Source: a virus (lineage: Duplodnaviria; Caudoviricetes). Taken from it: a stretch of 64,000 bases of DNA. The notes below the pieces were generated by a model that made no database searches, was not told the origin of the DNA, and saw nothing but the letters and a program-made list of their open reading frames with translations. Each line of letters begins with the position of its first letter. Position 1 is the first letter of the stretch. The position numbers and the translations under genes are program-made. Where the stretch lies: IMG/VR virus record IMGVR_UViG_3300028197_000002. One strand, 5' to 3'. This document shows positions 1 through 64,000 of this stretch, in pieces.

Positions 1-10
1 TGAAGATCAG

Positions 11-1090
11 ATGTTCCCAGATTTATATCCAAGTTTCACAGTAGAAACAATAGAAACTACAGAAAGAATATCAGAAAACATTACAATCCCCGGCGTAAAT
101 TATTTACTAAACATTAATTTCAAAAATCCCACGAACAGCATTTTTGGGCCGTATAAAATTAAATATGGATGGGGTTTGGAAGAAGACCGTGGATCTTATG
201 TAGGTGACTATGAAACAACAGCATTATCTGATCCTTATGGCGGAGGACCTTACTGGACAGATGCGAATATACCAGAAGGTTATGTGATTGAATATATTGA
301 CAAAGAAATTTATGAAACTCAAACCGATTCCTATGATCCTCCGGGAGTTTATCAAGCCTCAGCGCCTCCATACGGTCAGATGCCAACAGAGCCTTTGTCA
401 AACCCTTCTACCTTTGCGTTATCTCAGGGCGCTGCGGCGTCTCAGGCAACTGCTGCGGTTGGTACCGCTGCAGCCATCACGCCAAGACCAAATGGGGTTG
501 GAGAGCCACCGTTCGATGGCGAACCAATACGCTATACATTAATTCATCCTCATTATCCACCCGAAACTGGACTCGTTACTGGACTTGCGGATGTTACGCA
601 AGCAGAGGGCGGTTGGGGTGCGTCTGGAGTACCTTTAAAACATAAAAATGAGTATCTTCGGTCACAAATTACCCCTCCTTTTGAACGAGCTGTGCCCTTA
701 TCAAACACACATGACATTAGAGAAAAAGATCCCAATCTTAGAGAGGAGTACTATGATGGTACGATTTTAAAAGGGCACCTTGGATCTTCCCAGTCGCCAG
801 ATGATGTTGATATTGTTACTTCTTTAATAATAACAAGATTTAGAGCCAATATTAAAGGTGATGAAATTGAAGGAGATAAATCCACCCCAGAATCTTATCC
901 TAGTGGATATACAAATAGAGAAGTTAATGGGCTTGTTCCCGGAAAATCTTATTATTTTAGAATAGCTCTTATTCCAAGAAGCACTGAGAACCCGGAAGGA
1001 ATCCTTGGCGGAGGGAGCCAAATTGGAGATTTAGGGTCAAGTCGCTGGCATTATATCCCAGAACCAATCTACATAGAAGAATTATCATGA
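11..1090 (+). CDS. Probable virion structural protein with C-terminal fibronectin type III-like motif; may be 5'-truncated by the window edge
   Basis: Frame is open upstream of ATG 11 to the window start; Pro/Thr/Gly-rich; VNGLVPGKSYYFRIAL matches the FN3 'GL.PG..Y.FRV.A' pattern. Confidence 0.45.
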   Translation: MFPDLYPSFTVETIETTERISENITIPGVNYLLNINFKNPTNSIFGPYKIKYGWGLEEDRGSYVGDYETTALSDPYGGGPYWTDANIPEGYVIEYIDKEIYETQTDSYDPPGVYQASAPPYGQMPTEPLSNPSTFALSQGAAASQATAAVGTAAAITPRPNGVGEPPFDGEPIRYTLIHPHYPPETGLVTGLADVTQAEGGWGASGVPLKHKNEYLRSQITPPFERAVPLSNTHDIREKDPNLREEYYDGTILKGHLGSSQSPDDVDIVTSLIITRFRANIKGDEIEGDKSTPESYPSGYTNREVNGLVPGKSYYFRIALIPRSTENPEGILGGGSQIGDLGSSRWHYIPEPIYIEELS

Positions 1091-1153
1091 ATTTTCATTT
1101 AAAGGATTACTTAATATATTTGGAGAAGCAAAAGTTATAATTACTACTCAAAA

Positions 1154-1843
1154 ATGATTTATTATTTATTATTCGTATTTTTAATGCCACTATTCATAGC
1201 ATACATTTTAATATGCCTTGTGGCTCCACCTTTATTTTTTAATAAAAAAGAAATAAAGATGGAAGAAATATTAGAAGATAAAGAAGAAGAAGATAAAGAA
1301 GATAAAGAAGAAGATGATGAAGAAGAAGATGATGATGAAGATGATGAACCTAAAGATAGAAAAGTTTTCATAACCAAAGATTACATTCACTCTGATTTTA
1401 TTTTTTATTCATCTGAATGGAGTTCTATATTCATTACTGAAAAGAAATATATTGTAATTGGATGGGGAGATAGAGGAATATTTTTAGAAACAAAAACTTG
1501 GCCTGAATTAAAAATATCTAATGTGATTAAAGCTTTTTTTGGACTTAATGAATCTGTTGTAAGGGTTAAGTTCATAGACAGACTGCCTGAAGACTATGTT
1601 AAAAATAAAATAAACATAGATCAATTTGAATCTTTGAAAAATCACATAATGTCCTCTTTTTTAGATTTCCAAGAAATTGAAAAAGAGGACGATTATTGTG
1701 AAGATGGCATTTTTTACAAATCAAAATTAAATTACAATTGCATAAACACTTGTAACAACTGGGTAAATCAAGGTCTTATTAAGTCTGATGTTGCAAAAAG
1801 AACTTGGGCGCCATTAAGTGTCAATATTAAAGTTATTGATTAA
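1154..1843 (+). CDS. DUF2459-like membrane-anchored protein with acidic insertion
   Basis: N-terminal TM helix, D/E tract, then GWGDRGIFLETKTW...Y...NTCNNW motifs typical of DUF2459. Confidence 0.6.
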   Translation: MIYYLLFVFLMPLFIAYILICLVAPPLFFNKKEIKMEEILEDKEEEDKEDKEEDDEEEDDDEDDEPKDRKVFITKDYIHSDFIFYSSEWSSIFITEKKYIVIGWGDRGIFLETKTWPELKISNVIKAFFGLNESVVRVKFIDRLPEDYVKNKINIDQFESLKNHIMSSFLDFQEIEKEDDYCEDGIFYKSKLNYNCINTCNNWVNQGLIKSDVAKRTWAPLSVNIKVID

Positions 1844-1979
1844 GCAATTCTTGTATTTGTTGATTTCTTTTTTTCATAATATCTTTTATTCCTGAATCAC
1901 CTAAATTACTATTTGAAATAAAAGACATTGCAATTACCAAAAACAACAAAAACATAAACAAAACAAATACAACTCTCAT
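1833..1979 (-). CDS. Small single-TM protein (48 aa, not in ORF track)
   Basis: Manual translation MRVVFVLFMFLLFLVIAMSFISNSNLGDSGIKDIMKKRNQQIQELLNQ; AGGAGG SD at 1984-1989 (minus strand). Confidence 0.7.
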   Translation of the reverse strand: MRVVFVLFMFLLFLVIAMSFISNSNLGDSGIKDIMKKRNQQIQELLNQ

Positions 1980-1990
1980 ATAGCCTCCTG

Positions 1991-2575
1991 CTATTTATTT
2001 TTTTTCCATATTCCGGATTTTTCTTTGCTGTCCGAATCAGCTTTTTCATAAGCTTTACAAAAACTTGTGAAATCAATATTTGACAAGGCAGGTTTTAGTT
2101 TTTCATAAACATATTCCCTATTGCTTGTCATTTTTTCAAAATCTAAAAATATAGTTTCTATATCATGCAAGGTTGTTTCTCTAATCAAAATTGAAATTGA
2201 TTTATAAAACTCATCCAGTTGAGATTCATAATCAGTAGCGTTCCAAGTAAGACCACCAGCACGGTTTTGAAAATGCTCTCTAGATTTTGCTGCTTCTTCA
2301 TATTTTCTAATGGGAACTATTACAAAATCTATTTTCCATTTTTTCTCCGTAACCAGATTTGAGATATGTCTAGAGAAAGTTGGAGATTTTATGAACCTAA
2401 TAGATTCATTTTTGGGATCGTTTCCATTAAGTTCTATTCCTGAATTACATTTATTGAATATATATTTCTGAATCTCTTTAGGATCTATTCCCGTATTTAG
2501 ATTAAGGTAAGTAAACAGCCTCATTAAAAATGTAGTGCCACACCTACCTGTTCCTGTCACCAGCACTTTGTTCAT
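1991..2575 (-). CDS. Sulfotransferase-family / P-loop protein
   Basis: VLVTGTGRCGTTFL resembles the 5'-PSB loop (GxGRSGTT); KSP and IVPIR motifs follow; AGGAGG SD. Confidence 0.6.
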   Translation of the reverse strand: MNKVLVTGTGRCGTTFLMRLFTYLNLNTGIDPKEIQKYIFNKCNSGIELNGNDPKNESIRFIKSPTFSRHISNLVTEKKWKIDFVIVPIRKYEEAAKSREHFQNRAGGLTWNATDYESQLDEFYKSISILIRETTLHDIETIFLDFEKMTSNREYVYEKLKPALSNIDFTSFCKAYEKADSDSKEKSGIWKKNK

Positions 2576-2664
2576 TTACAACCTCCTTGTTGTTTTTGAA
2601 AAACTTTGAAATTAGGTACACAATAGTTCCTACAATTCCTGTTAGTAAAATCATTTCGAACTCC

Positions 2665-3123
2665 TTATCTGTTTTGATTAATCCAACTTGAATAGTCAGA
2701 TTTTCTATAGCCTTTCTTTTTGCTTTTTATCACTTCATTTTTAAGAATAAAAGAAGTGGGATAAGATCTTACTTTAAAACTTTTAGCTAGATCTTTTCTC
2801 TCATCAGCATTTACAAAACAAATAACGTAGTTTGTTAAATCGAAATTCCTTATTTCATTTTTTAACTTTACGCAATATCCACACCAATCTGTTCCTAAAA
2901 CAACCAATAAAGGTTTGTCTTTTGAAATCTTTAGTGCTTCTTCGTAGCTATCAGCAAAGATAGGCTCTGAAGATTTAGGTTCTTCTGAGCTTTTTGGCAT
3001 TACTATTTGAGAGTTAGAATTTTCCCAATTGCCACTTGCTCCATTTGCGTCATGCGCAGAAGTGCAGCCAATTGTAGGAATTAATACTAATGCCAATGCA
3101 ATTAAACATATTTTTTTTATCAT
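2665..3123 (-). CDS. Thioredoxin-like (lipo)protein
   Basis: Signal peptide ending IGC (lipobox-like); WCGYC redox motif; VRSYPT cis-Pro motif; AGGAGG SD. Confidence 0.8.
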   Translation of the reverse strand: MIKKICLIALALVLIPTIGCTSAHDANGASGNWENSNSQIVMPKSSEEPKSSEPIFADSYEEALKISKDKPLLVVLGTDWCGYCVKLKNEIRNFDLTNYVICFVNADERKDLAKSFKVRSYPTSFILKNEVIKSKKKGYRKSDYSSWINQNR

Positions 3124-3214
3124 TTTTTCCTCCTTGAATGATGTTTTCCTAATAATTATGTATTACTAATAAATCTTTTTATTTAATGCATAGATAAAAA
3201 GAAAGAGGTTTATC

Positions 3215-3622
3215 ATGAATGAATTAATATTAGAAATAAATAAACTGAGTGTAGAAGAAGTTGCCATAATAGTAGAAAACTATTGGTTGGAGTTGGCTGA
3301 GGTCGCAAAAGATCCTGCTCAAAAACAAACATTTTTACAAAAAGCTGGTGCTGTTGGAAAAAAAGTACTTCAAGGTATAGGCGGAGCAGCAAGAGGTGTG
3401 GCAGACGCATTTAAACAGGGATATGAAAACAAATCTAATATTGACAAAGTAATCCAACTTCTCACCGATGAGGGTCTTTATAATAATGAAATAAAGGCAA
3501 TTCTTGCAAAAGCGGTGATGCAGAAAGCACAAAAAGCCAAGGCATCTAAATCACCAAATAAGTCCGGCCAAAAACAAATGAAATTGCCATTCAAAGAATG
3601 GCTTTTAGAAAACTCAAAATAA
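3215..3622 (+). CDS. Hypothetical protein, possible head/internal protein
   Basis: GAGG SD; helical, Lys/Ala-rich; C-terminus MKLPFKEWLLENSK resembles the motif found at N-termini of other ORFs here. Confidence 0.6.
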   Translation: MNELILEINKLSVEEVAIIVENYWLELAEVAKDPAQKQTFLQKAGAVGKKVLQGIGGAARGVADAFKQGYENKSNIDKVIQLLTDEGLYNNEIKAILAKAVMQKAQKAKASKSPNKSGQKQMKLPFKEWLLENSK

Positions 3623-4360
3623 ACTTTTATTTACCCGTAACTTTTTAGCTATTGGTTTTTTGTGATAGTTTAATGATGTAGATTCAATAAAATAAAAATT
3701 TATATAAGTAAAGTTTTCAACTTCTAAACGCATGTCTTTCAAGAGAGAAACGGCATTCATTAAGTCTTTTTTATTAGAATGATAATGTCCAGAATAATTA
3801 TCGACATTGATTATTTTCCCTGAAGAATTAATATGAAGCCTGCCTGCTCCATAAACAAAAGAGGATTCGTCGCTTAAGTAATAATGCTTATATCCTATTT
3901 TTAAATTTTTACTTTTTGTAATTACGAAATCTAAAAAGATATCAGTTGAAGAATTTACAAAATTTGATTTAACAATATCTTTGAAATTTTTAAATAATAT
4001 TTTTTTGTCAACAATTTCAAATTCAAAATTTTTATATTCGCGTATAACATATTTTTTGGGATTTATTTTTAGTGTAATTGCATATTGAAAATGTTTTTTC
4101 AAAAACGCAAGACATTCTTTTACTTCAGATTTTTCAACTTCATTTAATTTTACTTTGACTTTTTTGTTTTTTACCTTAGCCAATTCATCGTCAAAACTTT
4201 TGCCATTTAAATAAAATAAAATTAAAAACTCATCTATTAATTCTTTTTTCAAATCTGTACTTTCAATTAATCTAAATAGTTCTGCATTATTTCCAGGATC
4301 ATTTGGAAACAAATGAGCTTTTTCTAACCAACTCTTTAGTTCTACATTTTTATTTAACAT
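3614..4360 (-). CDS. Hypothetical protein with toxin-like 'N.SGHY' C-terminal domain
   Basis: GAGRLHINSSGKIINVDNYSGHYH resembles the AG.l....G.i..i.N.SGHY signature seen in polymorphic-toxin/effector-like domains. Confidence 0.4.
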   Translation of the reverse strand: MLNKNVELKSWLEKAHLFPNDPGNNAELFRLIESTDLKKELIDEFLILFYLNGKSFDDELAKVKNKKVKVKLNEVEKSEVKECLAFLKKHFQYAITLKINPKKYVIREYKNFEFEIVDKKILFKNFKDIVKSNFVNSSTDIFLDFVITKSKNLKIGYKHYYLSDESSFVYGAGRLHINSSGKIINVDNYSGHYHSNKKDLMNAVSLLKDMRLEVENFTYINFYFIESTSLNYHKKPIAKKLRVNKSLF

Positions 4361-4424
4361 TGATATTTTTTTTGCTCTACTTAGAATGAGTATTCTTGTT
4401 TAACTTAATATATTTAATCTAATT

Positions 4425-4661
4425 ATGAAATACACAGAAAAAGAATTAAACTTAGCCAAAAGATATGCAAATGGGGATTGTAATGATGTTCAATTAAATT
4501 ATTTAATCTCAACGAATAATTTGGATCAGAAAAAAGTAGAGCTTTTAATTAATTTTTGTAAGCACTCTGCTCCTTTTGTAACTTTTTGTTGGGTTGTTCT
4601 TTTGTTCTATGTCTTTCATCTTTCGCTATGTTTTGCATATTCTTTGTATAATGTTTGGTGA
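4425..4661 (+). CDS. Small membrane protein
   Basis: 78 aa with hydrophobic C-terminal helix. Confidence 0.55.
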   Translation: MKYTEKELNLAKRYANGDCNDVQLNYLISTNNLDQKKVELLINFCKHSAPFVTFCWVVLLFYVFHLSLCFAYSLYNVW

Positions 4662-4678
4662 AATATTTGCTTTAAACG

Positions 4679-4706
4679 TTGACAATTAATTTTGAAATCT
4701 TATAAT
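4679..4706 (+). promoter_or_regulatory. Consensus sigma70-type promoter for csrA
   Basis: TTGACA (4679-4684), 16-nt spacer, TATAAT (4701-4706), 40 nt upstream of the csrA ATG. Confidence 0.8.
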
Positions 4707-4745
4707 TAAAGCACCTAAACTTAAAATTTTATTCAAGGAGTGGAT

Positions 4746-4925
4746 ATGTTAGTTCTTACTAGAAAAATGAATGAAAGTATTATCATTCAAGACAACATAG
4801 AGATTTGTATTGTTAATGTTGATAGAGACAGAGTCAAAATTGGAATACAAGCTCCCAAAGAAATCTCAATTCATCGAGCTGAAATTTATGAAAAAATTAA
4901 AAACTCTGATGTCGAAAAAGCCTAA
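4746..4925 (+). CDS. csrA: Carbon storage regulator CsrA/RsmA-family RNA-binding protein
   Basis: [48 protein letters not shown] is the classic CsrA pattern; AAGGAG SD supports ATG 4746. Confidence 0.95.
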
Positions 4926-4930
4926 TTACA

Positions 4931-4992
4931 TGCATGGTGATATTAATCAGTAGTTGTAATCAATACCATTAATATCACTATGCAATTTTTTT
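4931..4992 (+). terminator. Long hairpin plus U-tract after csrA (terminator or structured RNA)
   Basis: Arms TGCATGGTGATATTAAT (4931-4947) and ATTAATATCACTATGCA (4968-4984) with one G-U pair; inner GTA(G)TTG/CAATAC stem; followed by A and 7 T. Confidence 0.65.
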
Positions 4993-4993
4993 A

Positions 4994-5248
4994 ATGAATA
5001 AGTTATTTTTTTTAATGTATAAGTTAGTTTTTTTAATAGCTTTCTTTTTATTGCTTTTTTTGTCACTGATTAATCTTCCTAAGACAGTTTCGAACCTAAC
5101 AGTTGAAAATAAAATTAAAGATTCTGAGCAAAAAGGGTTGACTCCTAGAGATTTTTTATTAGTTTATAAGTTGTGGTTTGACGAAGAATGGAGAAAAGTA
5201 GGAGAAGATGCTTTGGCTGAAGGTGACAGTTTTATCTTAAAAAATTAA
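4994..5248 (+). CDS. Small membrane-anchored protein
   Basis: Hydrophobic N-terminal helix, 84 aa. Confidence 0.55.
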   Translation: MNKLFFLMYKLVFLIAFFLLLFLSLINLPKTVSNLTVENKIKDSEQKGLTPRDFLLVYKLWFDEEWRKVGEDALAEGDSFILKN

Positions 5249-5303
5249 ATAATATCTTTTAATCCAATTGCTACATTCTGTTTTAATTAATTAATTAAAT
5301 AAG

Positions 5304-5311
5304 TATAAATA
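5304..5311 (+). promoter_or_regulatory. T4-type late promoter-like TATAAATA inside an imperfect inverted repeat
   Basis: Exact TATAAATA upstream of the AGGAGG SD and ATG 5352; flanked by CTGTTTTAATTAATTAA / TTAATTAATTAAACAG. Confidence 0.4.
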
Positions 5312-5351
5312 TATTATTACTTTTTAATTAATTAAACAGCAGGAGGTTGTA

Positions 5352-5549
5352 ATGGAGAAGGCGAAAAAAAGAATAGAAATACTGCACAAGGCAGACGAGC
5401 TTTATGATTTTGCTCAAAAAATATTTTCAAATAAAAGAATAGAATTATTAAAAAGATGTGGTGAATTATACAAAGAAGCTGACCTAAGTCTAATGGCAGA
5501 AAAAGTGAATAAAGAAGCAGAGACTTGGGATCGCTGGCTAAATGGATAA
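5352..5549 (+). CDS. Hypothetical protein
   Basis: AGGAGG SD, 65 aa helical. Confidence 0.65.
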   Translation: MEKAKKRIEILHKADELYDFAQKIFSNKRIELLKRCGELYKEADLSLMAEKVNKEAETWDRWLNG

Positions 5550-5584
5550 TTAACCAGCGACCGCCTCATCAATAACTCATTTGC

Positions 5585-6562
5585 TTAATCAATGCTACCT
5601 ATTTCTCCACCGTTGCGAGTAATAGCGCCAGCAAAGACTCTTAAATCAACATTGTCATTAATAGTTCTGGTTGATCCATCGGCATATACGCAGTTCATAA
5701 CTCCGGGATGCATACTATATGCCTCACCATCATTAATAACATTAAAAGGAACATTGCCAGAACAGTTCTTGCACTTATCACCATTGGCATCAATACCATG
5801 TAATTTAAATGGACCTAAACTATCTGCCCAACTAATGCATTGGTTAGTTCCACCTGTAGGAGATCTTCCATTACTGGCTTTATAAACATCAGGTCTACTT
5901 GCGCACTCTACAATCATAAGAGTGTTGGAAAAACCATCAATGATATCCTGTTCCTTAGTTACCTTATCTTTTATCAAACAACCATCGTCCCCAGTTTTAT
6001 TTGCATAAGGATCGCTACCAGCAGGAAAAACTTTATCTTTAACACCAGTAAATGTTTCATAGTCAGTATAACCAAGAATGTTAGGGTCTAAACTTGGAGC
6101 AGCACTATCGCTATCTCTAGTAGGCCCATCAACATTAACATAACCACCACCGGGAGGAAGTGCAGATGGACATTTTAGTACCGAGGCTTGTGTTGCAATA
6201 GCTTGAGTATTCTCCCACCAATTCTTATTAAAATCATATATGTTTGCTACATTGCCTTGCTCTAAATTTGCAAGAACAAATGCTCTCCAACTATGTTCTG
6301 TTCGTGATGGATTGCCAAGAGAACTAGGAGTTTCAGATAAATCTTTAGCCTCTATAGTCCAAGCAGCAGCAGGGAAATATTTTTTTTGATCTAAACTCAT
6401 GTGCATTGCAAGACCTTGTTGTTTTAAATTATTAGAGCAACTTGCTCGTCTTGCCGCTTCTCTAGCTTGTTGAACAGCAGGCAATAACAATCCTACTAGA
6501 ACGCCAATAATTGCAATAACCACTAGTAATTCAATCAGCGTGAAACCTTTGCGATTCTTCAT
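5585..6562 (-). CDS. DUF1559 (Planctomycete-type) prepilin N-terminal cleavage/methylation protein with H-X9-DG motif
   Basis: KG|FTLIELLVVIAIIGVLVGLLLPAVQQAREAARR..CSNNLKQ.GLAMH at the N-terminus; HPGVMNCVYADG (H-X9-DG) at the C-terminus. Confidence 0.95.
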   Translation of the reverse strand: MKNRKGFTLIELLVVIAIIGVLVGLLLPAVQQAREAARRASCSNNLKQQGLAMHMSLDQKKYFPAAAWTIEAKDLSETPSSLGNPSRTEHSWRAFVLANLEQGNVANIYDFNKNWWENTQAIATQASVLKCPSALPPGGGYVNVDGPTRDSDSAAPSLDPNILGYTDYETFTGVKDKVFPAGSDPYANKTGDDGCLIKDKVTKEQDIIDGFSNTLMIVECASRPDVYKASNGRSPTGGTNQCISWADSLGPFKLHGIDANGDKCKNCSGNVPFNVINDGEAYSMHPGVMNCVYADGSTRTINDNVDLRVFAGAITRNGGEIGSID

Positions 6563-6649
6563 TTTTATTTTTCCTTTATTATGAGTTTATTAAAAATATA
6601 AACTATAATATTCAATCTCAGAACAATAAAAACATTAGTATTTGATTAG

Positions 6650-7066
6650 TTATTCAAATTTGTCAAAAGGGTGAAAAACTTTGACCCATTTGCCTTTAAA
6701 TAAGCTTTCTGGATCTTCAAATACTTGAGGACTATCATCATGGTGAATTAAAGAGTTTAGACCAGACAACATTTTTCCTTTAGGACCGCCGGTGGCAATT
6801 ACATCTATTATTGGAAGCTCATTATCTTTAGCGAATTGCACTACTTCTGGTCTATCGCGATTTTTTCTTGCAGTTACAACATAAACTGAGTAGCCTTGAG
6901 AAGCGTATTTTTTTAGTTTTCTTACATTCTCTTCACACGGCTTCTCTGAACTAGAAGACCAAATTTCATTTTCTTCATCCCAAAAAGGCAAGGTTAATGT
7001 GTTATCAAAATCAAATGTAACTACACCTTTATCTTTTCGAGATTCTATCCATTTCTTAAAGCTCAT
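6650..7066 (-). CDS. HAD-superfamily phosphatase
   Basis: Motif I FDFDNT, motif II VVTAR, Lys, motif IV HHDDS; AGGAG SD. Confidence 0.8.
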   Translation of the reverse strand: MSFKKWIESRKDKGVVTFDFDNTLTLPFWDEENEIWSSSSEKPCEENVRKLKKYASQGYSVYVVTARKNRDRPEVVQFAKDNELPIIDVIATGGPKGKMLSGLNSLIHHDDSPQVFEDPESLFKGKWVKVFHPFDKFE

Positions 7067-7096
7067 TGCACTCCTAAACTTAGAAATCTTTTGGTT

Positions 7097-7507
7097 TTAT
7101 GGTGTGTGTTCAGTTGTATTTCTTTTTTCAAGATTTTTGTAATCTAGATGGTGATATACATCATCTAAATATTCTCCAGCAAGATTAATCTTAGATTTAA
7201 CCCAATCTCTTAATCCGGGAACTGAGTCGATATGTTTGAGTATTTGCAAAGCTTTGTCTTGAATGCTTTTTAAATCACCTATTGCCATTTTGTTTGGGAT
7301 TTTGCCTTCAAATTTATAATATTTAATATAATCCAGAACAGTATTTAAATAATCTTCTGCGTGAGTTAGTTTTGCTTTTATCCAATCTTCCAATTCTTCA
7401 CAAGGGCTTATCATTCCCATTAAATCTTCACTATATTTTGCAATTTTGTAAAGATCATTTTTGGCATGTTTGTAATCTTCTAAATGTTTTTTAAATTTTA
7501 ATTTCAT
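7097..7507 (-). CDS. Phage protein with two tandem copies of a helical domain
   Basis: AKNDL..IA......L....ELEDWIKAKLTHAEDYLNTV.DY and MAIGDL.SI...A..IL......LRDWVKSKINLAGEYLDDV.HHLDY. Confidence 0.6.
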   Translation of the reverse strand: MKLKFKKHLEDYKHAKNDLYKIAKYSEDLMGMISPCEELEDWIKAKLTHAEDYLNTVLDYIKYYKFEGKIPNKMAIGDLKSIQDKALQILKHIDSVPGLRDWVKSKINLAGEYLDDVYHHLDYKNLEKRNTTEHTP

Positions 7508-7509
7508 AA

Positions 7510-9036
7510 TTATCTTCTTTTTTCTAATTCGAAAGCTCTACCGTTAGATATTAATTTCAATATATGTTTATATGCTAATTCTGGTTTCATTTTTTTAAAT
7601 CTATTGTGATGTATAGCATCTGTCACAAAAGTTTTATCTTCTCCATCTATATTAGCTAAAATTCTTCCATCTTTAATCCATCCTGACAATACTACTTTTG
7701 GGATTGAAGGCTTTGGATCAAATTGAAGTTTGAGTTGTGTGTTTTCTTCCATGTCTTCAAACTCTATTTCTGTTTCTGTAACCTTATCTTCTATTCCATG
7801 TATTATCATTTTAGAAGCCTTTGCTATATTTTGTCTCCTAGCTTTAACATCATCACCTTTAGCTCGCCATAAAGCCAAGTAATTAGGGGCATCTTTGGTT
7901 TCAAAACCAAAATGATGACAAACAACATAGGCAGTTGTCTCAGCGTCTATTTCTTTTTGTTGTCTTGAAGATTGTTTTCCCAGATCAGATTTTTTACTTT
8001 TCTTTTCAAGCCAATGAAGTATTTCATGGGCTGTCTCATGAACCAAAGTGCTAAAAAGGTTCACTCCTTTAAACTTATTGTTGATAGCTATTTTGCCACC
8101 AGCAGAGTAACCGCCTAGGTCTTCAGCCATGTCTTCATAATCAACATTTATACTTTTTTCTTTATTCCATTTTACTAAAGAATTGATAAGAACATTAAGT
8201 TCTTCTACATCTTCATTAGTATCGCTACTCCAGTCTTTTCTATCAAGTGGCTTAAAAGAACTAGGATTACCCGGAATAGGGTCTGTTGCTGAATAATCAT
8301 AAACCTTAACAGCTCTAAAAAACTTAAGTTGAACCTTTTCTTTTTCTCCTGTGCTAGGGTTTTCTTTTTCTATATTTTTAAAATTAGGAGCAAATATAAC
8401 TATGCCTTTGTCCCAATTCGTAACTGTACGTCCTAGTTTTGTCCAATTTGTAGGAGAAGAAACATGCGCAGCTTGTCCTTTTGATTGAACATATATGAGA
8501 ATTTGATTTGCCAAGCTATAATTATGGAATTTAGAAGAAAACTTTAAAAAATCTTTTATGAAACGTTGTTTTCCAGCTTCATCTGTAGAGTTGGCAACTT
8601 TTTCTATTAAGTTTTCTATATTGTCAACTAACTTTTTAAGTTTAGCATCCGTTCCTTTTTTTAGTTCTCCTTCTAGTGAGTCTTGTACGTCTTGAAAGAA
8701 ATCTTCCGTCTCTTGAGAACTTTTATTTTTTACTACACTAGAACTCGAAGGAGGACTAGTCATTGTTTTTTCTAGGCCACTTAAATCAACTCCCAAATCA
8801 ACTAAAGATTGTTTAATATTTTCGAATTTAGATACTCCAATAGACCAAGTTCCTTTGAAGTATTTTAATCCTAATTTTTTCAATTCGTTTTTTATTGGAT
8901 AGGTTGCTCCATATAAAACAACAAATTCTTTTTCGCTGAAGGACTTGGAGGAATCATATTTTGGATTTTCTTTTTTATAAACTCGAACCCCTGTCGAATC
9001 TTCTTCCTCTAAAACTAGCCACTCTGAAAATTGCAT
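7510..9036 (-). CDS. ArdC-like ssDNA-binding + HExxH metallopeptidase-domain protein
   Basis: FSSKFHNYSLANQILIY...WTKLGRTV...IFAP (ArdC N-terminal-like); TLVHETAHEILH...EIDAETTAYVVCHHFG (HExxH); start moved to ATG 9036 because of GAGGG SD and TGA-T-ATG coupling. Confidence 0.75.
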   Translation of the reverse strand: MQFSEWLVLEEEDSTGVRVYKKENPKYDSSKSFSEKEFVVLYGATYPIKNELKKLGLKYFKGTWSIGVSKFENIKQSLVDLGVDLSGLEKTMTSPPSSSSVVKNKSSQETEDFFQDVQDSLEGELKKGTDAKLKKLVDNIENLIEKVANSTDEAGKQRFIKDFLKFSSKFHNYSLANQILIYVQSKGQAAHVSSPTNWTKLGRTVTNWDKGIVIFAPNFKNIEKENPSTGEKEKVQLKFFRAVKVYDYSATDPIPGNPSSFKPLDRKDWSSDTNEDVEELNVLINSLVKWNKEKSINVDYEDMAEDLGGYSAGGKIAINNKFKGVNLFSTLVHETAHEILHWLEKKSKKSDLGKQSSRQQKEIDAETTAYVVCHHFGFETKDAPNYLALWRAKGDDVKARRQNIAKASKMIIHGIEDKVTETEIEFEDMEENTQLKLQFDPKPSIPKVVLSGWIKDGRILANIDGEDKTFVTDAIHHNRFKKMKPELAYKHILKLISNGRAFELEKRR

Positions 9037-9037
9037 A

Positions 9038-9286
9038 TCAACCCTCTTTTTCAATTTTATCTTTTTGTTCGTTTTCATTAATAAGACTTTCTTCTTCTTT
9101 TTGTCTTCTTAAAACACAAACGCATGTTGGAAACTGTGCATTCTCAGAGTAATTAGAGCCACTAGAAGGCATGCCAGTTTCTCTAATAGGCTCCCAACCA
9201 TCTGAAATTAATTTTTCAAGCGGTTTAACAGAAGTGTTCGCGTCTTCTTCTAAAGTCAAAATGACATATTTGTAATCATATTCCAT
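9038..9286 (-). CDS. Hypothetical protein
   Basis: MEYDYKYVILTL...LISDGWEPI; probable ATG 9286, no SD. Confidence 0.55.
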   Translation of the reverse strand: MEYDYKYVILTLEEDANTSVKPLEKLISDGWEPIRETGMPSSGSNYSENAQFPTCVCVLRRQKEEESLINENEQKDKIEKEG

Positions 9287-9333
9287 ATTTTTATATATCA
9301 CATTTTTTCTAAATATGTGATATATAAAAATAT
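9285..9333. repeat. Perfect 19-bp inverted repeat between divergent genes
   Basis: ATATTTTTATATATCACAT (9285-9303), 11-nt spacer, ATGTGATATATAAAAATAT (9315-9333). Confidence 0.9.
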
Positions 9334-9353
9334 AAGGTTATTGGAGAAGAAAA

Positions 9354-9902
9354 ATGAATAAAACTTTTGAAGAATGGCTTAAACTTCGAGAAGAGGGCGG
9401 AGCATCAGGTGGATCAGGCGGAGCATCAGGTGGATCAGGCGGAGCATCAGGTGGATCAGGCGGAGCATCAGGTGGATCAGGCGGAGCATCAGGTGGATCA
9501 GGCGGAGCATCAGGTGGATCAAGTGGAGCATCAGGTGGATCAAGTGGAGCATCAGGTGGATCAAGTGGAGCATCAGGTGGATCAAGTGGAGCATCAGGTG
9601 GATCAAGTGGAGCATCAGGTGGATCAAGTGGAGCATCAGGTGGCGAATCAGGCGGCGACTCGGGTGGAACACCACTGGGAGGTGACTCGGGTGACTCTGA
9701 AGGCGACTCAGAATCCAATGACTCAGGATCAGATCCAAATGATTCCGCTACAACATCTAAAGACATTGCTAAACGTCCATACAGAGTAGGTTTTTATCCT
9801 TGGGGATTTGGACATTGGGTTCAGAAAAAGAAAAAGAAGAAATGCAAATACGGCAAAAGAAAAGATGGTAAATGCAGAAAAACTAAAAAGAGGAAAAAAT
9901 AA
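9354..9902 (+). CDS. Gly/Ser-repeat protein with polybasic C-terminus, probable internal head protein
   Basis: MNKTFEEWLKLREE + (GASGGSG/S)x11 + acidic linker + KKKKKKCKYGKRKDGKCRKTKKRKK; GGAG SD. Confidence 0.7.
   Translation: MNKTFEEWLKLREEGGASGGSGGASGGSGGASGGSGGASGGSGGASGGSGGASGGSSGASGGSSGASGGSSGASGGSSGASGGSSGASGGSSGASGGESGGDSGGTPLGGDSGDSEGDSESNDSGSDPNDSATTSKDIAKRPYRVGFYPWGFGHWVQKKKKKKCKYGKRKDGKCRKTKKRKK
9399..9643 (+). repeat. 21-nt coding tandem repeat, 11 full copies plus a partial copy
   Basis: GGAGCATCAGGTGGATCAGGC x5, then GGAGCATCAGGTGGATCAAGT x6, then a partial unit. Confidence 0.95.
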
Positions 9903-9913
9903 AAAGAGGAAAC

Positions 9914-10762
9914 ATGGATAAAGATAAAGTTGGTTTTTGTTTCACTGGAGAAGGTGCCCGAGGAGCAATTCAAGCCGGTATTGCTTTAAGTCTTTTCAAA
10001 AAAGGGATTAAACCAGACTTTACAATAGGAATATCTTCAGGATCTATTTGTGCATCTTCTTACTGTTATCTAGGTCCCGAAGGATTAGCTGACTTATGGT
10101 CTAGCGTAAAAAGTATTTTTAGTGTTTTTAGAATTAATTATAACTTTCTTTGGAAAAGAGGGTTGATGAATCAAAAACCAATGGAAAAAATACTTTCTGA
10201 TGCAATGAAAAATGACCCTATTTGCGAAAGTGTAGTAATTCGAATGAATATAGAAGATGGGTTCATGGACTATGTATCTAATAAATCAACTACTACAGAG
10301 GAGTTCAAAGAAGCTGTTTTGGCAAGTGTTGCAATAACTTCTTTAGTTGAAGATAGAGATGGATGGGTTGATGCCGGAAGTAGACAAATCGCTCCTTTAG
10401 AACAATGTATACATTCAGGATGCAATAAAATATACGTCATAATGGGAAGAAGATTGACTATAGATCCGTGGCGTAAACCAGAAGGCTTTTTAAGCTCTCT
10501 TAAAATGGGTTTTAGAGCATTTGATATAGCGTTACAGGAAATAATGATTAGAGATATTAATCGTTGTTTGAAAAAGATAGGAGATATGGATTATAAAGGA
10601 ATTGATATTTATTTGGTTGAACCAAATGAAACTTTTTATGAATCCGCAAATTTTAAAAAATGTAAAGATGGAGTCGTTTATGGAGAAGAAGGTAATTATC
10701 ACATCCAAGACAAAAAAGCTTTACAGTTAAATAATTTTTTGAAAGGTTATGAAGATGTTTGA
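9914..10762 (+). CDS. Patatin-like phospholipase
   Basis: GEGARG (oxyanion loop), GISSG (GxSxG nucleophile), WVDAG (DGG-like Asp). Confidence 0.85.
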   Translation: MDKDKVGFCFTGEGARGAIQAGIALSLFKKGIKPDFTIGISSGSICASSYCYLGPEGLADLWSSVKSIFSVFRINYNFLWKRGLMNQKPMEKILSDAMKNDPICESVVIRMNIEDGFMDYVSNKSTTTEEFKEAVLASVAITSLVEDRDGWVDAGSRQIAPLEQCIHSGCNKIYVIMGRRLTIDPWRKPEGFLSSLKMGFRAFDIALQEIMIRDINRCLKKIGDMDYKGIDIYLVEPNETFYESANFKKCKDGVVYGEEGNYHIQDKKALQLNNFLKGYEDV

Positions 10763-10979
10763 AAGAGAAGAAATAGATTATTCTGAAGAATCCTCTGGTA
10801 TTTTTTTGGAATCTAAAAAAAATACCAGAGATGAAGAAAAACTTAAAGAAGCATGGGCTTGTTGCTTTTTAGCTACTCATGCTCCTTCTTTTGAAGACTT
10901 TTCTAAATTAACTAATTTGAATATCACAAAAAGAAAGTACGAAGAACTTTGTAAAAAAATGTTTAAAAAATTTAGCTAA
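10749..10979 (+). CDS. Hypothetical protein
   Basis: Overlaps the upstream stop; 76 aa. Confidence 0.5.
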   Translation: MKMFEREEIDYSEESSGIFLESKKNTRDEEKLKEAWACCFLATHAPSFEDFSKLTNLNITKRKYEELCKKMFKKFS

Positions 10980-11388
10980 TCCAAAAAACAAAATCATCTA
11001 GTTCTTCATCAAACGCAGATTCAACTATTCCTTTTGAAGCAAGAATGGCAAGAGTATTACTTATTATTCTTGTGTGAATGCATTTCAATATATCGAAATA
11101 CATTCCTTCAGAAACAATCATTTTTCCATCCCTATGTTTTATCATAGGGAACATTAAAACTTCACACTCATGATCGGAGATTATCTGATTGTTGATTTCT
11201 TCAAAATCAAGTTTAGCTTTACTGGCAATCTCTATAAATTCACTTGTTATTTTATTTGTAACTTCATCATATTCTTCTTCAATATCTTTTTCTTCTACAA
11301 AAGTTTTAAAATTATCCACAGCTACTTTTTTTGTTTCTTTAACAAAAAAATTAAAATCTTTTATTAAATAATAGTTTTCTTTGCTCAT
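10972..11388 (-). CDS. Hypothetical acidic protein
   Basis: 138-aa ORF; TAAATT-N5-ATG upstream. Confidence 0.6.
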   Translation of the reverse strand: MSKENYYLIKDFNFFVKETKKVAVDNFKTFVEEKDIEEEYDEVTNKITSEFIEIASKAKLDFEEINNQIISDHECEVLMFPMIKHRDGKMIVSEGMYFDILKCIHTRIISNTLAILASKGIVESAFDEELDDFVFWIS

Positions 11389-11417
11389 AGTATAATTTAG
11401 TTATTAAGAACATAATT

Positions 11418-12299
11418 TTAATCAACATGTAAATTATATTCTTCAAGATAAGAATCTACTACCGATGCCACATAAGAAGCATGGGGAGACATATCTCTCA
11501 GTTGCAGAAGCCTCGAAAAAGGACTGGATTTTTCTGCTAGGAAAATTCCGTCCTTGTTTTTATAATAGTGTTTGCTGAAAGAAGGAGGTATTCCTTTGTC
11601 ATAATGTATAAAAGGAACATCAATTTCATCTGTTATATTACAAGACAAAACATCTCCTGATATTTCGCAATGCCCTACTGATTTTAAAAGGCTTTTTTTC
11701 CAAGAGGATTTTTCAAAAAATCTTCTATACTTTTCTTCTTGGTCTCCTCCAATAGAATTAATAACGTCTGCTAATAAAAAATTAAAAAAGTTTTCTTTAA
11801 AAGAATCAGTAGTATTTTCATCATGATTAAAAACTATAGGATGTGAGTAGTAAAAATTATTTAAAGATTTAAGAACTCCTGTTTTAATTAGATTATTTTT
11901 AATTTCATCAAAATCTATAAACATATCAATTTCTTCATCTTCTAATTGATATGTGTTTGTTGTTATATTAGATTCATATGGTTGAATAGGTTTGTTCAAA
12001 ACCATGTCGGAGTGTATCAGTGTAAATGGAAATGTCAAAATGTTTTTACGCAAGGCTACTGTCAGAGAATAGATTCTGTTTAATTCCAAACAATCATTTT
12101 CCCTACCTAAATTTCTATGAGTGATGCAATTCTTATGCTTAGATAAGTTCAGTATATAAGGCGTACTTTTAATAGTTTCATTTTCGGCTATGGCAATAAT
12201 AAGATCGTCTTCAATTCCATGCATTTTAAAACTTTGGATTAGAAGTTCAGTCTGCCAATAGAAGTAGTCTATATTTTCTATGCTTACAAAATATTTCAT
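11418..12299 (-). CDS. Glycosyltransferase-like protein resembling HPAT/SERGT1-type protein O-glycosyltransferases
   Basis: YFYWQTELLIQSFK resembles YFDWQ....+.SF; LIHSDMVL sits at the DxD-equivalent position; C-terminal FIHY. Confidence 0.45.
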   Translation of the reverse strand: MKYFVSIENIDYFYWQTELLIQSFKMHGIEDDLIIAIAENETIKSTPYILNLSKHKNCITHRNLGRENDCLELNRIYSLTVALRKNILTFPFTLIHSDMVLNKPIQPYESNITTNTYQLEDEEIDMFIDFDEIKNNLIKTGVLKSLNNFYYSHPIVFNHDENTTDSFKENFFNFLLADVINSIGGDQEEKYRRFFEKSSWKKSLLKSVGHCEISGDVLSCNITDEIDVPFIHYDKGIPPSFSKHYYKNKDGIFLAEKSSPFSRLLQLRDMSPHASYVASVVDSYLEEYNLHVD

Positions 12300-12328
12300 A
12301 AAATTATACTAGTAAGCAAATTTTAAAA

Positions 12329-13015
12329 TTACATTAAGTGTAGTTCTTTTTGATTGATATCATAAAACCCTCTTTCTGTTGGATCAAATAATTTACTATT
12401 CTCTCCATCAATTTTAGTAAGTTCGATATACATTGCGTCTACTGTAAATTTAACTCTCTCTACATCTTTTTTAATATCATTCGTATATCTAAGATGAGTT
12501 TTTCCTTCTTCTTGGTATTCTTCTGTAAGCGTATCTATTTCGAATTGTTCTTTGTCAACTATGGCGCAAACAGTTGCCTCATTTTTATTTTCATTTTTAT
12601 TTTTAATATACCATAATTTATGGTCGTTTTCATCCGCAATATCGGGTTTAAAAGAAATCTCAATTTTATTTTTACTTAAATTAAAATTTTCATTTGCTTT
12701 AAATCCAGCGCTATGAAGAATAAGGCAAATTTGCTCTGGAGTGGCATCTGTGGTTAATTCAAATTTCTTAGGAGTTTTATTTCTAAGGAAATCTCTAACT
12801 GTAGATCTGCACAGCAACAAGGTCTTTTTAGGCATTTTTATTTGCTTGGATGTATCATCCATTATTTCTATAGAGTTGCTTTTAGAAAAAGCTTCAATAA
12901 TAGGATTCATTTTAGAAGGAGGAACAAATCCTTCTTCTAATTTAATATATTGTTTTTTCCAATTTCCATCATCTTCGCCTTCTTTTTCTATTAAAAAATC
13001 TTTAAATTTTTTCAT
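12329..13015 (-). CDS. Degenerate CCA-adding/poly(A) polymerase head domain (pseudoenzyme)
   Basis: RSTVRDFLRNKTPKKFELTTDATPEQI aligns to GGxVRDLLLGKxPKDFDxxTxATPEQ; ERVKFTVDAMY aligns to RRDFTINAxY; ends after the head domain. Confidence 0.75.
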   Translation of the reverse strand: MKKFKDFLIEKEGEDDGNWKKQYIKLEEGFVPPSKMNPIIEAFSKSNSIEIMDDTSKQIKMPKKTLLLCRSTVRDFLRNKTPKKFELTTDATPEQICLILHSAGFKANENFNLSKNKIEISFKPDIADENDHKLWYIKNKNENKNEATVCAIVDKEQFEIDTLTEEYQEEGKTHLRYTNDIKKDVERVKFTVDAMYIELTKIDGENSKLFDPTERGFYDINQKELHLM

Positions 13016-13788
13016 TCCTCATCCTCATCTTTTTCTTTAGGATCATCAGGGCTTATGTCTCTTGCTGTTTTTCCTAACGGAAGAGGTTTTTTAGGCTTAA
13101 GCTGTATGCCAAGATCCAATTCATCGCCTTGTATGTTTCTGGAAACTATTTTAGGTTTTTCAAAATCAAAGTATTTTTCTAAATTTGTATGTTGCATTTT
13201 TATTACCTCTATAATAAGTGCAGTTGTAAATGCCACTGCTCTATCATAAGTGGCAGCGTTTTCCTGCTCCATTTCTCTAGTTACATGAGCGAATTTAGTA
13301 TCAGACTCTTTAGTTTCTCCTTCTTTTCTTATTCTTTTATCGTTTAAAATATCTTTTATTTTGTCTCGAATATTTTTTTTGTTTGTGCCGTAGCCTGATG
13401 GAGAAGTGCTTATGGTCATAGCATAATCGTCCTTATTAGGATCATTTCCAACCACTGGGACTTGAAGAGGAAGTTTCATATAAATTTCTAGTGGAACTCC
13501 TTCAGTAAGTCTTTTATAAATTAAAGGAACTTCTAGTCTTGAAACAGCAGTAGGTTTTACTAAATCTTTTTGAATAGCTTGGCCTAAAGCTCCCATGACG
13601 CCGCCGATTGCTCGTTCAACATCTCCCGGACTTGAGTCTTGACCGAATGTTCCTAAAGGTCCAATTCGTCCTATTCCAACGTTGCTTAATTCACTAGGCG
13701 TTTGATATCTTGTTCGTAATCTTGCTGGCCCAGCTTCATTTAATTGTTGTTCTTGTCGGCTTTTTAACCATTCATTAAAATTTTTCAT
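13012..13788 (-). CDS. Hypothetical protein, probable virion/internal protein
   Basis: MKNFNEWLKSRQE N-terminus; AGGA SD. Confidence 0.6.
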   Translation of the reverse strand: MKNFNEWLKSRQEQQLNEAGPARLRTRYQTPSELSNVGIGRIGPLGTFGQDSSPGDVERAIGGVMGALGQAIQKDLVKPTAVSRLEVPLIYKRLTEGVPLEIYMKLPLQVPVVGNDPNKDDYAMTISTSPSGYGTNKKNIRDKIKDILNDKRIRKEGETKESDTKFAHVTREMEQENAATYDRAVAFTTALIIEVIKMQHTNLEKYFDFEKPKIVSRNIQGDELDLGIQLKPKKPLPLGKTARDISPDDPKEKDEDEE

Positions 13789-13798
13789 AATTATTTTC

Positions 13799-14131
13799 CT
13801 ATAAGGGCGCTTCTAAACCTAATTTAAAAAGTAAATACGCAGCCATGATAACCCATAGTAGTTGTATTCCAAAATTAATAAACATATTCCATTTTTTTTC
13901 TTGACCACCTTGAGTAACTTCAACAGAGTGTATTCTCAAGTCTAATTTATGTATATTTTCTACTAATTTATTATTGTCAGAATTATTGATTTTGTTTTCT
14001 AATTTTTTAATGTCTTTTTTCAAAGATTCTATTTGAGACTCTAAATCTTTATTTTGAGCAACTTCACGTTCTATCTTATTCTCTGTGAGCCTTTGATAGT
14101 ACTTATTATGTGGATGAATCTCTTCTGACAT
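13799..14131 (-). CDS. Coiled-coil protein with C-terminal TM helix (holin/XhlA-like architecture)
   Basis: Heptad-rich N-terminus then WNMFINFGIQLLWVIMAAYLLFKLG. Confidence 0.4.
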   Translation of the reverse strand: MSEEIHPHNKYYQRLTENKIEREVAQNKDLESQIESLKKDIKKLENKINNSDNNKLVENIHKLDLRIHSVEVTQGGQEKKWNMFINFGIQLLWVIMAAYLLFKLGLEAPL

Positions 14132-14182
14132 AGTTTCTCTTTTTTTTTAACATTATTTGCTACAATTTATATATATTATATT

Positions 14183-14653
14183 ATGCCTAATAAAGAAGAA
14201 GAATTAATAAAATCAAAAGATGACGCTCTGATTGAAAAAGAAAAGCAAGAATTGGTTAAAAAAGAAGAACAAGAAAATTGCATAATAAGCGATGAAAATC
14301 TTCTTGGTGTATATGGGGAAGTAATGACTAATTTGAGGTCAGACAGAGATCAAATTTCTAATCTGGTGGATACTTTTTCGAATATGGTGATAAATGACGG
14401 AGATTGTTCTACTTCTAGCAAAGAGGCATTAGTTAATTTGCTAAAAACAAAAATAGACACTAGCGACAAAATGTCAAAAATAGCGGATTTAATGACGAGG
14501 ATAAAACTCAAGCAACCAGACACTTTCAAGCCATATATGAATGGCAGTAAAAAAGATAACGGAAATACAATAAATATTTATGATTCTAGTGGCATCAACA
14601 GAAAGTCTTTGATGGAAAAAATTCAGAAGGAAAAAAATAATGAACAAAAATAA
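14183..14653 (+). CDS. Hypothetical helical protein
   Basis: First gene of the long + strand operon; TATATT-N5-ATG upstream. Confidence 0.6.
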   Translation: MPNKEEELIKSKDDALIEKEKQELVKKEEQENCIISDENLLGVYGEVMTNLRSDRDQISNLVDTFSNMVINDGDCSTSSKEALVNLLKTKIDTSDKMSKIADLMTRIKLKQPDTFKPYMNGSKKDNGNTINIYDSSGINRKSLMEKIQKEKNNEQK

Positions 14654-15995
14654 TTTACAAGACTGGTTAGCAGAACAAGATTCTACTTCAGCTCCAGACG
14701 GCGCAGTAGGTCCTCCTACGTCACAACCTGATTTTGCTGACACTATGATTCAAAAAGGACAAGATCCACTTGATCCTAATGCTCCTGTTGAAGATCCGGC
14801 ATTAGCTGCATCTATGGGAATGGAAGATGAAGAATCTAAACCTGAAGATGAAGATTCTGCTCCGGAAGATAGTGTTGAGGATGAAATTGAAGAACCAGAA
14901 TTCCCCGACTTCCCAGAAGAAGAAAAAGATTTAGAAGATGATTTTGATTCTTGGAAAGAAAACTATTTTAGAGAATCAGTAAGTGGTAATTCAGCTAAGT
15001 TATTAGATTTGCTTTATCCTATGAGAAGCAAAGAAGAAGAATTAGAACCTTATCAAAGAAAGTTTGTTGAAGACAATATAAACATTCAACTAATAAGATT
15101 AAATGCAAATGTAGAAAAAGCAAGCAAAGCAATAAGAAAAAGTACAAAGCAGCAATTAGATAAAAACAACCCTTCTACAAGTTTAGTTGCGCATATCAAT
15201 ATGGTTTTAGATTCAATGCCTGATGTGAGCAACATATTTATAAAGATGACAGGATACTCAGGATACAAAGGCGAGCTTCATAGAAAGTTCATAGGAGCTT
15301 TAATAGGAGGCGTTCAAGTTAGCAGTAGCCCAGATAAAGAAAATTTAATTTTAAATGACAAAGAGTATTCAATAAAAATATCAACTAGATTGAATTCCGA
15401 ATGGGGCGATGTATCTTTAGGAAGTTGGTCCTTAAAAGAAGACGATCCAGAGAAGTATCTGTCTGAGCCTGAACTTGCACGATTAACAGAAGGCAGTCCA
15501 GAAGAAAGAGACATACTTAGAAAAAGAGTAATCATTGAATCAATATCAAAACAATTTGAAGAACAATCTTTTATAGTCAATGTAGTTGATGAAGATGGAA
15601 CAATTGTTTACTTGGGTTGTGATATAGCTAATGCTCTTAGAGGAGCTTATTCAGATGGAAAACTAGTTGTTAAAAACGACAAGTCTTTAGACTCTGAAGC
15701 CATCATTGATGAAAATGGAACTATATTGGCAATGTCAGATCTAAAAATAAATTTTGTAAAAGAAACAGGTGAGTTCGATGCAGAAGGTCAACCAGTGACA
15801 GAAGAATTAAGTTTCATGCAAAAGAAAAATGGAATGCTGTTCTTAACAGCTTCTTATTCAACAATAAACGATGCTGCATACGTGATGCAGGGAACAGTCG
15901 TAAAAGAAACACCATATAAAGGAAACCCTAGTGACCTTAAAGACATAAGAAGTTGTGTCTACAGCTGTCACGATTTATTGATGAGGCAGTGCTAA
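14640..15995 (+). CDS. Hypothetical protein with acidic N-terminus, probable virion protein
   Basis: 451 aa; NLQDWLAE motif; P/E/D-rich N-terminal region. Confidence 0.6.
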   Translation: MNKNNLQDWLAEQDSTSAPDGAVGPPTSQPDFADTMIQKGQDPLDPNAPVEDPALAASMGMEDEESKPEDEDSAPEDSVEDEIEEPEFPDFPEEEKDLEDDFDSWKENYFRESVSGNSAKLLDLLYPMRSKEEELEPYQRKFVEDNINIQLIRLNANVEKASKAIRKSTKQQLDKNNPSTSLVAHINMVLDSMPDVSNIFIKMTGYSGYKGELHRKFIGALIGGVQVSSSPDKENLILNDKEYSIKISTRLNSEWGDVSLGSWSLKEDDPEKYLSEPELARLTEGSPEERDILRKRVIIESISKQFEEQSFIVNVVDEDGTIVYLGCDIANALRGAYSDGKLVVKNDKSLDSEAIIDENGTILAMSDLKINFVKETGEFDAEGQPVTEELSFMQKKNGMLFLTASYSTINDAAYVMQGTVVKETPYKGNPSDLKDIRSCVYSCHDLLMRQC

Positions 15996-16489
15996 TGAAA
16001 TTTTCAAGTTTTGTAGATGTTAAAAATAAAGAAATAATTGAAAAATTAAAAGTTCTTTCTAAAGTTATAGGTCAAGATTTTGAAGTTAAAGAATTCTTAG
16101 AAGATATGGAAAATCCTTATTTGTATGTTTCGCCTGAAAAAACAATGGATTTACCTTTTGATGGAGTTAGAGTTTATCAAATAGGATCTAGCTTTGCATA
16201 TAGAGTTCAAAATGAGAATACGTCTGAGCCTTATGGAACTGCCTATTCTTTAAATATAGAAAAAGCATATGAAGATTTAGCTCCTGATATGGAAGGCGTG
16301 AAAATGGCAAAAACTATATCCAACATTGTAATTGAAGAATTTGAAAGTTTTTTCAAACAAAGTTCTAAAGCAGAAGTTGATCAAAGATCAGTTTTATTTT
16401 CTAGAAATCCAGTATCTAAAAACAATGATGTATCTAATCAAGTCACTGTTGGTAGAGCTTTGGGTGATTATTCTAATTCGATTTATTAA
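15995..16489 (+). CDS. Hypothetical protein
   Basis: TAATG coupling to the upstream gene gives start MKFSSFV. Confidence 0.6.
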   Translation: MKFSSFVDVKNKEIIEKLKVLSKVIGQDFEVKEFLEDMENPYLYVSPEKTMDLPFDGVRVYQIGSSFAYRVQNENTSEPYGTAYSLNIEKAYEDLAPDMEGVKMAKTISNIVIEEFESFFKQSSKAEVDQRSVLFSRNPVSKNNDVSNQVTVGRALGDYSNSIY

Positions 16490-16491
16490 TC

Positions 16492-17046
16492 ATGGCAGTT
16501 CCAAATAATTTAATTGAACAAGTTTTCAGGCGAGTTGGTTCAAATAAACAATTATCTAATACTGTAAAAAAAGGAAGTTTAATAACTTTCAATTATACTT
16601 TTTTTAAAAATGATCCTTATCCCTTGGTGATTGCCAGCACTGTTAATCCGGGAAGCAAAATCTGGGGAATAAACCTACATTATTTAACTTTTAACTATAT
16701 TAAAAAAACTTTAAGAAACTGCAATAATCCATTTTTTTCATATGCAGGATCTATAAAAGGCGATTCTTTTTTGCAAAATGCATATAGATCTTACAAATGG
16801 TCAGGCATTAGACAAATAAAAGTACTAGATTGCGATGTTCTATTGGATGCAATAGGCACTACAAGAAGCATAGATCCAGCAGAAGTTGAAATAATAAGAA
16901 GAAATGCAGAAGAGCAAATTAATAAACAAATTAACCCAAAAGCGAACGAAGTTAATTTGAAAACACTAAATAACATACAGCAAGATGCACCTACTGGAAT
17001 TATTCCTACCGTACCCAACGTCCCATCTATAAATGACCCGGAATAA
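16492..17046 (+). CDS. T4 gp2-like DNA end protector protein
   Basis: GSLITFNY...DPYPLVI...IWGINLHYL...YRSY matches the gp2 pattern (F.Y...D.FPLV...G+NLHYL). Confidence 0.65.
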   Translation: MAVPNNLIEQVFRRVGSNKQLSNTVKKGSLITFNYTFFKNDPYPLVIASTVNPGSKIWGINLHYLTFNYIKKTLRNCNNPFFSYAGSIKGDSFLQNAYRSYKWSGIRQIKVLDCDVLLDAIGTTRSIDPAEVEIIRRNAEEQINKQINPKANEVNLKTLNNIQQDAPTGIIPTVPNVPSINDPE

Positions 17047-17049
17047 TAA

Positions 17050-20000
17050 ATGGCAGATAAAGTACCACCTGATTTTTCAGAAATACATAAATCTTTTGAT
17101 TCATTAGTAAATGCACTAAATGAAGATACTAGTGCTATAAAAGATCTGCCTGATAATATGGCAAGCGCAATGAATAATAATAAATCTTCTTTTGATAAAT
17201 CAATAGAAGATTTAGTAAAAATCATGTCTGCTCTAACGGGACTTAATGAATCAGTTTTAAAGTCATCTCAAGATGCGCAGAAGTATTTCAAAGATCTTGC
17301 AAAATCAGCAAATGACGCTAATAAAGATAGACAAAAACAAGAAAAATCTTCTGAAAAAAGTAGTCAAGATTTACTTGGAGCGGTTGAGCGCGTAGGTGAA
17401 AACGTTAATGACATGAACAAAAACCTAGAAAAATCCATATCGGGATTTGCTGAGGTTAATAACAAGAATTTTGACGACACGATGGCTCTCACGAAGGCGA
17501 TTGGTTACAAACCGTCCACATCAACGCAAGCACAAGCAGGAGCAGCAGAAGTAGCAGCAGGAGTAGCAAATCCACCACCACCTGATTTTGGGAAAGGAAG
17601 GTTTGAATTTGATGATAATGACTTTTTCAAAAGACAAGGAAATCAGTTAACTAGTTATCTCGCTCAGTTAACAGGAGGCGTAGGTCTAACTCAAGTTTTA
17701 TTTACAGGTGCTGCTAAAGACGCTTTTATATTTCAAGCCGCATTGCGAGAAGTTGCATTTGAGACTCAAGGCATAACAGGAGATACTAGAGATCTACAAG
17801 TTGCATTTGGAAAATATGGTGATGTAGTTGAAGCAACTGGAAAAAACGTAGACGAGTTTCAAAATGAATACCTTAAAAATTTAAAGAAAGGAACCAAAGC
17901 TAATCAATCTGGACTTAAGGTTATAAAATCAGGATTAGCCGCGTCAACTTTAATAGGCTCAAGTACAGAAGCAACAGCTGATCTTTTTGGTGAATGGAAT
18001 AGAACTTTAGGTCTTAGCGAAAGGCAAATGCAACAATTGTCTAGAGATTCATTGTCTGTTTCTAGAAGTACAGGCGTGACTGGCGATGAACTTGTTAATG
18101 CAATGAATGCATCTAAAAAGATTTTAGAAAATTTAAGAAATCAAGGAAATCTCACAAGCCTTGCAATGAAAAATGTAATTGGCATGTCTGCTGAGGCTCA
18201 AAAAGTAGGCGTAGGAGATGCCTATATGAAAATTGCAAATGCTCTATCAAGTACAAATTCATTATTAGAATCTACAAGTGATGCGACTGGAGGTTATCTT
18301 CTTAGTGTAGGAGCTGCTATTGGGAAAACGGGAACCATGCTTGAAGGAACCTTCATGCAGTCAAGAAAAAATTTAGGTTCTTTAGCTTCAGGAATGGAAG
18401 GAACTTTAAAAAGACTGACCGGCGATGTTGGAATGACGTTTGAGCAGATAGGAAATCTGAGTGTTAAAGAACGACAAAGACTTTCTATACAGCTAAAAGG
18501 ATTAACTGGCATGGAACTTACTGAGTTCCAAAGAGTTGGAGAAACGTTTCGAAAGCAATCTAGAGGCATAGCAGGAACGCTAAAAGATCTTGAAGACGAA
18601 ATGAAAAATACCAACATGACAGCCGAGGAAAGAGTAAAGGCTGAAGCAGATTATGCAAATGCACTAAGCAACCAAGGACTTGCGGCATCAACAGCTTTTG
18701 ATAAATCCCTTAAAGCAATTGATCCAAATGCTTTTGGAAGCAAGATGAAAGCTTTTGAATCAGCAACTGGAAGTTTTGTTGATGATTTAAAGCAAAGCGG
18801 AAATCTTGGAGAATTTAGAGAAGATTTGTCTGCTGCGATTGGAGGTTTGGCTAGTAAAGATGTAGGCATCGAGATTAATGGTCAAAAGATAACACAAGAT
18901 GTATTAAAAGGATTAGATCCTATTAATAATGCTGGAGATGCCGCATTGATGATGGGAGCGCAGCAACTTGCTGCTGCCGAATCTTTGAAATTAGCTGCTG
19001 AGAAGAATAAAATTGATCTTAAAGACATGGGATTAGATGCTGATTTTTCAAGCAAACTTAAAAAAGCCATAGAAAGTGGAGATACTTTAAGAATAAGAGA
19101 GATAAATGATGAGATGTCTACTGCCGCTCAAAAAATGGGAGTTGACTTAAAAAAAGGAACAAGCCCTACAAGTGAGTTAAGTAATGCTCTTAACAAGCTT
19201 AATCAGACAATAAGAAATTTAACTTCTGGTCCTCTTATGATGTTTTTAGATATGTTGGGAGGCATGGGTTTACTTTTAACTATATTAGGTGGAACAGCAG
19301 TAGCTGCTGGTTTTGGTCTGTATCAGTCAGCTAAAATGTTCAGTTTAGGTTCAGCAGCTCTGACCAAAGGTTTGAGTGCTATGGGTTTGAAAAAACAAGC
19401 CCTTGCAGTACACAAGAATTCCAAAACTATTAATCGTGCTGTCGGAAGTGTAGAGAAATCAGTGGGCAATGCGGCTGCGAATATAAAAACAGGTACAAGA
19501 TCAATTTTTGAGCCATTCACTAAAGGATTCTCAAGAGCAAGATCTCAAGGACAAGGTTTTTTCAAATCACTAGATCGAGGTCTAGGAGGACTGATTCAAT
19601 CAAGTAACAAAACTAGAGGACTTATGAAGCTCCCAAGTGCTGTTTACAACACGTTTGATTCAGTAGGAAAAGGAATCACACAAATTACAAATCCTGTAGC
19701 TCAAGGTGCAAAAAATATATTTAAACCTTTTGGGACAGGTTTCAAAACAGCAACGTCTCAAGGCGCAGGATTCTTCGAATCTTTAGGAAAAGGTTTCAAA
19801 TCACAAGGATTATCAAGTTATTTTAAAACAGCTAGTAAAGCTAGCACAGCTTATGCTAACTCTTTAACTAAAATAGGACAAGCTCAAAATTATTTAATTA
19901 GAAATGGATCAAACGCATTAAATGTTATAAAATCGTCAGGCGCAAGTACTTTGTCTTCTTTGAAATCTACTGGCTCTTCTGCTGTTAAAACCATCACCTC

Positions 20001-23000
20001 TAAAACAACAGATATGTTTGGAGCTTTTGGAAAAGGATTTACACGAGCAAGATCAGCAGGAGATGGATTCTTTAAATCTTTGATAAGAGGATTTAAAGGT
20101 GGGTCTATGACATTAGGAACAGTACAAAAAGGAGTAAGAGGTGTTGGTACTGTAAAAGCAGGTATTAGCTCGGCAAGAGCAGGCCTTGCTGCTAGAGGTG
20201 GAATAAAAGGACTAGCAAAAGCCGCAGATGCAAAAGCTCTTGTTGGATTTACTAAAACTTTAAGCGCAGGAAAATCTGGACTCAAACTAGCAACCGGTGG
20301 TATTAAAGGCTTGTTTAAAGCTATAAGTACCGCTGGTAAAAGTTTTCCTCCTTTAGCTATTGCTCTTGCTGCCATTGATGGCATCATAGGCGGGTTTATG
20401 GGCTTTTCTAGAACTGCTGGTAGGTTTGAAAAAGATTTTGGCGAATTAAATGCTGGAATGTATGCGTCTTCGACTGTAGCCGGTGTTTTAGTTGGAATAT
20501 TAGACGGTCTAACTTTTGGACTACTTAATTTCTCAGGTGTTGGTAGAGCTTTGGAAGATTACTTGGCTTATTCTATCAATACTATAATGGGTCTTTTCTA
20601 CGGAATGGTAGATGGAATTAAAGCGGCATTTTCTTTAGTAAGCAATGCATTTAGTGGAATAGGAGAACAGTTTGCAAGAATAGGACAAACAGTATTAGGC
20701 GCATTTAATAAAATATTTGGAATATTTGGAGTACAGGCAGACAGCATGGGAGGCATGTTTGCAATACTTTATGATGTTATGAAGGCAATTGGAAAGCCTA
20801 TAGGATTTATAATAGGACTTCCTTTGGCTGCAACATTTTTTGTTTTAGGAAAAGCAATAAGCTTGCTTATTGTTCCTATAGAAATTTTAGCAAATTTAAT
20901 ATCTGCTGCTGTTGATGTTGTTGTTGGTTTTAGTAAAGCCATATATGGACTTCTCACTTTTGATTTCGATATGATTGGTGCAGGATTCAAGCAAATTTTT
21001 GGTGGGTTGTATGATGCAGTAGCAGGAACTATTGGCCCTATAGTAAATTGGGTATCAGGAGTATTTACTGGATTATACGACATTGTAGCTGGAACTGTTG
21101 GTCCTGCACTTGATTGGCTTAAATGGGCATTTGGAGGAATATATGCTTTTATCGCTCCTATAGTAGTAGCTATTGGAACCGTAATTTCCACCGTATTTGG
21201 TGCAATATACAAAACAGTTAGTTATATTGCTAATGCAATAGCCTCCGTAATTTCCACCGTATTAAGTCCTATAGTAAATTTGGTATCAGGAGTATTTACT
21301 GGAATATACAATACCATCGCAAAAACTCTTGGAGGTATTGTAGATTGGTTTAGTTGGTTGTGGAAAACATTAGTAGGAGGTTCTATAGTTCCTGACATGG
21401 TTACAGGAATTATAAATTGGTTTTTAAAACTACCACAAAAAATATTCTCTGCTTTAATGACCATACCAAAAATGATTGGAAATGTTTTTTCTAATATTGG
21501 TTCTTATCTTTCTAGTTTTGGAACAGAAAGTTACTTTGGAACCTTAATGTCTCAAATAGGAAATGTATTTAGTTTTATTGGAAGCACTATATCAAATGTT
21601 GTCGGAGCTTTGCAAGGAGTATTTAATATATTCTATGGAATAGCTACTTTGGACTTTGGAAAAATATGGGAAGGCATAGTAGGCATAGGCGCCGCCATAG
21701 GAAATCAAATCAAAGACATAGGTAAGTTTTTATATGCAGGAATTAAAAATTCAGTTTCTTATCTTTTCAAAGTTTTAAAAAGAATTCCTGCCACAATCTT
21801 CAGAGTTTTAAAATCAACTTTCATAGCATTTCCTAAGTGGTTGTTAGGAAAAGTTATGGATGTTGCTTATCTATTTGGAACCTTCTTGGCACGAATACCA
21901 GAAATGCTCTACAAAGGAATTGTAAAAACTATAAAAAGAATAGGAGAATTTTTATACAACGCGTTTATGTGGCCTTTTAGAAAAATAGCTGAGTTTGCAA
22001 CATTTATTTATGACAAGGTCGTTGGGCTATTAAATAAAACACTCGAATTCTTTATGGATATTCCGGGACATGTAGGAGCTGGAATTTCTGCTTTGTGGGA
22101 GGGATTGTCAGGCTTAGGAGGAATGATATTAGATGGATTGGCAGGCTTAGGAGGAATGATATTAGGTGGATTGAAATCTGTTTTTGTAGATTTTCCAAGC
22201 TGGTTGCTTAGTAGCATAATTTCTGGACTTGGAAATTTAGGGGGAATGATATTAGGTGGATTGAAATCTGTTTTTGTAGATTTCCCAAGCTGGTTGCTTA
22301 GTAACATGATTTCTGGACTTGGAAATTTAGGGGGAATGCTAGCAGACGGTATTAAATCTGCTTTTTCAAGTATTGGTAATATTGCATCTTCAATAGGACA
22401 ATCAATACTAGATGGAATCTATAATGTTTTTGTAGGATTTCCAACTTGGCTATATGACCAATTCACAGGAGCTTTATCCGGTGTGTGGGATTACATAAAA
22501 AGTTGGATTCCGGGAATGGGAGCCATAGATGGTTATAATGAATCATCAGTTGCTCAAGAAGCAACTAGATTGCAAGAAGGAAATAGTATGCTCCATGCAG
22601 GAGGAGCAGCTGTTGGCGGTGTTGGTGATATACTAACTGGTGACTTTAGCGAAGGAGCATCTAAAGTTGGGGGAGCTATAAAAGAAGGAGTATACGCTGC
22701 TGGAGAAACTATATCTGATGCTGCTAATGGTGCTTGGGAAGGAGCAAAGGCAGTCGGATCTTATCTAAACCCTTTCAATTACTTTAATGAAGGAACAAGA
22801 CAAATACAGCAAACTGGATTGGCCATGCTTCATGAAGGCGAAATGGTTGTTCCAAAAAATATAACTAATATGGTTGCTGAAGGAAATGGAGTATTCCCAA
22901 GTTTGTCTTCAGCTTTCTCAGGAGTTTTCGCAGGTCTTGGAGACATGCTAACAAACCCTCTCGGCACAGCGAAAAATACTTTAGGTGGCATAAAAAACAT

Positions 23001-23865
23001 GTCGAGTATGTTTTCAAACGTAATAGATCCTTTGGGAATAGGAAAGATTACAGGAGACATGCTAACAAACCCTCTTGGCACAGCGAAAAATGATTTAGGT
23101 GGCATAGAAAACATATCGAGTATGTTTTCAAACGTAATAGATCCTTTGGGAATAGGAAAGATTGCAGGAGACATACTAACAGATCCTCTTGGCACAGCAA
23201 AAAATGCTTTAGGTGGAATTAAAAATTTGTTTTCTAACAAAGAGCCAAATGAAATAGCATCTAAAGAATTACCTTCAACTATTGTTCAAAAACATGGCAC
23301 AATGCCAGTTTTAATTATGAACTGGTCTGAGATAGCGAATGCCATGGGCATAAAAGAACCAAGTGCACCAGAAATTTCATTAGGTAAAATATTAGAAAAC
23401 ATAGGCCCACAAATTATGTCTCCTCTTGGATTGCTTGAATCCATAGGTCTTCCGGGAATTGGAAACATTGGAAGTGCAATAAGTTATTTTGGAAACGAAC
23501 CAGAAACAGCAACTCCATTAGACATGCAACCTGCACCATTAACAGATGTAGGTCAATCAATAGTCAAAGAAAGAACTTCTTCACAAGCTGGCGTCGGGAA
23601 GCTTCAAAGCGATGAGTTAACAAGAATGGAAGAAGCTTCTAATAAACAAGTGAGTGAATTAGAACAAATTAATCAAGGAATACAAGATCTAGTAGGATTT
23701 ATGCGTCCAACCGGAGGTGGAGCAACAGAATCTTCTTCTAGTGACGCTATAATAGGAGATACAAAAAATACTAGAGTTCCTAGGAACTCACCAATATTTG
23801 GAACAATGAAGTATGGATATGCTTCAGGAGGACCAAATAGACAAATTATAAATGATGGTAAATAA
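17050..23865 (+). CDS. Tail tape-measure-like protein (2271 aa)
   Basis: Long Ala/Gly-rich amphipathic helical protein with aromatic periodicity and hydrophobic segments; LAMLHEGEMVVP motif; immediately upstream of baseplate genes. Confidence 0.85.
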   Translation: MADKVPPDFSEIHKSFDSLVNALNEDTSAIKDLPDNMASAMNNNKSSFDKSIEDLVKIMSALTGLNESVLKSSQDAQKYFKDLAKSANDANKDRQKQEKSSEKSSQDLLGAVERVGENVNDMNKNLEKSISGFAEVNNKNFDDTMALTKAIGYKPSTSTQAQAGAAEVAAGVANPPPPDFGKGRFEFDDNDFFKRQGNQLTSYLAQLTGGVGLTQVLFTGAAKDAFIFQAALREVAFETQGITGDTRDLQVAFGKYGDVVEATGKNVDEFQNEYLKNLKKGTKANQSGLKVIKSGLAASTLIGSSTEATADLFGEWNRTLGLSERQMQQLSRDSLSVSRSTGVTGDELVNAMNASKKILENLRNQGNLTSLAMKNVIGMSAEAQKVGVGDAYMKIANALSSTNSLLESTSDATGGYLLSVGAAIGKTGTMLEGTFMQSRKNLGSLASGMEGTLKRLTGDVGMTFEQIGNLSVKERQRLSIQLKGLTGMELTEFQRVGETFRKQSRGIAGTLKDLEDEMKNTNMTAEERVKAEADYANALSNQGLAASTAFDKSLKAIDPNAFGSKMKAFESATGSFVDDLKQSGNLGEFREDLSAAIGGLASKDVGIEINGQKITQDVLKGLDPINNAGDAALMMGAQQLAAAESLKLAAEKNKIDLKDMGLDADFSSKLKKAIESGDTLRIREINDEMSTAAQKMGVDLKKGTSPTSELSNALNKLNQTIRNLTSGPLMMFLDMLGGMGLLLTILGGTAVAAGFGLYQSAKMFSLGSAALTKGLSAMGLKKQALAVHKNSKTINRAVGSVEKSVGNAAANIKTGTRSIFEPFTKGFSRARSQGQGFFKSLDRGLGGLIQSSNKTRGLMKLPSAVYNTFDSVGKGITQITNPVAQGAKNIFKPFGTGFKTATSQGAGFFESLGKGFKSQGLSSYFKTASKASTAYANSLTKIGQAQNYLIRNGSNALNVIKSSGASTLSSLKSTGSSAVKTITSKTTDMFGAFGKGFTRARSAGDGFFKSLIRGFKGGSMTLGTVQKGVRGVGTVKAGISSARAGLAARGGIKGLAKAADAKALVGFTKTLSAGKSGLKLATGGIKGLFKAISTAGKSFPPLAIALAAIDGIIGGFMGFSRTAGRFEKDFGELNAGMYASSTVAGVLVGILDGLTFGLLNFSGVGRALEDYLAYSINTIMGLFYGMVDGIKAAFSLVSNAFSGIGEQFARIGQTVLGAFNKIFGIFGVQADSMGGMFAILYDVMKAIGKPIGFIIGLPLAATFFVLGKAISLLIVPIEILANLISAAVDVVVGFSKAIYGLLTFDFDMIGAGFKQIFGGLYDAVAGTIGPIVNWVSGVFTGLYDIVAGTVGPALDWLKWAFGGIYAFIAPIVVAIGTVISTVFGAIYKTVSYIANAIASVISTVLSPIVNLVSGVFTGIYNTIAKTLGGIVDWFSWLWKTLVGGSIVPDMVTGIINWFLKLPQKIFSALMTIPKMIGNVFSNIGSYLSSFGTESYFGTLMSQIGNVFSFIGSTISNVVGALQGVFNIFYGIATLDFGKIWEGIVGIGAAIGNQIKDIGKFLYAGIKNSVSYLFKVLKRIPATIFRVLKSTFIAFPKWLLGKVMDVAYLFGTFLARIPEMLYKGIVKTIKRIGEFLYNAFMWPFRKIAEFATFIYDKVVGLLNKTLEFFMDIPGHVGAGISALWEGLSGLGGMILDGLAGLGGMILGGLKSVFVDFPSWLLSSIISGLGNLGGMILGGLKSVFVDFPSWLLSNMISGLGNLGGMLADGIKSAFSSIGNIASSIGQSILDGIYNVFVGFPTWLYDQFTGALSGVWDYIKSWIPGMGAIDGYNESSVAQEATRLQEGNSMLHAGGAAVGGVGDILTGDFSEGASKVGGAIKEGVYAAGETISDAANGAWEGAKAVGSYLNPFNYFNEGTRQIQQTGLAMLHEGEMVVPKNITNMVAEGNGVFPSLSSAFSGVFAGLGDMLTNPLGTAKNTLGGIKNMSSMFSNVIDPLGIGKITGDMLTNPLGTAKNDLGGIENISSMFSNVIDPLGIGKIAGDILTDPLGTAKNALGGIKNLFSNKEPNEIASKELPSTIVQKHGTMPVLIMNWSEIANAMGIKEPSAPEISLGKILENIGPQIMSPLGLLESIGLPGIGNIGSAISYFGNEPETATPLDMQPAPLTDVGQSIVKERTSSQAGVGKLQSDELTRMEEASNKQVSELEQINQGIQDLVGFMRPTGGGATESSSSDAIIGDTKNTRVPRNSPIFGTMKYGYASGGPNRQIINDGK
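22147..22338 (+). repeat. 90-nt tandem duplication inside the tape measure gene
   Basis: LGGMILGGLKSVFVDFPSWLLS..ISGLGN x2 plus start of a third copy; near-identical DNA. Confidence 0.9.
22939..23226 (+). repeat. 114-nt tandem repeat (about 2.5 copies) inside the tape measure gene
   Basis: GDMLTNPLGTAKN.LGGI.N.SSMFSNVIDPLGIGKI units start at 22939, 23053 and 23167. Confidence 0.9.
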
Positions 23866-23873
23866 GGAGTAGT

Positions 23874-24443
23874 ATGCCACTAGCAACAACATTAACAGGA
23901 CAGCTTAAACCGATACGAGAATGTTATATTATTATTCCGGGAGCTAAAACAATAATTTTAGATAATTTGCCTGATATAGGAGACACTAAAAGTGCAACCT
24001 ATGCTGACGAAACCATCATTGGAAGATCTAGTCCTATCAAAACATACTCCTTATCAGATAATAGAAGCATCACCATGCAGCTTCATTTCATCATATCAAA
24101 GCCTAACGATGTAACAGAGAACTTAGAGAGTTTAAGAGCAATTCAAAGTGCGGCATATCCAAGAAACGGAGCAGATGGCGAGCCTTTTATTCCTCCTCCT
24201 GTTTGTAAAATTAGATGTGGTCAGCTTTTGAAAAAAGATGGAGACTTGTGCGTTGTTTTAAAAAATTACTCGGTCAAATTCCCAACAGATGTTTCTTGGA
24301 TAAGTGATAATCAACTTGGAAACGGCGCTGGGTTTGATAAGCCTTTTACTCCTATGAAGTTTTCTGTTGACACAACTTGGGATGTTGTCTATTCGAGTTC
24401 TTCACTTCCGGGCCAAAATAAAATATTTTCATTAGGAGGATAA
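23874..24443 (+). CDS. Tail tube initiator / baseplate protein (gp54/CIS-tube-like)
   Basis: Position after TMP; I.D.KSA.Y....IIGRS.PI..Y..S..R.I...L.F and PPPVC.IR.G patterns. Confidence 0.6.
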   Translation: MPLATTLTGQLKPIRECYIIIPGAKTIILDNLPDIGDTKSATYADETIIGRSSPIKTYSLSDNRSITMQLHFIISKPNDVTENLESLRAIQSAAYPRNGADGEPFIPPPVCKIRCGQLLKKDGDLCVVLKNYSVKFPTDVSWISDNQLGNGAGFDKPFTPMKFSVDTTWDVVYSSSSLPGQNKIFSLGG

Positions 24444-24444
24444 A

Positions 24445-24774
24445 ATGGCAAATTCAATAGAATATTCAAGTAAAAATGCAAATGTTTTTGTTAGTCCTAC
24501 AAGCAGGTATTCAAGTAGCAGAGTAGTTCTTTATACAGATGAAAAATTTATAACTTTTGAAACATATAAGAAAAAAAAATATGATCCTACTGCACAAGAT
24601 CAAGTTACTGTCGTTCCAAGTGGAATGCAATACAGACCAGATTTGGTTTCCAAAAAAAAATACGGAACAGTAGATTTTTGGTGGAAGATAATGGAAATAA
24701 ATGGAATAAAAGACGTATATGATTTTAAAGCAGGAATGACAATCACTTTACCGGGGAATCCATATGCCTCATGA
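24445..24774 (+). CDS. Baseplate wedge gp53/LysM-like protein
   Basis: QYRPDLVSKKKYGTVDFWWKIMEINGIKDVYDFKAGMTITLP. Confidence 0.8.
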   Translation: MANSIEYSSKNANVFVSPTSRYSSSRVVLYTDEKFITFETYKKKKYDPTAQDQVTVVPSGMQYRPDLVSKKKYGTVDFWWKIMEINGIKDVYDFKAGMTITLPGNPYAS

Positions 24775-26317
24775 AAGAAAAGGATGTTTAGCAGGATGCA
24801 TTTCTGATTACAAAGCAGACGGACCAAATGGATCTGGCGTAGAACCACTAGGTGGCACTTTCAGCGAAGTTGCAAGCATGGCCCCTTATATAGAAGCAAG
24901 AATAGAAGGCTCAAATGGTGCCCAAGTAACAGTAGGCAACAACTCATTCAGTGCCGATCCAAATACTGCTGTTGTCAAATCTATAGAATACGGATTTGAT
25001 AATATGATGCAAGGAAAAATAGAAATAGTAGATGAAAACGGTGGGGAAACTGGATTTTTTCAAACAACCTTGCAGAAAATGGAAAAATGCATTCCTACGC
25101 TGGGTACAGGACACCAGATAATATTTAAAGTAGGCTGGGTTGGTGTTGATTGTGATGGAGCTGTAAAAAGGAGTCTAACAAGTGAAAAAAAAGCTATAAT
25201 TCAGCGAATTACTTCTCAAGTAAGTAACGGGTTGATAAGATTTACAATAGGCTTTGGCCCTGTTGAATCTGTTCTTCAAACTTTTCACATTGATAAAACT
25301 TTTGGAACTGAAGAAGATCCTATTAAGTTATCTGACGCTCTTCAGCAATTAGCAAGTTACACTGAAGGAGGAAGTCCTAAAATTGAAGTAACATATGCTA
25401 AAAGAAATGCAGACGGAGAAATCGTAACTGTTCCCTCTTTTAATTGGGATAAACATGGAGAAGAAAGTCCAAAAGCTTGCTGGGCAGCGAACATGTCAAA
25501 TAAATATGAAACTATAGCGTCTTGGATATCTCCTTACAGAGTTAAGGATGGAAGTGAAACTAAAGGAATCACAATAATACATGATCCACAAGTTCCGAAC
25601 AGAGTAACATTGCTTTTAGACCCTTCTCCAACTGAAAATGAAAAACTAGGGGGCAAAGTTGTTTGTAATTATATCGTTAATGGAGGATCTTGCTCGAATG
25701 TTTTAGAGTTTAATCCAACACTAGACATAGTTAGTGTAATGAAAAAAGCTAGATCTGGTGGAAGTTCTGGTGGTGCTCTAACTTCGAATGGAGAATTCGT
25801 AGAAGACGAAACAAAACCCACACCGGGAGCAGCCGGAGTTGACGCAGGACCACAAACACAAATAGTTCCTACTCAACCAGCAGTATACACAGAAGGAACA
25901 AGAAATGCTCAAAAAGAAATGAATAAATCTCAAGATGTTCATTTTAAAGCAGAAGGTGTCAATATGGTAGCTAAAGGTGGAATTACTGCTGATCTTAGAA
26001 TAGTAGGATCTACTTTACCAGATTATCATTCTATGCAGTCTAAAGGAAAGCTTGTTAGCATCACAATTATAAATCCATTTACCATAAAAGGAGGTGATGA
26101 TGAAAGTTGTGGAGATTTTTTACAAAAAGCAGAGTGCAATCAATTTCTTAGTAACAAATCTTGGCTGATTCTTGGATGGAGTCATTCTATTCAAGAAGGT
26201 TCTTTTGTTACTACTTTAAAGGTACAGCTAGCAGCTCCCGGATTTGATCTGTCCACAAGTGCCGAAAATACACTTGGTGCTAACCCTAGTGGAATTCCCG
26301 TAGAAAATGTATGTTAA
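24764..26317 (+). CDS. Baseplate hub protein (gp27/gpD-like)
   Basis: Synteny between gp53-like and gp5-like genes; C-terminal W.I.GWSHSIQEGSFVTTLKV beta pattern. Confidence 0.6.
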   Translation: MPHERKGCLAGCISDYKADGPNGSGVEPLGGTFSEVASMAPYIEARIEGSNGAQVTVGNNSFSADPNTAVVKSIEYGFDNMMQGKIEIVDENGGETGFFQTTLQKMEKCIPTLGTGHQIIFKVGWVGVDCDGAVKRSLTSEKKAIIQRITSQVSNGLIRFTIGFGPVESVLQTFHIDKTFGTEEDPIKLSDALQQLASYTEGGSPKIEVTYAKRNADGEIVTVPSFNWDKHGEESPKACWAANMSNKYETIASWISPYRVKDGSETKGITIIHDPQVPNRVTLLLDPSPTENEKLGGKVVCNYIVNGGSCSNVLEFNPTLDIVSVMKKARSGGSSGGALTSNGEFVEDETKPTPGAAGVDAGPQTQIVPTQPAVYTEGTRNAQKEMNKSQDVHFKAEGVNMVAKGGITADLRIVGSTLPDYHSMQSKGKLVSITIINPFTIKGGDDESCGDFLQKAECNQFLSNKSWLILGWSHSIQEGSFVTTLKVQLAAPGFDLSTSAENTLGANPSGIPVENVC

Positions 26318-26348
26318 ACCCTAAATTAAATAATATTAAAATAATAAA

Positions 26349-28448
26349 ATGGCACAAAACGATAGCAAAAGTATAGTAAATTTATCAATACCAGATAAAT
26401 TTGTAAATTTAAATGACAGATTATCTCAAATGGAACAAAGATTTTCTGATTTTGGATATTCTATGTCCAATATAGTTCAAAGTGAAATTAAAACTTATTA
26501 TGATCAACCTGCTCAAGCACAGTCAGTTCCATATTTGCACACTGCCGTATGCATAGAGACTATAGATCCATTGAAGCAAGGAAAAGTAAGGTTTTTCAGT
26601 CCTCTTCTTCATAAGAAAGAAACTCCTGTTAAAGCTTTGCCATGGGCGTACCCTATTTCTGCTCAAGGAGGATTTGATGATTGTGGATGTACGTGGGTTC
26701 CGCCAGCAGGTTCAAAGCTATGTTTGTTGTTCGAAGGAGGCAATAGAGATTGGGCTTTTTATATTGGAACTACTTGGGATAGAGATAGATCTAGAGGATG
26801 GGACATCCCCGTTCCTGAATACGAAGCTATACACAGAGGTCATAGAGGAGGTTATCTTTTAGGTCCCGACGAAGATCAAGTTTTTCCTCCTTGGAATACA
26901 GAAAATTATAATGGTCAAGATATAGATTCCCTAATAGATTTTGAAAGAGATGAAGATGGCGGAAGAGATAAAATAACTTATCCTAATATTTATGGTTGGA
27001 AAACTCCTCAAAAACATATGATTAAAATGGTTGACGGAAATTACAAATGTAATCACCGTTGGCAACGAATGGAATTAAAATCTGCTCAAGGCAATCATAT
27101 AATTCTTAAAGATGATAGAGTTCATCCTAGTGCACAATGGGCACATCCAAGCTGCGGCGGAGGTGGTGGAGATGTAAGTAAATGCAATGATGGTGATGAA
27201 CCAATAGAAAAACTAGACGATTGTCCTGCTGATCCATTTGAAGAAACTTCTGCCAATCCTTATTTTAAGCATAAAAACGAATGCAAGCCCTACCAAGGCC
27301 CTCAAAATTGTCAAAGCAATAGAGTTGATAAAGTAAGTTTGCCACAATCGGGAATACAATTTCTTTCTTTAAGCGGTCATACATTATGGATGGATGACTC
27401 TGTCAAAGAGCCTAAAGGAACAAACGAATGGGAAAAATCAAACGAACCTTTTGATTATGGGTGTCCTGAAGGAGAAGGAGTATTTAAAGGAAGAACTGTT
27501 TGGAAATCTGCTCATGGTCATCAAATTGAAATGAGTGATGTCGAGCCTGATGACAAGCCTAGGCTCAGAGGTCCAGATAATTACGTTAGACTTCTAAGTG
27601 CTTCTGGAAATAAAATTGAATTAAATGATGACAGCAATGATTGTGATTGCACTTGTGAAAATTGCGAATGTGGATGCGGAACAGACAGCGCTGGTCCTAA
27701 GCGTGGCATAAGTATGCAAAGTACATCTAATCATACTTTTGAGATGATAGATGAGAACAATAAGCAATGTGGACCCAACAGAAAAGAAGGAGGAGTGCCT
27801 ACCAATAAGGCTACTGATGCTTTTGTAAAAATAAGAACTGGTTATGGCTTGGAAATGATGATGGCTGATGACAATCATCAAGAAGAGACGCAACAACAAT
27901 ATATTCAGTTAATGGCTCCTCAATACGATGCCTGCTACGACACTGGAAACCCTCACATAATAAGAATGCAAGAAGATGTTAACTGTGGATATATTTTTGT
28001 TAAGGCTGCTGGCGATTATATCTGCATGACAGAAGGCGATCATTATACAGTAGTTGGAGTTGGCCAAGACACAGAAGAATTTTGTGAAGGTGGCTGTTTA
28101 GGTCCAAGAAATCATTTTACTGCGGTTAGTCAACATACTTTACATTATTCGTGTAATTTTTACTTTAATATTGCCGAAATACATGCGTTTTTAGCAGAAA
28201 AAATGATCCTTTTAATGGCTGGAAAGGACTGCCCTCCGGAAGATGCAGAAGGTCCAGATGATTGCGTTCCTTGCATAGGCCCAGTTGCTGTTCTTATTCC
28301 TTCGGGAGATCCACCTCAAGTTAAATTAAAAGCAAGTTCTAGAGTTTATGCCTCGGCAAATCCAACAGATCCGTGTGTTTCGCTGTTCCAATTATCACCA
28401 TTTGTAAAATGTGATGATCCCTGCCCAGAACCATGCGCTTGCGAATAA
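26349..28448 (+). CDS. Baseplate central spike, gp5/VgrG-like OB-fold protein, Cys-rich
   Basis: IDPLKQGKVRFF...LPWAYP...GCTWVPPAGSKLCLLFEGGNRDWAFYIG (gp5 OB-fold); repeated S.HGH.IEM.D-type beta-helix segments. Confidence 0.85.
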   Translation: MAQNDSKSIVNLSIPDKFVNLNDRLSQMEQRFSDFGYSMSNIVQSEIKTYYDQPAQAQSVPYLHTAVCIETIDPLKQGKVRFFSPLLHKKETPVKALPWAYPISAQGGFDDCGCTWVPPAGSKLCLLFEGGNRDWAFYIGTTWDRDRSRGWDIPVPEYEAIHRGHRGGYLLGPDEDQVFPPWNTENYNGQDIDSLIDFERDEDGGRDKITYPNIYGWKTPQKHMIKMVDGNYKCNHRWQRMELKSAQGNHIILKDDRVHPSAQWAHPSCGGGGGDVSKCNDGDEPIEKLDDCPADPFEETSANPYFKHKNECKPYQGPQNCQSNRVDKVSLPQSGIQFLSLSGHTLWMDDSVKEPKGTNEWEKSNEPFDYGCPEGEGVFKGRTVWKSAHGHQIEMSDVEPDDKPRLRGPDNYVRLLSASGNKIELNDDSNDCDCTCENCECGCGTDSAGPKRGISMQSTSNHTFEMIDENNKQCGPNRKEGGVPTNKATDAFVKIRTGYGLEMMMADDNHQEETQQQYIQLMAPQYDACYDTGNPHIIRMQEDVNCGYIFVKAAGDYICMTEGDHYTVVGVGQDTEEFCEGGCLGPRNHFTAVSQHTLHYSCNFYFNIAEIHAFLAEKMILLMAGKDCPPEDAEGPDDCVPCIGPVAVLIPSGDPPQVKLKASSRVYASANPTDPCVSLFQLSPFVKCDDPCPEPCACE

Positions 28449-28502
28449 GTATAATAATAATGTGAAATTATTATTATATTACTAAATAAAATAGGTAAAA
28501 TT

Positions 28503-28931
28503 ATGAGTTTTTTAGGCGCACCATATCCGATAATAAAAGATCCCAAGGGTTTTTTAAGAACAACTAGAGGAGTAGACCAGATTAAATCTGATCTGCTTAT
28601 TTTGTTATTAACACAACCCGGAGAACGTGTGATGTTGCCAGAGTTTGGAACACCGCTTAGAAAATTTATGTTTGAGCCGAATGATTCAGTTGTTAACGAA
28701 AAAGTCAGAGAAGCAATTGCTAATTCTATTTCTCAATGGGAACCAAGAATAGCAATCCAAGATATAGAAGTAGTAAATGAAGCTACTTCAGATATCTCTG
28801 GAAGTTTGAATGAATTAGATACTGGTCAAAATATACCACATATTTTGCTTATAAAAATTAGATTTTCTAATTTTGACAGTATAGACGTAGTAGAAGAATT
28901 AGAATTAAGATTACCTGCCGGAGGAGTTTAA
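28503..28931 (+). CDS. Baseplate wedge gp25-like protein
   Basis: IKSDLLILLLTQPGERVMLPEFGTPL..FMFEP...I..SISQWEPRI. Confidence 0.92.
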   Translation: MSFLGAPYPIIKDPKGFLRTTRGVDQIKSDLLILLLTQPGERVMLPEFGTPLRKFMFEPNDSVVNEKVREAIANSISQWEPRIAIQDIEVVNEATSDISGSLNELDTGQNIPHILLIKIRFSNFDSIDVVEELELRLPAGGV

Positions 28932-28933
28932 GA

Positions 28934-30508
28934 ATGCCCGATAATTGCCCATTTGACGTCAATCCTTTATCGGAACCTTTAATTACAAAAAATGAAAGTT
29001 TCAGTAATGTAAATTATACTAATCAAGACTTTTGGTCTTTAAAAAATAGATTGGTTGATTTTATTAATGAAAGATTTGGAGAAAATGGAAACACTCTTCC
29101 AAACACTTTTAATGATTTAGTAGAAGGTTCAATAGCAATAATGCTCATAGAAAATTGGGCGTTTATTGGAGATACTCTTTCATTCAAAATTGATCAAATT
29201 GTAAATGAGTTATTTATAGACACAGTCACAGAATCAGACAACGCTTTTAGACTATGTAAATTAGTTGGATTTGAACCAACTCCTCCAATTCCTTCTAGAG
29301 CTTTATTTACAGCAACAATAAATACAAGTTACGATCAAGACATAACATTGCCTGCACCTTTATCTGTTGATGTTGTTTCTGATGGCGCTCAAATACAATA
29401 TGAACTTTTCCCAGCAGACTCTGAAAACAATCCTATTTTCGATCAAGATATTATCATATCTTCTGGAACTTCTGTTAACTCTGCAATTGTGGGACTTCAA
29501 GGCTCAACAGCAGTCGATGAACATGCAGGAACTGGGGCTATCTTGCAATCTTATGAAACAAGATTTGATTCTATAATTTATGATTCTGTTTCAGTAAAAG
29601 TTGATGGCGCTCAATGGGAAAGAGTAGATTATTTTACGGATTCGCAACCTAGAAAAGAATTTAGAGTAGAATATGATTCAAGTTATAGAGCTTATGTAAT
29701 GTTTGGAAATAACAAAGTAGGGTTATCTCCAGCAAATGGTTCTAGTATAGAAATAAATTATAGAATTGGCGGAGGAACTATTGGAAATATAGTCACTGGT
29801 TCTGTGAATATACAGAGACAGGCTAGGGTTTTTGGAAATGATTTTAATGTCCCTGTTTTTATATCAAATTACACAAAAGGAGAATTTGGTTACGACGGGG
29901 ACACAGTAGACGACATAAGAGCAAAACTTCCGTTGTATTTAAGAACTCAAAATAGAGCAGTAACAGGAAGTGATTATAAAAATTTAACTGACCAATTTGT
30001 TTCTCCATATCACGGACAGATAGGAAAATCTACTGCTGTTTTAAGAAACCAAGGTTGTTCTGGAAACGTGGTTGATATTTACATATTATCAAAATTAAAC
30101 GCAAATGGATTACAAGAAGCAAATGATGAGTTAAAAAATGATTTAAGCGAAATGCTTGAAGAAAAGAAAATGATTACTGATTTTGTATGCTTGAAAAACG
30201 GCCAAATAATAGAAACAGATGTGTCTGTAGTGGTTGAAGTTCCAAGAACAGAAAGAAAATTTGAACAAGAAATTAAACAAAATATAGAAGTTAAAATTAA
30301 TGATTTTTTTAGCTTAAGTAATTGGGATTATGGTCAAGCTTTAAAAGAATCTGATTTAATTAAAAATTTATCTGCTATTAAGTCAGCAAAAAGTTTTGAT
30401 GTAATTTATACAACAAATGACGAAGATAATTCAGGAAGCATAGTAACCACTAAGTTTTATGAGATAATTAGACCTGACGTAGTAGAAATTTCATTTATGT
30501 ATGTTTAA
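28934..30508 (+). CDS. Baseplate wedge gp6 / Baseplate-J-like protein
   Basis: NYTNQDFWSLKNRL; FGNNKVG; YRIGGGTIGN; QNRAVTGSDY. Confidence 0.9.
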   Translation: MPDNCPFDVNPLSEPLITKNESFSNVNYTNQDFWSLKNRLVDFINERFGENGNTLPNTFNDLVEGSIAIMLIENWAFIGDTLSFKIDQIVNELFIDTVTESDNAFRLCKLVGFEPTPPIPSRALFTATINTSYDQDITLPAPLSVDVVSDGAQIQYELFPADSENNPIFDQDIIISSGTSVNSAIVGLQGSTAVDEHAGTGAILQSYETRFDSIIYDSVSVKVDGAQWERVDYFTDSQPRKEFRVEYDSSYRAYVMFGNNKVGLSPANGSSIEINYRIGGGTIGNIVTGSVNIQRQARVFGNDFNVPVFISNYTKGEFGYDGDTVDDIRAKLPLYLRTQNRAVTGSDYKNLTDQFVSPYHGQIGKSTAVLRNQGCSGNVVDIYILSKLNANGLQEANDELKNDLSEMLEEKKMITDFVCLKNGQIIETDVSVVVEVPRTERKFEQEIKQNIEVKINDFFSLSNWDYGQALKESDLIKNLSAIKSAKSFDVIYTTNDEDNSGSIVTTKFYEIIRPDVVEISFMYV

Positions 30509-30516
30509 GAGGGAAA

Positions 30517-33500
30517 ATGACAACTAAAATAATAGCAGAAAGACAAAAATCAGTTAATATAAGAAATACAGATGATATTAAGTTTGTATTATCGACGACT
30601 GATGCGGACGGTTGTCTTCAAACCCCTTATAAAATAAACCAAGTAACAATATATTTTATATCAAGAGAATTTGCTAGTAAAAATTCTTTTGAATATGAAA
30701 ACAGAATTTTAGATAGTAAAAATTTAGAAAATTATGATTCACAAAAACAAATTACATGTGATTCGCCAACAACTGAAAATATAAACAAGTTGGCAACTCT
30801 GAAAAAAGAACTTGATGATTCTACAACAAAGTCTCCGTTCTATTTTAAAGAATCCGTACCAGTTAAAATTTGGGGTGGTTATGTTAATGAAACTGGAGAG
30901 CTTTTTCCGGCTTGGATAAATCCAACTATGGTACCCGCGCCAGAAGTGGATCAGGTAACGCAAGACAACATGCTTACTTTGACTGAAGAGGGCAAATTTA
31001 GTTTAAACTGGGATGCAAGCGAATTAGGAGAAGGGGATTACTTTATTTGTTGGAATTGGAATCCCGGTTTATCTGGAAACGCTATCGCTGCGCACATGTT
31101 ATTTCAGTTAAAAGGGAATACACAACAAACTTGTGCGCTTCCAACACACTTTACAGATCCAGAGAAGTATCCAACATTGATGGAAAGATACCTTCCGGAG
31201 ATGTTTAAAACATTAATTTCAGAGAGTGATTTAACTCCTTATGTCCTTCAAGAACTGAACGCTTCTGTTGGCGATGGATTTGAAGTCATCGAAGACATGG
31301 CAAATCAAATAATAGATTTGCTAGATTCAAATACTCTTCAAACAAGACTTTTGCCTTTATTGTCAAATACGTTTAATTTAAATTTAAAATCTAACGATAT
31401 TGCTTTATGGAGAAGGCAAATTAAAAAAGCAATTCCTAATTTTAAACAAAAAGGAACTATTGGAGGTTTAAAATCTGCATTGGGAGATGTTGGAATAAAT
31501 CTTTTGAAAGTGACTAGACTTTGGCAAATTAATTCAAAATACACATATCAAGAAAACTTTGAAAAAGTTCAAGAAGATGTAGAAAAATTCATATTGTCTA
31601 AAAATGTAATTTTACCAATAGATCCAAATAACTTCTCAGCAAACTACAGATCTAAAGATTCAAACAATTGGCAATCAATAACACAAGATTATGTAAATAT
31701 ACAGCTAGAGTCAGACGGAAGCTATTCTGTCACTTGGACTGGAGATACTGCCTCTAGTCCTATTGCTTTAGAAGTTGGCGATAGTTTTAGAGTACGATAT
31801 CAGATAAAACAAGTGCCTTCTTCTTCAGAGCAGTCTTTAGAAGATTATATTATATCTTTAAATCTTATGGATCTAAGAGATGAAAGACTTCAGAATTACC
31901 CTCTTAAGAATTGGAACACAAGAGTTTTAGAAGAAGATGACCCTCTTTTCAGTGTGTTGATTCCTATAACACATCCAATTAAAGACGATATAATTTGGGG
32001 AAAAGTAAGAACAGAATTTCCATATAGTGAAAATGTTTATAATATGGAAGAATACAATGGATCTACAAGAGATAGTTATGATCCTTGTGATATAGAAAAA
32101 GAATTCATGGAAAGCTGTGGTCAATGTCAGGGATCAAAATTAAATATTGATGTAGAAATAGAAGAATTATCTGAAGATAGAATATTGGAAGCTCAGAGAA
32201 CTATAGAAGAATACATCCCTTTTCATAGCATAATCCATTCAATAAATTTTGTTGGTTCGGTGCATGAATTTGTAACCTCTCCAGTTGAGGTTATTAATTC
32301 TTTAATTACAAACAATTATGAGGACTCAACAATTTCAGGAAATGCTCAAGTTATATTTAACAGAGCAATTCCACCTGAGCAATGGGATTCTATAAAAAGA
32401 AATGTTTTGGCTACAATGTCAGACAAAACAGGTACAGTTACTGGAACTGGATACAATAATAAAATACTTCTATATTGTCCAAGTTCTAGCACTACTGCTG
32501 AACTTGAAAATTATGATTTCAAAGATAAGGTTGGATCTTTTATTCAAAGAAATATAAATGAAACTGATTTAAGTGGAGCCGCGTCTGACAACTCTAATAT
32601 ATTAGAAATACTTTCTCCTTCTGCAAACCAAGGAGCCTACAGCGTATCTAATGTTCAAAAAGACATGGTTGAAATTACTGTTGGAACTGTGAGTGAGCCA
32701 ATTGATACTTCGCAATTTGAATTTAGAATATCAAACAAAATTTTTGAAGAAAGCTCAGTAGACATAACTCAAGATGATCAATATATTTTCTCTGTAGAAA
32801 CAAATTTATCTACTTTTGGAATAGTTAGTCAAAAAGACATAGATGATGGAATAGCGACAGGTCCACCTTGGGAAATTCATCTTGAATGGACTCCTTTGAT
32901 AAGCGAATATGAAATTCAAGAAGTTCTTCCAAATGGAACTTTGATTTTAAGTGGATCTGCCCCATTGGGTTCTATGCCTTCAGATTGGAAATTGGTAAAG
33001 GATCCTTCATTACCTTCTGAGAGTATTGTTGCTCAAGGAACGTATGACGACGGAACCAACTCTTCTTTAGAAACTGTTTATCAAGCCATAGTTGACTTTG
33101 ATCCGTCAGGAACATCTACAATAACAGATGTTCGAAATCATGTCAAAATTGGAGATTATTTATCTTACAGTTCGTATGACTATAAAATTAAAAGTTTTTT
33201 AAAAAATGAAACTCATAAATTTTATATAGAAACTCCCGCTAGCAGCCCCGGATATCCATTTGGATTGGGTGGAGTTGCGGTCAAGACATATAGAAGAATC
33301 ATAGAGAATGCGGTTGGAAGACTTGGGTATGATGGTTTAAGCCTAGAAACGACAGTAAATTACGAATCTAATTTGCCCATTCAAAATGGAACAAATGCAA
33401 TAGCAATCAAAACATTAGAAAGTGAATTTAAAGAAAATTACTTAATTTTAATAGGTTCTGACTACTACTCTATAACAGACATAGATGGAACCACCATTAC

Positions 33501-33810
33501 GTTAAATGGGCCTAATGACAACATTTGGAAAACTACAGGGACACCTGTAGACTTTACTATATACCAATTTATTAATCAACCATTGAGCATACAAGAAAAT
33601 CAATATCCTGTAAATCCCGGACACGACTTTGAAGAAGTTGTGAGATCAGATAATGAAGTCATAACTAATAGCGTGGAATCTTCTGTGTCTTTTCTTGCTG
33701 CTAAAGCTTTGAATAATGCAAATGAACTTTTGGATTCAACGACACAAAACGAAGGTGTGAACTTTAAGATCGAGTATCAAGATGGAACAAGTGAGGAAGG
33801 TGAAATATGA
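30517..33810 (+). CDS. Large baseplate wedge protein (gp7 / P2 gpI-like domain)
   Basis: LLPLLSNTFN...WRRQIKKAIPNFKQKGTIGGLKSAL and TIEEYIPFH motifs; follows the gp6-like gene. Confidence 0.7.
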   Translation: MTTKIIAERQKSVNIRNTDDIKFVLSTTDADGCLQTPYKINQVTIYFISREFASKNSFEYENRILDSKNLENYDSQKQITCDSPTTENINKLATLKKELDDSTTKSPFYFKESVPVKIWGGYVNETGELFPAWINPTMVPAPEVDQVTQDNMLTLTEEGKFSLNWDASELGEGDYFICWNWNPGLSGNAIAAHMLFQLKGNTQQTCALPTHFTDPEKYPTLMERYLPEMFKTLISESDLTPYVLQELNASVGDGFEVIEDMANQIIDLLDSNTLQTRLLPLLSNTFNLNLKSNDIALWRRQIKKAIPNFKQKGTIGGLKSALGDVGINLLKVTRLWQINSKYTYQENFEKVQEDVEKFILSKNVILPIDPNNFSANYRSKDSNNWQSITQDYVNIQLESDGSYSVTWTGDTASSPIALEVGDSFRVRYQIKQVPSSSEQSLEDYIISLNLMDLRDERLQNYPLKNWNTRVLEEDDPLFSVLIPITHPIKDDIIWGKVRTEFPYSENVYNMEEYNGSTRDSYDPCDIEKEFMESCGQCQGSKLNIDVEIEELSEDRILEAQRTIEEYIPFHSIIHSINFVGSVHEFVTSPVEVINSLITNNYEDSTISGNAQVIFNRAIPPEQWDSIKRNVLATMSDKTGTVTGTGYNNKILLYCPSSSTTAELENYDFKDKVGSFIQRNINETDLSGAASDNSNILEILSPSANQGAYSVSNVQKDMVEITVGTVSEPIDTSQFEFRISNKIFEESSVDITQDDQYIFSVETNLSTFGIVSQKDIDDGIATGPPWEIHLEWTPLISEYEIQEVLPNGTLILSGSAPLGSMPSDWKLVKDPSLPSESIVAQGTYDDGTNSSLETVYQAIVDFDPSGTSTITDVRNHVKIGDYLSYSSYDYKIKSFLKNETHKFYIETPASSPGYPFGLGGVAVKTYRRIIENAVGRLGYDGLSLETTVNYESNLPIQNGTNAIAIKTLESEFKENYLILIGSDYYSITDIDGTTITLNGPNDNIWKTTGTPVDFTIYQFINQPLSIQENQYPVNPGHDFEEVVRSDNEVITNSVESSVSFLAAKALNNANELLDSTTQNEGVNFKIEYQDGTSEEGEI

Positions 33811-34283
33811 AGATAGAAAATTTTGCAGCCTGTAGAGGCGATGTAACTGTTCTTATTGAACATAAAGATGGTTGCCAACAAACAATAGAGTTCAGAAATA
33901 CAATTTTAAAAGCAGGAAGAAATGCTTTGGTTTCTGGATTAGCTAATGAAATTGGAAATGATTTTGATTTTTTTGTTAGTAGAATGATTTTTGGAGATGG
34001 TGGAACTCAAGGTGGAGTGCCAAAGCAAGTTGAAGAAACCAGAACTGGATTATTTGGTTCGGCAAGGGTTACAAAACCTGTGATTGCGAACATAGATCCA
34101 AATAATAGCACACAAGTTGTATTTACTTCTACTGTGCCTTACGACGAAGGCAATGGATACGCTTTAAATGAAATGGCTCTTCAATTAAATAATGGTGATT
34201 ATTATAGCATGGCTACTTTTCCGGGAATATCTAAAACATCAACCATGCAGATAACTTGGAATTGGAGATTGTCTTTTATCTAA
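33807..34283 (+). CDS. Tail/baseplate structural protein (tail-fibre-proximal type)
   Basis: FRNTIL..GR..L...MIFGDGG...LNEMALQL...YSMATFP.I.KT pattern; ATGA overlap. Confidence 0.6.
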   Translation: MKIENFAACRGDVTVLIEHKDGCQQTIEFRNTILKAGRNALVSGLANEIGNDFDFFVSRMIFGDGGTQGGVPKQVEETRTGLFGSARVTKPVIANIDPNNSTQVVFTSTVPYDEGNGYALNEMALQLNNGDYYSMATFPGISKTSTMQITWNWRLSFI

Positions 34284-34293
34284 TTTAATTAAA

Positions 34294-34548
34294 ATGAAAA
34301 GAAAAGTTTTATTTGAAATCAGAAGATTTAATGGCGAAGATTTAATTTTTATTGATAATCAATATTTTGATTTTGCAATAGATGATTCTTCTTTAGAAAA
34401 AGTTAATTCTTTAGAAGGCGAAGAATTAGAAAAAGTTCATGAAAATATTAAAAATTATCTTCTAACATCACTTGCTCAGGTTCTAGGCAGAGCAGTAGCA
34501 ATGAAAGAAGTTATGGAGGCTATTAAAACAGGCTATATACAACTATGA
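34294..34548 (+). CDS. Hypothetical protein
   Basis: 84 aa in the tail operon. Confidence 0.55.
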   Translation: MKRKVLFEIRRFNGEDLIFIDNQYFDFAIDDSSLEKVNSLEGEELEKVHENIKNYLLTSLAQVLGRAVAMKEVMEAIKTGYIQL

Positions 34549-35024
34549 TGCTAGTAGAAGAAAAGGACAAAAGGTTCTACATAAAAGAATCAAATATAAA
34601 AGATGCAGGAATGGGAGTTTTTGCTTCTGAGGATATCAAAAAAGAGTCTTATCTAGAAATAATAGGAGTCATGGTCAATGTAGGTTCGGTTTCGGATCAA
34701 TGCACTGATTTTGCAAAAGACTATAAATTTGCAGCTCAATATGAAGATAAATATACAAGACATATTATTCCAATGGGTTATGCGGCAATAATCAATCACG
34801 CGACAGAAGAAAAAGATCAAAATGCTACAATAAGATTTATAAATAAAAATAATAAGAACCCAGCCGCTTCTTCTGCTGTTTATTTTTTCACAAAAGATAT
34901 AAAAAAAGATGACGAAATATTGGGAAATTATGGAGAAAAATGGCAAACTAGAATTGCAGAAGATGCTGACTGGCAAATGTTTTTAGATTTAGAACTATAT
35001 AATTTAAAGAAATTAAAAAGATAA
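34545..35024 (+). CDS. SET-domain protein-lysine methyltransferase
   Basis: SNIKDAGMGVFASEDIKK (motif I), IINHA (NHS motif), KDIKKDDEILGNYG (GEEL..DY motif). Confidence 0.85.
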   Translation: MMLVEEKDKRFYIKESNIKDAGMGVFASEDIKKESYLEIIGVMVNVGSVSDQCTDFAKDYKFAAQYEDKYTRHIIPMGYAAIINHATEEKDQNATIRFINKNNKNPAASSAVYFFTKDIKKDDEILGNYGEKWQTRIAEDADWQMFLDLELYNLKKLKR

Positions 35025-35036
35025 TAAGGATTAAAT

Positions 35037-35870
35037 ATGCCAGACATCAGTAAAGTGCCAGAAGTTTTGTATCAAGGTCTTCAACCTTATCATGTACAAT
35101 ATGACAATCTACCTTTAGCAAATATATTAACGAGAATAGACTTAGTTAATAACCAAGTAGATATAAATGCAGATATTCTAAGAGGAGCTAACGGAACAGT
35201 TGGATCTTTAAGCAATAGGCTTTCTGTTGGCATTAATGATGACGGCACTTTAAAGTATGCTGCGGTTAACAATGTTCTTCACAATATAGGATATCATGTC
35301 GATGGAACATATGATGGCGTAGACTATGTAAGAATGAAAAGTGAAGAAAGAGATAAACTTTCTTTAATAGATTCCGAGGCCAATAAACTCTACATAGAAA
35401 TTGAGGATTCAATCCCAGTTTCTGCAATTTCTGCAGTGTCTTACATACCTAGCAACATAACTGTTTCCACTGGAACCCTGAGATTCAGAAGCACAGATAC
35501 AGTTAAGTTTGATTTTGAATCTCCAGATGTAATAAAAGCAAGATCTGTTTTTCCTGTGAGTAGTGCTCACCAACATCATTATGGATTATCTCCAGCTCAT
35601 CAAACACCATCAACTCCAGACTACAAAAACTTTATGACCACTTCTGTCAACACTCCTTTTATGGTAGGGACTCTTAGAGTATATGTAAACGGAATTAGAA
35701 TTTTAGATACAACTCCAACCTTAGTCCCAGCATATTCCGATGTGTCCACTTGGACAGAAACTTTTATAAGCTCTTCAACTGATACAAATGGCAATTTCAC
35801 ATTGAATAGAGCCTTGGCATCTAATGATGTAATAAGAATAGATTTTGATGAAGATCTGTCTGGTTCTTAA
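35037..35870 (+). CDS. Virion structural protein
   Basis: Short coiled coil then beta-rich C-terminus, GTLRVYVNGIRI...F.LNRAL...DVIRIDF. Confidence 0.55.
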   Translation: MPDISKVPEVLYQGLQPYHVQYDNLPLANILTRIDLVNNQVDINADILRGANGTVGSLSNRLSVGINDDGTLKYAAVNNVLHNIGYHVDGTYDGVDYVRMKSEERDKLSLIDSEANKLYIEIEDSIPVSAISAVSYIPSNITVSTGTLRFRSTDTVKFDFESPDVIKARSVFPVSSAHQHHYGLSPAHQTPSTPDYKNFMTTSVNTPFMVGTLRVYVNGIRILDTTPTLVPAYSDVSTWTETFISSSTDTNGNFTLNRALASNDVIRIDFDEDLSGS

Positions 35871-35881
35871 TCCTTAATGTA

Positions 35882-36418
35882 ATGAACAAAAACTTTGAAT
35901 TTATAATTTTATCTCCAAATTATAATATTGGAGGATTGAGAATTACTCTAAACTCTATAGAATGCTACTACCCAGATTCAAATGTTATTTGTGTAGTTAA
36001 CAAAGATGTTAAAAGCGATCAACTACAAGAAATGAAAAAGCATTGCAATTGCATTAGAAGTGGCAAAACAATTACATCTTTGATTAATAAAGGATATTCT
36101 AAAATAAAGTCTAATTGGGGAGTTTTAGTTCTTGAAGGAGCAAGAGTAAGTAGATGTTTGAACCGCTACAAAAACTGGATGGCTAGCAATGACGATATTT
36201 TCTTTCCTTTGATGGTGGAATTCAAAGGAGATAAAAAAATATTACATGATACTCTTTATAACTGTTCTTTAAATGGAATTTGCATACACAAAGAAATGTT
36301 CGACAAAGTAGGAAATTTTTCTGAAAACCCATTAGAAATATCAAGACGATTTTGGACTCTTCAAGCCTATGACGAAGGAGCGATATTCAAATCTGTCTTA
36401 GGGATCAGAATTTGTTAG
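35882..36418 (+). CDS. Degenerate GT-A (GT2-like) glycosyltransferase-fold protein
   Basis: FIILSPNYN..L..TLNSI...ITSLINKG...WGVLVLEG resembles the GT2 N-terminal strand/helix order. Confidence 0.3.
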   Translation: MNKNFEFIILSPNYNIGGLRITLNSIECYYPDSNVICVVNKDVKSDQLQEMKKHCNCIRSGKTITSLINKGYSKIKSNWGVLVLEGARVSRCLNRYKNWMASNDDIFFPLMVEFKGDKKILHDTLYNCSLNGICIHKEMFDKVGNFSENPLEISRRFWTLQAYDEGAIFKSVLGIRIC

Positions 36419-36948
36419 TTGACATTAAAAAAATACCATCTGTCATAAGTTTTGAAATATTTTCCTGAGTCAATATTTCTCAGATATTCTTTTATTTCAT
36501 CCCAACTAGAGAAAATCATTTGATGTGGTATTGTTCCAAACAACCAATCTGGAGCATTTTTCTTTCCTTGTTCCATGTGTATTAGAATAGGCTTTTTTTG
36601 TCTGTTCGCCCAAAAAATTTCTTCATAAGTTCCACAAGGATGAACATCTAAATCTAAATTAACAACTAAAAAATTACTTATATCAACTAATCGAAGATCT
36701 GTTGTCCTTATGGTTTTCATCATCTTAGATATTTCATCGTACTTTTCTTCTGCTTTGTAACGAGTTTTTATTGCATGAGCGTCATCTGTTTCTAAACCTA
36801 TTTCAAGTGGTTTTTTCAAAGGATTAAAAACTACTATATTTAGAGATTCTAAAAAAGGAGTGATGCTGTCTCTCCAAGCAACCCCACGGTCAGGAACTCT
36901 ATCCATCGCTCCTGCTAGGTAAACTTTTTGGTTGTTTAATTTATTCAT
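36415..36948 (-). CDS. Nucleoside 2-deoxyribosyltransferase / nucleotide N-glycosidase-like protein
   Basis: KVYLAG, VFNP, DLRLVDISNFLVV, GTYEE..WA...KKP motifs. Confidence 0.8.
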   Translation of the reverse strand: MNKLNNQKVYLAGAMDRVPDRGVAWRDSITPFLESLNIVVFNPLKKPLEIGLETDDAHAIKTRYKAEEKYDEISKMMKTIRTTDLRLVDISNFLVVNLDLDVHPCGTYEEIFWANRQKKPILIHMEQGKKNAPDWLFGTIPHQMIFSSWDEIKEYLRNIDSGKYFKTYDRWYFFNVN

Positions 36949-37034
36949 GATCACAGTTTATCAGAATAACATATTTAAAAAAAGACTAAAAATACTCTAA
37001 TAGATTGAATGTTTATATTTTTAGGAGAAATGAA

Positions 37035-37727
37035 ATGAATGAAATGAGCTTGCTATCTGAAGTAGATAATTTATTAAAAAGCAATAAGTTGTCTAATCGA
37101 CACACTTTTTTTCAACTTAAGCACTTTGTAATAGGTAAAGAATTAACAACACAAGCAAAAATGCAAAAATGCCTTAAAGAAATGGAATCGAGAGCAGCTG
37201 CTTTAAAATCAATGAAATTAAGCCAAGATGAGGCAAAAGATGACATTGAATTGATTAATCTAAAAATTATTAATTTAGATAAAAAGAAATCCAAAAATAA
37301 CATAAATAAACAGTATAAAGAAATTCAGATAAGAAAGTTAAAAAGAAAATCGCACCAATTTGAAGAAGCTTTGTCTAGCATTATTTCTAAGCAAAAAGAC
37401 ACAGAAGAAGAAATTGATTTTTTTCTATCTGCATTCAAACAACTAGAACAAATAGAACCATACAAAGGACACGACGACCCAGAATCTAATGCAAAACTTT
37501 GGAATGACACCTTCGGACAAGAATTGCAATTAAGACTATTAATGCAAAAACCTCTAGATTTAGAATTAGTTAAATCCATACTGTGTCTAGATACCAACTC
37601 ACCTGTTCGACAAGAAATGGTTAGCATCTTAGATCAAATACAACATAAGGCAATAGCTCAAAAAAAACAGCAAGAAGCATTGAGCCAACAAAATAACGCA
37701 TTGGAGCAGAAAAATAAAAATGAGTAG
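37035..37727 (+). CDS. Coiled-coil phage protein
   Basis: AGGAG SD before ATG 37035; heptad-rich. Confidence 0.6.
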   Translation: MNEMSLLSEVDNLLKSNKLSNRHTFFQLKHFVIGKELTTQAKMQKCLKEMESRAAALKSMKLSQDEAKDDIELINLKIINLDKKKSKNNINKQYKEIQIRKLKRKSHQFEEALSSIISKQKDTEEEIDFFLSAFKQLEQIEPYKGHDDPESNAKLWNDTFGQELQLRLLMQKPLDLELVKSILCLDTNSPVRQEMVSILDQIQHKAIAQKKQQEALSQQNNALEQKNKNE

Positions 37728-38787
37728 AAAATCAACTTTAGATAATGACTATATCACAGGAAGTCTTTCTAATTTTTCACCAGACCCAAGAACGCTAGCT
37801 ACAGATCCAAAAGTTTTAGACTCTAAAGATAGTTTGTATGAAGTTTCAAATAATGGCGAGACAAAACTAAAAGCAAACTTATCTTACAATGGAAAGTTAT
37901 TAGTTGTAGAAGATACAAGCTCATTTCCAGACAAAGGACTTATTAGAGTAGGTGCGGCTGCTGGGGATTCTGGCCCTGCTGAATTAATCTACTATGGTGA
38001 AAAAACAAAAGGAACTTTTAAAAAGTTGACAAGAGGATTTGCGGGTTCGAGACAAAACCAATGGACAGTAGATAGCTGGGTAACTAATGCTGTGACTGCT
38101 GAACCCCACAATGCTGTAAAAGATGCTTTGCTAAACATAGAAGAAAAAACAGGCGTGAAAAATAATCCTGTAGATACAAGTTTAAATGGAAGAGTGAATT
38201 CATTAGAGCAAAGATTTTTAGCTCCTAAATCATCTTTTAAAGGATTTCCAAAAGAAGGAGAGAGTGGTTTAAAAGTAACTTTTCATGACTTTTCTGAAGG
38301 CGATGTCGTAAGATACTTGTGGGATTTTGGAGATGGTACTCAATCAACAAAAAAAAATCCAACACACACTTATCTTTCTGAAGGATTTTTTACAGTTAAA
38401 CTTAGCATCATAACGAGTACAGGTGGGCAAGGCGCTGCAGAAAAATTAAATTATATAAAAATAGACAATGAATCAAAACAAGCATTTTTTTATGTGTTAC
38501 CACAAGAAACCGGAGTTTCAGTAAAAACAGCTCAAGAAAGAACAGATAGTGGAACTCCGACAGCTGCTACCAGATACAGATTTGTAGACCAAACTGATGG
38601 AGATGTTAAGCAAAGATTTTGGATCTTTGGAGATGGTAGTGAGAATTTAGTTACTGATGATCCAAATGTGCATGAAGTTGAGCACGAATATGAAAACCCG
38701 GGGCAGTACGATCCTTCTGTTCTGGTGGCTTTTGCAGATGATAGTTTGAAAAGAATTTACTTACAAAGGACGGTTATTGTAGAATGA
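37720..38787 (+). CDS. PKD-domain tail appendage protein 1
   Basis: YLWDFGDGTQSTKKNPTHTYLSEGFFTVKL and a second FWIFGDG..HEYENPGQY PKD. Confidence 0.85.
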   Translation: MSRKSTLDNDYITGSLSNFSPDPRTLATDPKVLDSKDSLYEVSNNGETKLKANLSYNGKLLVVEDTSSFPDKGLIRVGAAAGDSGPAELIYYGEKTKGTFKKLTRGFAGSRQNQWTVDSWVTNAVTAEPHNAVKDALLNIEEKTGVKNNPVDTSLNGRVNSLEQRFLAPKSSFKGFPKEGESGLKVTFHDFSEGDVVRYLWDFGDGTQSTKKNPTHTYLSEGFFTVKLSIITSTGGQGAAEKLNYIKIDNESKQAFFYVLPQETGVSVKTAQERTDSGTPTAATRYRFVDQTDGDVKQRFWIFGDGSENLVTDDPNVHEVEHEYENPGQYDPSVLVAFADDSLKRIYLQRTVIVE

Positions 38788-41231
38788 TACCAAATCCAAC
38801 AAAGTTCCCAACAGAATTAGACACAGATGAAAATTTATTTTTAGTTCATGATTCTCTTAGGGTTCGTCTCGTAAGTGATTATAATCCCGGGGATGTATCT
38901 ATAACTGTAGAGGGTGATTCCGATACACTAAGTACATTTCCTCCTACTGGGATAATAACTTTAACAGAACAATGTAGCGATATAGATAAAAGAGCTATAA
39001 GTTTTTTTTACGGGTCGAGAACACAATCAGCTGACGGAAGAACAGGAACATTTGATCAATTAGACATTCTTCCTGAATTTGAAGATGTGGTTAAATTAAA
39101 AAAAATCACAAACATCACAATGAATGTTTTGGACAAACACCATAATCATTTAAAAGATGCTTTGATTGCTGTTGAAACTTTTTTAGGAATCCAAGGTCAA
39201 ACAGACACTATTCCTTTTGGAACAACGATTACAGGGAGGATGAATTTTCTAAAAAAATTAGTTTTGAGTCCAAGAGCTTGGTTTACAGTAGATAAAAGAA
39301 TTGGATTAACACCTTTGTGTGTTGAGTTTAAACAAGAATCTTTTAGAACAGATACTGATGATGTAGTTTACATGTGGGACTTTGGAGACGATACTTCATA
39401 TAATGCCTCTTACATATCAGGAGTTTCTACAATAACTCCTGACAATGGAACTATATCTGTTACCAATCAAGTTCCTGATGGAGCGACTAACGTAACAGTT
39501 AGAGATATAGATGGAGGCAAAATTACAAAATGTTATGATAATGCTGGATTGTATAATGTGAAGCTAACTGTAAGAAATCAGTATGGCGAAGATACAATTG
39601 AATTTAAAGAATTAATTAATGCAAAGATACCAGCTCCTGAATATGCTGCCATTCAGCTTAATCCAAATGCAAGCCAATCTTTTACTGCTGGAATACCAGC
39701 TGGTGGACCTTATACTACGCCACCTAAAATAAGAACTTCTGTTAGTGAATTTGTTCAGATGGAAATTCCAGAAGGAGAAAATCCCAATACTCCGGGTTAC
39801 AGCTTTGGAGGAGAACTTTTAAATTCGAATTCAAATCCTATAGATCCGATTATAAATTGGACTTGGAGTTTGGGAGATGATTTGTCTCACCTGAACTTGG
39901 ATTCAACAAAAGCCTTATATTCAATTGGTGGATATTACGATTTGACTCTTAGAGTAGATACGCAGTTTGGAACATATAGAATAACGAGTTATAAAGATTC
40001 TATAGATGTAGTTGAAACAAGAAATCTTTGGCTATACAACTATCAAACTAAAAATTCCGATGATAGCGGAGTTATAGAGGCGTGGGAATTTGGAATTTTA
40101 GGAGAAACTTTTAAAAAGTTAGGAAACCAAACTTTCGCTTTAGATAGAGACAATAGATTCTTAAAAGAATATTCAAAGTCGGCATACCACACAGGAACAG
40201 AAGATAGAGCAAAAAAAGAATTTTTTCGAAACTTCAACATTGCTCAACAAGGTTCAACGCCTTCTGGAGATAAAGGTAATTCTTTATTGTTTTGGGCAAA
40301 AGGAGCAGACGATAGCAGCTTCAATGCCTCTGGTCCACCTGCCTATCCTTCCGGCACCGAGCCGTCATTTTCCAATCCTTCCGGCTTTGCCCAAATATTA
40401 ACTAAAAAATATAATGGGTTTTCTGACACATATACTACCACTTCAAATATAAATTCTTCCACTGTTCCCCCTGCGTTTCCAGAATGGAATTGGGCACCTT
40501 TAATATCAGCAGACAACATTTATTTTATACTAGGTGTTTATGGCGATGGGCCAAGCTCTCCCGGTGATACCTCATATGACGCAATGTCTGATTCAATTGT
40601 AAACTATGATCTTCAAACAGAAACTTTTGAAATGGAATCAAATAATTCTTTTTCAAATGGAGCTAATGAAGTTCTTAGTATGGTTGAAAACATACAGGAT
40701 GATGGAGGTGGCACTTTATACCCAACAAATGGTTGGTTTGCAACATACCGAACTGCTTGGAAAGATCAAACTGGGTATCTTTTAAGAAACTCTGGTATTA
40801 ATGAATTTTTTAGGATTAGTAATTTTTATAGAACCGAAGGCGTAATTACTAATCCATTTACTAGTCTTTCAAAATTATCTGATATGACAGGCAGCTCTAA
40901 AGTTGAAGGAGAATTAGTAAATTTAAGTAACGGAGTATTTTTCTTTAATAACAGTGGAGAAATATCTGCTTGGAATGATATTACACAAACTTGGGAAATT
41001 GGAAGATCAAATTCTACTACTATTTCTTTTAGAAATTTGCAAGACTCTAACGTTTCTGGATTTGATAGTCGAGCAAATACCTTAATTGCAGCTTCCGATG
41101 GAGATAAAAACGCATACTTAAGTTACGACTATAGCAGGAACGCATTTATTAAATTTAATGGAACAGATCTCACCTTTAGCTCTATCGGTTCAAGGCCTAT
41201 GGAAAATCAATTAAAAATGACAGTTTACTAG
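38784..41231 (+). CDS. PKD-domain tail appendage protein 2
   Basis: YMWDFGDD...YDNAGLYNVKLTV and WTWSLGDD...GGYYDLTL PKD domains; propeller-like C-terminal half. Confidence 0.8.
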   Translation: MIPNPTKFPTELDTDENLFLVHDSLRVRLVSDYNPGDVSITVEGDSDTLSTFPPTGIITLTEQCSDIDKRAISFFYGSRTQSADGRTGTFDQLDILPEFEDVVKLKKITNITMNVLDKHHNHLKDALIAVETFLGIQGQTDTIPFGTTITGRMNFLKKLVLSPRAWFTVDKRIGLTPLCVEFKQESFRTDTDDVVYMWDFGDDTSYNASYISGVSTITPDNGTISVTNQVPDGATNVTVRDIDGGKITKCYDNAGLYNVKLTVRNQYGEDTIEFKELINAKIPAPEYAAIQLNPNASQSFTAGIPAGGPYTTPPKIRTSVSEFVQMEIPEGENPNTPGYSFGGELLNSNSNPIDPIINWTWSLGDDLSHLNLDSTKALYSIGGYYDLTLRVDTQFGTYRITSYKDSIDVVETRNLWLYNYQTKNSDDSGVIEAWEFGILGETFKKLGNQTFALDRDNRFLKEYSKSAYHTGTEDRAKKEFFRNFNIAQQGSTPSGDKGNSLLFWAKGADDSSFNASGPPAYPSGTEPSFSNPSGFAQILTKKYNGFSDTYTTTSNINSSTVPPAFPEWNWAPLISADNIYFILGVYGDGPSSPGDTSYDAMSDSIVNYDLQTETFEMESNNSFSNGANEVLSMVENIQDDGGGTLYPTNGWFATYRTAWKDQTGYLLRNSGINEFFRISNFYRTEGVITNPFTSLSKLSDMTGSSKVEGELVNLSNGVFFFNNSGEISAWNDITQTWEIGRSNSTTISFRNLQDSNVSGFDSRANTLIAASDGDKNAYLSYDYSRNAFIKFNGTDLTFSSIGSRPMENQLKMTVY

Positions 41232-41247
41232 GGTAAATAATCTTATT

Positions 41248-43962
41248 ATGACAGCAGGATTCCCACCACAACCACTATATCCATTGGAATTAGATTCCGA
41301 TAGAACTCTTTTTTTGGTACTTAACACCAGTGAAGCCAAAATCACGAGTGATAATTCTGCATGGTCTGACGAGGTAGAAATAACGCCAGTTGGAGCAAAT
41401 GAAGAAGAGCAGTGGGCTGAAAGTGGGTTTGCAAATATTTCAGGAGAACTTTTTTACTACAATTCTGTAGAAAAAAATTCTGATGGAAAAATAATTAAAT
41501 TCAAAAGATGTGCGAGAAATATTGGAGGAAGACAAACCCAATTTAATTACTCAGGAACTTGGGTAAGAGGCTTTGTGATTGCTGAACATCACAATCAATT
41601 AGTAGATACAGTAGTATCTATACAAAACTATCTTCTTGACTTAGAAGATGAGATCATACTCTTAGAAAGTCAACCAATTTGCCTTGATGATGTTTTATGT
41701 CCTGAAGTCACACTAGAAATCACCGAAATTGCAAGTGATCCGTGTGTTGGTTTAACTATAGAATATAATATAATAATAAATGGATCATATAATAACTTTA
41801 CTTTAGATTTTGGAGATGGAACATCAACCAGATCAACGCAGTCTGGAACTCATACTTATGGGATAAATACAGTTTATGACCCAGTTGTTACAGTTAGTAA
41901 TGAATTTTGTTCTATTGTTCAAACTCCTCCAGATAGAGATGTGCCCACTACTCCGCCATCAGATACACCACCCCCGGCGCCCGACATTCTTTTACCACCG
42001 CCACCAGATTTCCCAAATATAACAATACCTGATTGTCCAGAATTCGATCCAGATTTTGATTTGCCACAAGTAGTATTGCCTACATTGTCCTTTACCCCGG
42101 GTGGAGGAGGAGATATTTCAATATTTATAAGTATTGAACCTCCAATTATAAGCATACCTCCTATAAGCTTAGAGCCTATAAGTTTCTTCGGATCTTTTAC
42201 ATTTGGACCCGCACCTGAAATTACGCCTGTAACATTTATATTTGGTCCTGCACCTGTAATTGAACCTGTAACATTTGTATTTGGTCCTGCTCCTGTAATT
42301 GAACCTGTAACATTTGAGTTTGGTCCTGCACCTTTAATTACACCTGTAACATTTGAGTTTGGTCCTGCACCTTTAATTACACCTGTAACATTTGAGTTTG
42401 GTCCTGCACCTTTAATTACACCTGTAACATTTGAGTTTGGTCCTGCACCTTTAATTACGCCTGTAACATTTGAATTCGGTCCTGCACCTTTAATTACACC
42501 TGTAACATTTGAGTTTGGTCCTGCACCTTTAATTACGCCTGTAACATTTGAGTTTGGTCCTGCACCTTTAATTACACCTGTAACATTTGAGTTTGGTCCT
42601 GCACCTACAATCACACCTGTAACATTTGAGTTTGGTCCTGCACCTTTAATTACGCCTGCAACATTTGAGTTTGGTCCTGCACCTGTTGTACAGCCTGTAA
42701 CATTTGAGTTTGGTCCTGCGCCTGTTGTACAGCCTGTAACATTTGAGTTTGGTCCTGCGCCTGTTGTTTATGGCTCGTTCGAGTGGGGAAGTCCACCTAC
42801 TGCTAGCGGTACGTTCGAGTGGGGAAGTCCACCTACTGCTAGCGGCACGTTTGAATGGGGAAGTCCACCTACTGCTACTGGTACGTTCGAGTGGGGAAGT
42901 CCACCTACTGCTACTGGTACATTCGAGTGGGGAAGTCCACCTACTGCTACTGGTACGTTTACTTGGGGAAGTCCACCTAGTGCTACTGGTACATTCGAGT
43001 GGGGAAGTCCACCTACTGCTACTGGTACGTTTACTTGGGGAAGTCCACCTAGTGCTACTGGTACGTTTACTTGGGGAAGTCCACCTACTGCTACTGGTAC
43101 GTTTACTTGGGGAAGTCCACCTAGTGCTAGCGGTACGTTTACTTGGGGAAGTCCACCTAGTGCTAGCGGTACGTTTACTTGGGGAAGTCCACCTAGTGCT
43201 ACCGGCTCGTTCGATTGGGGAAGTCCACCTAGTGTTGGTGGCTCGTTCGATTGGGGAAGTCCACCTAGTGTTGGTGTTTCATGGGGAAGCCCTCCTTCTG
43301 TAACAGGTACGGTCACAGTAAGTTGTCCGGGAGGAAGTGGTTACGCAGCTCCAAGATCCAAAATGTTTGATGATGAATATAGCGATGATTTTTCAGACAG
43401 TTTTGGAGAAGACTTGAAGTTTGAGATAGAAGGTTCAGATGTAGGCATACCTTCTGAAATTAAAATCGTAGCTCCAGAATTTCCAGAAATTCGAGTTAAA
43501 CATGATTTACCAGAAACTATAAATGTAAAATCATTTTTGCCAGAAAGAATTGAACTTTACCAAAGCCAGCCTTTATTACACACATACGAAGTTAAAATAA
43601 TAAATGAAAATTTAATACCCAAGTCAATTAATTTAGAATCTAAAGATCTGCCTAGGTCTATAAAACTAGACACTAGCGACTTGCCTGAACACATTAGCTT
43701 AGTAGTCCCAGAAATTTCTAATATTAAGATAGATGCTTCTGATATCCCGGACGTAATTAGAGTTGAAGGAGTTCCGGACTTTATTGATGTGAAAATGCCT
43801 AGTGAAATAACCGCAAAGCTAGAACTTCCAGAAAATCTTGAAGTTCCACTAGTTTATAAAGGAGGTCCTTTGCCAATACAATTTGATGCAAAAAATTTAC
43901 TAGGCGGGGATGATGATGATCAACCTTGTTTTGCCTTAGTTCCTTGCAATCCTAAAAAATGA
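41248..43962 (+). CDS. PKD-domain tail fibre-like protein 3 with Pro-rich tandem repeats
   Basis: LDFGDGT..THTY PKD; PPPP linker; FGPAP and WGSPP repeat arrays. Confidence 0.8.
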   Translation: MTAGFPPQPLYPLELDSDRTLFLVLNTSEAKITSDNSAWSDEVEITPVGANEEEQWAESGFANISGELFYYNSVEKNSDGKIIKFKRCARNIGGRQTQFNYSGTWVRGFVIAEHHNQLVDTVVSIQNYLLDLEDEIILLESQPICLDDVLCPEVTLEITEIASDPCVGLTIEYNIIINGSYNNFTLDFGDGTSTRSTQSGTHTYGINTVYDPVVTVSNEFCSIVQTPPDRDVPTTPPSDTPPPAPDILLPPPPDFPNITIPDCPEFDPDFDLPQVVLPTLSFTPGGGGDISIFISIEPPIISIPPISLEPISFFGSFTFGPAPEITPVTFIFGPAPVIEPVTFVFGPAPVIEPVTFEFGPAPLITPVTFEFGPAPLITPVTFEFGPAPLITPVTFEFGPAPLITPVTFEFGPAPLITPVTFEFGPAPLITPVTFEFGPAPLITPVTFEFGPAPTITPVTFEFGPAPLITPATFEFGPAPVVQPVTFEFGPAPVVQPVTFEFGPAPVVYGSFEWGSPPTASGTFEWGSPPTASGTFEWGSPPTATGTFEWGSPPTATGTFEWGSPPTATGTFTWGSPPSATGTFEWGSPPTATGTFTWGSPPSATGTFTWGSPPTATGTFTWGSPPSASGTFTWGSPPSASGTFTWGSPPSATGSFDWGSPPSVGGSFDWGSPPSVGVSWGSPPSVTGTVTVSCPGGSGYAAPRSKMFDDEYSDDFSDSFGEDLKFEIEGSDVGIPSEIKIVAPEFPEIRVKHDLPETINVKSFLPERIELYQSQPLLHTYEVKIINENLIPKSINLESKDLPRSIKLDTSDLPEHISLVVPEISNIKIDASDIPDVIRVEGVPDFIDVKMPSEITAKLELPENLEVPLVYKGGPLPIQFDAKNLLGGDDDDQPCFALVPCNPKK
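42202..42783 (+). repeat. 39-nt coding tandem array (FGPAPLITPVTFE), 14 units plus one 36-nt hybrid unit
   Basis: Units start every 39 nt from 42202 to 42709; hybrid FGPAPVVYGSFE at 42748. Confidence 0.95.
42784..43308 (+). repeat. 36-nt coding tandem array (WGSPPTATGTFE-type), 13 full plus 2 degenerate units
   Basis: TGGGGAAGTCCACCT repeats every 36 nt from 42784 to 43252; last WGSPP at 43282. Confidence 0.95.
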
Positions 43963-44816
43963 GAATTAAAAAGTATAAAAAAAACGAATATTCTTTGTCA
44001 AAAGATGGAATATGGGTGAGAAACTTATGTTCTAAAGAAAAAAATTTTGATATAAATTATCTTTACAAAGAAGATAAAGAAATTTGTTTAGAAAATGAAT
44101 ATCAAAATATCAAAGGCATAAAAAATATAAATTTTAACAATTTTCATAGTGATGTAATCATATGTTCCGATGGATTTAAATGGAATAAAAAACAATTTGC
44201 TTTGAGCGAAATCCCAAACAGCAAAGCAAGAGTAATAGGAACAAATGGTTCTTTAAGAGAATGGCAAATGGTCGGATCTCTTTCTGACAAAAAAAGAGTT
44301 ATGAATTATTATTTTATAAATAATCCATACAAAGAAGCTTTAAGCTATTTGCCAACAAAACATGCCTACTACCCACCGGTAATTTCATCTTTAAGAACGC
44401 ATCCTGAATTCATAAACGCGTATAGAGATAAAGATGTTTCTTGGTACAGTCCTCCTGAAGAAGATAATTATTCTATTCCAAAAAATAGAGTTCAAACATT
44501 TTTAGATGACTACAGGAATCCAATTTGTGGCGCTGTAAATTTGGCTTATAGAATCGGTGCAAAAAGAATATTCTTATTTTGCTGTGATGAGGCTTTCAAA
44601 GATCATAGAGACGCTTCTATAGAAATGCACAACGGTTTGTATCAATATCCTCAGCAAATAATGTCTCAAAACATATTGGATAAACAATTTTATTGGCTTA
44701 ATAAAAATAATGTTGAAATTTTTGACTGCTCTAGTGGTATAAAATATGAAAATGCAACATATATAACAGAAGAAGAATTAATTTCGTTTTTTCAAAGGAG
44801 TGATAAAAATGGATAA
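43959..44816 (+). CDS. MAF/DUF115(MptE)-like protein, possible glycosylation-associated enzyme
   Basis: VIICSDG, VIGTNGS and NPICGAVNLAYRIGAKRIFLFCCD resemble the MAF-type 'A+.LA..+G.K.I.L.G.D' pattern. Confidence 0.45.
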   Translation: MRIKKYKKNEYSLSKDGIWVRNLCSKEKNFDINYLYKEDKEICLENEYQNIKGIKNINFNNFHSDVIICSDGFKWNKKQFALSEIPNSKARVIGTNGSLREWQMVGSLSDKKRVMNYYFINNPYKEALSYLPTKHAYYPPVISSLRTHPEFINAYRDKDVSWYSPPEEDNYSIPKNRVQTFLDDYRNPICGAVNLAYRIGAKRIFLFCCDEAFKDHRDASIEMHNGLYQYPQQIMSQNILDKQFYWLNKNNVEIFDCSSGIKYENATYITEEELISFFQRSDKNG

Positions 44817-45108
44817 CAATAACAAAAATGACTTATCTTTAGACGATTTCAAAAAATGGATAAAAGGTCAGGATGACTTTGCATCTAGATTTTCCAAAAG
44901 ATTCCCAATAGGCGAAAAAGTAATATCGCGTTGTGGCGGAAGAAAACTTTCAGAAACAATAACTCTTGATGAAGGCAATTTAAAAAGAGTTATAAAAGAA
45001 TTTCTAAAAAATGGCGGAAAAATAAAAGAATTCGACGATTACGAATATATTATCGAAGTTAGATGTGGATCTTTTTCTGTTAAGAAAAACTATGTGATGT
45101 TAGATTGA
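44809..45108 (+). CDS. Hypothetical protein
   Basis: AGGAG SD before ATG 44809. Confidence 0.55.
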   Translation: MDNNNKNDLSLDDFKKWIKGQDDFASRFSKRFPIGEKVISRCGGRKLSETITLDEGNLKRVIKEFLKNGGKIKEFDDYEYIIEVRCGSFSVKKNYVMLD

Positions 45109-45112
45109 TTAA

Positions 45113-45490
45113 TTATTTTTTCTTTCTTAGCATTGTGCTACGTGTATCTAAAAGAGCATCTTTATTTATTTTGGATATATTATTTGTGATATAGAAATTT
45201 GTTTCTCGAAAAGGCAAATTTCTATATCCTCTTTTTGCTAAAGACCTCTTTAGTCCCTCATACCCTTCTTCAGATGATTCTATCCACATTTCATTAAGCA
45301 TATTATTTTCACGCAGCTCAGTATTGAGTTTTTTTATAAGATCTTTAGAAAGACCTAATTCAATTAATTTATTTATATTTTCTATCTTTATAGGATAAGT
45401 TTTTGATTTAGTAGCAAAAGACAACAAGACTTTCACGCCTCTTTTATCTCTTCTTGCTAGATATATAAAAATTTTATTTTTTGCTTTCAT
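45113..45490 (-). CDS. Hypothetical basic protein
   Basis: 125 aa, Lys/Arg-rich. Confidence 0.5.
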   Translation of the reverse strand: MKAKNKIFIYLARRDKRGVKVLLSFATKSKTYPIKIENINKLIELGLSKDLIKKLNTELRENNMLNEMWIESSEEGYEGLKRSLAKRGYRNLPFRETNFYITNNISKINKDALLDTRSTMLRKKK

Positions 45491-45609
45491 TTAACAACTT
45501 CTTAAAAAATTCTTCTAAAACTATTTTAGTATGTGAATCCATTTTTCCAAATTGGTTAAAAAAAGATTCAAAAGTTTCAACAATTTCTTTGTCTTTATTT
45601 GTATTTGTC

Positions 45610-45882
45610 ATGATACCACTTTCTGAATACGCAAAAGCATACAACAAGATATGTATATATTATTTCGGGGATTCAATTAATTTCATTAATTCTCTAATTG
45701 ATAGTCAAAAAATTTATAAAGAAAATTTTCCTGATATAAAGGTATTTATATGTTGTAAGGACGAACTTTTTGAAACTTTTGAAAATAAAGAAAATATGAT
45801 ATGTCGGTCTGATCTTATTAAATCTAAAAATAAATTCGCCTACATAAGAGAAGTTAATCCAAATTTCAACAATATTGTTTAA
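45610..45882 (+). CDS. Short GT9-N-terminal-like hypothetical protein (start uncertain)
   Basis: YYFGDSINFI...KENFPDIKVFICC resembles GT9 'GD.i.....K..FP...I....'. Confidence 0.3.
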   Translation: MIPLSEYAKAYNKICIYYFGDSINFINSLIDSQKIYKENFPDIKVFICCKDELFETFENKENMICRSDLIKSKNKFAYIREVNPNFNNIV

Positions 45883-45924
45883 GTTTATTTTTAAAATAAT
45901 ATATAATATTAGGAGAAATGATAT

Positions 45925-46497
45925 ATGAGTACTTTTAAAGTTAAATTAACTGGATATGGCACAGGCCCGACAGCGCAAGGAGCCTTGGCATCAGCAGGCG
46001 GCGTTGATCAAAGAACTGTTTGGATAATGGGTCCAGACAGAACAAATAGAAAATTAAAAGATGGAGCTGTTTTTGATGATGTAAATTATTGGAAAAGATA
46101 CGCATATCCACAAGTTCCTTTAGACGAAGCAATTATTGAAGTTGTAACCGATGACGGAATTGAATGGCTAGACGATAGACAAACTAATTTTCCAAGAGTA
46201 TATGACATCACAGCTGCCGGAGGTTCTGCTTTTTCTACCAATATAGCTGACATATTAAGCACCACAGATGGCTATGCTGTGTTTGCTCAAATAACTAATA
46301 AAAGTACAACTCAAGATGTAACTTTAAGACTAAACAAAGATGATTCTGCCATCATAGATCTTCCAGCAGGATCAACTCAATCTTTTCAAGCAGGAGATGT
46401 TTCTATAAGCACTATTGAAATTGGAAATGATGCAGTAGGAGCAGTAGACGCTGAAGTTCAAATCTTAGTCTCAATATCAGTCGTTCCAAGAAGCTAA
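45925..46497 (+). CDS. Probable virion structural protein
   Basis: AGGAG SD; beta-rich, small-residue-rich. Confidence 0.55.
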   Translation: MSTFKVKLTGYGTGPTAQGALASAGGVDQRTVWIMGPDRTNRKLKDGAVFDDVNYWKRYAYPQVPLDEAIIEVVTDDGIEWLDDRQTNFPRVYDITAAGGSAFSTNIADILSTTDGYAVFAQITNKSTTQDVTLRLNKDDSAIIDLPAGSTQSFQAGDVSISTIEIGNDAVGAVDAEVQILVSISVVPRS

Positions 46498-46645
46498 TTT
46501 ATTATGCATGAATAATTTAACAAGAGCGTTAAAAAAGTTTCAAGGAGGAAACATGGATGTTGTTAAATTAGCAGGAAGAAAAGACATGGTTTTATATAAA
46601 AAAGATTAAATTGCTAAAAGACATGGTTCTAAACTACATTATTAA

Positions 46646-47590
46646 ATGTCAAGATTAGATCGTCAAAATGGACTTTCGATTAGTGAGTTTGTCGAAAAAA
46701 GAAATAAGATTCTTATACTGATGAAAGACGGTGGCTTGGGCGATGTGTTCTCTTACAGAATGATTTTTGAAGATATTAAAAAATTAATTCCAAATGCTTA
46801 TGTGGTTTTTGCGTGTCCAGAAAAATACTTTTCAGCAATTGAAGATCATCCTTTTATAGATGAGGTCACAAATTGTGAAACAATAGATAAAAAAGAATTT
46901 ATTGTTCACTATGACATAACTTCAGTTTGTTTTGAACATGAAATGAAAATTGCTCCATTCTCTGATTTAAATAGAAGCGATATTGTGTCTGAGCATTGTG
47001 GCTTTGCATTAACCAACCATAACATGCATATTAATCTAGAAGAAATTCATGTAAAAGAAGCAAAAGAAAAATTGCCAAATAAAATTAATTTTGCTATATG
47101 TCCTTTTTCAAAAGTTCCAGCTCGATCAATGACAATGAGTCAAATTAAAAAAATAAAAAATAAATTAGACAGTCTAGATATTAATTTAATTTGTTTACAT
47201 AATAAAGAAAACAAAGACTTAGAAAATATTGGAATTCCTGTTTGGAGCGAATTGAATAATAAGCAATGGATGGGATCTTTAGCAGCGGTAGATTATGTAA
47301 TAAGCGTAGATACAGCCAGCTTTCATTTTTCTGGTGGGATTGAAAAACCTTTAATTGGAATTTTTGGACCTACAGATGGAAAAGTAATCGGAAAGCATTA
47401 CAAATTCATTTTAATTCAAAGACACAGGGATGAAGGAGACTGGGATTGTGGACCTTGCCATAACTGGTTTAGTTGTCCAAAAACAAAAAATGCAATAAAA
47501 CCTTGTATAAAAGAAATAAATGATGAAAAGTTAATAAATAGTATTGACGTAATTTTAGAAAAATATCCCATAAAATACTCTAATAACTAA
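46646..47590 (+). CDS. Glycosyltransferase family 9 (heptosyltransferase-like)
   Basis: GGLGDV, and DYVISVDTASFHFSGGIEKPLIGIFGPT. Confidence 0.9.
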   Translation: MSRLDRQNGLSISEFVEKRNKILILMKDGGLGDVFSYRMIFEDIKKLIPNAYVVFACPEKYFSAIEDHPFIDEVTNCETIDKKEFIVHYDITSVCFEHEMKIAPFSDLNRSDIVSEHCGFALTNHNMHINLEEIHVKEAKEKLPNKINFAICPFSKVPARSMTMSQIKKIKNKLDSLDINLICLHNKENKDLENIGIPVWSELNNKQWMGSLAAVDYVISVDTASFHFSGGIEKPLIGIFGPTDGKVIGKHYKFILIQRHRDEGDWDCGPCHNWFSCPKTKNAIKPCIKEINDEKLINSIDVILEKYPIKYSNN

Positions 47591-47604
47591 GAATACATAA
47601 TAAT

Positions 47605-47853
47605 ATGGCACATTTAATAAAACCCGGAGAAATAAAAGTAGTTAGTAAAGATAATGAGGTATCAGTCAATATCTCATTAGACTTAAATATTTCTCTAGAC
47701 GGGACTGTAACTGGTGTGAGTACCCAGATTCAAAACTCTCAGCAACCATCTTTAGGCGAAAATAAAATTGATTCTCCTGAAGACACCACATGGGCGATAC
47801 CAGATTTTGAATCTGCTTCAGGCAAGTTGAAATTTGGAAAAGAAGAAAAATAA
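47605..47853 (+). CDS. Small protein upstream of the actin-like gene
   Basis: 82 aa; TACATA-N5-ATG upstream. Confidence 0.55.
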   Translation: MAHLIKPGEIKVVSKDNEVSVNISLDLNISLDGTVTGVSTQIQNSQQPSLGENKIDSPEDTTWAIPDFESASGKLKFGKEEK

Positions 47854-47876
47854 AATAAGAAAGAAAGAGGTGAAAA

Positions 47877-48896
47877 ATGGCAATAGGATTTGACGCAGGA
47901 ACTTATCATTTAGTTAGTTGTAAAAAACAAGGCGAAGAATATATTTACAAAAAAGAGGTAAATGCTTTTTTGGAAATGCCTTTAGAAAACAGATTTGTTT
48001 TCAATATGATGAACAACGCAGGAGTCCCTTTAATCGAAAACAAAGAAGCAAATGTTGCTTACGCTCTTGGTGAAAAGGCTGTAGATATGGCTTACACTAT
48101 GAATCAAATAGAACTTAAAAGGCCTATGAAAGATGGATGCTTAAATCCAAAAGAAAGACATGCGCAACAAATAATGAATGTTATGGCGCATAGTCTCATA
48201 GGAGAGATTTCGCAAAATGAAGAAAAGTTGTATTACTCTGTCCCTGCAAATGCTATAAATCAAGAAACTGACGCTGATTATCACTCTAAGATATTGCAAG
48301 CAATGTTCAAAGCTTACGAAAGTGAGCAAGGCTTTAAAGTTGATGCATATCCTATTAATGAAGCTTTGGCTTTAGTGTATGCTGAGTTAACAAATAAAAA
48401 TTGGACTGGAATTGGAATTTCTTTTGGCGCTGGAATGGTGAATCTTTGTTACGCTATTTATGGAGCGCCAATTTTTCAGTTTTCTTTAGTTAACAGTGGA
48501 GATTGGATTGACAAGATGGCTTCAAAAGCAATAGGTGAAGATACTACCACTTATGTAAACAAAGAAAAAATGAAATCTGATCTAACTATTGATCAACCTG
48601 ATACGCTTGTTCAAAGAGCAATCAAAACTCAGTACGAGATCATGATTCAACACACAGTCAATGGAATAAAACAAGGTTTAGAAAATGCTGGAAACAAAGC
48701 AAGATCAGAGGAACCTATTGACATAGTAATTGCTGGCGGTACTAGTATGCCAGTTGGATTCGAAAAAATGTTTTCTACAATATTAGAGCAATCAGGTATT
48801 TCTGATAACATTAAAGTCGGCTCTGTAATTCGACCAAACGACCCTTTGTTCTCTGTGGCCAGAGGATGTTACATCGCAGCTGAAAACGCAACTTAA
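47877..48896 (+). CDS. Actin-fold ATPase (MreB/FtsA/ParM superfamily)
   Basis: Phosphate-1 IGFDAGT, connect-1 INEALA, phosphate-2 GISFGAGM, adenosine IVIAGGTSM, connect-2 FSVARGC; GAGGTG SD. Confidence 0.85.
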   Translation: MAIGFDAGTYHLVSCKKQGEEYIYKKEVNAFLEMPLENRFVFNMMNNAGVPLIENKEANVAYALGEKAVDMAYTMNQIELKRPMKDGCLNPKERHAQQIMNVMAHSLIGEISQNEEKLYYSVPANAINQETDADYHSKILQAMFKAYESEQGFKVDAYPINEALALVYAELTNKNWTGIGISFGAGMVNLCYAIYGAPIFQFSLVNSGDWIDKMASKAIGEDTTTYVNKEKMKSDLTIDQPDTLVQRAIKTQYEIMIQHTVNGIKQGLENAGNKARSEEPIDIVIAGGTSMPVGFEKMFSTILEQSGISDNIKVGSVIRPNDPLFSVARGCYIAAENAT

Positions 48897-49129
48897 TGAG
48901 AGGAAAAATGAAGAAAATTGTCACGGACCTAGGAGCAGGAGCTTACCTTCTTATGCATGGCCATAAAGTGGTAGGAAGAAAAGGCAAAGAATTTATATTT
49001 GAAGTAAATGAATCAGAGGAAAATGAATTCGAAGAAAGAAAGCTAGAATATCTCTCTAGTGAGTTTCATAGATTTGATTCTTACATTATGTCTTTAAAGA
49101 AAATAGGGGAGTATTATCCTCGAAAATAA
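48896..49129 (+). CDS. Small DUF5659-like protein
   Basis: TDLGAGAYLLMHG...KEFIF pattern; coupled to the actin-like gene (alternative start 48908). Confidence 0.45.
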   Translation: MRGKMKKIVTDLGAGAYLLMHGHKVVGRKGKEFIFEVNESEENEFEERKLEYLSSEFHRFDSYIMSLKKIGEYYPRK

Positions 49130-49167
49130 TAACTAAAAATATTATTTTAATATAATAAATAAGTATT

Positions 49168-50622
49168 ATGAAAAGCATAGCAGATTATTTCAGAGATGTA
49201 CTTATAGAACTTTCGAGCAATCTAAGAAAGCACTTAGAGGAGCTTGAAGCTTCGGTAAGAAAACATATAGCAGATTCAACTTCACCTTCGGGACAGCCAG
49301 CCAATGCAACGAACCGAAGTGAATCTTCAATTGTTGAGTCATACAAGAAAAAAAGAAAACTTTTTGATTTTGTGAAGTTAGAAAGCGAAAACTTTTTATT
49401 AAATTTTCCAGAAGGAAAGTTGAAACAATACACTTTTAAGCAAAATTTTGCAAATAAACTAATTGAATTTGCAATCAATGAAGCAGAAGTAATAAATGAA
49501 GAAGATCTTTCAAAAATCATAAATGATTTTAAAGAAAAAGTTATTAGATCAATGTCTGTGGCTAGCAATTCTATTCGAACAAAACAGCAGTTCACTAAAG
49601 AATTTGATCCTAAAGCAATAGTTGATAACGACGATGATGATGGACCATCTACACAAACGTATGATGATAAATCTGATGATGAAATTGAAGATATTGTCAA
49701 AAATCAACAAGCATCCACAAGCCAAAAGTCAAGTGCAGATGTCAAAAATCAACAAGCATCTAAAAGCCAAAAATCAAGTTCAGACGTCAAAGGAACTGCT
49801 ACCGCTAGTGACGTAGAAGAATTAGAACAACGTGAAGATGAAGAAAAAATAGCTTTAGATGAATTAAATTCTTTTTCAGACGAAGATAAAGAAGCAATAA
49901 TTTCTAATTTTCTTAATGCAGGTATTTTAAATCTTGATGGAAAAGTAAAAATTCCAACTGGAGATTTCAAGGGCATTCTCAAAAGAAGGACAGATAAAGA
50001 ATTAGAAAAGTATCTTCCGTCATTAACGAGCGATCACGTTGCTCATCTTATGGCCATAATGGTACATATAGCTCATGAACAAGAAGAAGATGGCTACGCT
50101 TCTATTTTTGAGAAAATTAAAAAGTTATATAAAAAAACAATAACTGAAATTGGAAAAAAATCTGGCGAGGAAGCAGCTAAACCACAAGATTCTAATAAAA
50201 CAACATCTAAAGCAGCTAAACCACAAGAAGATCCTAAAACAAAGCCCCAGAAAGCCCCAGAATCGTCAGTTAAGCCTCAGATGAAGTCTTACTCGTCTAA
50301 TTCGGTTAAGCCGGAAACAAAGCCTACAGACGATTCTAGGGATACACCGTCTATTCCAAGGCCAAAACTTCCACAAAGTGTCAAAACACCCACAGATTTT
50401 GCCAATTGGATGCAAAAGCTTTCTAGAGACATATATTCTACAAATAAATCAATAGGAACAATGGCTCAAGAAACCGCCAAAACTGCAAAAGATGCAGTTA
50501 GTCGTGGCGCTTTTAATGCCATAAACCCAGAAGAGCAATTTAATGCTTTTATGAATCTGGCTTTATCAGAACTTTCAGAAGAAGATTTATATAAATTAAT
50601 TACTTCAACTTCTGGATTTTAA
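49168..50622 (+). CDS. Hypothetical low-complexity protein
   Basis: 484 aa; acidic and K/P/S-rich linkers; TAAATA-N6-ATG upstream. Confidence 0.6.
   Translation: MKSIADYFRDVLIELSSNLRKHLEELEASVRKHIADSTSPSGQPANATNRSESSIVESYKKKRKLFDFVKLESENFLLNFPEGKLKQYTFKQNFANKLIEFAINEAEVINEEDLSKIINDFKEKVIRSMSVASNSIRTKQQFTKEFDPKAIVDNDDDDGPSTQTYDDKSDDEIEDIVKNQQASTSQKSSADVKNQQASKSQKSSSDVKGTATASDVEELEQREDEEKIALDELNSFSDEDKEAIISNFLNAGILNLDGKVKIPTGDFKGILKRRTDKELEKYLPSLTSDHVAHLMAIMVHIAHEQEEDGYASIFEKIKKLYKKTITEIGKKSGEEAAKPQDSNKTTSKAAKPQEDPKTKPQKAPESSVKPQMKSYSSNSVKPETKPTDDSRDTPSIPRPKLPQSVKTPTDFANWMQKLSRDIYSTNKSIGTMAQETAKTAKDAVSRGAFNAINPEEQFNAFMNLALSELSEEDLYKLITSTSGF
49696..49791 (+). repeat. 45-nt coding tandem duplication
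   Basis: GTCAAAAATCAACAAGCATC...CAGA(T/C) at 49696 and 49741, then GTCAAA. Confidence 0.85.
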
Positions 50623-52862
50623 TTAAATAAGTCTTTAATATTAATAGATGGATCTCTCTTTCTAGTCTTAGGATCAGTTCTCATAACTCTACTTTTTCTT
50701 CTTACGTTTTTCGCAAGCCATTTAAGAGCAGAAGTAAAAATTCCGTCTTTTTTGCCTTTTTGAGAAGTATCAACACCACTTTTCTTTGCCTGTTTTTCTT
50801 CAGCATCTTGAGCGACTTTGCCAACCTCTCTGTCAATAGAATCTACATTTGAGGATTGCATCTGTTTTAATTTAGATTTCAATTCATCTTGTCTTTTTTC
50901 AAGTTCTTTATCTAAAGCTTCTCCTGAATGACTAGATCTTCCTAGATTAAGTTCTATATCTTCTATCTCTTGCTCTAAAGAATCAACTTGAGATTCATTT
51001 TGATAAACTTGAGCAAGTAATTGTGGTATAGTTGCTATTTCTTGCTGTGGGTTGACTTTTCGAATAATTCTATTCCATTTCTCAGGAGTTTCTAATCTCA
51101 AGAATATTTGCAATATCATTTTTGCATAATTATCTCCTTGAGTATTTGCATTTGATTTGACTTTATTTGCCAATCTTTGCATTTTCTCTTTATCACCAGA
51201 CTTATATGCTTTTGCATAAGAAGGAATTATATCTCTAGATGCTTTGTCTCTAAAATAAATTAAAGCATTAGGCAATATTTTCGAATCAGCGTTTTCAGAC
51301 AATCCATATACTAAAGCTTTTTGATAAGGATTGTTAGATTTCATCATTTCGCTTTGAAGACGATTTGTTATTCCGTCTTTCACATCTTCACTGACATTTA
51401 ATTCTTTAAACACATGATTGTGAAATTCTTGAAGATCTTGATCTGATCCATCGAATATGTCTAATAATCTTGTGTGTATTTTTTCTTTTTGTTGCCAGTT
51501 TGGATTCATAGTTCCATAACCAGTAAATTTGGTATGTGGGTTCGAAGTTCCACCTTTTTGATAAGCAACATTAAATTTGTCGACATTAAGTCTTCGAGCT
51601 TTATTTCTTATCTTGTCAGTATGACCTTTTACTTTTCTTGAATAAGCTTCTATTTTTTTCTTTATAACACCAGAGATGTATTTTTCTTGTTGTTCTTCAG
51701 AAAGATCTTTTATAATAGGAATTAATTTTTTATATTCATCTTCAAATTTATCTTTTTTACGACTGATGTACTGAGCTGTTTTAATTAAACGATTAAGCTT
51801 ATCTCTTTCCAGTATCTTTTTTCTTCTTTCGCTAGTTCCTTTTTTATTTTCTTCAAGCCATTTGACAACTTCTTCTAGTTCCTTCTCTTTTTTAGAAAGC
51901 TCACTCTTATTTAAAAAAGTTTCGTCTGACAAATCAATCAAATCTATGTAATCTTTAAAATTTTCTTCTTCTAAATCTTTATCAAGTTGTTTTTCTATTC
52001 CACTCCAAATATCATGTGCTTTTTTAGTGGATGTCGCAATCATAAAAGCAGGTTTTAATATTGGAACATTTTCTTCAAAAGTAACAGTTTGGGTAATGCC
52101 ATTTTTACCTTTCTTTTGAACTGTAAACGTCTTAGGTTCAATAGGAATATCTTTTTTGCTGTAGAGAGTTTCTCTTCCTTGAGTAGAACCAACCCACTTC
52201 TCTTTTTTAATTTTACCAGAAGTATTAAATTTTCCTCTTTGATGCTCTCCTATCTCATTGTCATGCCAACCTTCTTCTGTCGCATTTATTAAGGTTCTAA
52301 GTCTTTTTCGAATTGAATTTAAATCAGGGACAATGTACCCAGCAGCTTTTCCAAAATTTTGAGCTTTACCTTTTCCTGTTTCGTTTCCACTCCATTTGAA
52401 ATCTTCAAAACTAAATCCATATTTGCCTTTTTTACCTTCTCTAGATATTTCAGAATACTTATCTGATTTATTGAAAGCTAAAGACGCATAAGCTTCATCA
52501 TCTACATCTGCATTGAGCTTGTCATATAATTTATTAATCCCAGTATCTACATTTGGAACTTTATAGCCATTTTTAAAATTTACTGTTTGGCGGTCCGATA
52601 TCTTTCCATTTTTTTCTCTGGCTTCATGAGCCTTATATAATAACCATCCATATCTTTGATATAAAGCTTGCGACCAAAACTTAGTTGGAAACTGATTCAA
52701 ATAATCAATATCATCTTGATCTAAAAAGATAGGTGTTTTTCTTGTTTCGTGAACAACTTCTTCTGTGCCGTCATCTTTTGTATATTTGATAGGCTTTGTA
52801 GCCATCTCCGAAACTGTTGCTTCATGAATGTCTTTTGCTTTTAAATAATCATTAAATTTCAT
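50619..52862 (-). CDS. Large hypothetical protein, possible internal head protein
   Basis: 747 aa, Lys-rich, coiled coils; MKFNDYLK N-terminus. Confidence 0.6.
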   Translation of the reverse strand: MKFNDYLKAKDIHEATVSEMATKPIKYTKDDGTEEVVHETRKTPIFLDQDDIDYLNQFPTKFWSQALYQRYGWLLYKAHEAREKNGKISDRQTVNFKNGYKVPNVDTGINKLYDKLNADVDDEAYASLAFNKSDKYSEISREGKKGKYGFSFEDFKWSGNETGKGKAQNFGKAAGYIVPDLNSIRKRLRTLINATEEGWHDNEIGEHQRGKFNTSGKIKKEKWVGSTQGRETLYSKKDIPIEPKTFTVQKKGKNGITQTVTFEENVPILKPAFMIATSTKKAHDIWSGIEKQLDKDLEEENFKDYIDLIDLSDETFLNKSELSKKEKELEEVVKWLEENKKGTSERRKKILERDKLNRLIKTAQYISRKKDKFEDEYKKLIPIIKDLSEEQQEKYISGVIKKKIEAYSRKVKGHTDKIRNKARRLNVDKFNVAYQKGGTSNPHTKFTGYGTMNPNWQQKEKIHTRLLDIFDGSDQDLQEFHNHVFKELNVSEDVKDGITNRLQSEMMKSNNPYQKALVYGLSENADSKILPNALIYFRDKASRDIIPSYAKAYKSGDKEKMQRLANKVKSNANTQGDNYAKMILQIFLRLETPEKWNRIIRKVNPQQEIATIPQLLAQVYQNESQVDSLEQEIEDIELNLGRSSHSGEALDKELEKRQDELKSKLKQMQSSNVDSIDREVGKVAQDAEEKQAKKSGVDTSQKGKKDGIFTSALKWLAKNVRRKSRVMRTDPKTRKRDPSINIKDLFN

Positions 52863-53293
52863 TTTTTTCCTTGGTTCATCATCGAATCCGACAAATTAGA
52901 TAGTTCTCCTATATTTATTTCTTGATCTTTCAAAATTTCTCTTTGTTCTTTTAATTTTTCCAGTTGTTTTTCGGCTTTTTCAGGAGCTTTTTTATTTAAT
53001 TCTTTATAACTGTCTATTTCTTTAGCGTCTTTAGGGTCATTTGGGTTTAATATTTCTTCTTCAGAAAGTCCCACAATGTGTTGCAAAAAGAAAAAGCTTC
53101 TAAGTTTTTTGTTGTTGTTCCACTGTTCTAATGTGACTCCATGACTATTAATTTCTAAAATCTTACCCACAAAATAATGAAATACTGGTTGTGGAAATGT
53201 ATTTGGGTTTTCTGACTTGAAGTCTCTGTTAGTAGGAATTGTGAATATGGTGCATACTCGTCCTTGAAAATATTCTAAATCTTTTATTTTCAC
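52859..53293 (-). CDS. Hypothetical protein (Sm-like beta N-terminus)
   Basis: GRVCTIFT...YFVGKILEINSHGVTL. Confidence 0.45.
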   Translation of the reverse strand: MKIKDLEYFQGRVCTIFTIPTNRDFKSENPNTFPQPVFHYFVGKILEINSHGVTLEQWNNNKKLRSFFFLQHIVGLSEEEILNPNDPKDAKEIDSYKELNKKAPEKAEKQLEKLKEQREILKDQEINIGELSNLSDSMMNQGKK

Positions 53294-54306
53294 AGTCTTC
53301 TTCCTCTTAATTGTGTGCTAAGAAAAAAATCGTATTGTTTTTCGTGTTGATGTATATAGTACCTAACAACTTTTAAGCCATCGTGTTGATACATGGCATT
53401 CCAGTCTTTATGTTCCTTAGATGCTCTCACATAAAAAATATTTTTAAATCCTTTTTGTAATAAAAAATCTCCCATTTTTGGCAAGGCGTCAGCACCAGCA
53501 CTGTCCGCATCTAGGCATAAAACAGGAACGTAGGATTTTATAATCTCTATTTGAGCATCCGAAAGTTCTTTTCCTCCAAAAGCAGCAGAGTAAAGACCAC
53601 ATTGACTAAGAGAAATTGCATCAAATTCTCCTTCTGTCAAATAAATTTTTTCTCCATCTTTTGGCCACTCAGGAACGTAAAGGACATCTCCTTTTCCAAT
53701 TCCAAGTTCTTTAGGAGGACCTAAGTATCTTAATTTACTATCACCTATACTTCTTCCATTGTAGTAAATTAATTCTTTATTTTTATTATAATAAGGAATT
53801 AAAATTCTATTTTTATATCTCCCTGATGTACAGACAAATAATTTGTCTGTACTGATCTTTCTTCCTTTCAGATAATCTTCGGCATTTTTTTTATAAAAAT
53901 TATTTGAAGGAAGATCATCAAATTTATACGTTCCTTCAGGAAGTTTTAAAGAAGTATTTTCTATTTCAATAAATGTTTTTTCAATTTTTATTTCAAATAT
54001 ATTCTTAACTTTATTTTCAAGATCTGCAATAGTGTGATTTGAAGTTTCAAGTATTTCTAAAGCATCATCAAAAGAGCATTTGTCAACTTGCATTACAAGA
54101 TTGACTAAAGAGCCTTTGCTGTCTGTTTTCCAGCAATGAAAAACTCCATAGGGAGCTTTGTTTTTACCTCCACTTGGATTACACCACATGTGATGTTTGT
54201 AATCATCGCAAAATATTGAATTTAATTTAACCTCTTCTCCTTTCACAACAACGTCATGAAAGCGAGATTCAGCCCAATCTAAAAATAAATCAAAATCTAT
54301 AGACAT
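53290..54306 (-). CDS. DNA primase (DnaG/T4 gp61-like)
   Basis: N-terminal Zn-binding region (C..HH..C..FHCW); TOPRIM IYLTEGEFDA and LCLDADSAG. Confidence 0.9.
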   Translation of the reverse strand: MSIDFDLFLDWAESRFHDVVVKGEEVKLNSIFCDDYKHHMWCNPSGGKNKAPYGVFHCWKTDSKGSLVNLVMQVDKCSFDDALEILETSNHTIADLENKVKNIFEIKIEKTFIEIENTSLKLPEGTYKFDDLPSNNFYKKNAEDYLKGRKISTDKLFVCTSGRYKNRILIPYYNKNKELIYYNGRSIGDSKLRYLGPPKELGIGKGDVLYVPEWPKDGEKIYLTEGEFDAISLSQCGLYSAAFGGKELSDAQIEIIKSYVPVLCLDADSAGADALPKMGDFLLQKGFKNIFYVRASKEHKDWNAMYQHDGLKVVRYYIHQHEKQYDFFLSTQLRGRRL

Positions 54307-54312
54307 GCGTTT

Positions 54313-54340
54313 ATTATATTAAAAATTATGAAAAAGTCTA
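54313..54340 (-). promoter_or_regulatory. Possible sigma70-type promoter for primase
   Basis: TAGACT-N16-TATAAT on the minus strand, 6 nt before ATG 54306. Confidence 0.4.
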
Positions 54341-54362
54341 CTGTAAAACTATTTTAAAAGGT

Positions 54363-55145
54363 ATGAATATAACACACATGAGCGTTTCAAGAAAGAACCT
54401 TTGGGATGAATGCAAAAAAAAATATTATTATAAATATCATGTAAAGCTAAAACCTGAAGAGCCTGAGCCTTTTTACTTCACTTACGGAAAAATAATTCAT
54501 AAAATAGCAGAAGAATATATTGAAAAAAAAGGAGAATTTGATTTAGGCCAAATAACAGAATCTATAGTCAAAGGAGAGATTCCGATTGAAAGGAATGGCG
54601 ATAATCCTGTTTATGCTCCTAAAATTCCATCTTTTTACAAAGCAAGAATTCCTGGAAATTTAAAATCTATACAAAACCTCACTAAATCAATTGGATTTGA
54701 TGGAGAATTAGAATGGGAATTTAAATATGATTTAGATCCTCCAAACAAAAAACTTATGGTTGGATTCATTGACCGATTAATTATTAAAAAAGACCATGCT
54801 TTCATAATAGATTACAAGACAACAAAAAGAGGAAGTAGTTTTAGAAAAAATAAAAATACTATAAAAGATGATTTGCAACTAAGAGCTTATTCTAAAATAG
54901 TTCAAGAAGAATTCAATATTCCAGCAAAAAACATCATGTCTGCTTTGTATTTTCTTGAAGGGGGTGAACTAGTAGATGCAAAATTTTCTCAAGAATCTCT
55001 AGACGAAGCAAAAAATATACTTCTTAAAGGATATGATGAAATTTACAATTGTGACACTAAAGATGCTTGGGGAAATGTGGGGAGCCATTGTAGATTTTGT
55101 GACTACAAGAAAGTTTGTCCTTTTTATAAGAATAAGAAAGGTTAA
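54363..55145 (+). CDS. Cas4-like / PD-(D/E)XK exonuclease with Fe-S cysteines
   Basis: N-terminal C (ECKKKYYY), GFIDRL..IIDYKT, QLRAY, and C-terminal CRFCDYKKVC. Confidence 0.85.
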   Translation: MNITHMSVSRKNLWDECKKKYYYKYHVKLKPEEPEPFYFTYGKIIHKIAEEYIEKKGEFDLGQITESIVKGEIPIERNGDNPVYAPKIPSFYKARIPGNLKSIQNLTKSIGFDGELEWEFKYDLDPPNKKLMVGFIDRLIIKKDHAFIIDYKTTKRGSSFRKNKNTIKDDLQLRAYSKIVQEEFNIPAKNIMSALYFLEGGELVDAKFSQESLDEAKNILLKGYDEIYNCDTKDAWGNVGSHCRFCDYKKVCPFYKNKKG

Positions 55146-56116
55146 AACCTTGTTCCAGCTGGCGCTGGAACAAGATCCCAATTGACTTTTTTCAATTCTT
55201 CAGTTAGAGGAATTGGTATGTAATCCCATTTGAATTTATTGCTAGGATTTTTCCAATCATAAATCGGAATATCTCTTCCTATAAATTCATTTGTTTTAAC
55301 TAACCACTCATGATCATTGTCTTTGAAAATTTTATGTATAGATTTCAAAGGAGTGAAATATCCAGTTCCATTACCAGAAGTGGTATCAGAAGTTCCCCAA
55401 CATATTCCAACATACCAGCTAGTATCTGTAATTAGGCCTCCACCAGATCTTCCCGGTCTTGGACTATTACGCCTAGTGACAAGGTCTAAGCCTCTCATTT
55501 CTATATACTCTACTTCATATCTTGCAACTTCTCTTCCTCCGTCACAACCCATAGAATTTAATCTTTCTTTTTCTTTTATTTTAAAGTCTACGGGAGCTAT
55601 AGGATAATACTTAGGCTTCCAGTCAGGCTTGAATCTCAAGCAACTAACGTCATAGCCACGATCATTACTCCAAAATAAAATTTCTGCCTCGTAAGAAGCA
55701 GGTTTGTCTAACTTGGTTTTATTTTTATACCAAGTTGTAACTTTAGCTTTCATCTTAGAGTTTAGATTGTATTTGTGATTTCCGGACCACAAATGACCAC
55801 ATGATATTACATAAGCCCAATTTTCTTCAGCATCATAATAGCATATAGTTCCAGAGCCACTTGCTCCATTAACAATAATCTTTAAAGAACAAGACAATAA
55901 ATCTACAAATTTAGAATCTCTTTGAGCTTTTGGCTCAAAAGAATGTCTAGATAAAGAGATTTCGGGCGATTGATCTCTAACAATTGGCATTTCTACCACA
56001 TTGTTATTTGGTGCCCATTTAAAACTAATTAAATCACTTTTAGCATGATTTAAAATTGAAGCTACTAATATAAGTAGCGAGGCGCTTAAGAACGCCAATA
56101 TCGAATTCCATTTCAT
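55142..56116 (-). CDS. Exported trypsin-like serine protease
   Basis: Signal/TM N-terminus; SGSGT, SCGHL (His), YDVS (Asp), PGRSGGGL (Ser); AGGAGG SD. Confidence 0.85.
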   Translation of the reverse strand: MKWNSILAFLSASLLILVASILNHAKSDLISFKWAPNNNVVEMPIVRDQSPEISLSRHSFEPKAQRDSKFVDLLSCSLKIIVNGASGSGTICYYDAEENWAYVISCGHLWSGNHKYNLNSKMKAKVTTWYKNKTKLDKPASYEAEILFWSNDRGYDVSCLRFKPDWKPKYYPIAPVDFKIKEKERLNSMGCDGGREVARYEVEYIEMRGLDLVTRRNSPRPGRSGGGLITDTSWYVGICWGTSDTTSGNGTGYFTPLKSIHKIFKDNDHEWLVKTNEFIGRDIPIYDWKNPSNKFKWDYIPIPLTEELKKVNWDLVPAPAGTRF

Positions 56117-56145
56117 AATAAGCCTCCTGCTTGTTACTTATATAT

Positions 56146-56661
56146 ATGGTAAATAAATTAGCATTATTCATAAATCATAATATTTTTTTAACAAAAGAAG
56201 AGTTAGAAAAAACATTAAACAAAAAAATTGTAAAAGTAATAGGAGCTAGCGTTCCTGTTTGGATGAACGTAAAAACAACAGAAACAACAGAGCCAGCCAA
56301 AGAGTTTTTTTGTGAATATGAAATTTATTATGACTCTGAAGAAGATGAGATTATTAAATCTGAATATGGTTACAATATATTCTTAAAAAAAGTTGATTGG
56401 AAAAAACCCAAAACAATTTCTTTAGAAGATTCATTGAAAATGACGCATCAAGAAAGAATGCTATATGAAAGAGAAATACAAATATTGTGGAAAAGCAATC
56501 CCGAGCCTCCAAATTTAAACAGATTAAGAAGCAAAGGAATATTTAAGAAATCTATAACTGAATTAAATATAACGCTGGATGAAATAGACAATAGCGTGAT
56601 TGACATTCAACATGTGTTAAATATAAAAAATATAAAAGATTTAAATGAAACTTTATGTTGA
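56146..56661 (+). CDS. Hypothetical protein
   Basis: About 171 aa from ATG 56146. Confidence 0.55.
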   Translation: MVNKLALFINHNIFLTKEELEKTLNKKIVKVIGASVPVWMNVKTTETTEPAKEFFCEYEIYYDSEEDEIIKSEYGYNIFLKKVDWKKPKTISLEDSLKMTHQERMLYEREIQILWKSNPEPPNLNRLRSKGIFKKSITELNITLDEIDNSVIDIQHVLNIKNIKDLNETLC

Positions 56662-56671
56662 ACTAAGGAGT

Positions 56672-57208
56672 TTATGTGAAATTTTCTAATCCTAAAGAAA
56701 TCTTCATACTAACACTCTCACCAGCATTAACAGTAACTGCCGAGCTTAAAGATATAGAAGAAATTACAGTATTAATAATAGGTTTAGACCCACTTGAGTC
56801 AAGGCCTGACGTTGTGCTAAGAGTAGATGATAAGAACACATTCTTAACAGGACCCCACAATCCACCAGTAGCTCGAAATAGAACTATAGGGCTATCTGCT
56901 TTGTAATTTGCATCAGGCGATCCGACAATCAAATTAAATTGATCATTACCTACGCTTTGTCTAGCGTATCCATTTGATGAAGGTTCGACAGGAGATATGG
57001 TTTCCAAAGTATCTTCTAATTGCAAGGTTGTTCTGTTATCTAAACCTATATAATAGTCATTAGGTATTCCATATCCATCAAATAATACTCTTAATATGTA
57101 TTCTTGGCCTTTTGAGTGAATTATATTTTTAATATCTTTTTCTTCATAAAGAATATTGCCATTAATGTCTAAATGTCTAAAGTAATCAATTTTTATTAAG
57201 TGTTTCAT
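56672..57208 (-). CDS. Virion structural protein (tail-associated type)
   Basis: KNIIHSKGQEYIL...YYIGL...NGYARQSV...FRATGG.WGPV...FL; GGAGG SD. Confidence 0.6.
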   Translation of the reverse strand: MKHLIKIDYFRHLDINGNILYEEKDIKNIIHSKGQEYILRVLFDGYGIPNDYYIGLDNRTTLQLEDTLETISPVEPSSNGYARQSVGNDQFNLIVGSPDANYKADSPIVLFRATGGLWGPVKNVFLSSTLSTTSGLDSSGSKPIINTVISSISLSSAVTVNAGESVSMKISLGLENFT

Positions 57209-57253
57209 GTTTCCTCCAACAAAAGTATTTATTATTTGCTAAATACTTTTGTT

Positions 57254-57508
57254 ATGATTATTATAAATTTTAGAAAGTGGTTAGAAGCTAGTGGTGGATC
57301 TGGTGGTGTCGGAAGTGGAATTCACCCTCCAAAACAAAAGCCCTTGTTGTATAAGGGAGCTTTATCCGATTATCATAGTAAGAGTGGAACAGATCCTTCT
57401 AATCAGAATGGAAAACTTCCTCCTGTCAGCAAAGAATCTAAAAAAAGAAGATACTGGGGCAAGAATCCTACAACTTACATGGGCAAAGAAATAAAAGAAT
57501 TAAAATAA
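57254..57508 (+). CDS. Small Gly-rich/basic protein, probable internal head protein
   Basis: INFRKWLEASGGSGG...KKRRYWGK; TAAATA-N8-ATG upstream. Confidence 0.55.
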   Translation: MIIINFRKWLEASGGSGGVGSGIHPPKQKPLLYKGALSDYHSKSGTDPSNQNGKLPPVSKESKKRRYWGKNPTTYMGKEIKELK

Positions 57509-57511
57509 TTA

Positions 57512-57652
57512 ATGAGTATAAAAGTAAAAATAATTATAGCTTTGTTTTTCTTTATGCTTCTTTTAACCATGAACAAAGATTTTCAAAATAAGCATCCATA
57601 TTGGTTCAACATAGATTGTTGTAAGAATATTTTTGAAAAATGGGAAAAATAA
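57512..57652 (+). CDS. Small single-TM protein (46 aa, not in ORF track)
   Basis: MSIKVKIIIALFFFMLLLTMNKDFQNKHPYWFNIDCCKNIFEKWEK. Confidence 0.5.
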   Translation: MSIKVKIIIALFFFMLLLTMNKDFQNKHPYWFNIDCCKNIFEKWEK

Positions 57653-57697
57653 ATTTCAATTTAAAGGGGTATTGAAAAAGCCACACTAAATTAATCT

Positions 57698-58435
57698 ATG
57701 GATGTTTCTGTACTGGTTCAAACTTGCGATAAATATGAAAAATATTGGCAAGGGTTTTTTTATTACATGGATATTTTTTGGGACAAAAAAATAAATTGTC
57801 CAATATATTTTTGCAATCAAAATAAAAAAATTGTCACTGAAAGTGATCTGAACATCATCAACATAAACGCAGGGGAAGGAACTTTTGTAGAAAATCTTAA
57901 ATTTGCTTTAGAAAAAATAAAGACTAAATATGTCTTTTATATGTTGGAAGACTTTTGGCCAATTAGAAACTTCGAGGCAGATCTTTTCAAATCACTTTGC
58001 GAAATAATAGAAAAAGAAAAAATTAAATCTCTTCAAGTTAGCCCCATAACAAAATACTATTCTTTAGAAAAAACCTCAATCAGTTTAGATAATTTAAACT
58101 TAATGAAATTTAAAAAAACAAGTGAATGGATTTTTAATTTTCAATCTAGATTTTGGGACAAAGAGTTACTTTTGAATTCTTTACGCGAACCAGACGTGTC
58201 AGAATCTTTAGTAAGTTCAGCAATAACAGTTGAAGATAAAATAAATAAAATATTTGATAGAGATGTTGATTGTTATCTCTATCAGCATTTTTGGTATCCT
58301 CTTAGTGGGGTTTGCTACAGAGGAGAATTTACAGGATTAGGCAAAGAGCTGAACAATAACATGTTGGTTGATTTATATGGAAAACACATAAGTCACCAAT
58401 CTTCTCCATCAAGTTCGCACAAGTCTGTGTCATAA
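57698..58435 (+). CDS. GT-A-fold glycosyltransferase-like protein
   Basis: VLVQTCDKY...W and YVFYMLEDFW (acidic motif at the DxD position). Confidence 0.5.
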   Translation: MDVSVLVQTCDKYEKYWQGFFYYMDIFWDKKINCPIYFCNQNKKIVTESDLNIININAGEGTFVENLKFALEKIKTKYVFYMLEDFWPIRNFEADLFKSLCEIIEKEKIKSLQVSPITKYYSLEKTSISLDNLNLMKFKKTSEWIFNFQSRFWDKELLLNSLREPDVSESLVSSAITVEDKINKIFDRDVDCYLYQHFWYPLSGVCYRGEFTGLGKELNNNMLVDLYGKHISHQSSPSSSHKSVS

Positions 58436-58818
58436 TCATTCTCATCGTCGTCGTCGTCATTGTTATCATCCCATTCTCCATCATACCCATCGTCGTCATC
58501 TTCATCTTCTGCCCAATCCTCATCATCTGACCAGTCCTCATCGTCGTCGTCTTCGTCTTCATCCCAGTCGTCGTCTTCATCATCTATGTTCATTGTGTCG
58601 TCGTCGTCATCTTCACCGACCTCTTGCCAATCGGCATAGCCATCGTCATCATCGTCGTCGTCTTCATCGTCGTCGTCGTCTTCATCTTCATCGTCTTCAT
58701 ATTCATAATCATCAAAATTTGAAATGCATTTTGCAGATCCGTTTTCTAGATCTTCATACCAGCCTGACTCATCGTCATAAATATCACCTTCATGAAAAAC
58801 TTTATCTATGCAAGACAT
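58393..58818 (-). CDS. Extremely acidic Asp/Glu-rich protein
   Basis: AGGAG SD; majority D/E interspersed with W/Y; start ATG 58818 or TTG 58824. Confidence 0.7.
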   Translation of the reverse strand: MSCIDKVFHEGDIYDDESGWYEDLENGSAKCISNFDDYEYEDDEDEDDDDDEDDDDDDDGYADWQEVGEDDDDDTMNIDDEDDDWDEDEDDDDEDWSDDEDWAEDEDDDDGYDGEWDDNNDDDDDENDYDTDLCELDGEDW

Positions 58819-58978
58819 TTCCAACTACGCTCCTGTAATAATAATTATGATTATATTTGCTTTTTATCTATTCATTTGATTCATTTTTTTATTAGGAAAA
58901 AGTAATTTTACTTCATTGCAATTTCCTAATTTTTCTAATACTATAAAATATAGTAGATTTAGTCAATTTAAAGCTAAA

Positions 58979-60403
58979 TTAAGAAATAAAATTTCTGTTC
59001 AATTTGTTGTTTTCAATTTTCCACATTTTATTTAAATCTATATTTTCTAAAGACATAATAGTGTCTAAAGTAATTTCTTTTTCACTAAAGTCTATTTCAT
59101 CAACCAAATTGCCTTTTTTGTCAAATTCATAATAAGTATCATTTGGAACTTCAATTTCCACATTATTTAAAGCAGAAAAATTATTATTATTAGACATTGA
59201 AGAGATTTGGTTTATTTTTATTGATTTGCTATCTTTTAAACAAACGATAGTTCTATTTTTATTTTTTATGACGCTGTCTTCTTTTTTCAAGTTTGCCACT
59301 ACATCCTTCCAAGAAATATTAGAAAGCATTTTTAATTCTGGTTTTGATTGGCCTATAATCTTCCAATCTTTAAACGTATCAATTAAAACATTTTGATATT
59401 TAACATATTTTCTATGACTAGAATAATTGATCATAGATCTTGCTATTGAATTAAAATAATTAATATTTTTAGCACTACTTGGAATCGACTTAATTAATAT
59501 TGAGAAGGAAATGTCTCTTGCATTTTTTAAAGCTTCAAAAGGGCGATTGTGTTTTAGCTCAATTTTGTAAATTTTAATTAAAATCTGATACCAAGCAGCA
59601 GAAAAAACTCTTCCAAAACTATGACATTCCGAGAGTAGTTGGTTATCTCTTCCCTTTGCGGGTAATTTTTTTGGATCTTTATATTTGAATAGTTCTATCG
59701 CTGGATCTCTTAAAGATTTAGCAAGACTTCCTGTTTGACTTCCACCTAATTTTTTGTGAACTAAAATTCCTAATTCTTCTGCTAATCTTGAAGCTAAATT
59801 TGAATTAGAAATATCATTTTCTGTGCTTTTTAAAACACTTCCAATAACAGAATCATATTGAAGTATGCTAAATATTGAACAGATATCGCTAAATGCTTCA
59901 TGAAAAGAAGATATTTCTAAAGATGGAGTGTGCCAAAAATCAGGTCTTATGGCATCTAATATAGCATGTCCTAATTCATGAGTAACTATGTCAGCAGAAT
60001 CAGATGTAAATAATGTCATGCCCCCATGAGGATAATAACAGAACTGCAAGCTTTTTCTATTGTAGAAAGCATTTAACTGCTTTGAAGCTTGAGGCCATAT
60101 TTCAAGTTCATTAGTTCCAGCCCATTTTTTTATTGGGTTGGAAGATTGTTTTTGAATCGCATTAATAGAATTTGTAATTGTTATATGACAATTTAAAGCT
60201 CTTTTTTGTTTTTTGTTTTTTGGAGCAGTGTTTGATCCATGGACCTTATATTTCAAAGAAGAGGTCACAGGAATATTTGTTATTTGATCTACTACAGATG
60301 GAGTAGAAGGGTCGTTAATTAAATAATCAACATTTACAAGATTGTTTACTTTATTATTATTAGAAACTTTATTGTTTTTTTTAAAAAAACTAAAACTACA
60401 CAT
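58979..60403 (-). CDS. Zinc metalloprotease (M4/M36-like gluzincin)
   Basis: NAFY, DIVTHELGHAILD (HExxH), FHEAFSD (third ligand), CHSFGRVF; GGAGG SD supports ATG 60403. Confidence 0.85.
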   Translation of the reverse strand: MCSFSFFKKNNKVSNNNKVNNLVNVDYLINDPSTPSVVDQITNIPVTSSLKYKVHGSNTAPKNKKQKRALNCHITITNSINAIQKQSSNPIKKWAGTNELEIWPQASKQLNAFYNRKSLQFCYYPHGGMTLFTSDSADIVTHELGHAILDAIRPDFWHTPSLEISSFHEAFSDICSIFSILQYDSVIGSVLKSTENDISNSNLASRLAEELGILVHKKLGGSQTGSLAKSLRDPAIELFKYKDPKKLPAKGRDNQLLSECHSFGRVFSAAWYQILIKIYKIELKHNRPFEALKNARDISFSILIKSIPSSAKNINYFNSIARSMINYSSHRKYVKYQNVLIDTFKDWKIIGQSKPELKMLSNISWKDVVANLKKEDSVIKNKNRTIVCLKDSKSIKINQISSMSNNNNFSALNNVEIEVPNDTYYEFDKKGNLVDEIDFSEKEITLDTIMSLENIDLNKMWKIENNKLNRNFIS

Positions 60404-60453
60404 AATTGCACCTCCATGTGACATAATCGTAATCTATAGTCTTATATACTGTT

Positions 60454-60903
60454 ATGAATAAAAATTTCATTTCTAACAAAGAACTAGTAGAATACAAAAA
60501 ATTTGCTTTAAAAGAAGACATGTTGAAAATGTCTACTGCTTTTATATTAGGAGGTGCATTTAATAGTGTTGTAAAAGGAATATCAGATATTTTGATAATG
60601 CCTTTTATAAATTTTATTATATTGCAAACAGGAGAATCTTGGAGAACATTTAAAATAGAGCCAGTTACAGGATTGGTAATAGAGTTAGGTAAATTTTTAG
60701 GCGTGTCGGTTGATTTCATATTAATATCAATAATACTCTACGTATTTTATATGAAAATACTAAAAAACATAAAACTAAAAGAAGAATTTGAAATTAAATG
60801 TGTAGAAACAAAGACTTGCAGATTATGCAAAAGTTCAATCCATTACGAAGCAACTAAATGTCCAGAATGCACTGGTGATATTGGAGAAATTATAGATGAA
60901 TAG
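60454..60903 (+). CDS. mscL: MscL-like large-conductance mechanosensitive channel with C-terminal zinc ribbon
   Basis: EYKKFAL...AFILGGAFNSVV...DILIMP (TM1), IELGKFLGVSVDFILI (TM2), then TKTCRLCKSSIHYEATKCPECTG. Confidence 0.8.
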   Translation: MNKNFISNKELVEYKKFALKEDMLKMSTAFILGGAFNSVVKGISDILIMPFINFIILQTGESWRTFKIEPVTGLVIELGKFLGVSVDFILISIILYVFYMKILKNIKLKEEFEIKCVETKTCRLCKSSIHYEATKCPECTGDIGEIIDE

Positions 60904-61549
60904 TCCTGAAGACTTTGAAAAAAGAATAAAAGAAGAAAGAACTCTAGAGGCAAATAAAAAAGGTATTATTGGACCAAGTGGAAAAATAGCCACCATATTA
61001 AGAAATCTTGGAGAGCCTATAGTAGGACAAACTGAAGATTCGATTTATGATTATAATTATGATTATGACATGAACAATCATAATTCAATTCATGAAGTAA
61101 CTAACTCCAAAGATTTAACAAAAAAAATACCCACAATGAACATGGATGAAGGAACAAGGCCCAATTCAGAAGAATCACTTCGCATTGATTCAATAGAATC
61201 TCTATACTCGGGCAACATGCCAGAAGAATTTAATTTTTCAACTAGGGAAATTGGATATTATTTTGAAGGCCTTAATAGAGGAATGCATTTAGAAATAAAA
61301 TACGATGAGTACACTTCTGAACTCATCGTAAATTATAAAGGCTATATTGTTTACAAAGAAGCAAAAGGGGATCTTTTAGCGTACTCCCCACAAGAAGAGT
61401 GGGAAGCGCATATAGAAAAGCTTTACAAAGAAGCAAAAAGAAAACAAATCAAAGGCAAAGAATCAGAATTTGAAAATTCTTTAAAAAATAATGAAAAACA
61501 GAAAGATAATTGGCTTCAAAAAATGAAAAGCAAATGGGGAATTACATAA
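60896..61549 (+). CDS. Hypothetical protein
   Basis: 217 aa; overlaps the MscL-like gene stop. Confidence 0.6.
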   Translation: MNSPEDFEKRIKEERTLEANKKGIIGPSGKIATILRNLGEPIVGQTEDSIYDYNYDYDMNNHNSIHEVTNSKDLTKKIPTMNMDEGTRPNSEESLRIDSIESLYSGNMPEEFNFSTREIGYYFEGLNRGMHLEIKYDEYTSELIVNYKGYIVYKEAKGDLLAYSPQEEWEAHIEKLYKEAKRKQIKGKESEFENSLKNNEKQKDNWLQKMKSKWGIT

Positions 61550-61916
61550 AAAATATGTAATAAATAAGAGCAACCGCTTGAATTCCAATTAACACAGTTA
61601 AGCCTAAACTAACTGGTGATATCTTTTTATCTTGTATTTTTTTCTCTATCATATCAACAATATTAGAATTTTCTGAAGCCATGCTAGTAACTTTATCGTC
61701 ACAGACCTTTTCAGTCACAGTATTAACAATCTCACCTGTGCTTTCATCAATTGTTTCAATTATTCTTTCACAAACACAATACTTTTCAGTCACTCGTTGT
61801 GCTAGTTTTTTCTCTAATTTAGGCTCAACAAAAATCTCTGTGACTTTGGTCTTGCCCTCATCTTTTTCTATTTTTTCTGCTTTTCGTCCATCATCAAATA
61901 CAATCTCTTCAGACAT
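61542..61916 (-). CDS. C-terminally membrane-anchored hypothetical protein
   Basis: AAAGGAG SD; C-terminal LGLTVLIGIQAVALIYYIFFM. Confidence 0.6.
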   Translation of the reverse strand: MSEEIVFDDGRKAEKIEKDEGKTKVTEIFVEPKLEKKLAQRVTEKYCVCERIIETIDESTGEIVNTVTEKVCDDKVTSMASENSNIVDMIEKKIQDKKISPVSLGLTVLIGIQAVALIYYIFFM

Positions 61917-62039
61917 CGTTTCTCCTTTATGTTTGTCTTAATTATTGAAGATTTAATAAATATATATCAAAAGCAAATGAAAATATTTTTATAATCTTAT
62001 TACCATATATAGTATGTAGTTAATCAAACAGGAGAAAAA

Positions 62040-62912
62040 ATGACATTTTTTCAGAACCCATTCGCTGAAGACTTTGAAGGAAACTGGGTCTTAGCAGACA
62101 GAGCGCAAATACCAAAATTTGTAGTAGGATGCAATAAAGGAAGAGGTCAAGAAGTTGTTTCTTCTTTTGCCACATTTCCAGTAGATCTATCTGGAAATGA
62201 TTCAGCAGGAGCGACTTCTGCGACTTTAAGCATTTCATTTTCAATGAACAATGCAAATAGCTGGGTAGATCTAGCTATTGACGTAACAGCAACAGCTTCT
62301 AGTTCAGCAGCAGTAACGGCACAAGAAGTCGCTAGTGCATTGCGAGCTAATGGTACTTTTAGTTCATACTTCACAGTAGCAGTTGAAACCTCTACGCAGT
62401 TTCCAGAAGGCAATGTTAAGATAACCCAAAATAAACAAATAACTCAATTTAAATTTTACATTAAAAATGGACAAGCGGAAGAGAGCGTCTTGTTTAATTT
62501 TAAAGGAGGAGTTACTGAAATTCCTTCTTACTTTGACAGACATACAATAGCAAATATTCTTAATTTTGAAGATTGTGTCGGAATGCTAATAGCCTTAGAT
62601 CCATCTGATGCTGTTGATGCTGCCGTAATTAACAATGCAGTTGACTTTAGAGGTAATTCTTTAGGCTTAGACTCGACAGCAGTAAAAGAAGATTACGAGT
62701 TGCTTGAGGGAAGATCTGGATTGTTTATGTTTCAAAAATCCACTGTTGATGGAAGTGGAAGAGTAACAGAAATGATTGAATATCAAGCTGGTGCCGCAGT
62801 AGGAAATATGGCCAAAAAGACAAAGTACACATACACAGGGTCAAACACTGCTCCTGATCAAATGACTCAGGAGCCTTACGTTTTAACTTCGGTCGATCTT
62901 GTTACTCCTTAA
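62040..62912 (+). CDS. Probable virion structural protein
   Basis: AGGAG SD; Ala/Ser/Thr-rich beta protein; own terminator. Confidence 0.55.
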   Translation: MTFFQNPFAEDFEGNWVLADRAQIPKFVVGCNKGRGQEVVSSFATFPVDLSGNDSAGATSATLSISFSMNNANSWVDLAIDVTATASSSAAVTAQEVASALRANGTFSSYFTVAVETSTQFPEGNVKITQNKQITQFKFYIKNGQAEESVLFNFKGGVTEIPSYFDRHTIANILNFEDCVGMLIALDPSDAVDAAVINNAVDFRGNSLGLDSTAVKEDYELLEGRSGLFMFQKSTVDGSGRVTEMIEYQAGAAVGNMAKKTKYTYTGSNTAPDQMTQEPYVLTSVDLVTP

Positions 62913-62927
62913 TTTTTTATAATAAAT

Positions 62928-62965
62928 AAAAAACCCACTTGAGCATGTGTTCAAGTGGGTTTTTT
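62928..62965. terminator. Bidirectional rho-independent terminator
   Basis: AAAAAA-CCCACTTGAGC-ATGT-GTTCAAGTGGG-TTTTTT between convergent genes. Confidence 0.9.
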
Positions 62966-62984
62966 GATTGGGTTGCAGATGGAA

Positions 62985-63266
62985 CTAAGCCCCACTTGTC
63001 AAATAATCTGTTATAGATTGTTTTGTGAGACTTGCCTTCTTAGTACGAGGATTTGTTGTGATTCCACATTTTTTAAATGACTGAATCTTCGCACGACCTA
63101 AAGTGGTAGTGACATCATTTCCTCTTCTGAGGACATATCCTGTCACTACCTTCGGAGTGTTAGATACAACAGCAATAGTTGTTCTAATTGGCTTCGAATG
63201 ACTTCCCTTGTAGTAGAACTTCCAGATAGGAAGATTTCTAACTAAACTAACGCTACTCTTAGGCAT
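62985..63266 (-). CDS. Small basic protein, WYL/SH3-like
   Basis: KFYYKGSHSKPIRTTI...VTGY...IQSFK resembles WYL-like order; AGGAG SD. Confidence 0.35.
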   Translation of the reverse strand: MPKSSVSLVRNLPIWKFYYKGSHSKPIRTTIAVVSNTPKVVTGYVLRRGNDVTTTLGRAKIQSFKKCGITTNPRTKKASLTKQSITDYLTSGA

Positions 63267-63335
63267 TTTTTTTCTCCTTTTGTAATACCCTTGACAACTA
63301 AATAATCATACATTAAACACAAATTCAAATCAATA

Positions 63336-63803
63336 TTAAACATTAGAAAGCATCATTCTAATGTGATCTGCGTCTTTTCTGCTATCGAGTATCTGATCTT
63401 CTAAGAAAAGTTCTATGTATTTTCCATCAATAGCATCTTCGCCACCATTCTCTTGTAATTTACAAGCCTGTTCAATCCTTGCAACATAATTTGAAACAAC
63501 GTCATCTTCCATTTTTAAAGCTGCTTTTAAGATTTTAGAGCAATCACTTAAATTATTATTAAAAGGAGCAATTTCAGTAAAGACTTTGAAATCTAAATTT
63601 CTTCTTTCAATTAGCCCATGCAAAAGCCTTTTGAAGGCTTCAACATGACCCATTTCGTCTTTAGATTGCTCTAGCAAAAATTCGCCAATTTCTTCTCTAT
63701 GAAATCCTTTAATAGAAGTAGCTGCTTGAAGATAAAAATTCCAATGGCTATATTCTCTTGAAAGATCTTTTAGTAGAAGTTCAACTATTTCATTAATGTC
63801 CAT
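63336..63803 (-). CDS. Ferritin/bacterioferritin-like protein
   Basis: Di-iron ligand spacing: REYSH (E), DEMGH (ExxH), MEDDVVSNY (E), DADH (D/ExxH). Confidence 0.85.
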   Translation of the reverse strand: MDINEIVELLLKDLSREYSHWNFYLQAATSIKGFHREEIGEFLLEQSKDEMGHVEAFKRLLHGLIERRNLDFKVFTEIAPFNNNLSDCSKILKAALKMEDDVVSNYVARIEQACKLQENGGEDAIDGKYIELFLEDQILDSRKDADHIRMMLSNV

Positions 63804-63985
63804 TAATTTTCTCCAAAAAGAGGTTCTTTGAATTCATCGAACCCAACAACAACTAAATTACCTGATAAGAAATTTTTTAACAGAATGTTTCCCACATTAA
63901 GACTTGTAGCCCAATCGGTCATTTTAACCATATCTTCTGTTTTTATAATTCCTTGCTCAATGCATTTTAAGATTATATCTCTCAA
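63803..63985 (-). CDS. Hypothetical protein
   Basis: 60 aa; stop overlaps the ferritin start. Confidence 0.5.
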   Translation of the reverse strand: MRDIILKCIEQGIIKTEDMVKMTDWATSLNVGNILLKNFLSGNLVVVGFDEFKEPLFGEN

Positions 63986-64000
63986 TTGCTTTTGAGAAAT

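What the first reader, a model, noticed from the sequence alone, without database searches (positions are those of the whole stretch)
3215..57508. Recurrent capsid-targeting-like N-terminal tag on about 10 unrelated proteins: a candidate packaged-and-injected cargo set
Seen: otherwise unrelated ORFs start with the same short motif. They are MSFKKWIE (HAD, 7066), MKLKFKKHLE (7507), MQFSEWLVLE (ArdC-like, 9036), MNKTFEEWLKLRE (9354), MKKFKDFLIE (dead nucleotidyltransferase, 13015), MKNFNEWLKSRQE (13788), MNKNNLQDWLAE (14640), MKFSSFV (15995), MKFNDYLKAKDIHE (52862), INFRKWLE (57254) and, more weakly, MKSIADYFRDVLIE (49168). Known: T4 internal proteins use an N-terminal capsid-targeting sequence (MKTYQEFIAE type) that the gp21 protease cleaves after (I/L)-X-E. 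Inference: this phage uses one tag to load a diverse cargo (anti-restriction-like protein, phosphatase, pseudo-nucleotidyltransferase, polybasic peptides) into the head for delivery at infection.
Basis: partly seen in the sequence, partly recalled or inferred. Interest (0 to 1): 0.8.

Follow-up and report, generated by a model that had tools for sequence, protein, structure and literature searches.

The report
T4-type capsid-targeting tags in huge phage
About a dozen unrelated proteins of this uncultivated ~370 kb marine phage start with the same short peptide that phage T4 uses to load proteins into its head, so the phage probably packs and injects a large protein toolkit; this is a known mechanism used on a much larger scale.

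Summary
Observation confirmed. All eleven N-termini are at the stated coordinates. The motif (Met, 0-3 residues, F/Y/L-x-x-W/F/Y-L/I, then Glu) sits at 12 of 139 gene starts in 110.7 kb, against 1 of 251 spurious ORFs and 1.3 +/- 1.1 in shuffled N-termini.

Interpretation supported by computation, but packaging is untested.
- Fifteen kb past the window lies a T4-order head module: portal, core protein, S77 (gp21-type) prohead protease with catalytic His and Ser, scaffold-like protein, gp23 capsid protein.
- The regex written from this window recovers T4 IPII and IPIII (MKTYQEFIAE). T4 IPI starts MKTFKEF.
- The aromatic residues at positions 4 and 7 and L/I at 8 are the residues mapped as targeting and processing determinants in T4.
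- Orthologues at 35-45% identity in two relatives keep the tag. These are an IMG/VR genome of 390 kb and GenBank LR756511.1 of 595 kb. They carry 15 and 34 strict tags.
- In one cargo family, 34 of 46 distant homologues keep W-hydrophobic-x(0-2)-E in the first 22 residues.

Cargo includes an ArdC-like protein, HAD phosphatases, CCA/poly(A)-polymerase-like proteins and Gly-Ser-linker polybasic proteins.

The mechanism is known from T4. The lineage, the scale and the cargo are new. This scan has flagged similar tags on other DNA before (e1-3862018, e1-1066390, e1-4036318).

The parts
6650..7066 (-). HAD-type phosphatase, 138 aa. Tag MSFKKWIE, followed by HAD motif I (DFDNTL).
   Evidence: The 70%-identical homologue P0006 starts MNFKEWIQLRE.
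7097..7507 (-). 136-aa protein of unknown family. Weaker tag MKLKFKKHLE, with His in the aromatic position.
7510..9036 (-). ArdC-like protein: ArdC N-domain at residues 149-260 and a weak zincin match. Tag MQFSEWLVLE at the second Met, which is the likely true start.
9354..9902 (+). 182-aa protein: tag MNKTFEEWLKLRE, then (GGSGGAS)n linker, an acidic stretch and a polybasic C-terminus.
   Evidence: The 21-nt tandem repeat is at 9397-9643.
12329..13015 (-). Head-domain-only CCA/poly(A)-polymerase homologue. GG and DxD are lost. Tag MKKFKDFLIE.
   Evidence: Orthologues carry MRKTFLEYLSLKE (G004), MRTTFLEFMGLKE (LR756511.1) and MISFKKFKILKE (P0004).
13012..13788 (-). 258-aa protein of unknown family. 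Tag MKNFNEWLKSRQE, followed by QQLNE|A.
   Evidence: F4, W7, L8 and LNEA are invariant in 7 homologues.
14640..15995 (+). 451-aa conserved cargo candidate: tag helix MNKNNLQDWLAE, about 85-aa disordered acidic linker, folded domain 101-445.
15995..16489 (+). 164-aa protein. Tag MKFSSFVDVKNKE(IIE).
   Evidence: Orthologues carry MMEKFFQFIDKKE (G004) and MLEFKEFIDKKE (LR756511.1).
50619..52862 (-). 747-aa protein of unknown family. Tag MKFNDYLKAKDIHE|A.
57254..57508 (+). 84-aa protein: tag MIIINFRKWLE, then GGSGG linker and a basic C-terminus.
   Evidence: The JGI gene call uses the same start.
49168..50622 (+). 484-aa protein. Weak tag MKSIADYFRDVLIE.
   Evidence: No orthologue was found in G004 or LR756511.1.
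3614..4360 (-). 248-aa protein, a likely extra member: MLNKNVELKSWLE, the same style as the 451-aa family.
44800..45108 (+). 102-aa protein with the motif DFKKWI about 16 residues from the start. The motif is conserved in both relatives (DFRKWV, DFRKWM).
3215..3622 (+). 135-aa protein that ends in a tag copy (...MKLPFKEWLLENSK-stop). It may be a C-terminal address or chance.
53290..54306 (-). DNA primase with N-terminus MSIDFDLFLDWAE. The resemblance is conserved in relatives but ambiguous. I do not count it as a tag.
16492..17046 (+). Context: gp2-like DNA end protector. It is followed by the contractile-tail module: tape measure 17050-23865, and gp25-, gp6- and gp53-like baseplate proteins.

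Best explanation
The motif is the counterpart, in this phage lineage, of the T4 capsid targeting sequence (CTS).

Proposed mechanism:
1. The first 8-18 residues form a short amphipathic helix. It has aromatic residues at about positions 4 and 7, L/I at 8, and a Glu 1-10 residues later.
2. During head assembly the helix docks the protein onto the scaffold and core inside the prohead.
3. The gp21-type S77 protease then cuts after the Glu and frees the mature protein.
4. The protein stays with the packaged DNA and enters the host on ejection.

Cargo in this window:
- an ArdC-like anti-restriction protein
- a HAD phosphatase
- a degenerate CCA/poly(A)-polymerase head domain
- two Gly-Ser-linker polybasic proteins, reminiscent of T4's small basic internal proteins
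- a conserved 451-aa protein and several proteins of unknown family

Shown here: the motif, its N-terminal specificity, its conservation, its identity with T4 CTS sequences, and the presence of a T4-type head module and protease.

Inferred: docking, cleavage, retention in the virion and injection.
For: (1) Statistics. 12/139 gene starts against 1/251 spurious ORFs; shuffles give 1.3 +/- 1.1. Fisher p = 1.7e-5 and 1.4e-7.

(2) Head module 8-18 kb past the window end, in T4 gene order 20-67/68-21-22-23. It holds Portal_T4, a 580-aa charged protein, PF03420 (E 4e-26), a 306-aa scaffold-like protein and Gp23 (E 3e-85). The protease matches T4 gp21 structure 5JBL (E 2e-15). GELDHP and GISSRG align with T4 GELNHP and GVSSRG.

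(3) T4 IPII and IPIII start MKTYQEFIAE|A, and IPI starts MKTFKEF (read from AF158101). The window-derived regex finds IPII and IPIII in a whole-genome scan of T4. The review PMC9026906 reports that targeting depends mainly on CTS residues 4 and 7 and processing on residues 8 and 10, and that gp21 cuts after L/I-x-E. These are the conserved positions here.

(4) Conservation. Orthologue pairs at 35-45% identity in G004 and LR756511.1 keep the tag while the neighbouring sequence diverges. So do P0004 and P0006. In the 451-aa family, 34 of 46 homologues have W-hydrophobic-x(0-2)-E in the first 22 residues, against 1 hit in 13,002 other residues.

(5) The AlphaFold2 model of the 451-aa protein gives a helix at 3-14, a disordered stretch at 15-100 and a confident domain after that. 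This is a tag-on-a-tether layout.

(6) The tag is not a DNA cassette. Upstream regions and codons differ between copies. It is not an AT-richness effect either, because LR756511.1 (42% GC) has 34 strict tags, p = 6e-10.

(7) The capsid protein has L-I-N-E|A directly before the stretch that aligns with residues 16 onward of mature T4 gp23.
Against: - There is no virion proteome and no cultured relative. The nearest isolates share only about 33% capsid-protein identity.
- Several tags end W-[LI]-E, which does not fit the strict T4 rule of L/I at P3. Only 9 of 12 have [LIVM]-x-E in the first 20 residues, against 46 of 127 other genes.
- The share of tagged genes is several times that of T4: 6.5% of crude gene calls here against 1.1% in T4. 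Unchecked first-reader notes suggest about 50 tags genome-wide. It is not known whether a head can hold that many protein species in useful copy numbers.
- Copies at a C-terminal end (3215-3622) and inside a Nudix fusion are not covered by the T4 precedent.
- A T4-type late promoter (TATAAATA) upstream of tagged genes could not be shown.
Confidence: 0.72

Rival explanations
1. The tag is a real address label but for another destination or partner. Examples: a phage-made compartment, the membrane or replication factory, a chaperone, or a degron read by one of the phage's other proteases. The likeness to the T4 CTS would then be convergent (a short amphipathic helix).
For: The partner of the tag was not identified. 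Many genes carry the tag: 34 strict hits in LR756511.1. The motif also occurs at an internal and a C-terminal position. First-reader notes report a ClpP-like protease elsewhere in the genome (unchecked).
Against: The motif matches T4 CTS sequences at the mapped determinant positions, not just in helix character. The genome has the complete T4-type prohead machinery. A Glu, often in an L/I-x-E context, follows the motif, as expected for a gp21-type cut.
Confidence: 0.12
2. The tag targets proteins to the prohead as in T4, but most tagged proteins are assembly or DNA-condensing internal proteins, or are degraded and expelled like scaffold fragments. They would not be effectors delivered to act in the host.
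For: The two Gly-Ser-linker polybasic proteins and the conserved 451-aa and 164-aa proteins next to the tail genes look structural. The poly(A)-polymerase-like copy in the window has lost its catalytic motifs.
Against: Other cargo has obvious uses at entry. These are the ArdC-like protein, a Swiss-Army-Knife RNA-repair HAD, and a full-length PolyA_pol with intact GG and DxD in G004. T4 internal proteins are injected, and IPI acts as an anti-restriction protein (PMC3012670).
Confidence: 0.12
3. Chance or composition: lysine- and asparagine-rich, AT-biased starts of genes happen to resemble one another.
For: The genome has 30-37% GC. MK and MN starts are common, and the regex was written after seeing the data.
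Against: 1/251 spurious ORFs of the same DNA carry the motif. Shuffles never exceed 6, against 12 observed. The same enrichment appears in genomes of 39% and 42% GC. The tag is conserved across orthologues.
Confidence: 0.02

Closest known systems
Phage T4 capsid targeting sequence (CTS) of internal proteins IPI, IPII and IPIII, removed by the gp21 prohead protease (Mullaney and Black 1996; reviews PMC9026906, PMC3012670)
   Same: A short N-terminal peptide on otherwise unrelated proteins, with aromatic residues at positions 4 and 7, L/I at 8 and a Glu cut site. Some tags are near-identical to T4's: MKTFKEF in T4 IPI against MKKFKDF here and MKTFSEW in the relative. The phage has a gp21-family protease and a T4-order head module, and anti-restriction-type cargo.
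   Different: T4 has three or four such proteins among about 280 genes. This phage has 10-13 in 64 kb, and its relatives have 15 and 34 strict hits. Here position 7 is usually Trp. The distance to the Glu varies from 1 to 10 residues, and several tags end W-L/I-E. Long disordered or Gly-Ser linkers follow some tags. Cargo includes enzymes of 130-750 residues. Nothing has been tested experimentally.
Inner-body and ejection proteins of giant phages phiKZ, 201phi2-1 and SPN3US, processed by a diverged gp21 homologue (PMC5694885, PMC9026906)
   Same: Giant phages that pack dozens of protein species in the head and trim them after Glu with a gp21-related protease. The propeptides are thought to act as targeting signals.
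   Different: Those propeptides are mostly over 100 residues with no shared short motif. The cut motif is S/A-x-E or A-x-E, and the head genes are only remotely T4-like. Here the tag is short, shared and T4-like.
Phage P1 Dar anti-restriction proteins packed in the head (P1 virion study PMC9024508; details from my own knowledge)
   Same: Anti-restriction proteins carried in the capsid and delivered with the DNA.
   Different: P1 packaging follows a protein-protein hierarchy rather than one short shared leader on many proteins. I did not test this here.
Encapsulin cargo-loading peptides (from my own knowledge)
   Same: A short portable peptide that directs varied cargo into an HK97-fold shell.
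   Different: That peptide is usually C-terminal, is not removed by a maturation protease, and the shell is not a virus. Only the C-terminal copy on 3215-3622 recalls this layout.

Membership tests
T4-type CTS / gp21 cargo-loading system | Short N-terminal peptide shared by otherwise unrelated proteins, with the targeting determinants at positions 4 and 7 (aromatic in T4) | tested here: met
   for the motif. for the T4 sequences. (PMC9026906) for the mapped positions; the same regex finds T4 IPII and IPIII.
T4-type CTS / gp21 cargo-loading system | Leader ends in the gp21 cut motif L/I-x-E | tested here: inconclusive
   9 of 12 tags have [LIVM]-x-E in the first 20 residues, against 46 of 127 other genes. 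Several end W-L/I-E instead. LNE|A is invariant in the 258-aa family. The real specificity of this protease is unknown.
T4-type CTS / gp21 cargo-loading system | Genome encodes a gp21-family (Peptidase_S77) prohead protease with catalytic His and Ser | tested here: met
   PF03420 at E 4e-26, above the cut-off. phrog_207 at E 7e-49. T4 gp21 structure 5JBL at E 2e-15. His and Ser align with T4.
T4-type CTS / gp21 cargo-loading system | T4-type prohead: gp20 portal, core and scaffold proteins, gp23 capsid protein with a cleavable N-terminal propeptide | tested here: met
   Portal_T4 and Gp23. T4 gp23 in the PDB at E 1e-33, with LINE|A directly before the stretch that aligns with residues 16 onward of mature T4 gp23. 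The scaffold and core proteins are assigned by position and composition only; they have no family hit.
T4-type CTS / gp21 cargo-loading system | Tagged proteins are present, N-terminally trimmed, in virions and are ejected with the DNA | not testable with these tools
   The phage is uncultivated and no proteome exists. The nearest isolates share about 33% capsid-protein identity.
T4-type CTS / gp21 cargo-loading system | The tag alone is enough to encapsidate a foreign protein | not testable with these tools
   This needs a tag-GFP experiment.
phiKZ-type inner-body / ejection protein propeptides | Long (>100 aa) non-shared propeptides cut at S/A-x-E | tested here: not met
   Tags are 8-18 residues, share one motif, and are followed by L/I/W-type sites. 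The feature is as described in PMC5694885.

The most novel reading that the evidence does not exclude
A clade of uncultivated huge phages (about 370-600 kb, including GenBank LR756511.1) uses one portable T4-derived address peptide to pre-load tens of different proteins into the capsid and inject them with the DNA. The cargo includes an RNA-repair set (Swiss-Army-Knife HAD phosphatase plus CCA/poly(A)-polymerase), an ArdC-like anti-restriction protein and a possible nuclease-fold protein. In effect this is a ready-made counter-defence proteome delivered before any phage gene is expressed. The peptide may also work from internal or C-terminal positions.
Probability: 0.35. Interest if true: 0.75.

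Novelty: new member of a known kind. Interest (0 to 1): 0.58.

Why it matters
If the tag works as in T4, the predicted virion cargo of huge uncultivated phages can be read straight from their genomes. That gives a concrete list of candidate injected effectors, many of unknown family, to test for anti-defence activity. It would extend the T4 internal-protein paradigm from three small proteins to tens of enzymes. It would also point to a different first-minutes strategy for giant phages from the phage nucleus. The tag is short, so it could be tried directly in the established T4 CTS-GFP packaging assay. In the searchable paper library I found no paper that links capsid-targeting sequences to huge phages.

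Tried and rejected
- Complex prediction of two copies of the scaffold-like protein with the tagged HAD protein gave no verdict. It is not used either way.
- A search for a T4-type late promoter (TATAAATA, up to 1 mismatch) within 70 nt upstream was inconclusive. There are 466 such sites in 110 kb. Several tail and head genes have TATAAATG at -22 to -30, but most tagged genes sit inside operons.
- Megablast of 20 kb against cultured and deposited phages found no match.
- No whole genome is held for the window, and the metagenome records could not be searched as wholes. I therefore walked 46.7 kb with exact-protein look-ups.
- The 258-aa tagged protein has no relative in IMG/VR by the pattern route.
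- Fold searches of the 451-aa cargo model gave no match at Foldseek E <= 0.001. The best lead is restriction endonuclease ThaI, 3ndh: Foldseek probability 0.82; VIA Z 7.3, rmsd 4.5, 180 residues aligned. Atlas feature hits to restriction-enzyme families scored 0.82-0.84. This is a lead only.
- The N-terminus at 45481 (LLSFNNFL) was rejected. The G004 orthologue aligns from a later Met.
- The primase N-terminus (MSIDFDLFLDWAE) is conserved in relatives but was left uncounted as ambiguous.
- Many IMG/VR hits to the DNA pattern belong to unrelated families. Examples are a 97-aa protein on about 6 kb contigs and the MKFEEWLSQQNGVIE family, so MKFxEWL alone is not diagnostic.

Full report
WHAT THE WINDOW IS

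The window is 100% identical over its last 12 kb to ENA contig ERZ27245942 k141_383542 (330.7 kb). It is 99.97% identical to JGI 3300025120 Ga0209535_1000002 (259 kb). Protein clusters from the window list a longest contig of 372.5 kb. It is therefore part of an uncultivated marine huge phage.

The window carries a contractile-tail module:
- a 2271-aa tape measure at 17050-23865
- gp25-, gp6- and gp53-like baseplate proteins
- a gp2-like DNA end protector at 16492-17046

It also carries a primase and many accessory genes.

CHECKING THE OBSERVATION

For three of them the tag Met is the more credible start:
- 9036: GAGGG lies 8 nt upstream, and an independent gene call of 508 aa agrees.
- 15995: TAATG overlap with the preceding gene.
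- 57254: the same start as the JGI gene call.

I turned the motif into a regex: Met, 0-3 residues, F/L/Y/I, two polar residues, W/F/Y/H, one hydrophobic residue, then Glu within 8 residues. Results:
- It hits 10 of 130 Met near ORF starts against 2 of 422 internal Met; p = 1.7e-5.
- A looser pattern gives 19/195 against 6/557; p = 1.4e-7.
- Over 110.7 kb, 12 of 139 genes are hit, against 1 of 251 spurious ORFs from the same DNA.
- 1000 shuffles of the N-termini give 1.26 +/- 1.12, never more than 6.

The regex was written after seeing the data, so I tested it on DNA that played no part in writing it:
- The next 46.7 kb of the same phage: 3/90 against 1/221, p = 0.07, low power. This yields MKSIKEWLE, MKFTKWLQLKE and MRFAEWLIFE. 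MQSFLNWMKE turned up with the looser aromatic pattern.
- G004, a 390 kb, 98% complete IMG/VR genome: strict form 15/1148 against 3/2051, p = 5e-5.
- GenBank LR756511.1, 595 kb and 42% GC: 34/1677 against 8/3227, p = 6e-10.

The motif is real and N-terminus-specific. It is not a by-product of AT-rich sequence.

THE HEAD MACHINERY

I walked along the contig with exact-protein look-ups. Between 8 and 18 kb beyond the window end lie, in this order:
- a Portal_T4 protein carrying an intein
- a 580-aa highly charged protein
- a Peptidase_S77 protein
- a 306-aa acidic helical protein
- a Gp23 capsid protein

T4 has the same order: 20, 67/68, 21, 22, 23. My own scans give PF03420 at E 4e-26 and PF07068 at E 3e-85, and phrog_207 at E 7e-49. 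The protease matches the T4 gp21 structure 5JBL at E 2e-15. Its GELDHP and GISSRG align with the T4 catalytic His and Ser motifs.

The capsid protein matches T4 gp23 at E 1e-33. Its L-I-N-E|A lies directly before the stretch that aligns with residues 16 onward of mature T4 gp23. So it has an N-terminal propeptide with a gp21-type site.

COMPARISON WITH THE T4 CTS

From the T4 genome itself, IPII and IPIII start MKTYQEFIAE|A, and IPI starts MKTFKEF...ITE|A.

The review PMC9026906 reports three relevant facts:
- The first ten residues of IPIII are enough for head incorporation.
- Targeting depends mainly on residues 4 and 7, and processing on residues 8 and 10.
- gp21 cuts after L/I-x-E.

The tags here have F/Y at about position 4, W/F/Y at about 7, L/I at about 8 and a Glu soon after. 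MKKFKDFLIE differs from the T4 CTS only by conservative changes.

In a blind scan of the whole T4 genome, the window-derived regex returns IPII, IPIII and the 54-aa gp61.1 (MKTFKEFIKE). It shows no N-terminal enrichment otherwise. By the strict form, T4 has about 1% tagged genes and this phage 6.5% of crude gene calls.

CONSERVATION

G004 and LR756511.1 are syntenic relatives. Capsid-protein identity is 77% and 75%, and tail proteins share 30-45%. Orthologues keep the tag while the surrounding sequence changes:

| Protein | Window | G004 | LR756511.1 |
|---|---|---|---|
| Poly(A)-polymerase-like | MKKFKDFLIE | MRKTFLEYLSLKE | MRTTFLEFMGLKE |
| 451-aa protein | MNKNNLQDWLAE | MTDIINLEDWLE | MTDRINLEDWLD |
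| 164-aa protein | MKFSSFVDVKNKE | MMEKFFQFIDKKE | MLEFKEFIDKKE |

A 70%-identical HAD homologue has MNFKEWIQLRE in place of MSFKKWIE. A 45%-identical nucleotidyltransferase homologue has MISFKKFKILKE.

A full HMMER search with the 451-aa protein found 84 cluster representatives. Of the 46 that include the N-terminus, 34 have W-hydrophobic-x(0-2)-E within the first 22 residues. The rest of these proteins (13,002 residues) hold one such hit. After the motif comes a non-conserved Pro/Gly/Asp-rich stretch.

The AlphaFold2 model (mean pLDDT 81) shows a helix at residues 3-14, disorder from 15 to 100, and a confident domain after that. This fits an address peptide on a tether.

The tag-coding DNA and the upstream regions differ between copies. 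Selection therefore acts on the peptide, not on a repeated DNA cassette.

DISTRIBUTION

Many hits are unrelated families. Several AT-rich fragments, however, carry three to five tagged genes within about 10 kb (L020, L025, L041, L091). CheckV rates the fragments whose records were looked up at 10-25% complete, meaning genomes of several hundred kb. Several of these fragments (L020, L025, L041, L072, L119) share proteins with this phage.

The closest deposited record is LR756511.1. From memory, unverified, it belongs to the 2020 survey of huge phages. No cultured phage is close.

THE CARGO

In the window:
- an ArdC-like protein: ArdC N-domain at E 4e-6, phrog_7245 anti-restriction at E 4e-13
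- a HAD phosphatase
- a PolyA_pol head domain that has lost GG and DxD and is truncated
- two proteins built as tag, Gly-Ser linker and polybasic tail
- several proteins of unknown family

In G004 the tagged neighbours are a HAD of the Swiss-Army-Knife RNA-repair type (PF10307, E 3e-14) and a full-length PolyA_pol with an RNA-binding domain and intact motifs. RNA-repair enzymes therefore seem to be regular cargo.

Eight of the ten clear tags in the window lie at 6.6-16.5 kb, directly upstream of the gp2-like and tape-measure genes. A corresponding cluster of tagged genes exists in G004 (317.9-328.6 kb) and LR756511.1 (574.8-583.6 kb). It looks like a conserved cargo island.

POINTS THAT DO NOT FIT NEATLY

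- Several tags end W-L/I-E, so the aliphatic residue is at P2, not P3. The specificity of this protease may differ from T4's, as it does in phiKZ and SPN3US.
- The motif also occurs at the C-terminal end of 3215-3622.
- It occurs about 16 residues into 44800-45108, conserved in both relatives.
- It occurs inside a Nudix fusion protein beyond the window (ATFKEWLE at residue 154).
- Late-promoter evidence is inconclusive.
- The one complex prediction gave no verdict.

VERDICT

In mechanism it is a new member of a known kind. What is new is the lineage, the scale and the enzyme cargo. Encapsidation, cleavage and injection remain inferences.

The scan has produced similar reports on other genomes, and first-reader notes list about 50 more tags across this genome. 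I re-checked only the few that fell in the sequence I fetched.

Noticed in passing
window 47877-48896 (+): 339-aa actin-family protein matching Pfam Volactin end to end (E 3.6e-64). It is 61% identical to the G004 orthologue. A phage-encoded actin homologue next to the tail-fibre region.
   Followed up: partly
window 5585-6562 (-): Protein with a type IV prepilin N-terminus (GFTLIELLVV) plus DUF1559/SBP_bac_10. From my own knowledge this combination is typical of Planctomycetota. It may be a host clue.
   Followed up: no
window 9397-9643: 21-nt tandem repeat, 11.8 copies at 99% match, encoding the GGSGGAS linker of a tagged protein. The 8.9 kb ENA contig L005 ends inside it, so it probably breaks assemblies.
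   Followed up: partly
window 3215-3622 (+): 135-aa protein that ends in a near-perfect tag copy (MKLPFKEWLLENSK-stop). It may be a C-terminal address peptide, or chance.
   Followed up: partly
L013:6905-8104 (+), about 33 kb beyond the window end: 399-aa Nudix protein with an internal tag core (ATFKEWLE at residue 154) after I-K-E. In LR756511.1 the Nudix gene is separate and sits next to tagged genes. The window phage version looks like a gene fusion or a cleavable two-part protein.
   Followed up: partly
window 14640-15995 (+): The folded domain of the conserved 451-aa tagged protein weakly resembles type II restriction endonucleases (ThaI 3ndh: Foldseek probability 0.82, VIA Z 7.3 over 180 residues; Atlas features also point to restriction enzymes). 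It may be a packaged nuclease-fold protein.
   Followed up: partly
L008:5453-7966 (-), about 10 kb beyond the window end: The T4-type portal gene carries an intein (precomputed Pfam hit to Intein_splicing).
   Followed up: no
T4 genome AF158101 18966-19130 (-): The uncharacterised T4 gene 61.1 (54 aa), next to the primase gene, starts MKTFKEFIKE. That is a CTS-like N-terminus. I do not know of it being listed among T4 internal proteins.
   Followed up: partly
window 4740-4925 (+), 60454-60903 (+), 63336-63803 (-), 9914-10762 (+): Host-like accessory genes: CsrA, the MscL mechanosensitive channel, a ferritin-like protein and a patatin-like phospholipase.
   Followed up: no
window 17050-23865 (+): The tape measure protein has 2271 aa, against 1058 aa in G004. 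This implies a very long tail.
   Followed up: no
GenBank LR756511.1 (595,163 bp): Closest deposited record: capsid protein 75% identical, 57 of 139 proteins shared. It is deposited without annotation and carries 34 strict tags.
   Followed up: yes

Follow-up and report, generated by a model that had tools for sequence, protein, structure and literature searches.

A conserved prepilin-type DUF1559 gene from a Pirellulales orthogroup in marine phages

Results

A complete DUF1559 gene among phage genes

The window, by which we mean the whole 64,000-nucleotide stretch of the caudoviricete record IMGVR_UViG_3300028197_000002 that was analysed, contains a single DUF1559 gene (Table 1). On the minus strand, its 325-residue reading frame is open and occupies exactly the interval given in the initial annotation, while a plus-strand reading of the same interval is riddled with stops and was rejected. 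The intact class III signal peptide, the DUF1559 body and the H-X9-DG motif described there were all recovered, both by direct reading of the motifs and by four family models that exceed their curated cut-offs. PF07596 (DUF1559/SBP_bac_10) scores 140.3 bits against a cut-off of 23.3 (E 1.6e-40) and matches profile positions 1-267 of 268, which means that nearly the full domain is present. The other three models cover the two termini: PF07963 N_methyl (38 bits, cut-off 21.2, E 1e-9) and the cleavage/methylation model TIGR02532 (32.2 bits, cut-off 16.3) at the N-terminus, and TIGR04294 (27.3 bits, cut-off 19, E 2.2e-6) at the C-terminal H-X9-DG motif.

The N-terminus has the expected glycine at -1, a hydrophobic residue at +1 and glutamate at +5 (G6, then F7-T-L-I-E11), and from this motif we infer cleavage between G6 and F7. 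The residues F7, T8, L9 and E11-V15 are unchanged across 80 homologues, in which H285 and D295 are also invariant, and the best PDB sequence matches of the protein are pilin N-termini. The sigma-70-like site upstream of the gene is a hint of a promoter only, because such sites are as common in shuffled sequences, over which a consensus scan gave no excess here. A single metatranscriptome contig of 191 nt matches the inside of the gene without mismatches, and DNA carry-over is a possible source of it.

Table 1. Features of the DUF1559 gene and of neighbouring genes in the window
Feature	Position	Strand	Basis or remark
DUF1559 / H-X9-DG prepilin-type gene, complete, 325 aa (P0001)	5585..6562	-	open frame, family matches, AlphaFold2 model
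Basic leader, predicted prepilin peptidase site between G6 and F7, E11 at +5, hydrophobic alpha-1 start	6482..6562	-	residues 1-27; PF07963, TIGR02532
DUF1559 body, compact globular head on helix	5642..6472	-	residues 31-307, Pfam match
H-X9-DG motif, residues 281-302	5657..5722 (H285, D295-G296 at 5675-5710)	-	TIGR04294
5' region of the DUF1559 gene	6563..6666	-	AAGGA RBS ~9 nt before ATG; sigma-70-like TTGACA, 18 nt, AATACT (10/12)
HAD-type phosphatase-like protein, 138 aa, DxDxT motif, without signal peptide	6650..7066	-	context only; TIGR01662 HAD-IIIA, E 2.6e-6, under cut-off
84-aa protein, one N-terminal membrane helix	4994..5248	+	33-48% identity to the ORF right after DUF1559 in related phage loci
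Thioredoxin-fold protein, lipoprotein-type signal peptide	2665..3123	-	PF00085, E 1.3e-11

The gene lies in a phage setting. The window encodes gp25, a gp6-like wedge protein, a gp5-type OB domain and a P2-I-like baseplate protein, together with tail-collar and PKD fibre proteins, a primase and a PD-(D/E)XK nuclease. The upstream neighbour on the same strand is the HAD-type gene, and the two are joined in independent contigs. The gene for the 84-aa membrane protein, for which a family search gave no match, lies on the strand opposite to the DUF1559 gene, and its homologues stand directly downstream of DUF1559 in loci L006, L007, L009, L020, L027, L030, L031, L036 and L038, as well as in G406, a complete phage genome of 165,940 bp. 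In many viral loci, and likewise in G406, homologues of the thioredoxin-fold protein (30-38% identity) occur within a few kilobases of DUF1559.

Is the gene an artefact, either host DNA wrongly joined to phage DNA during assembly or a functionless passenger in decay? Its GC content (0.387) slightly exceeds the window mean of 0.333, and DUF1559 is otherwise a cellular family: a tblastn search of 50,697 GenBank phage records did not find the protein. However, its GC at third codon positions (GC3) is 0.221, the same as that of the phage genes (0.212 +/- 0.025 for 25 other window ORFs), in keeping with the AT-rich, phage-like codon usage that had been pointed out earlier; the nearest cellular orthologues have a GC3 of 0.36-0.64. 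DNA near-identical to the window is found in marine and viral metagenomes of many studies, and both gene ends are spanned into the flanks by near-identical contigs, which come from two viromes and one marine metagenome of three studies other than the likely source (X3 record 15, 6378-6994; X4 record 21, 6429-6752; X12 record 2, 5438-5665). Because independent contigs bridge both gene ends, a chimera or misassembled host fragment, the concern for which a check had been proposed, is excluded. Moreover, the frame is intact, and 38 IMG/VR contigs of up to 195 kb encode proteins 68-92% identical to it. Together with a dN/dS well under 1 (see below), the bridging contigs and GC3 refute the artefact for practical purposes, and we consider it extremely improbable.

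Origin from a Pirellulales orthogroup

The nearest cellular homologues are 62-64% identical to the window protein. In the trees, the phylogenetic test against Planctomycetota that the initial annotation had suggested, the window gene falls into one orthogroup with Pirellulales members (100% SH-aLRT), which is set apart by a long stem from the ordinary planctomycete paralogues; in titled planctomycete genomes, these paralogues share no more than 41% identity with the window protein. Within the orthogroup, the gene belongs to a clade of 71 rows (96% support), and every row of known context is viral (27/27). Two cellular clades stand beside this phage clade. The second of them contains a nested phage subclade (L218), whose contig carries genes for endonuclease VII, RNA ligase and DUF1501, and this nesting indicates that phages captured the orthogroup at least twice.

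The cellular members point to Pirellulales. An orthologue is present in 6 of 401 sampled genomes, from the order of Blastopirellula marina (Pirellulales), with best identities of 62-63%, and all six genomes are small (2.8-4.3 Mb). Two further cellular members share their metagenome contigs with genes for PSCyt1/PSCyt2/PSD1, DUF1501 and sulfatase. In the ESM Atlas, the nearest clusters belong to planctomycetes. A phylum-wide sample of 401 Planctomycetota genomes gave no match at E <= 1e-60, a weak negative with five candidates scored per genome. In a search of 185,579 species genomes by N-terminal peptide patterns, the best 80 matches listed were all titled Planctomycetota; these matches are ordinary paralogues (28-38%) and not the nearest relatives. 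One apparent 64% relative, L119, was dismissed: the figure covers an N-terminal segment only, and the best E-value of that genome is 1.3e-27.

The genomes of host-like Pirellulales contain 22-31 DUF1559 paralogues each, and a prepilin peptidase (Peptidase_A24) was found in four of the five such genomes. The phage CsrA is 44-56% identical to multiple csrA copies in 5/5 planctomycete genomes tested, which is compatible with this host and does not discriminate; the DUF2459 protein of the window had no match in five planctomycete genomes. Overall, the sequence relationships support Pirellulales as the host of the window phage, thereby narrowing the planctomycete host proposed at the outset. The nesting in a host clade, the phage codon usage and the purifying selection described below together show, on comparative grounds, that the gene is host-derived.

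Unrelated phages carry the gene under purifying selection

Some DUF1559 relative occurs in 299 viral stretches. Contigs reached through the protein database have phage genes around DUF1559, namely those for ThyX, HNH, a denV-type endonuclease, rIIB and endonuclease VII. The BFVD viral structure library yielded no match to the DUF1559 protein. A full tblastn comparison of the window with G406 found homologues for only 6/66 window ORFs: the DUF1559 proteins are 90% identical, and the other five shared proteins 32-37%. The flanks of other DUF1559 loci behave in the same way, being poorly conserved beside a conserved DUF1559 gene. An earlier comparison, in which the window's baseplate wedge protein had no match in four complete DUF1559-bearing phage records, is a weak negative that the G406 comparison supersedes. 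Judged by these alignments, the DUF1559 carriers are not close relatives of the window phage.

Against 24 phage relatives, the window gene has a dN/dS of 0.06-0.25 at a dS of 0.75-1.4, and the similarity among the phage copies thus reflects long-standing purifying selection rather than a very recent copy. The same dS, together with the GC3 match, upholds the earlier statement that the gene is not a recent host insert. Related complete phage records contain one or two DUF1559 copies, and none of the four such records searched encodes a Peptidase_A24 prepilin peptidase.

Partners of the gene in cells and phages

In all nine cellular loci (9/9), a phytase-like gene (PF13449) lies directly downstream of the DUF1559 orthologue, and no such gene was found within 5 kb in 80 loci of other DUF1559 paralogues (0/80). 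The cellular phytase-like proteins carry a Sec signal peptide. Their gene is usually followed by one for a small lipoprotein, and in two loci by one for a choice-of-anchor I beta-propeller. The same order recurs in a sister phage subclade (P0035-P0051; 63-67% identical to the window protein), where the end of the DUF1559 gene overlaps the start of the phytase-like ORF that follows it; this ORF encodes a Sec signal peptide. In addition, two IMG/VR contigs, L250 and L251, encode DUF1559 along with both partners, namely a homologue of the small lipoprotein of cells and the phytase-like protein. Gene order thereby shows that the operon partners were captured together with DUF1559 in one phage subclade. 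A single-sequence complex prediction for the phage DUF1559 head and the phage phytase-like protein scored 0.00 and carries no weight either way.

The 64-kb window contains neither a phytase-like nor a small-lipoprotein gene, and in the window's clade, the majority of phage loci lack a phytase-like gene within 10 kb; judging from this gene content, the clade has lost both partners locally. Since none lies in the window, the partners available to the window phage would be those of the host or encoded elsewhere in its own genome. Phosphate limitation in Nodularia strongly induces a gene of the phytase-like family, which ranks among the top responders (PMC9846622). The neighbour-family annotation and this one cyanobacterial transcriptome suggest that the gene possibly has a role in phosphorus metabolism.

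The local loss of the partners is what would be expected if the phage gene served a general remodelling of the envelope or of secretion, unrelated to the phytase-like protein, by which secretion, uptake, the cell surface or the export of phage proteins is altered. In the window's clade, its partner may then be the small membrane protein that is usually encoded right after it. Consistently, other neighbours are conserved in the phage loci of this clade, namely a 107-aa protein upstream and the small membrane protein, a 184-aa protein and DUF6899 downstream, and a thioredoxin lipoprotein, a membrane protein and an actin-like ATPase form an accessory set that recurs near DUF1559 in unrelated phages. 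However, these recurring neighbours have no known function, and the conserved sites of the phage proteins are unchanged relative to the cellular orthologues. Moreover, the conserved neighbours of the window's clade are missing or inverted in the window, and therefore no fixed new partnership is seen there. We rate remodelling of this kind as improbable.

Residue conservation and predicted structure

The window protein retains every family-invariant residue, and no substitution fixed in phages was found at sites conserved in both cellular clades. The numerous invariant Asp, Glu and His residues hint at a metal site. In comparison with the Planctomycetota DUF1559 proteins, it has the same full-length family match, N-terminal motif, H-X9-DG motif and invariant residues. 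It differs from them in being phage-encoded, with phage codon usage and a place in a phage-only clade, and in having a shorter leader and lacking the C-terminal tail that part of the cellular clade possesses.

The AlphaFold2 model (pLDDT 90.6) consists of a helix of about 50 residues (9-60), a compact head and a C-terminal sheet, with the H-X9-DG motif located in the last beta-hairpin. The whole model aligns best, and weakly, to type IV pilins and pseudopilins, which make up nearly all of its top structural hits (Z 3.0-4.5: PilA4 4.5, EpsG 4.2, PulG 3.1), and its Foldseek match covers the helix only. For the head alone (pLDDT 92.7), there was no solved structure at Z >= 2 and nothing among the Swiss-Prot models. 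No solute-binding protein appeared among the Foldseek and VIA-align matches of either model, bearing in mind that a missing match does not mean a different fold. The predicted fold thus lends no support to the "solute-binding protein" name in Pfam and supports only a pilin-type anchor; as the head matches no solved fold, the structure gives no functional support.

The resemblance to the major pseudopilin GspG (EpsG/PulG) is similarly partial. The two share the class III signal peptide, and the similarity continues beyond the helix to residue 85 (TIGR01710, E 1.1e-9). However, TIGR01710 scores 38.4 bits over residues 5-85 only, far from its equivalog cut-off of 88.85, so that the protein is not assigned to GspG, and its head comprises about 265 residues as compared to about 90 in GspG.

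Discussion

What does the phage gain from this gene? The gene is real, intact and phage-borne, derives from a Pirellulales orthogroup and is under strong purifying selection. We propose, with a probability of roughly 45%, that it is a working auxiliary gene of host origin, which would substitute for or supplement the host orthologue serving the phytase-like enzyme, and would perhaps sustain the scavenging of organic phosphorus. The processing and localisation of the protein, its cooperation with the phytase-like protein and the link to phosphorus are parts of this proposal that we infer.

In this scheme, an ancestral phage took the gene, a member of one DUF1559 orthogroup, from marine Pirellulales. 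In cells, members of this orthogroup are part of a fixed module, together with a Sec-exported phytase-like beta-propeller and a small lipoprotein. In the infected cell, the phage protein would be made with its class III signal peptide and inserted into the cytoplasmic membrane, where the host prepilin peptidase may cleave and methylate it; the intact motif makes such processing of the phage protein by the host enzyme plausible.

The phage protein would then replace or supplement its host orthologue within the envelope machinery serving the phytase-like enzyme. Its role there would be that of a pseudopilin-like component of an apparatus for secretion or display, or else that of a membrane anchor, and the phage would thereby keep or boost this host function while it infects. 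Most likely, that function frees phosphate, needed in quantity by a large DNA phage, from organic phosphorus.

A different role had been suggested in the initial annotation, that of a decoy pilin that blocks superinfection. In its general form, the phage copy would be built into a pilus- or pseudopilus-like surface structure of the host and alter or hide the binding site of competing phages, thus replacing the receptor or excluding superinfection; in a variant, it would be a poison subunit that halts the assembly of such a structure. The window protein has all of the features for entering a prepilin-dependent machinery, diverges by about 37% from its closest host orthologues and is common to phages with very different backbones. 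The capture of this one orthogroup at least twice, from among the 22-31 paralogues of a host-like genome, would make sense, too, were the host protein or its complex a phage receptor.

There is a precedent as well. A report on F10-like Pseudomonas prophages describes P-FimU, a prophage FimU-like minor pilin that acts against competing phages in this way, along with PilA-like genes that virulent phages carry too, and these are likewise phage homologues of a host prepilin-type envelope protein that need the host machinery (PMC12952977). However, the known cases are highly diverse under phage-against-phage competition, and P-FimU acts on a defined pilus tip (PMC12952977), while the DUF1559 family has no demonstrated fibre and the window protein is strongly conserved. 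Furthermore, a minor pilin has only about a third of the size of the window protein, whose relatives in some phages travel with a secreted enzyme-like partner, unlike P-FimU.

The gene is instead among the most conserved in its genomes, in both its dN/dS and the contrast with the other proteins shared with G406, and its conserved sites show no phage-specific substitutions. A decoy would have no need of the secreted enzyme-like partner and the lipoprotein that were co-captured in one subclade, and no DUF1559 protein is known to form a surface fibre or to be a phage receptor. The decoy proposal is therefore left unsupported by the retained invariant residues, the slow evolution and the co-carried operon partners, and receptor replacement or exclusion in general, while possible, seems unlikely to us. 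The slow evolution and the co-captured partners fit a working host envelope module better than a decoy, although a subunit that merely docks into the host machinery for another purpose would be expected to be strongly conserved as well.

The auxiliary-gene reading has a parallel in phages of other bacteria. Marine cyanophages carry the phosphate-acquisition auxiliary genes pstS and phoA. Like these, the DUF1559 gene is a host-derived gene for an exported or envelope protein, under purifying selection in large marine T4-like phages, and its phytase-like neighbour family has been linked to phosphate limitation (PMC9846622). In contrast to pstS and phoA, with which it shares no homology, its role in phosphorus acquisition would be deduced from the gene neighbourhood in the host lineage.

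A bolder form of our proposal is that DUF1559, the lipoprotein and the phytase-like beta-propeller constitute a dedicated envelope module with which streamlined marine Pirellulales scavenge organic phosphorus. Their phages would carry the whole set, or DUF1559 only, for the acquisition of phosphorus, in the manner of cyanophage pstS or phoA, and DUF1559 would be a cargo-specific pseudopilin or anchor. This extended form is speculative, and we think it unlikely to hold.

Phage-borne pilin-like genes are a known kind. What is new here is the specific Pirellulales orthogroup, its repeated capture, its extreme conservation across unrelated backbones and the fixed link to the phytase-like and lipoprotein genes. 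In the literature searched, DUF1559 in phages is not mentioned, and the terms H-X9-DG and PF07596 returned nothing relevant. Phage-encoded pilin-like proteins have been described recently, and the finding adds a new phylum and marine phages of the lytic type to their range, with an evolutionary signature opposite to that of the known exclusion proteins.

For the biology of the phages, the gene provides a sequence-based host marker, according to which large uncultured marine phages, including complete records of 157-195 kb, infect Pirellulales. For the family, which is uncharacterised and has 68 members in Planctopirus limnophila, of which two are essential (PMC10632474), it offers a first functional clue: the repeated capture of one orthogroup among 22-100 paralogues, and its link to the phytase-like and lipoprotein genes, lead to the testable hypothesis that DUF1559 works with the neighbouring exported enzyme. 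If the dedicated-module form of our proposal is true, a member of what is the largest paralogous family in Planctomycetota would for the first time have a function assigned to it, and this would suggest that the many DUF1559 paralogues are cargo- or substrate-specific adaptors.

Coordinates of the features discussed
Feature	Location	Strand	Remarks
Thioredoxin lipoprotein	window 2665-3123	-	
Function-unknown protein	window 3614-4360		
csrA, phage-borne	window 4740-4925	+	PF02599, E 2.4e-24
Small membrane protein	window 4994-5248	+	
Overlapping opposite-strand ORF pair	window 9338-9766 / 9354-9902	- / +	
Patatin-like phospholipase	window 9914-10762	+	
Function-unknown protein	window 10972-11388		
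Poly(A) polymerase/CCA-type nucleotidyltransferase head domain	window 12329-13015	-	
2,271-aa ORF	window 17050-23865	+	directly upstream of baseplate genes
SET-domain protein	window 34545-35024	+	within tail gene run
Actin-fold ATPase	window 47877-48896	+	Pfam Volactin, E 3.6e-64
Ferritin-like protein	window 63336-63803	-	
Second, divergent DUF1559 copy	G407 (IMGVR_UViG_3300024324_000009) 90807-91709		complete 171-kb phage record
Second-lineage DUF1559 gene locus	L218:12798-12960		JGI 3300042932 contig, 88 kb
DUF1559 / lipoprotein homologue / phytase-like gene block	L250 and L251, 3001-5398		IMG/VR contigs

DUF1559 genes in other phages

Some phages carry two DUF1559 copies. In phage G407, the copies are separated by about 55 kb, and the second shares about 32% of its residues with the protein from the window. 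The copies form a tandem pair in the contig L001 and in a 162-kb NCBI contig. The contig with the second-lineage gene, L218, is phage-like (endonuclease VII, RNA ligase, numerous small ORFs, GC 0.33), and also bears a DUF1501 gene; DUF1501, like DUF1559, is a hallmark family of planctomycetes. In the L250 and L251 blocks, the lipoprotein is 30-34% identical to the cellular small lipoprotein and is encoded between the DUF1559 and phytase-like genes, whereas in the cells it follows the phytase-like gene.

Other genes of the window phage

The Volactin-type ATPase has a 34% identical homologue in the complete phage G406, which is otherwise unrelated to the window phage; only six window ORFs, the ATPase included, have any homologue there. 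The 2,271-aa ORF has no match in Pfam or PHROG. If read as coding, the minus-strand member of the overlapping pair is a Pro/Asp repeat of PPDAP units.

Neighbours of the window DUF1559 gene

About 650 nt separate csrA from the DUF1559 gene. A perfect TTGACA-16-TATAAT site (4679-4706) lies ahead of csrA, the true start of which is probably the ATG at 4746. The planctomycete genomes tested each contain 2-8 csrA copies, with 44-56% identity to that of the window. The thioredoxin lipoprotein, the small membrane protein and the two function-unknown proteins repeatedly occur within a few kb of a DUF1559 gene in other phages, and these phages have almost no other genes in common with the window phage. 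The four genes look like a loose host-interaction gene set.

Follow-up and report, generated by a model that had tools for sequence, protein, structure and literature searches.

The open reading frame at positions 12329-13015 (minus strand) of a 64-kb stretch of DNA from a huge marine phage (the whole stretch analysed, hereinafter the window) raises the question of what a protein that resembles a CCA-adding enzyme, but has lost the residues and domains by which such enzymes work, might be kept for. The genes for CCA-adding enzymes of huge phages are routinely annotated as functions of translation or tRNA repair (PMC7162821, PMC7824862), and full-text literature searches retrieved no description of inactive or capsid-tagged phage homologues of these enzymes.

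The frame is uninterrupted and its N-terminus reads MKKFKDFLIE, just as an earlier reading of the same DNA (hereinafter the sequence-only reading) had described, the strand, which is the minus one, being the sole point to correct. It codes for a protein of 228 aa (P0001), a catalytically degenerate homologue of class II CCA-adding enzymes formed by the head domain only. The class II nucleotidyltransferase scaffold that had been recognized in it was recovered by profile, sequence and structure comparisons alike. Indeed, the PolyA_pol head domain profile (PF01743, Pfam cut-off of 23 bits) matches residues 72-225 over positions 7-125 of its 126 with E 3.3e-12, and the alignment with human mitochondrial TRNT1 obtained with phmmer against the PDB sequences revealed that VRD, T-DATP-Q, FEI-T, FT-DAMY and motif C (D211...G216...D219) are all kept. 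The AlphaFold2 model, built from an alignment of 57 sequences, is compact (mean pLDDT 90.4, pTM 0.86), with values below 65 in residues 1-20 only, that is, in the N-terminal tag region discussed below, which is the only low-confidence part. Its top Foldseek match is TRNT1 (E 1.3e-9), and the superposition carried out with VIA-align (Z 16.7, rmsd 2.1 A, 29% identity over 144 residues) covers the head domain of TRNT1 and nothing else: residues 24-228 of the phage protein (12332-12946, minus strand) lie on TRNT1 residues 4-158. The comparison of a predicted structure with CCA head domains, which the sequence-only reading had named as a way of checking itself, is therefore in agreement with it (Z 16.7 against TRNT1 for a model with pLDDT 90.4). 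With respect to the canonical enzymes, the head domain embeds a family-specific insertion (residues ~106-150; 12566-12700, minus strand) modelled as extra beta strands. PHROGs assign no family to the protein, which in its mature form is acidic (pI ~5.4) and of 25 kDa.

If the fold has been kept, the catalytic motifs have not. The GG of motif A has become R70 S71 (12803-12808, codons AGA TCT), the metal-binding DxD has become K84 F85 E86 (12758-12766, codons AAA TTT GAA) and the RRD of motif B has become R187 V188 K189 (12449-12457, codons AGA GTT AAA), all on the minus strand. In the phmmer alignment AGGAVRD of TRNT1 corresponds to CRSTVRD, D-I-D to K-F-E and ERRDLTIN to ERVKFTVD; the same substitutions are seen against 120 family members, and N193 is likewise lost. 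The replacements that had been noticed from the letters (RS for GG, KFE for DxD, RVK for RRD) are thus confirmed residue by residue against TRNT1, and the three altered sites, together with the TAA stop, were also confirmed at the DNA level. R70 S71 is invariant in the clade of truncated proteins, whose close variants exhibit K/R at position 84 and K/R/M at position 189, so that Lys or Arg is found at three positions formerly held by Gly or Asp (R70, K/R84, K/R/M189).

The protein also ends early. The TAA stop (12329-12331, minus strand) falls ~8 residues past motif C, at the border between head and neck, and all close variants end likewise, whereas the full-length relatives run on into the neck with ED-x-x-R (motif D); neck, body and tail domains are absent. 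A family profile searched against the six-frame stop-to-stop segments of the 64-kb window disclosed no remnant of the missing neck, body or tail, and matched the 228-aa protein alone, stopping at profile position 219 of 458. On this basis frameshifting, readthrough and a gene split inside the window were all rejected, since no remnant exists in any frame of the window; the two flanking ORFs of 293 and 258 aa were also tried as the missing domains and rejected (hhalign probability <1%). The earlier statement that the ORF stops after the head domain is accordingly well founded, resting on both the six-frame profile search and the uniform ends of the variants. Since GG, DxD, RRD and the entire neck (with the NTP-selecting EDxxR), body and tail are gone, canonical nucleotidyl transfer by this protein would, judging from its sequence, not be possible, nor should the protein be counted among the working class II CCA-adding enzymes.

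Such losses might suggest a gene on its way out. Selection indicates otherwise. The dN/dS value computed with the Nei-Gojobori method is 0.043 against the homologue of locus L082 (34 synonymous and 8 non-synonymous differences) and 0.065 against the partial one of L084, and it is the lowest among the seven adjacent genes shared with L082 and L083, the others ranging from 0.08 to 0.33, which argues that the gene is kept for a function. Three metagenome contigs carrying close relatives align collinearly with the window, with 79-90% identity at the nucleotide level, and, as a whole, independent assemblies yielded ~10 sequence variants on more than 30 contigs (the longest of 372, 333 and 178 kb), all of 226-228 aa and all with the same end residue; the amino-acid changes among them fall mostly in the insertion (~residues 106-150) and at the C-terminus. 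The idea of a repurposed protein rather than a decaying one, put forward in the sequence-only reading, is supported by the two dN/dS values and by the ~10 intact variants; the relaxed selection and the assembly error that it had named as possible refutations were looked for, and the former was not seen in the comparison across phage homologues (0.043 and 0.065), while the latter is excluded by the occurrence of the 226-228-aa form in independent assemblies. The protein is, therefore, a pseudoenzyme, in that its catalytic residues have been lost while purifying selection and an intact fold have been kept.

Some irregularities were observed among the close variants. The homologue at L083:1271-1942 carries an in-frame TTA to TGA change at codon 134 and six non-synonymous changes clustered in codons 127-149, the remainder being nearly identical to L082; the TGA may stem from a defective allele, from noise in the local assembly or from recoding, and a loss of the gene in some genomes is possible. 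Besides, the first 64 codons (12824-13015) are the same DNA in the window, in L082 and in L083, all the 40 codons differing between the window and L082 fall in codons 65-228, and identity over the 4.7-kb shared block is a mosaic of 69-100% per 100 nt. This pattern suggests recombination breakpoints in the shared block, one of them close to where the N-terminal part gives way to the head-domain core.

The distribution of the family reveals the order in which the losses occurred. An exhaustive HMMER search retrieved 94 relatives (36 with E <1e-10), nearly all of 390-540 aa, and IMG/VR scans added 80 further loci; in the latter collection a scan with the single protein gave no close relative, whereas the alignment-based scan did recover relatives. 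The closest match in the annotated collection is that of LR756511.1 (L001:3752-5278), a 595-kb uncultured megaphage, whose homologue (508 aa) possesses GG, DYD, RRD, neck, body and tail, and shares the N-terminal extension. Among 120 unique sequences, all members outside the lineage of the window are full length unless they lie on contig fragments; in a large fraction of them DxD is replaced by NYD, DYH, EFH, KYH, NFN, NYN, KYE or NIE, and the members without DxD have often also lost the leading Arg of RRD and the FEI-strand Glu. In the maximum-likelihood tree constructed using 98 head domains, 57 rows are devoid of DxD, and at least eight changes of the DxD state are required. The truncated clade has a support of 100 and falls inside a larger one (support 96) together with four full-length sisters that exhibit NFN (P0005), NYN (P0012), EFH (P0008) and LYE (P0019); since these nearest full-length relatives are already devoid of DxD, catalysis was lost first, the inactivation preceding the truncation, and GG, RRD and the C-terminal domains were lost later.

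The full-length inactive members, in turn, keep G70 in 100%, G71 in 83%, R188 in 96%, D189 in 92% and N193 in 92% of cases, a retention that looks like the substrate-trap pattern, that is, like binding of a substrate without chemistry. The truncation itself may have occurred more than once: a protein of 256 aa with NME in place of DxD (P0043, on a 292-kb contig) ends ~10 residues beyond the head/neck border, its sister P0046 having 484 aa, and it may represent another inactive form reduced to the head, arisen independently on a separate branch of the family. As for the copy number, one complete relative of 533 kb possesses an NYD copy only, and another related genome harbors a tagged NYD copy and a canonical 409-aa enzyme elsewhere.

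The surroundings of the gene are those of a virion module, including a gp2-like DNA end protector (16492-17046) and the baseplate wedge genes (24445-30508). In dozens of huge-phage contigs (loci L002-L056 and L102-L181) the same block is found, corresponding to 14183-17046 and 11418-14131 of the window: a gp2-like gene followed by genes for proteins of 164, 451 and 156 aa and, continuing on the opposite strand, the genes of the XhlA-like protein, of the CCA-like protein and of the 293-aa family. The 451-aa protein, for which no Pfam, PHROG or ESM Atlas family or function was found, is 50-68% identical across loci, and was used as an anchor for an independent test. The anchored loci that extend for 4.5 kb or more on the relevant side number 66, and in 65 of them a CCA-like gene occupies the same position and strand; in the anchored loci all the CCA-like genes code for at least 400 aa, with DxD present in 19, absent in 44 and unparsable in 7. 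The head-only form is limited, among the 65 syntenic loci, to the lineage of the window. The CCA-like gene belongs, hence, to the syntenic core of a clade of huge T4-like phages, and most of its copies, devoid of the catalytic aspartates, are probably inactive.

Within this frame the window presents some local features. The same-strand run begins with the gene for an XhlA/hemolysin-like coiled-coil protein with a C-terminal membrane helix (13799-14131, minus strand), which keeps its place beside the CCA-like gene in at least 30 related loci and lies upstream of it in LR756511.1 too. It is followed by a 258-aa ORF (13012-13788, minus strand), with no Pfam or PHROG match, whose product has a tag-like start (MKNFNEWLKS) and whose stop overlaps the start of the CCA-like gene (ATGA), which suggests coupled translation of the two; since no counterpart exists at this place in any of the related loci, it is an insertion peculiar to this lineage, presumably of a cargo gene. 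Downstream, the 293-aa ORF (11418-12299, minus strand) also follows the full-length CCA-like genes of the relatives, and, since it is still syntenic here, the CCA-like gene lost its 3' part and nothing further was removed by the truncation. The 293-aa gene, to which no family is assigned, is the fastest-evolving of the seven neighbours (dN/dS 0.33), and in 38 related loci its homologues, lying on one strand or the other, adjoin CCA-like genes. Copies of the T4 late promoter TATAAATA number 9 in the window versus 8.8 expected, which is no enrichment, so that the promoters tell nothing about the timing of expression.

The N-terminus of the protein offers a further clue. The T4 capsid-targeting sequence is MKTYQEFIAE (10.1101/2021.01.19.427310), in which, according to genetic data, residues 4 and 7 are responsible for targeting and residues 8 and 10 for processing (PMC9026906). 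Residues 1-12 of the protein (MKKFKDFLIEKE; 12980-13015, minus strand), predicted with low confidence as a helix, agree with it at all four mapped positions (F4, F7, L8 and E10), and a candidate protease cut might lie after E10 (L-I-E) or E12 (K-E). A tag-like start was found on 7 of the 69 genes of the window versus 0.57 expected from internal positions, the pattern (a regular expression) having been devised post hoc on sequences already seen, which makes the P value optimistic; in the family, 59 of 95 members begin with the strict pattern F-x-x-[FYW]-x(2-4)-[KR]-E. Moreover, a gp21-type S77 prohead protease is encoded in 4 of 5 related huge-phage genomes, and none was found in the 64-kb window. 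The capsid-tag reading of this N-terminus, proposed from the letters, is then a reasonable one, given the agreement at positions 4, 7, 8 and 10 and the recurrence of the tag on unrelated genes of the window. Because it starts with a T4-like capsid-loading tag, the protein is probably carried in the virus head.

Other tagged genes of the window deserve mention. An ORF at 7510-9078 (minus strand) coding for an ArdC-N domain and a zincin-like metallopeptidase has an internal Met that opens a tag-like peptide (MQFSEWLVLEEE) and that may therefore be its true start; its product is a plausible injected anti-restriction protein. In two small ORFs (9354-9902 and 57254-57508, both on the plus strand) a tag-like start runs straight into a Gly/Ser-rich linker (EEGGASGGSGG and EASGGSGGVGSG), as if they were tag-linker-cargo cassettes.

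Based on these data, we suggest that the protein is a pseudoenzyme with a function of its own, the smallest module to survive from a virion-associated CCA-enzyme homologue that is a core gene of a clade of huge T4-like myophages, an explanation that we regard as somewhat more probable than not. According to it, the protein would be made late together with the neighbouring virion genes; its residues 1-10 or 1-12 would serve as a T4-type capsid-targeting sequence loading it into the prohead, where a gp21-type protease would trim it after L-I-E or K-E; the trimmed protein would stay in the head and enter the cell along with the DNA. Its work, in the cell or in the head, would consist of binding a partner through the remodelled cleft that was once the active site and that would now hold Lys/Arg at R70, K/R84 and K/R189. 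Against this explanation stand the acidity of the protein, unlike the basic internal proteins of T4, the absence of a late-promoter enrichment and the TGA of L083.

A broader proposal, which we advance only tentatively, is that of a clade-wide core virion-module protein derived from a CCA-adding enzyme and delivered by the capsid, whose conserved job does not require catalysis and might consist, for example, of gripping a nucleic-acid 3' end (the phage DNA termini or a host tRNA) or a host protein at the time of genome entry; in that case the head-only form would represent the minimal unit, and the enzymatic activity an optional extra dropped many times.

Different readings of the same data have to be considered, and not all of them require packaging. 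The protein might be a late cytoplasmic one with a non-catalytic role in assembly or regulation, the shared N-terminal peptide being a docking or translation signal. This agrees with the acidity of the protein, with the conserved neighbours having no known function and with the fact that its packaging is read from the similarity of a motif; yet the agreement at all four mapped positions, the presence of the tag on unrelated proteins, including an ArdC-like anti-restriction protein useful only if injected, and the gp21-type protease of the related phages speak against it, and we consider the idea unlikely, even if it keeps some weight. Somewhat less probable still appears to be the function proposed in the sequence-only reading, namely a decoy or shield of tRNA 3' ends, in which the inactive head clamps the CCA ends, or competes with the host CCA/poly(A) enzymes or with toxins modifying tRNA ends, thus protecting early translation. 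The parent fold does bind RNA 3' ends, as in structures that include the tRNA complexes 8cbm, 4wc2 and 5hc9, the full-length inactive relatives lose only the metal ligands while keeping GG, R188, D189 and N193, and a tag-mediated delivery linked to the DNA would place the protein in the cell before any phage gene is expressed. In class II enzymes, however, body and tail supply most of the affinity for tRNA, and the 228-aa protein is devoid of both; having lost GG, R188, D189 and N193, it is also less likely than its full-length inactive relatives to retain the canonical grip on a 3' end or an NTP. Moreover, it is acidic, no tRNA genes exist in the 64-kb window, and a fixed core position with a low dN/dS is unlike typical counter-defence genes; for this last reason a conserved virion or entry function fits the protein better than a decoy engaged in a fast arms race.

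Two further readings carry very little weight. That of a decaying CCA-enzyme pseudogene or an assembly artefact might invoke the loss of three catalytic motifs and of over half the protein, as well as the premature TGA and the non-synonymous cluster of L083; it has been largely refuted by a dN/dS of 0.04-0.07, the lowest of the neighbourhood, by an intact frame with an identical end in ~10 variants from independent assemblies and by the confident, compact AlphaFold2 model, and is by now very improbable. Hardly more credible is the persistence of an enzyme with a non-canonical active site made up of E86, E159 and D161: even though E86 still supplies one carboxylate at the DxD position and E159, the FEI-strand Glu, has been kept, a Lys occupies the place of the first metal ligand, and GG, RRD and the neck with its EDxxR nucleotide template are missing.

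The comparison with known systems helps in placing the pseudoenzyme. With the class II CCA enzymes (human TRNT1, 4X4W/8CBM, and that of G. stearothermophilus, 1MIV) and with PcnB (3AQM) it has in common the head-domain fold and sequence homology, but it differs from them in possessing RS, KFE and RVK, in being devoid of the neck (EDxxR), body and tail, and in adding a head insertion of ~30 residues and an N-terminal tag of ~20 residues including the linker. The full-length virion-module homologues (LR756511.1, P0005, L002-L056, L102-L181) share tag, insertion and synteny with it, and many of them are also devoid of DxD; unlike it, they have 390-580 aa with neck, body and tail. As in the T4 proteins IPI, IPII, IPIII and Alt, the N-terminal 10-mer bears an aromatic residue at position 4, Phe at 7, Ile/Leu at 8 and Glu at 10, one tag is shared by unrelated proteins of a single phage, and the genes lie near the gp2-like gene. 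However, the T4 internal proteins are small, basic and hypervariable, whereas here we deal with an acidic 25-kDa enzyme-derived domain, encoded by a conserved syntenic core gene, which is a candidate cargo on the grounds of its sequence. A role as a basic DNA-coating internal protein like IPII/IPIII was considered and appears unlikely, the mature pI being ~5.4. Short PolyA_pol-head proteins of 160-230 aa are also known from Autographiviridae and other small phages (LKD16, PP2, LIMEzero; PMC7693777). They are stand-alone proteins with the nucleotidyltransferase fold, like the one described here, but the structure matches in BFVD are weak (E 1e-3 to 1e-2, 6-12% identity), and these early/middle podophage genes have no CTS-like tag and do not derive from the huge-phage family.

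The data indicate that, in one large clade of phages, what is called a CCA enzyme is a fixed virion-module gene with a T4-like capsid address tag, whose metal ligands have been lost in most members and which can be reduced to the head alone under strong selection. If the packaging is true, then most members of the family would be wrongly annotated as tRNA-repair genes, and a fold that binds RNA ends would have been recruited as injected or internal cargo of the virion. The 228-aa form, being small, confidently modelled and easy to express, represents the best entry point to the binding partner.

Two other genes of the window concern the biology of the phage more generally. The product of an ORF at 5585-6562 (minus strand) is a DUF1559/N-methyl prepilin-like protein of the Planctomycetota type (E 1.6e-40), which hints at a host belonging to the Planctomycetota, and an ORF at 47877-48896 (plus strand) codes for a volactin-type actin (E 3.6e-64).

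Follow-up and report, generated by a model that had tools for sequence, protein, structure and literature searches.

Does a giant tailed phage that carries an actin-fold ATPase gene between two small genes build a cytoskeleton with their products? The locus lies in a window of 64,000 nucleotides (the whole stretch of DNA analysed here; IMG/VR record IMGVR_UViG_3300028197_000002; Duplodnaviria, Caudoviricetes), for which the initial annotation had proposed actin filaments that position genomes or virions, or that act on the shape or division of the host. The phage cytoskeletons known so far have recast infection as a spatially organised process and, to our knowledge, they come from few systems, namely PhuZ and TubZ-type tubulins and the AlpC actin of one prophage. 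We found no literature on volactin, the family to which the present protein belongs, that concerns phages, and no description of the phage module. The reviews of jumbo-phage cell biology that we searched deal with tubulin only, and the other phage-actin literature searched deals only with AlpC of prophage CGP3 and with plasmid-prophage ParM-like systems.

Three coupled genes in a giant T4-like phage

The three open reading frames had been annotated at positions and on a strand that the ORF list bears out. The features to which we refer are the following:

45925..46497, plus strand: 190-aa neighbour upstream of the cassette, without family match; not counted as part of the module
47605..47853, plus strand: upstream partner gene, 82 aa, acidic (pI 4.6), from the ORF list
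47791..47841, plus strand: conserved C-terminal motif of the upstream partner, W63-A-I-P-D-F...K-L-K-F-G-K79; candidate actin-docking peptide
47854..47876, plus strand: 23-nt spacer with the ribosome-binding site AGAGGTG before the actin start, read from the sequence
47877..48896, plus strand: volactin-family actin homologue P0001, 339 aa, matching PF25216 over its full length
48408..48443, plus strand: actin phosphate-2 loop, residues 178-189, G-I-G-I-S-F-G-A-G-M-V-N, with S182, G184, G186 and N189 conserved
48896..49129, plus strand: downstream partner gene, DUF5659-like, 77 aa from the ATG at 48896

That the genes are coupled, as first described, is evident from the short spacer with its ribosome-binding site and from the overlap of the actin stop codon with the ATG of the downstream gene (TAATGA). 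The downstream gene more likely starts at the ATG at 48908, behind GAGAGG, which would give a protein of 73 aa.

Genes for a gp5-type spike with an OB domain, a Tail_P2_I baseplate protein and PKD-repeat fibres lie upstream in the window, and genes for a DnaG-type primase and a PD-(D/E)XK nuclease lie downstream. The cassette closes a co-oriented block of 36 kb that contains baseplate, fibre and glycosyltransferase genes. The window has a GC content of 28-42% and no tRNAs. Comparison of the large low-complexity protein encoded after the cassette with the proteins at the same place in two other loci revealed no similarity. An identical actin protein is encoded on a contig of 372,493 bp; the source is a T4-like giant marine phage with a contig of at least 372 kb. 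At positions 5585-6562 is a DUF1559 and N-methyl prepilin-like gene (E 1.6e-40), a planctomycete-type signature. The presence of this gene in the window makes the host initially suggested, a member of the Planctomycetota, plausible, and we regard it as the probable one.

The central gene encodes an actin of the volactin family

The 339-aa protein matches the Pfam family Volactin (PF25216) with an E-value of 3.6e-64 and 217.7 bits, the gathering cut-off being 35. The match runs from end to end, with residues 1-335 on positions 1-321 of the 321 in the profile. When the same profile was run against 14 control genomes, four of them, including Haloferax volcanii, gave a match and only one did so above the cut-off. 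The protein had been said to contain all the motifs of the actin superfamily, and in an alignment of 94 sequences the five are indeed conserved: D6, G8 and T9 in phosphate-1, E162 in connect-1, S182-F-G184-A-G186 in phosphate-2, G287-G288-T-S in the adenosine motif and G330 in connect-2. The ATP site is intact. Its first phosphate-2 position has Ser in place of the canonical Asp; this is a trait of the family, conserved in at least 90% of the sequences, and the haloarchaeal volactin with which we compared the protein has it too. The replacement may slow the hydrolysis of ATP or alter its catalysis. Relatives carry inteins within the nucleotide-binding core of the actin, at three sites in all, two of which are in the phosphate-2 loop, with the junctions S/C...N/C-G-A-G-M and G-A-G-M/C...N/C-N.

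Other assignments were tried. The Pfam model for MreB/Mbl (PF06723) gives 27.0 bits, at its cut-off, over residues 46-131 only. The NCBIfam models for MreB, PRK13927 and TIGR00904, score 21.8 and 19.6 bits, their cut-offs being 293 and 366, and the model for MamK, NF040964, reaches 40.7 bits where 400 are required, so that neither identity was retained. The ParM/StbA family was not found for the actin in a Pfam scan with E-values up to 0.1. PHROGs has no family for any of the three cassette proteins.

The AlphaFold (AF2) model of the actin has a pLDDT of 95.6 and a pTM of 0.92. With this model Foldseek ranks a MamK filament first, and an exhaustive VIA-align search gives Z scores of 28.4 for BeeR, 26.7 for MreB, 25.8 for crenactin and 24.0 for actin; these four best structures are all filament formers. 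They are followed by BiP (23.9), FtsA (22.6), ParM (17-22.5) and sugar kinases (17-18.6). The profile of the 94-member family, when compared with solved structures, finds MamK (3.5e-15), BeeR (2.5e-11) and MreB (8e-10), and more weakly FtsA (1e-6), DnaK (7e-4) and eukaryotic actin (0.07), whereas the single sequence gives only chance matches in the PDB. BFVD holds no close viral model; the best matches there, at a TM of 0.6, are Hsp70 homologues and gp506 of phage G. The nearest solved structures and best profile matches are MamK (PDB 5ljv/5jyg) and BeeR (8r2n), both of which polymerise with ATP (PMC11929497). The phage actin is only 17-18% identical to them and, unlike them, has neither a magnetosome context nor a disordered N-terminal extension of the BeeR type.

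On the structural ranking, the protein does not cluster with the non-filament enzymes of the actin fold, an outcome that would have spoken against the initial proposal. BeeR, MreB, crenactin and MamK are the nearest, by a small margin over Hsp70 and a wide one over sugar kinases; a phage-encoded actin of a filament-type lineage, rather than a sugar kinase or an Hsp70, is supported. Between the filament formers and the Hsp70 nucleotide-binding domain the gap is only 2-4 Z units, so that the fold ranking alone is not proof of polymerisation. The protein might instead be a non-polymerising ATPase of virion assembly, chaperone-like or regulatory in the manner of Hsp70, FtsA/PilM or EutJ, with the small proteins as its clients or co-factors. 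Such a role would be in keeping with the Hsp70 nucleotide-binding domains and PilM/FtsA, near the top of the list at Z 21-24, with the Ser of phosphate-2 and with the position of the gene beside structural genes. We nevertheless consider it very improbable: the characterised member of the family forms filaments, as do the proteins that match best in structure, no substrate-binding or extra domain is present, and the protein is conserved above the level of the primase, as multi-interface polymers are.

The phage genes form a lineage of their own

The characterised member is VolA (HVO_2015) of Haloferax volcanii, whose filaments show dynamic instability in living cells (Schiller et al., 2024; PMC10869688). 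It resembles the phage protein in belonging to the same Pfam family over its full length, in the S-F-G-A-G phosphate-2 loop, in similar size and in having no extra domains. It differs in being encoded on an archaeal chromosome rather than by a tailed phage. The phage gene is accompanied by two small partners, neither of which occurs beside the haloarchaeal volactin genes. A haloarchaeal gene, from Halorubrum ezzemoulense DSM 17463, encodes a protein with 33% identity and 58% positives to the phage actin (E 6e-66, 337 columns).

With a 12-row alignment we scanned one genome for each prokaryotic species and detected 349 relatives, of which the best 80 were listed. The three best among the matches listed are short contigs that had been binned into metagenome-assembled genomes. 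Two of them (L056 and L057) carry homologues of the downstream partner and of the primase, and L056 also has the upstream partner; both, given these genes, are phage DNA. Next among the matches listed are dozens of chromosomes of Halobacteriales, at 32-35% identity.

In trees built with IQ-TREE (quick) and, with three MreB sequences as the outgroup, with FastTree, a branch of 2.3 substitutions per site parts the volactin family from the three MreB sequences. One clade (support 0.999) unites the haloarchaeal genes, and the clade of the window (support 0.998) falls inside a separate clade of 25 sequences (support 1.0), whose members, where we looked them up, have phage contexts. The deep branches of these trees are without resolution. 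A phylogeny had been suggested at the outset as a check, and what it gives is a long branch from MreB and a phage clade apart from the haloarchaeal volactins. These separate and well-supported clades indicate that the phage gene is an old, separate volactin lineage and not a recent capture from haloarchaea.

The cassette is conserved across related phages

To follow the cassette through related phages we examined 50 IMG/VR loci with actin identities of 54-82% to the window, 43 of which were non-redundant and served for the medians of identity. A homologue of the upstream partner is found 5' of the actin, mostly directly, in 47 of the 48 loci that include that region; one of these homologues escaped tblastn and was recognised by eye. 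The downstream partner has a homologue in nearly all loci, which either adjoins the actin or is separated from it by an inserted gene of 0.1-1.1 kb. Even in a clade whose actin is only 42% identical the three genes stay together, again beside PKD fibres and a GT9 glycosyltransferase, and they are also present in the 595-kb GenBank record LR756511. The three-gene cassette of the initial annotation is thus a conserved unit, and volactin-bearing phage contigs that are more distant have other neighbours. The 190-aa neighbour, for which no family was found in Pfam, PHROG or NCBIfam, is present in 39 of the 43 non-redundant loci. It accompanies the cassette in the closer clade and is missing from a locus (L053) of the 42%-identity clade.

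Median identities to the window over the 43 loci are 63% for the actin, 64% for the downstream partner and 48% for the primase; they are 42% for the upstream partner and the same for the 190-aa neighbour, 39% for the GT9 glycosyltransferase and 34% for a 144-aa neighbour. All neighbours of the actin other than the downstream partner are less well conserved than it in each of the loci compared, which shows strong purifying selection on the actin. The two families are also of similar numbers, with 1178 homologues of the actin, many of them on contigs of 100-630 kb, and 1016 of the downstream partner. As judged by gene order and conservation, the flanking genes appear to be dedicated partners of the actin. 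Since the two partner genes travel with the actin across many related phages, phages of this kind, in which no tubulin was found (see below), probably build actin filaments in the host.

Two small partner proteins

The upstream protein had been noted for an acidic and aromatic C-terminal tail, and this tail is present (W63-A-I-P-D-F68...K-L-K-F77-G78-K) and conserved in 25 homologues. The protein consists of a conserved N-terminal stretch (residues 1-33), a variable linker and the conserved C-terminal peptide. The alternating pattern of the N-terminal stretch, typical of a beta hairpin, suggests a beta-like module. In the C-terminal peptide, I65, P66 and F68 never vary among the 25 homologues, and at least 90% of these keep F77 and G78; the 42%-identity clade keeps a related motif, Y-I-P-D-E-L-F-D-E-F. 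The family has a median pI of 5.4, and the upstream partner has no Pfam, PHROG or NCBIfam family. A feature search of the ESM Atlas returned scores all below 0.9, which carried no information. A complex prediction for the actin (94 rows) with the upstream partner (25 rows) gave an ipSAE of 0.01 twice, in models in which the partner was poorly folded, and hence speaks neither for nor against binding.

The downstream protein has 18 residues that are invariant among 16 homologues. Its AF2 model (pLDDT 88.9) has a beta-alpha-beta-beta-alpha-alpha fold, for which no match among solved structures was found; Foldseek gave E-values above 0.4 and the best VIA-align Z was 4.7, in the range of common alpha/beta arrangements. 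In the ESM Atlas, however, the model finds counterparts among viral clusters, one of them a DUF5659 cluster (TM 0.69/0.63, rmsd 2.4 over 68 residues) in which 52% of the members carry PF18903. Two of the 16 homologues match PF18903 themselves, at E 0.007, and the copy in the window gives no match at E-values up to 0.1. The label DUF5659-like that the gene had received is weakly supported by the two homologues and by the Atlas fold, but not by the protein of the window itself. In many relatives the downstream partner is tandem-duplicated, to about 150 aa, a sign that the protein acts as a dimer where it has a single domain. The median pI of this family is 6.3.

The initial annotation had drawn an analogy with plasmid ParM or AlfA and an adaptor. 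In a type II segregation system of the ParMRC kind, the actin would separate phage genomes in a plasmid-like carrier state, and one of the small proteins would be the centromere-binding adaptor. The order of an actin gene and a small, tightly coupled gene does resemble parM-parR and alfA-alfB, and the dimer implied by the tandem duplication is found in many DNA binders. Moreover, prophage CGP3 of Corynebacterium pairs its actin AlpC with an adaptor, AlpA, and is a precedent for a phage actin in the transport or replication of viral DNA (PMC4446434; PMC5539076). AlpC/AlpA, ParM/ParR and AlfA/AlfB are, like the present cassette, actin-like ATPases of mobile elements that adjoin a small partner gene. 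The likeness does not extend much further. The phage actin belongs to a different actin family, with only Volactin and a weak MreB match in Pfam, and ParM structures score Z 17-22.5, compared with 28.4 for BeeR. (The ParM/StbA models also gave no match in two near-complete relatives, but gave none in the control genomes either.) There are two partners, and both are acidic to neutral in terms of their family medians. The downstream model matches no solved DNA-binding domain at its best Z. The segment 44000-53500 contains no iterated repeat array, only two-copy families, none of them in the spacers of the cassette, and the largest intergenic feature near the cassette is a two-copy 16-mer. Finally, the known systems are those of a temperate prophage or of plasmids, whereas the genome here is that of a huge T4-like phage, with no lysogeny module seen in the window. 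The absence of nearby repeats, together with non-basic partners and a downstream model without a recognised DNA-binding fold, makes a classical ParMRC system improbable, and the analogy is weak.

Proposed filaments in tubulin-less phages and their possible timing

A search for the tubulin family PF00091 in five huge-phage records related to this one, of which two are 97-98% complete, found none, and its control was positive in 13 of 14 genomes. Each of the two records that were searched for volactin, one being 97% complete, holds a single volactin gene. Given no tubulin in the relatives and a single volactin, the actin is the only cytomotive candidate found by these searches.

The T4 late-promoter word TATAAATA is not enriched in the window (9 matches against 8.8 expected) and does not occur before the cassette, and scans for sigma-70-like promoters and for terminators were at or below chance. 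With these scans at chance, the timing of expression has to be inferred, and gene order is what we infer it from: the cassette ends a 36-kb co-oriented structural block, so that the filaments probably act late. Marine metatranscriptome libraries of two studies contain short contigs identical or nearly identical to the upstream-partner gene, possibly through DNA carry-over, and one such contig reaches the first codons of the actin; as evidence of expression these contigs are weak.

Filaments could also be directed at the host, as the initial annotation had allowed. With its partners, the actin would then act on the host rather than on phage components, changing the shape of the cell or halting its division; budding might stop, for instance, or the cell enlarge. 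Planctomycetota, the phylum of the probable host according to the DUF1559 gene in the window, are known to lack FtsZ, and non-basic partners would suit targets that are proteins or membranes as well as phage cargo. The only known role of volactin is in a cell-shape transition (PMC10869688), although disk-shape formation as such cannot apply to a phage protein. On the other hand, we recognised no membrane-targeting helix or host-protein-like domain in the three proteins and no link between the cassette and host division genes, and the actin gene lies in a region of structural and replication genes and not among early host-takeover genes. We regard a host-directed function as unlikely.

The initial proposal is supported in part, namely for the filament-type lineage of the actin, the conserved cassette and the plausible host. 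On balance, and by a modest measure, we favour the reading that the cassette encodes a volactin-family actin that forms dynamic filaments with two dedicated, phage-specific partners, and that probably serves late in infection to position or move phage assemblies or DNA. The actin would bind and hydrolyse ATP and polymerise into dynamic cytoplasmic filaments in the infected cell. The upstream protein would dock its conserved W-A-I-P-D-F...F-G-K C-terminal peptide onto the actin, and its N-terminal beta module may oligomerise or hold cargo, making the protein an adaptor or a regulator of assembly. The DUF5659-like protein of 73-77 aa would be the second partner and would act as a dimer.

Implications for phage cell biology

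The closest parallel in terms of function is the PhuZ spindle of the nucleus-forming jumbo phages (PMC4244570; PMC7950403), also a cytomotive protein found across a lineage of very large phages, and with the same proposed job of positioning and transport inside the infected cell. PhuZ has the tubulin fold and uses GTP, whereas the present protein has the actin fold with ATP as its nucleotide, and its phage relatives have no tubulin. The function of PhuZ was shown by experiment, and the phage volactin is known here from sequence and model. It is possible, though doubtful, that volactin-type filaments with two undescribed partners, a C-terminal-peptide adaptor and a dimeric DUF5659-like protein, make up a distinct and widespread class of virus cytoskeleton, which takes the positioning and transport role of PhuZ in tubulin-less huge phages, including those that infect FtsZ-less Planctomycetota.

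The actin found here is of a different lineage from those of known phage cytoskeletons, is more conserved than the DNA primase, and has relatives in about a thousand metagenomic phage proteins, on contigs of up to 630 kb. If it polymerises, the cassette would be a tractable new cytomotive system, its three proteins being small, soluble and open to expression and reconstitution, and it would give a functional clue for DUF5659-like phage proteins. It would also offer a way into the organisation of infection by giant phages in a host phylum with unusual cell biology. Moreover, since volactins as a family have hardly been characterised, phage members whose partners are defined could help to explain the archaeal protein.

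Organization of the cassette in related phages

In many relatives additional genes lie between the members of the three-gene cassette formed by the actin and its upstream and downstream partners. At the related locus L027, a GIY-YIG-like ORF (L027:2806-3519) separates the upstream partner from the actin, and in other relatives ORFs of 220-313 aa separate the actin from the downstream partner (L011:6024-6686, L012:6057-6998 and L136:4083-4775). Thus, the trio tolerates separation, and yet the three genes remain linked.

The actin gene itself is split in frame in many relatives, the insert being an intein roughly 370 aa long with Hint/Intein_splicing and LAGLIDADG domains. Three different insertion points were found, all within the nucleotide-binding core:

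point 1, inside the phosphate-2 loop (G-x-S / C...N / C-G-A-G-M)
point 2, directly past the phosphate-2 loop (G-A-G-M / C...N / C-N)
point 3, ahead of the G-D-W-I-D motif

Intein-bearing actin genes are found at L049:4992-7133 and L050:1930-4062, and among the protein representatives in P0123, P0132, P0134, P0135, P0159, P0160, P0174, P0200, P0208 and P0237. The volactin family also varies in domain architecture. It contains a tandem double-actin protein with two full PF25216 domains, and many forms carry N-terminal extensions of 100-580 residues, for which there was no Pfam match (variant representatives include P0136, 729 aa, and P0195, 908 aa).

Genes and sites around the cassette

Two convergent genes follow the cassette:

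49168-50622, + strand, 484-aa acidic low-complexity protein
50619-52862, - strand, 747-aa protein

The first contains tandem repeats of 45 nt and 39 nt (49695-49784 and 50171-50242). In L136 and L011, too, a large low-complexity protein is encoded at this position, and no similarity was detectable between these and the 484-aa protein. The 484- and 747-aa proteins both have N-termini of the M-K-x-x-x-D-Y type, a pattern reminiscent of T4 capsid-targeting-like leaders and absent from all three cassette proteins. Ahead of the cassette is the GT9 glycosyltransferase gene, and the 149-nt spacer preceding it holds two copies, 37 nt apart, of the 16-mer AAAAGACATGGTT[TC]TA (46579-46594 and 46616-46631), which could be a regulatory site.

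Elsewhere in the window are:

5585-6562, - strand, prepilin-type protein of the DUF1559 family (PF07596, E 1.6e-40) that carries a methylation motif at its N-terminus
7510-9078, - strand, 522-aa protein matching the ArdC N-terminal domain (anti-restriction; PF08401, E 4.3e-6)

The DUF1559 gene is a planctomycete-type signature gene within this phage.

Database labels of the related records

The IMG/VR records behind L031, L046, L041 and L042 (G001, G002, G004 and G005; 340-430 kb, completeness up to 98%) are classed as "provirus". With T4-like huge phages, in which host-like genes are abundant, such a class could be spurious; alternatively, it could point to integration. Two further loci come from MAG contigs: L056 is JAYVUD010000122.1, assigned to Chloracidobacterium sp., and L057 is JBGPGB010000129.1, assigned to Nitrosotalea sp. 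Both encode the actin, the primase and the 144-aa neighbour together with tandem copies of the downstream partner; in L056 the upstream partner, GT9 and the 190-aa neighbour are present as well. The two contigs are phage DNA that was binned with cellular genomes, and their taxon labels would mislead any inference of host or taxon.
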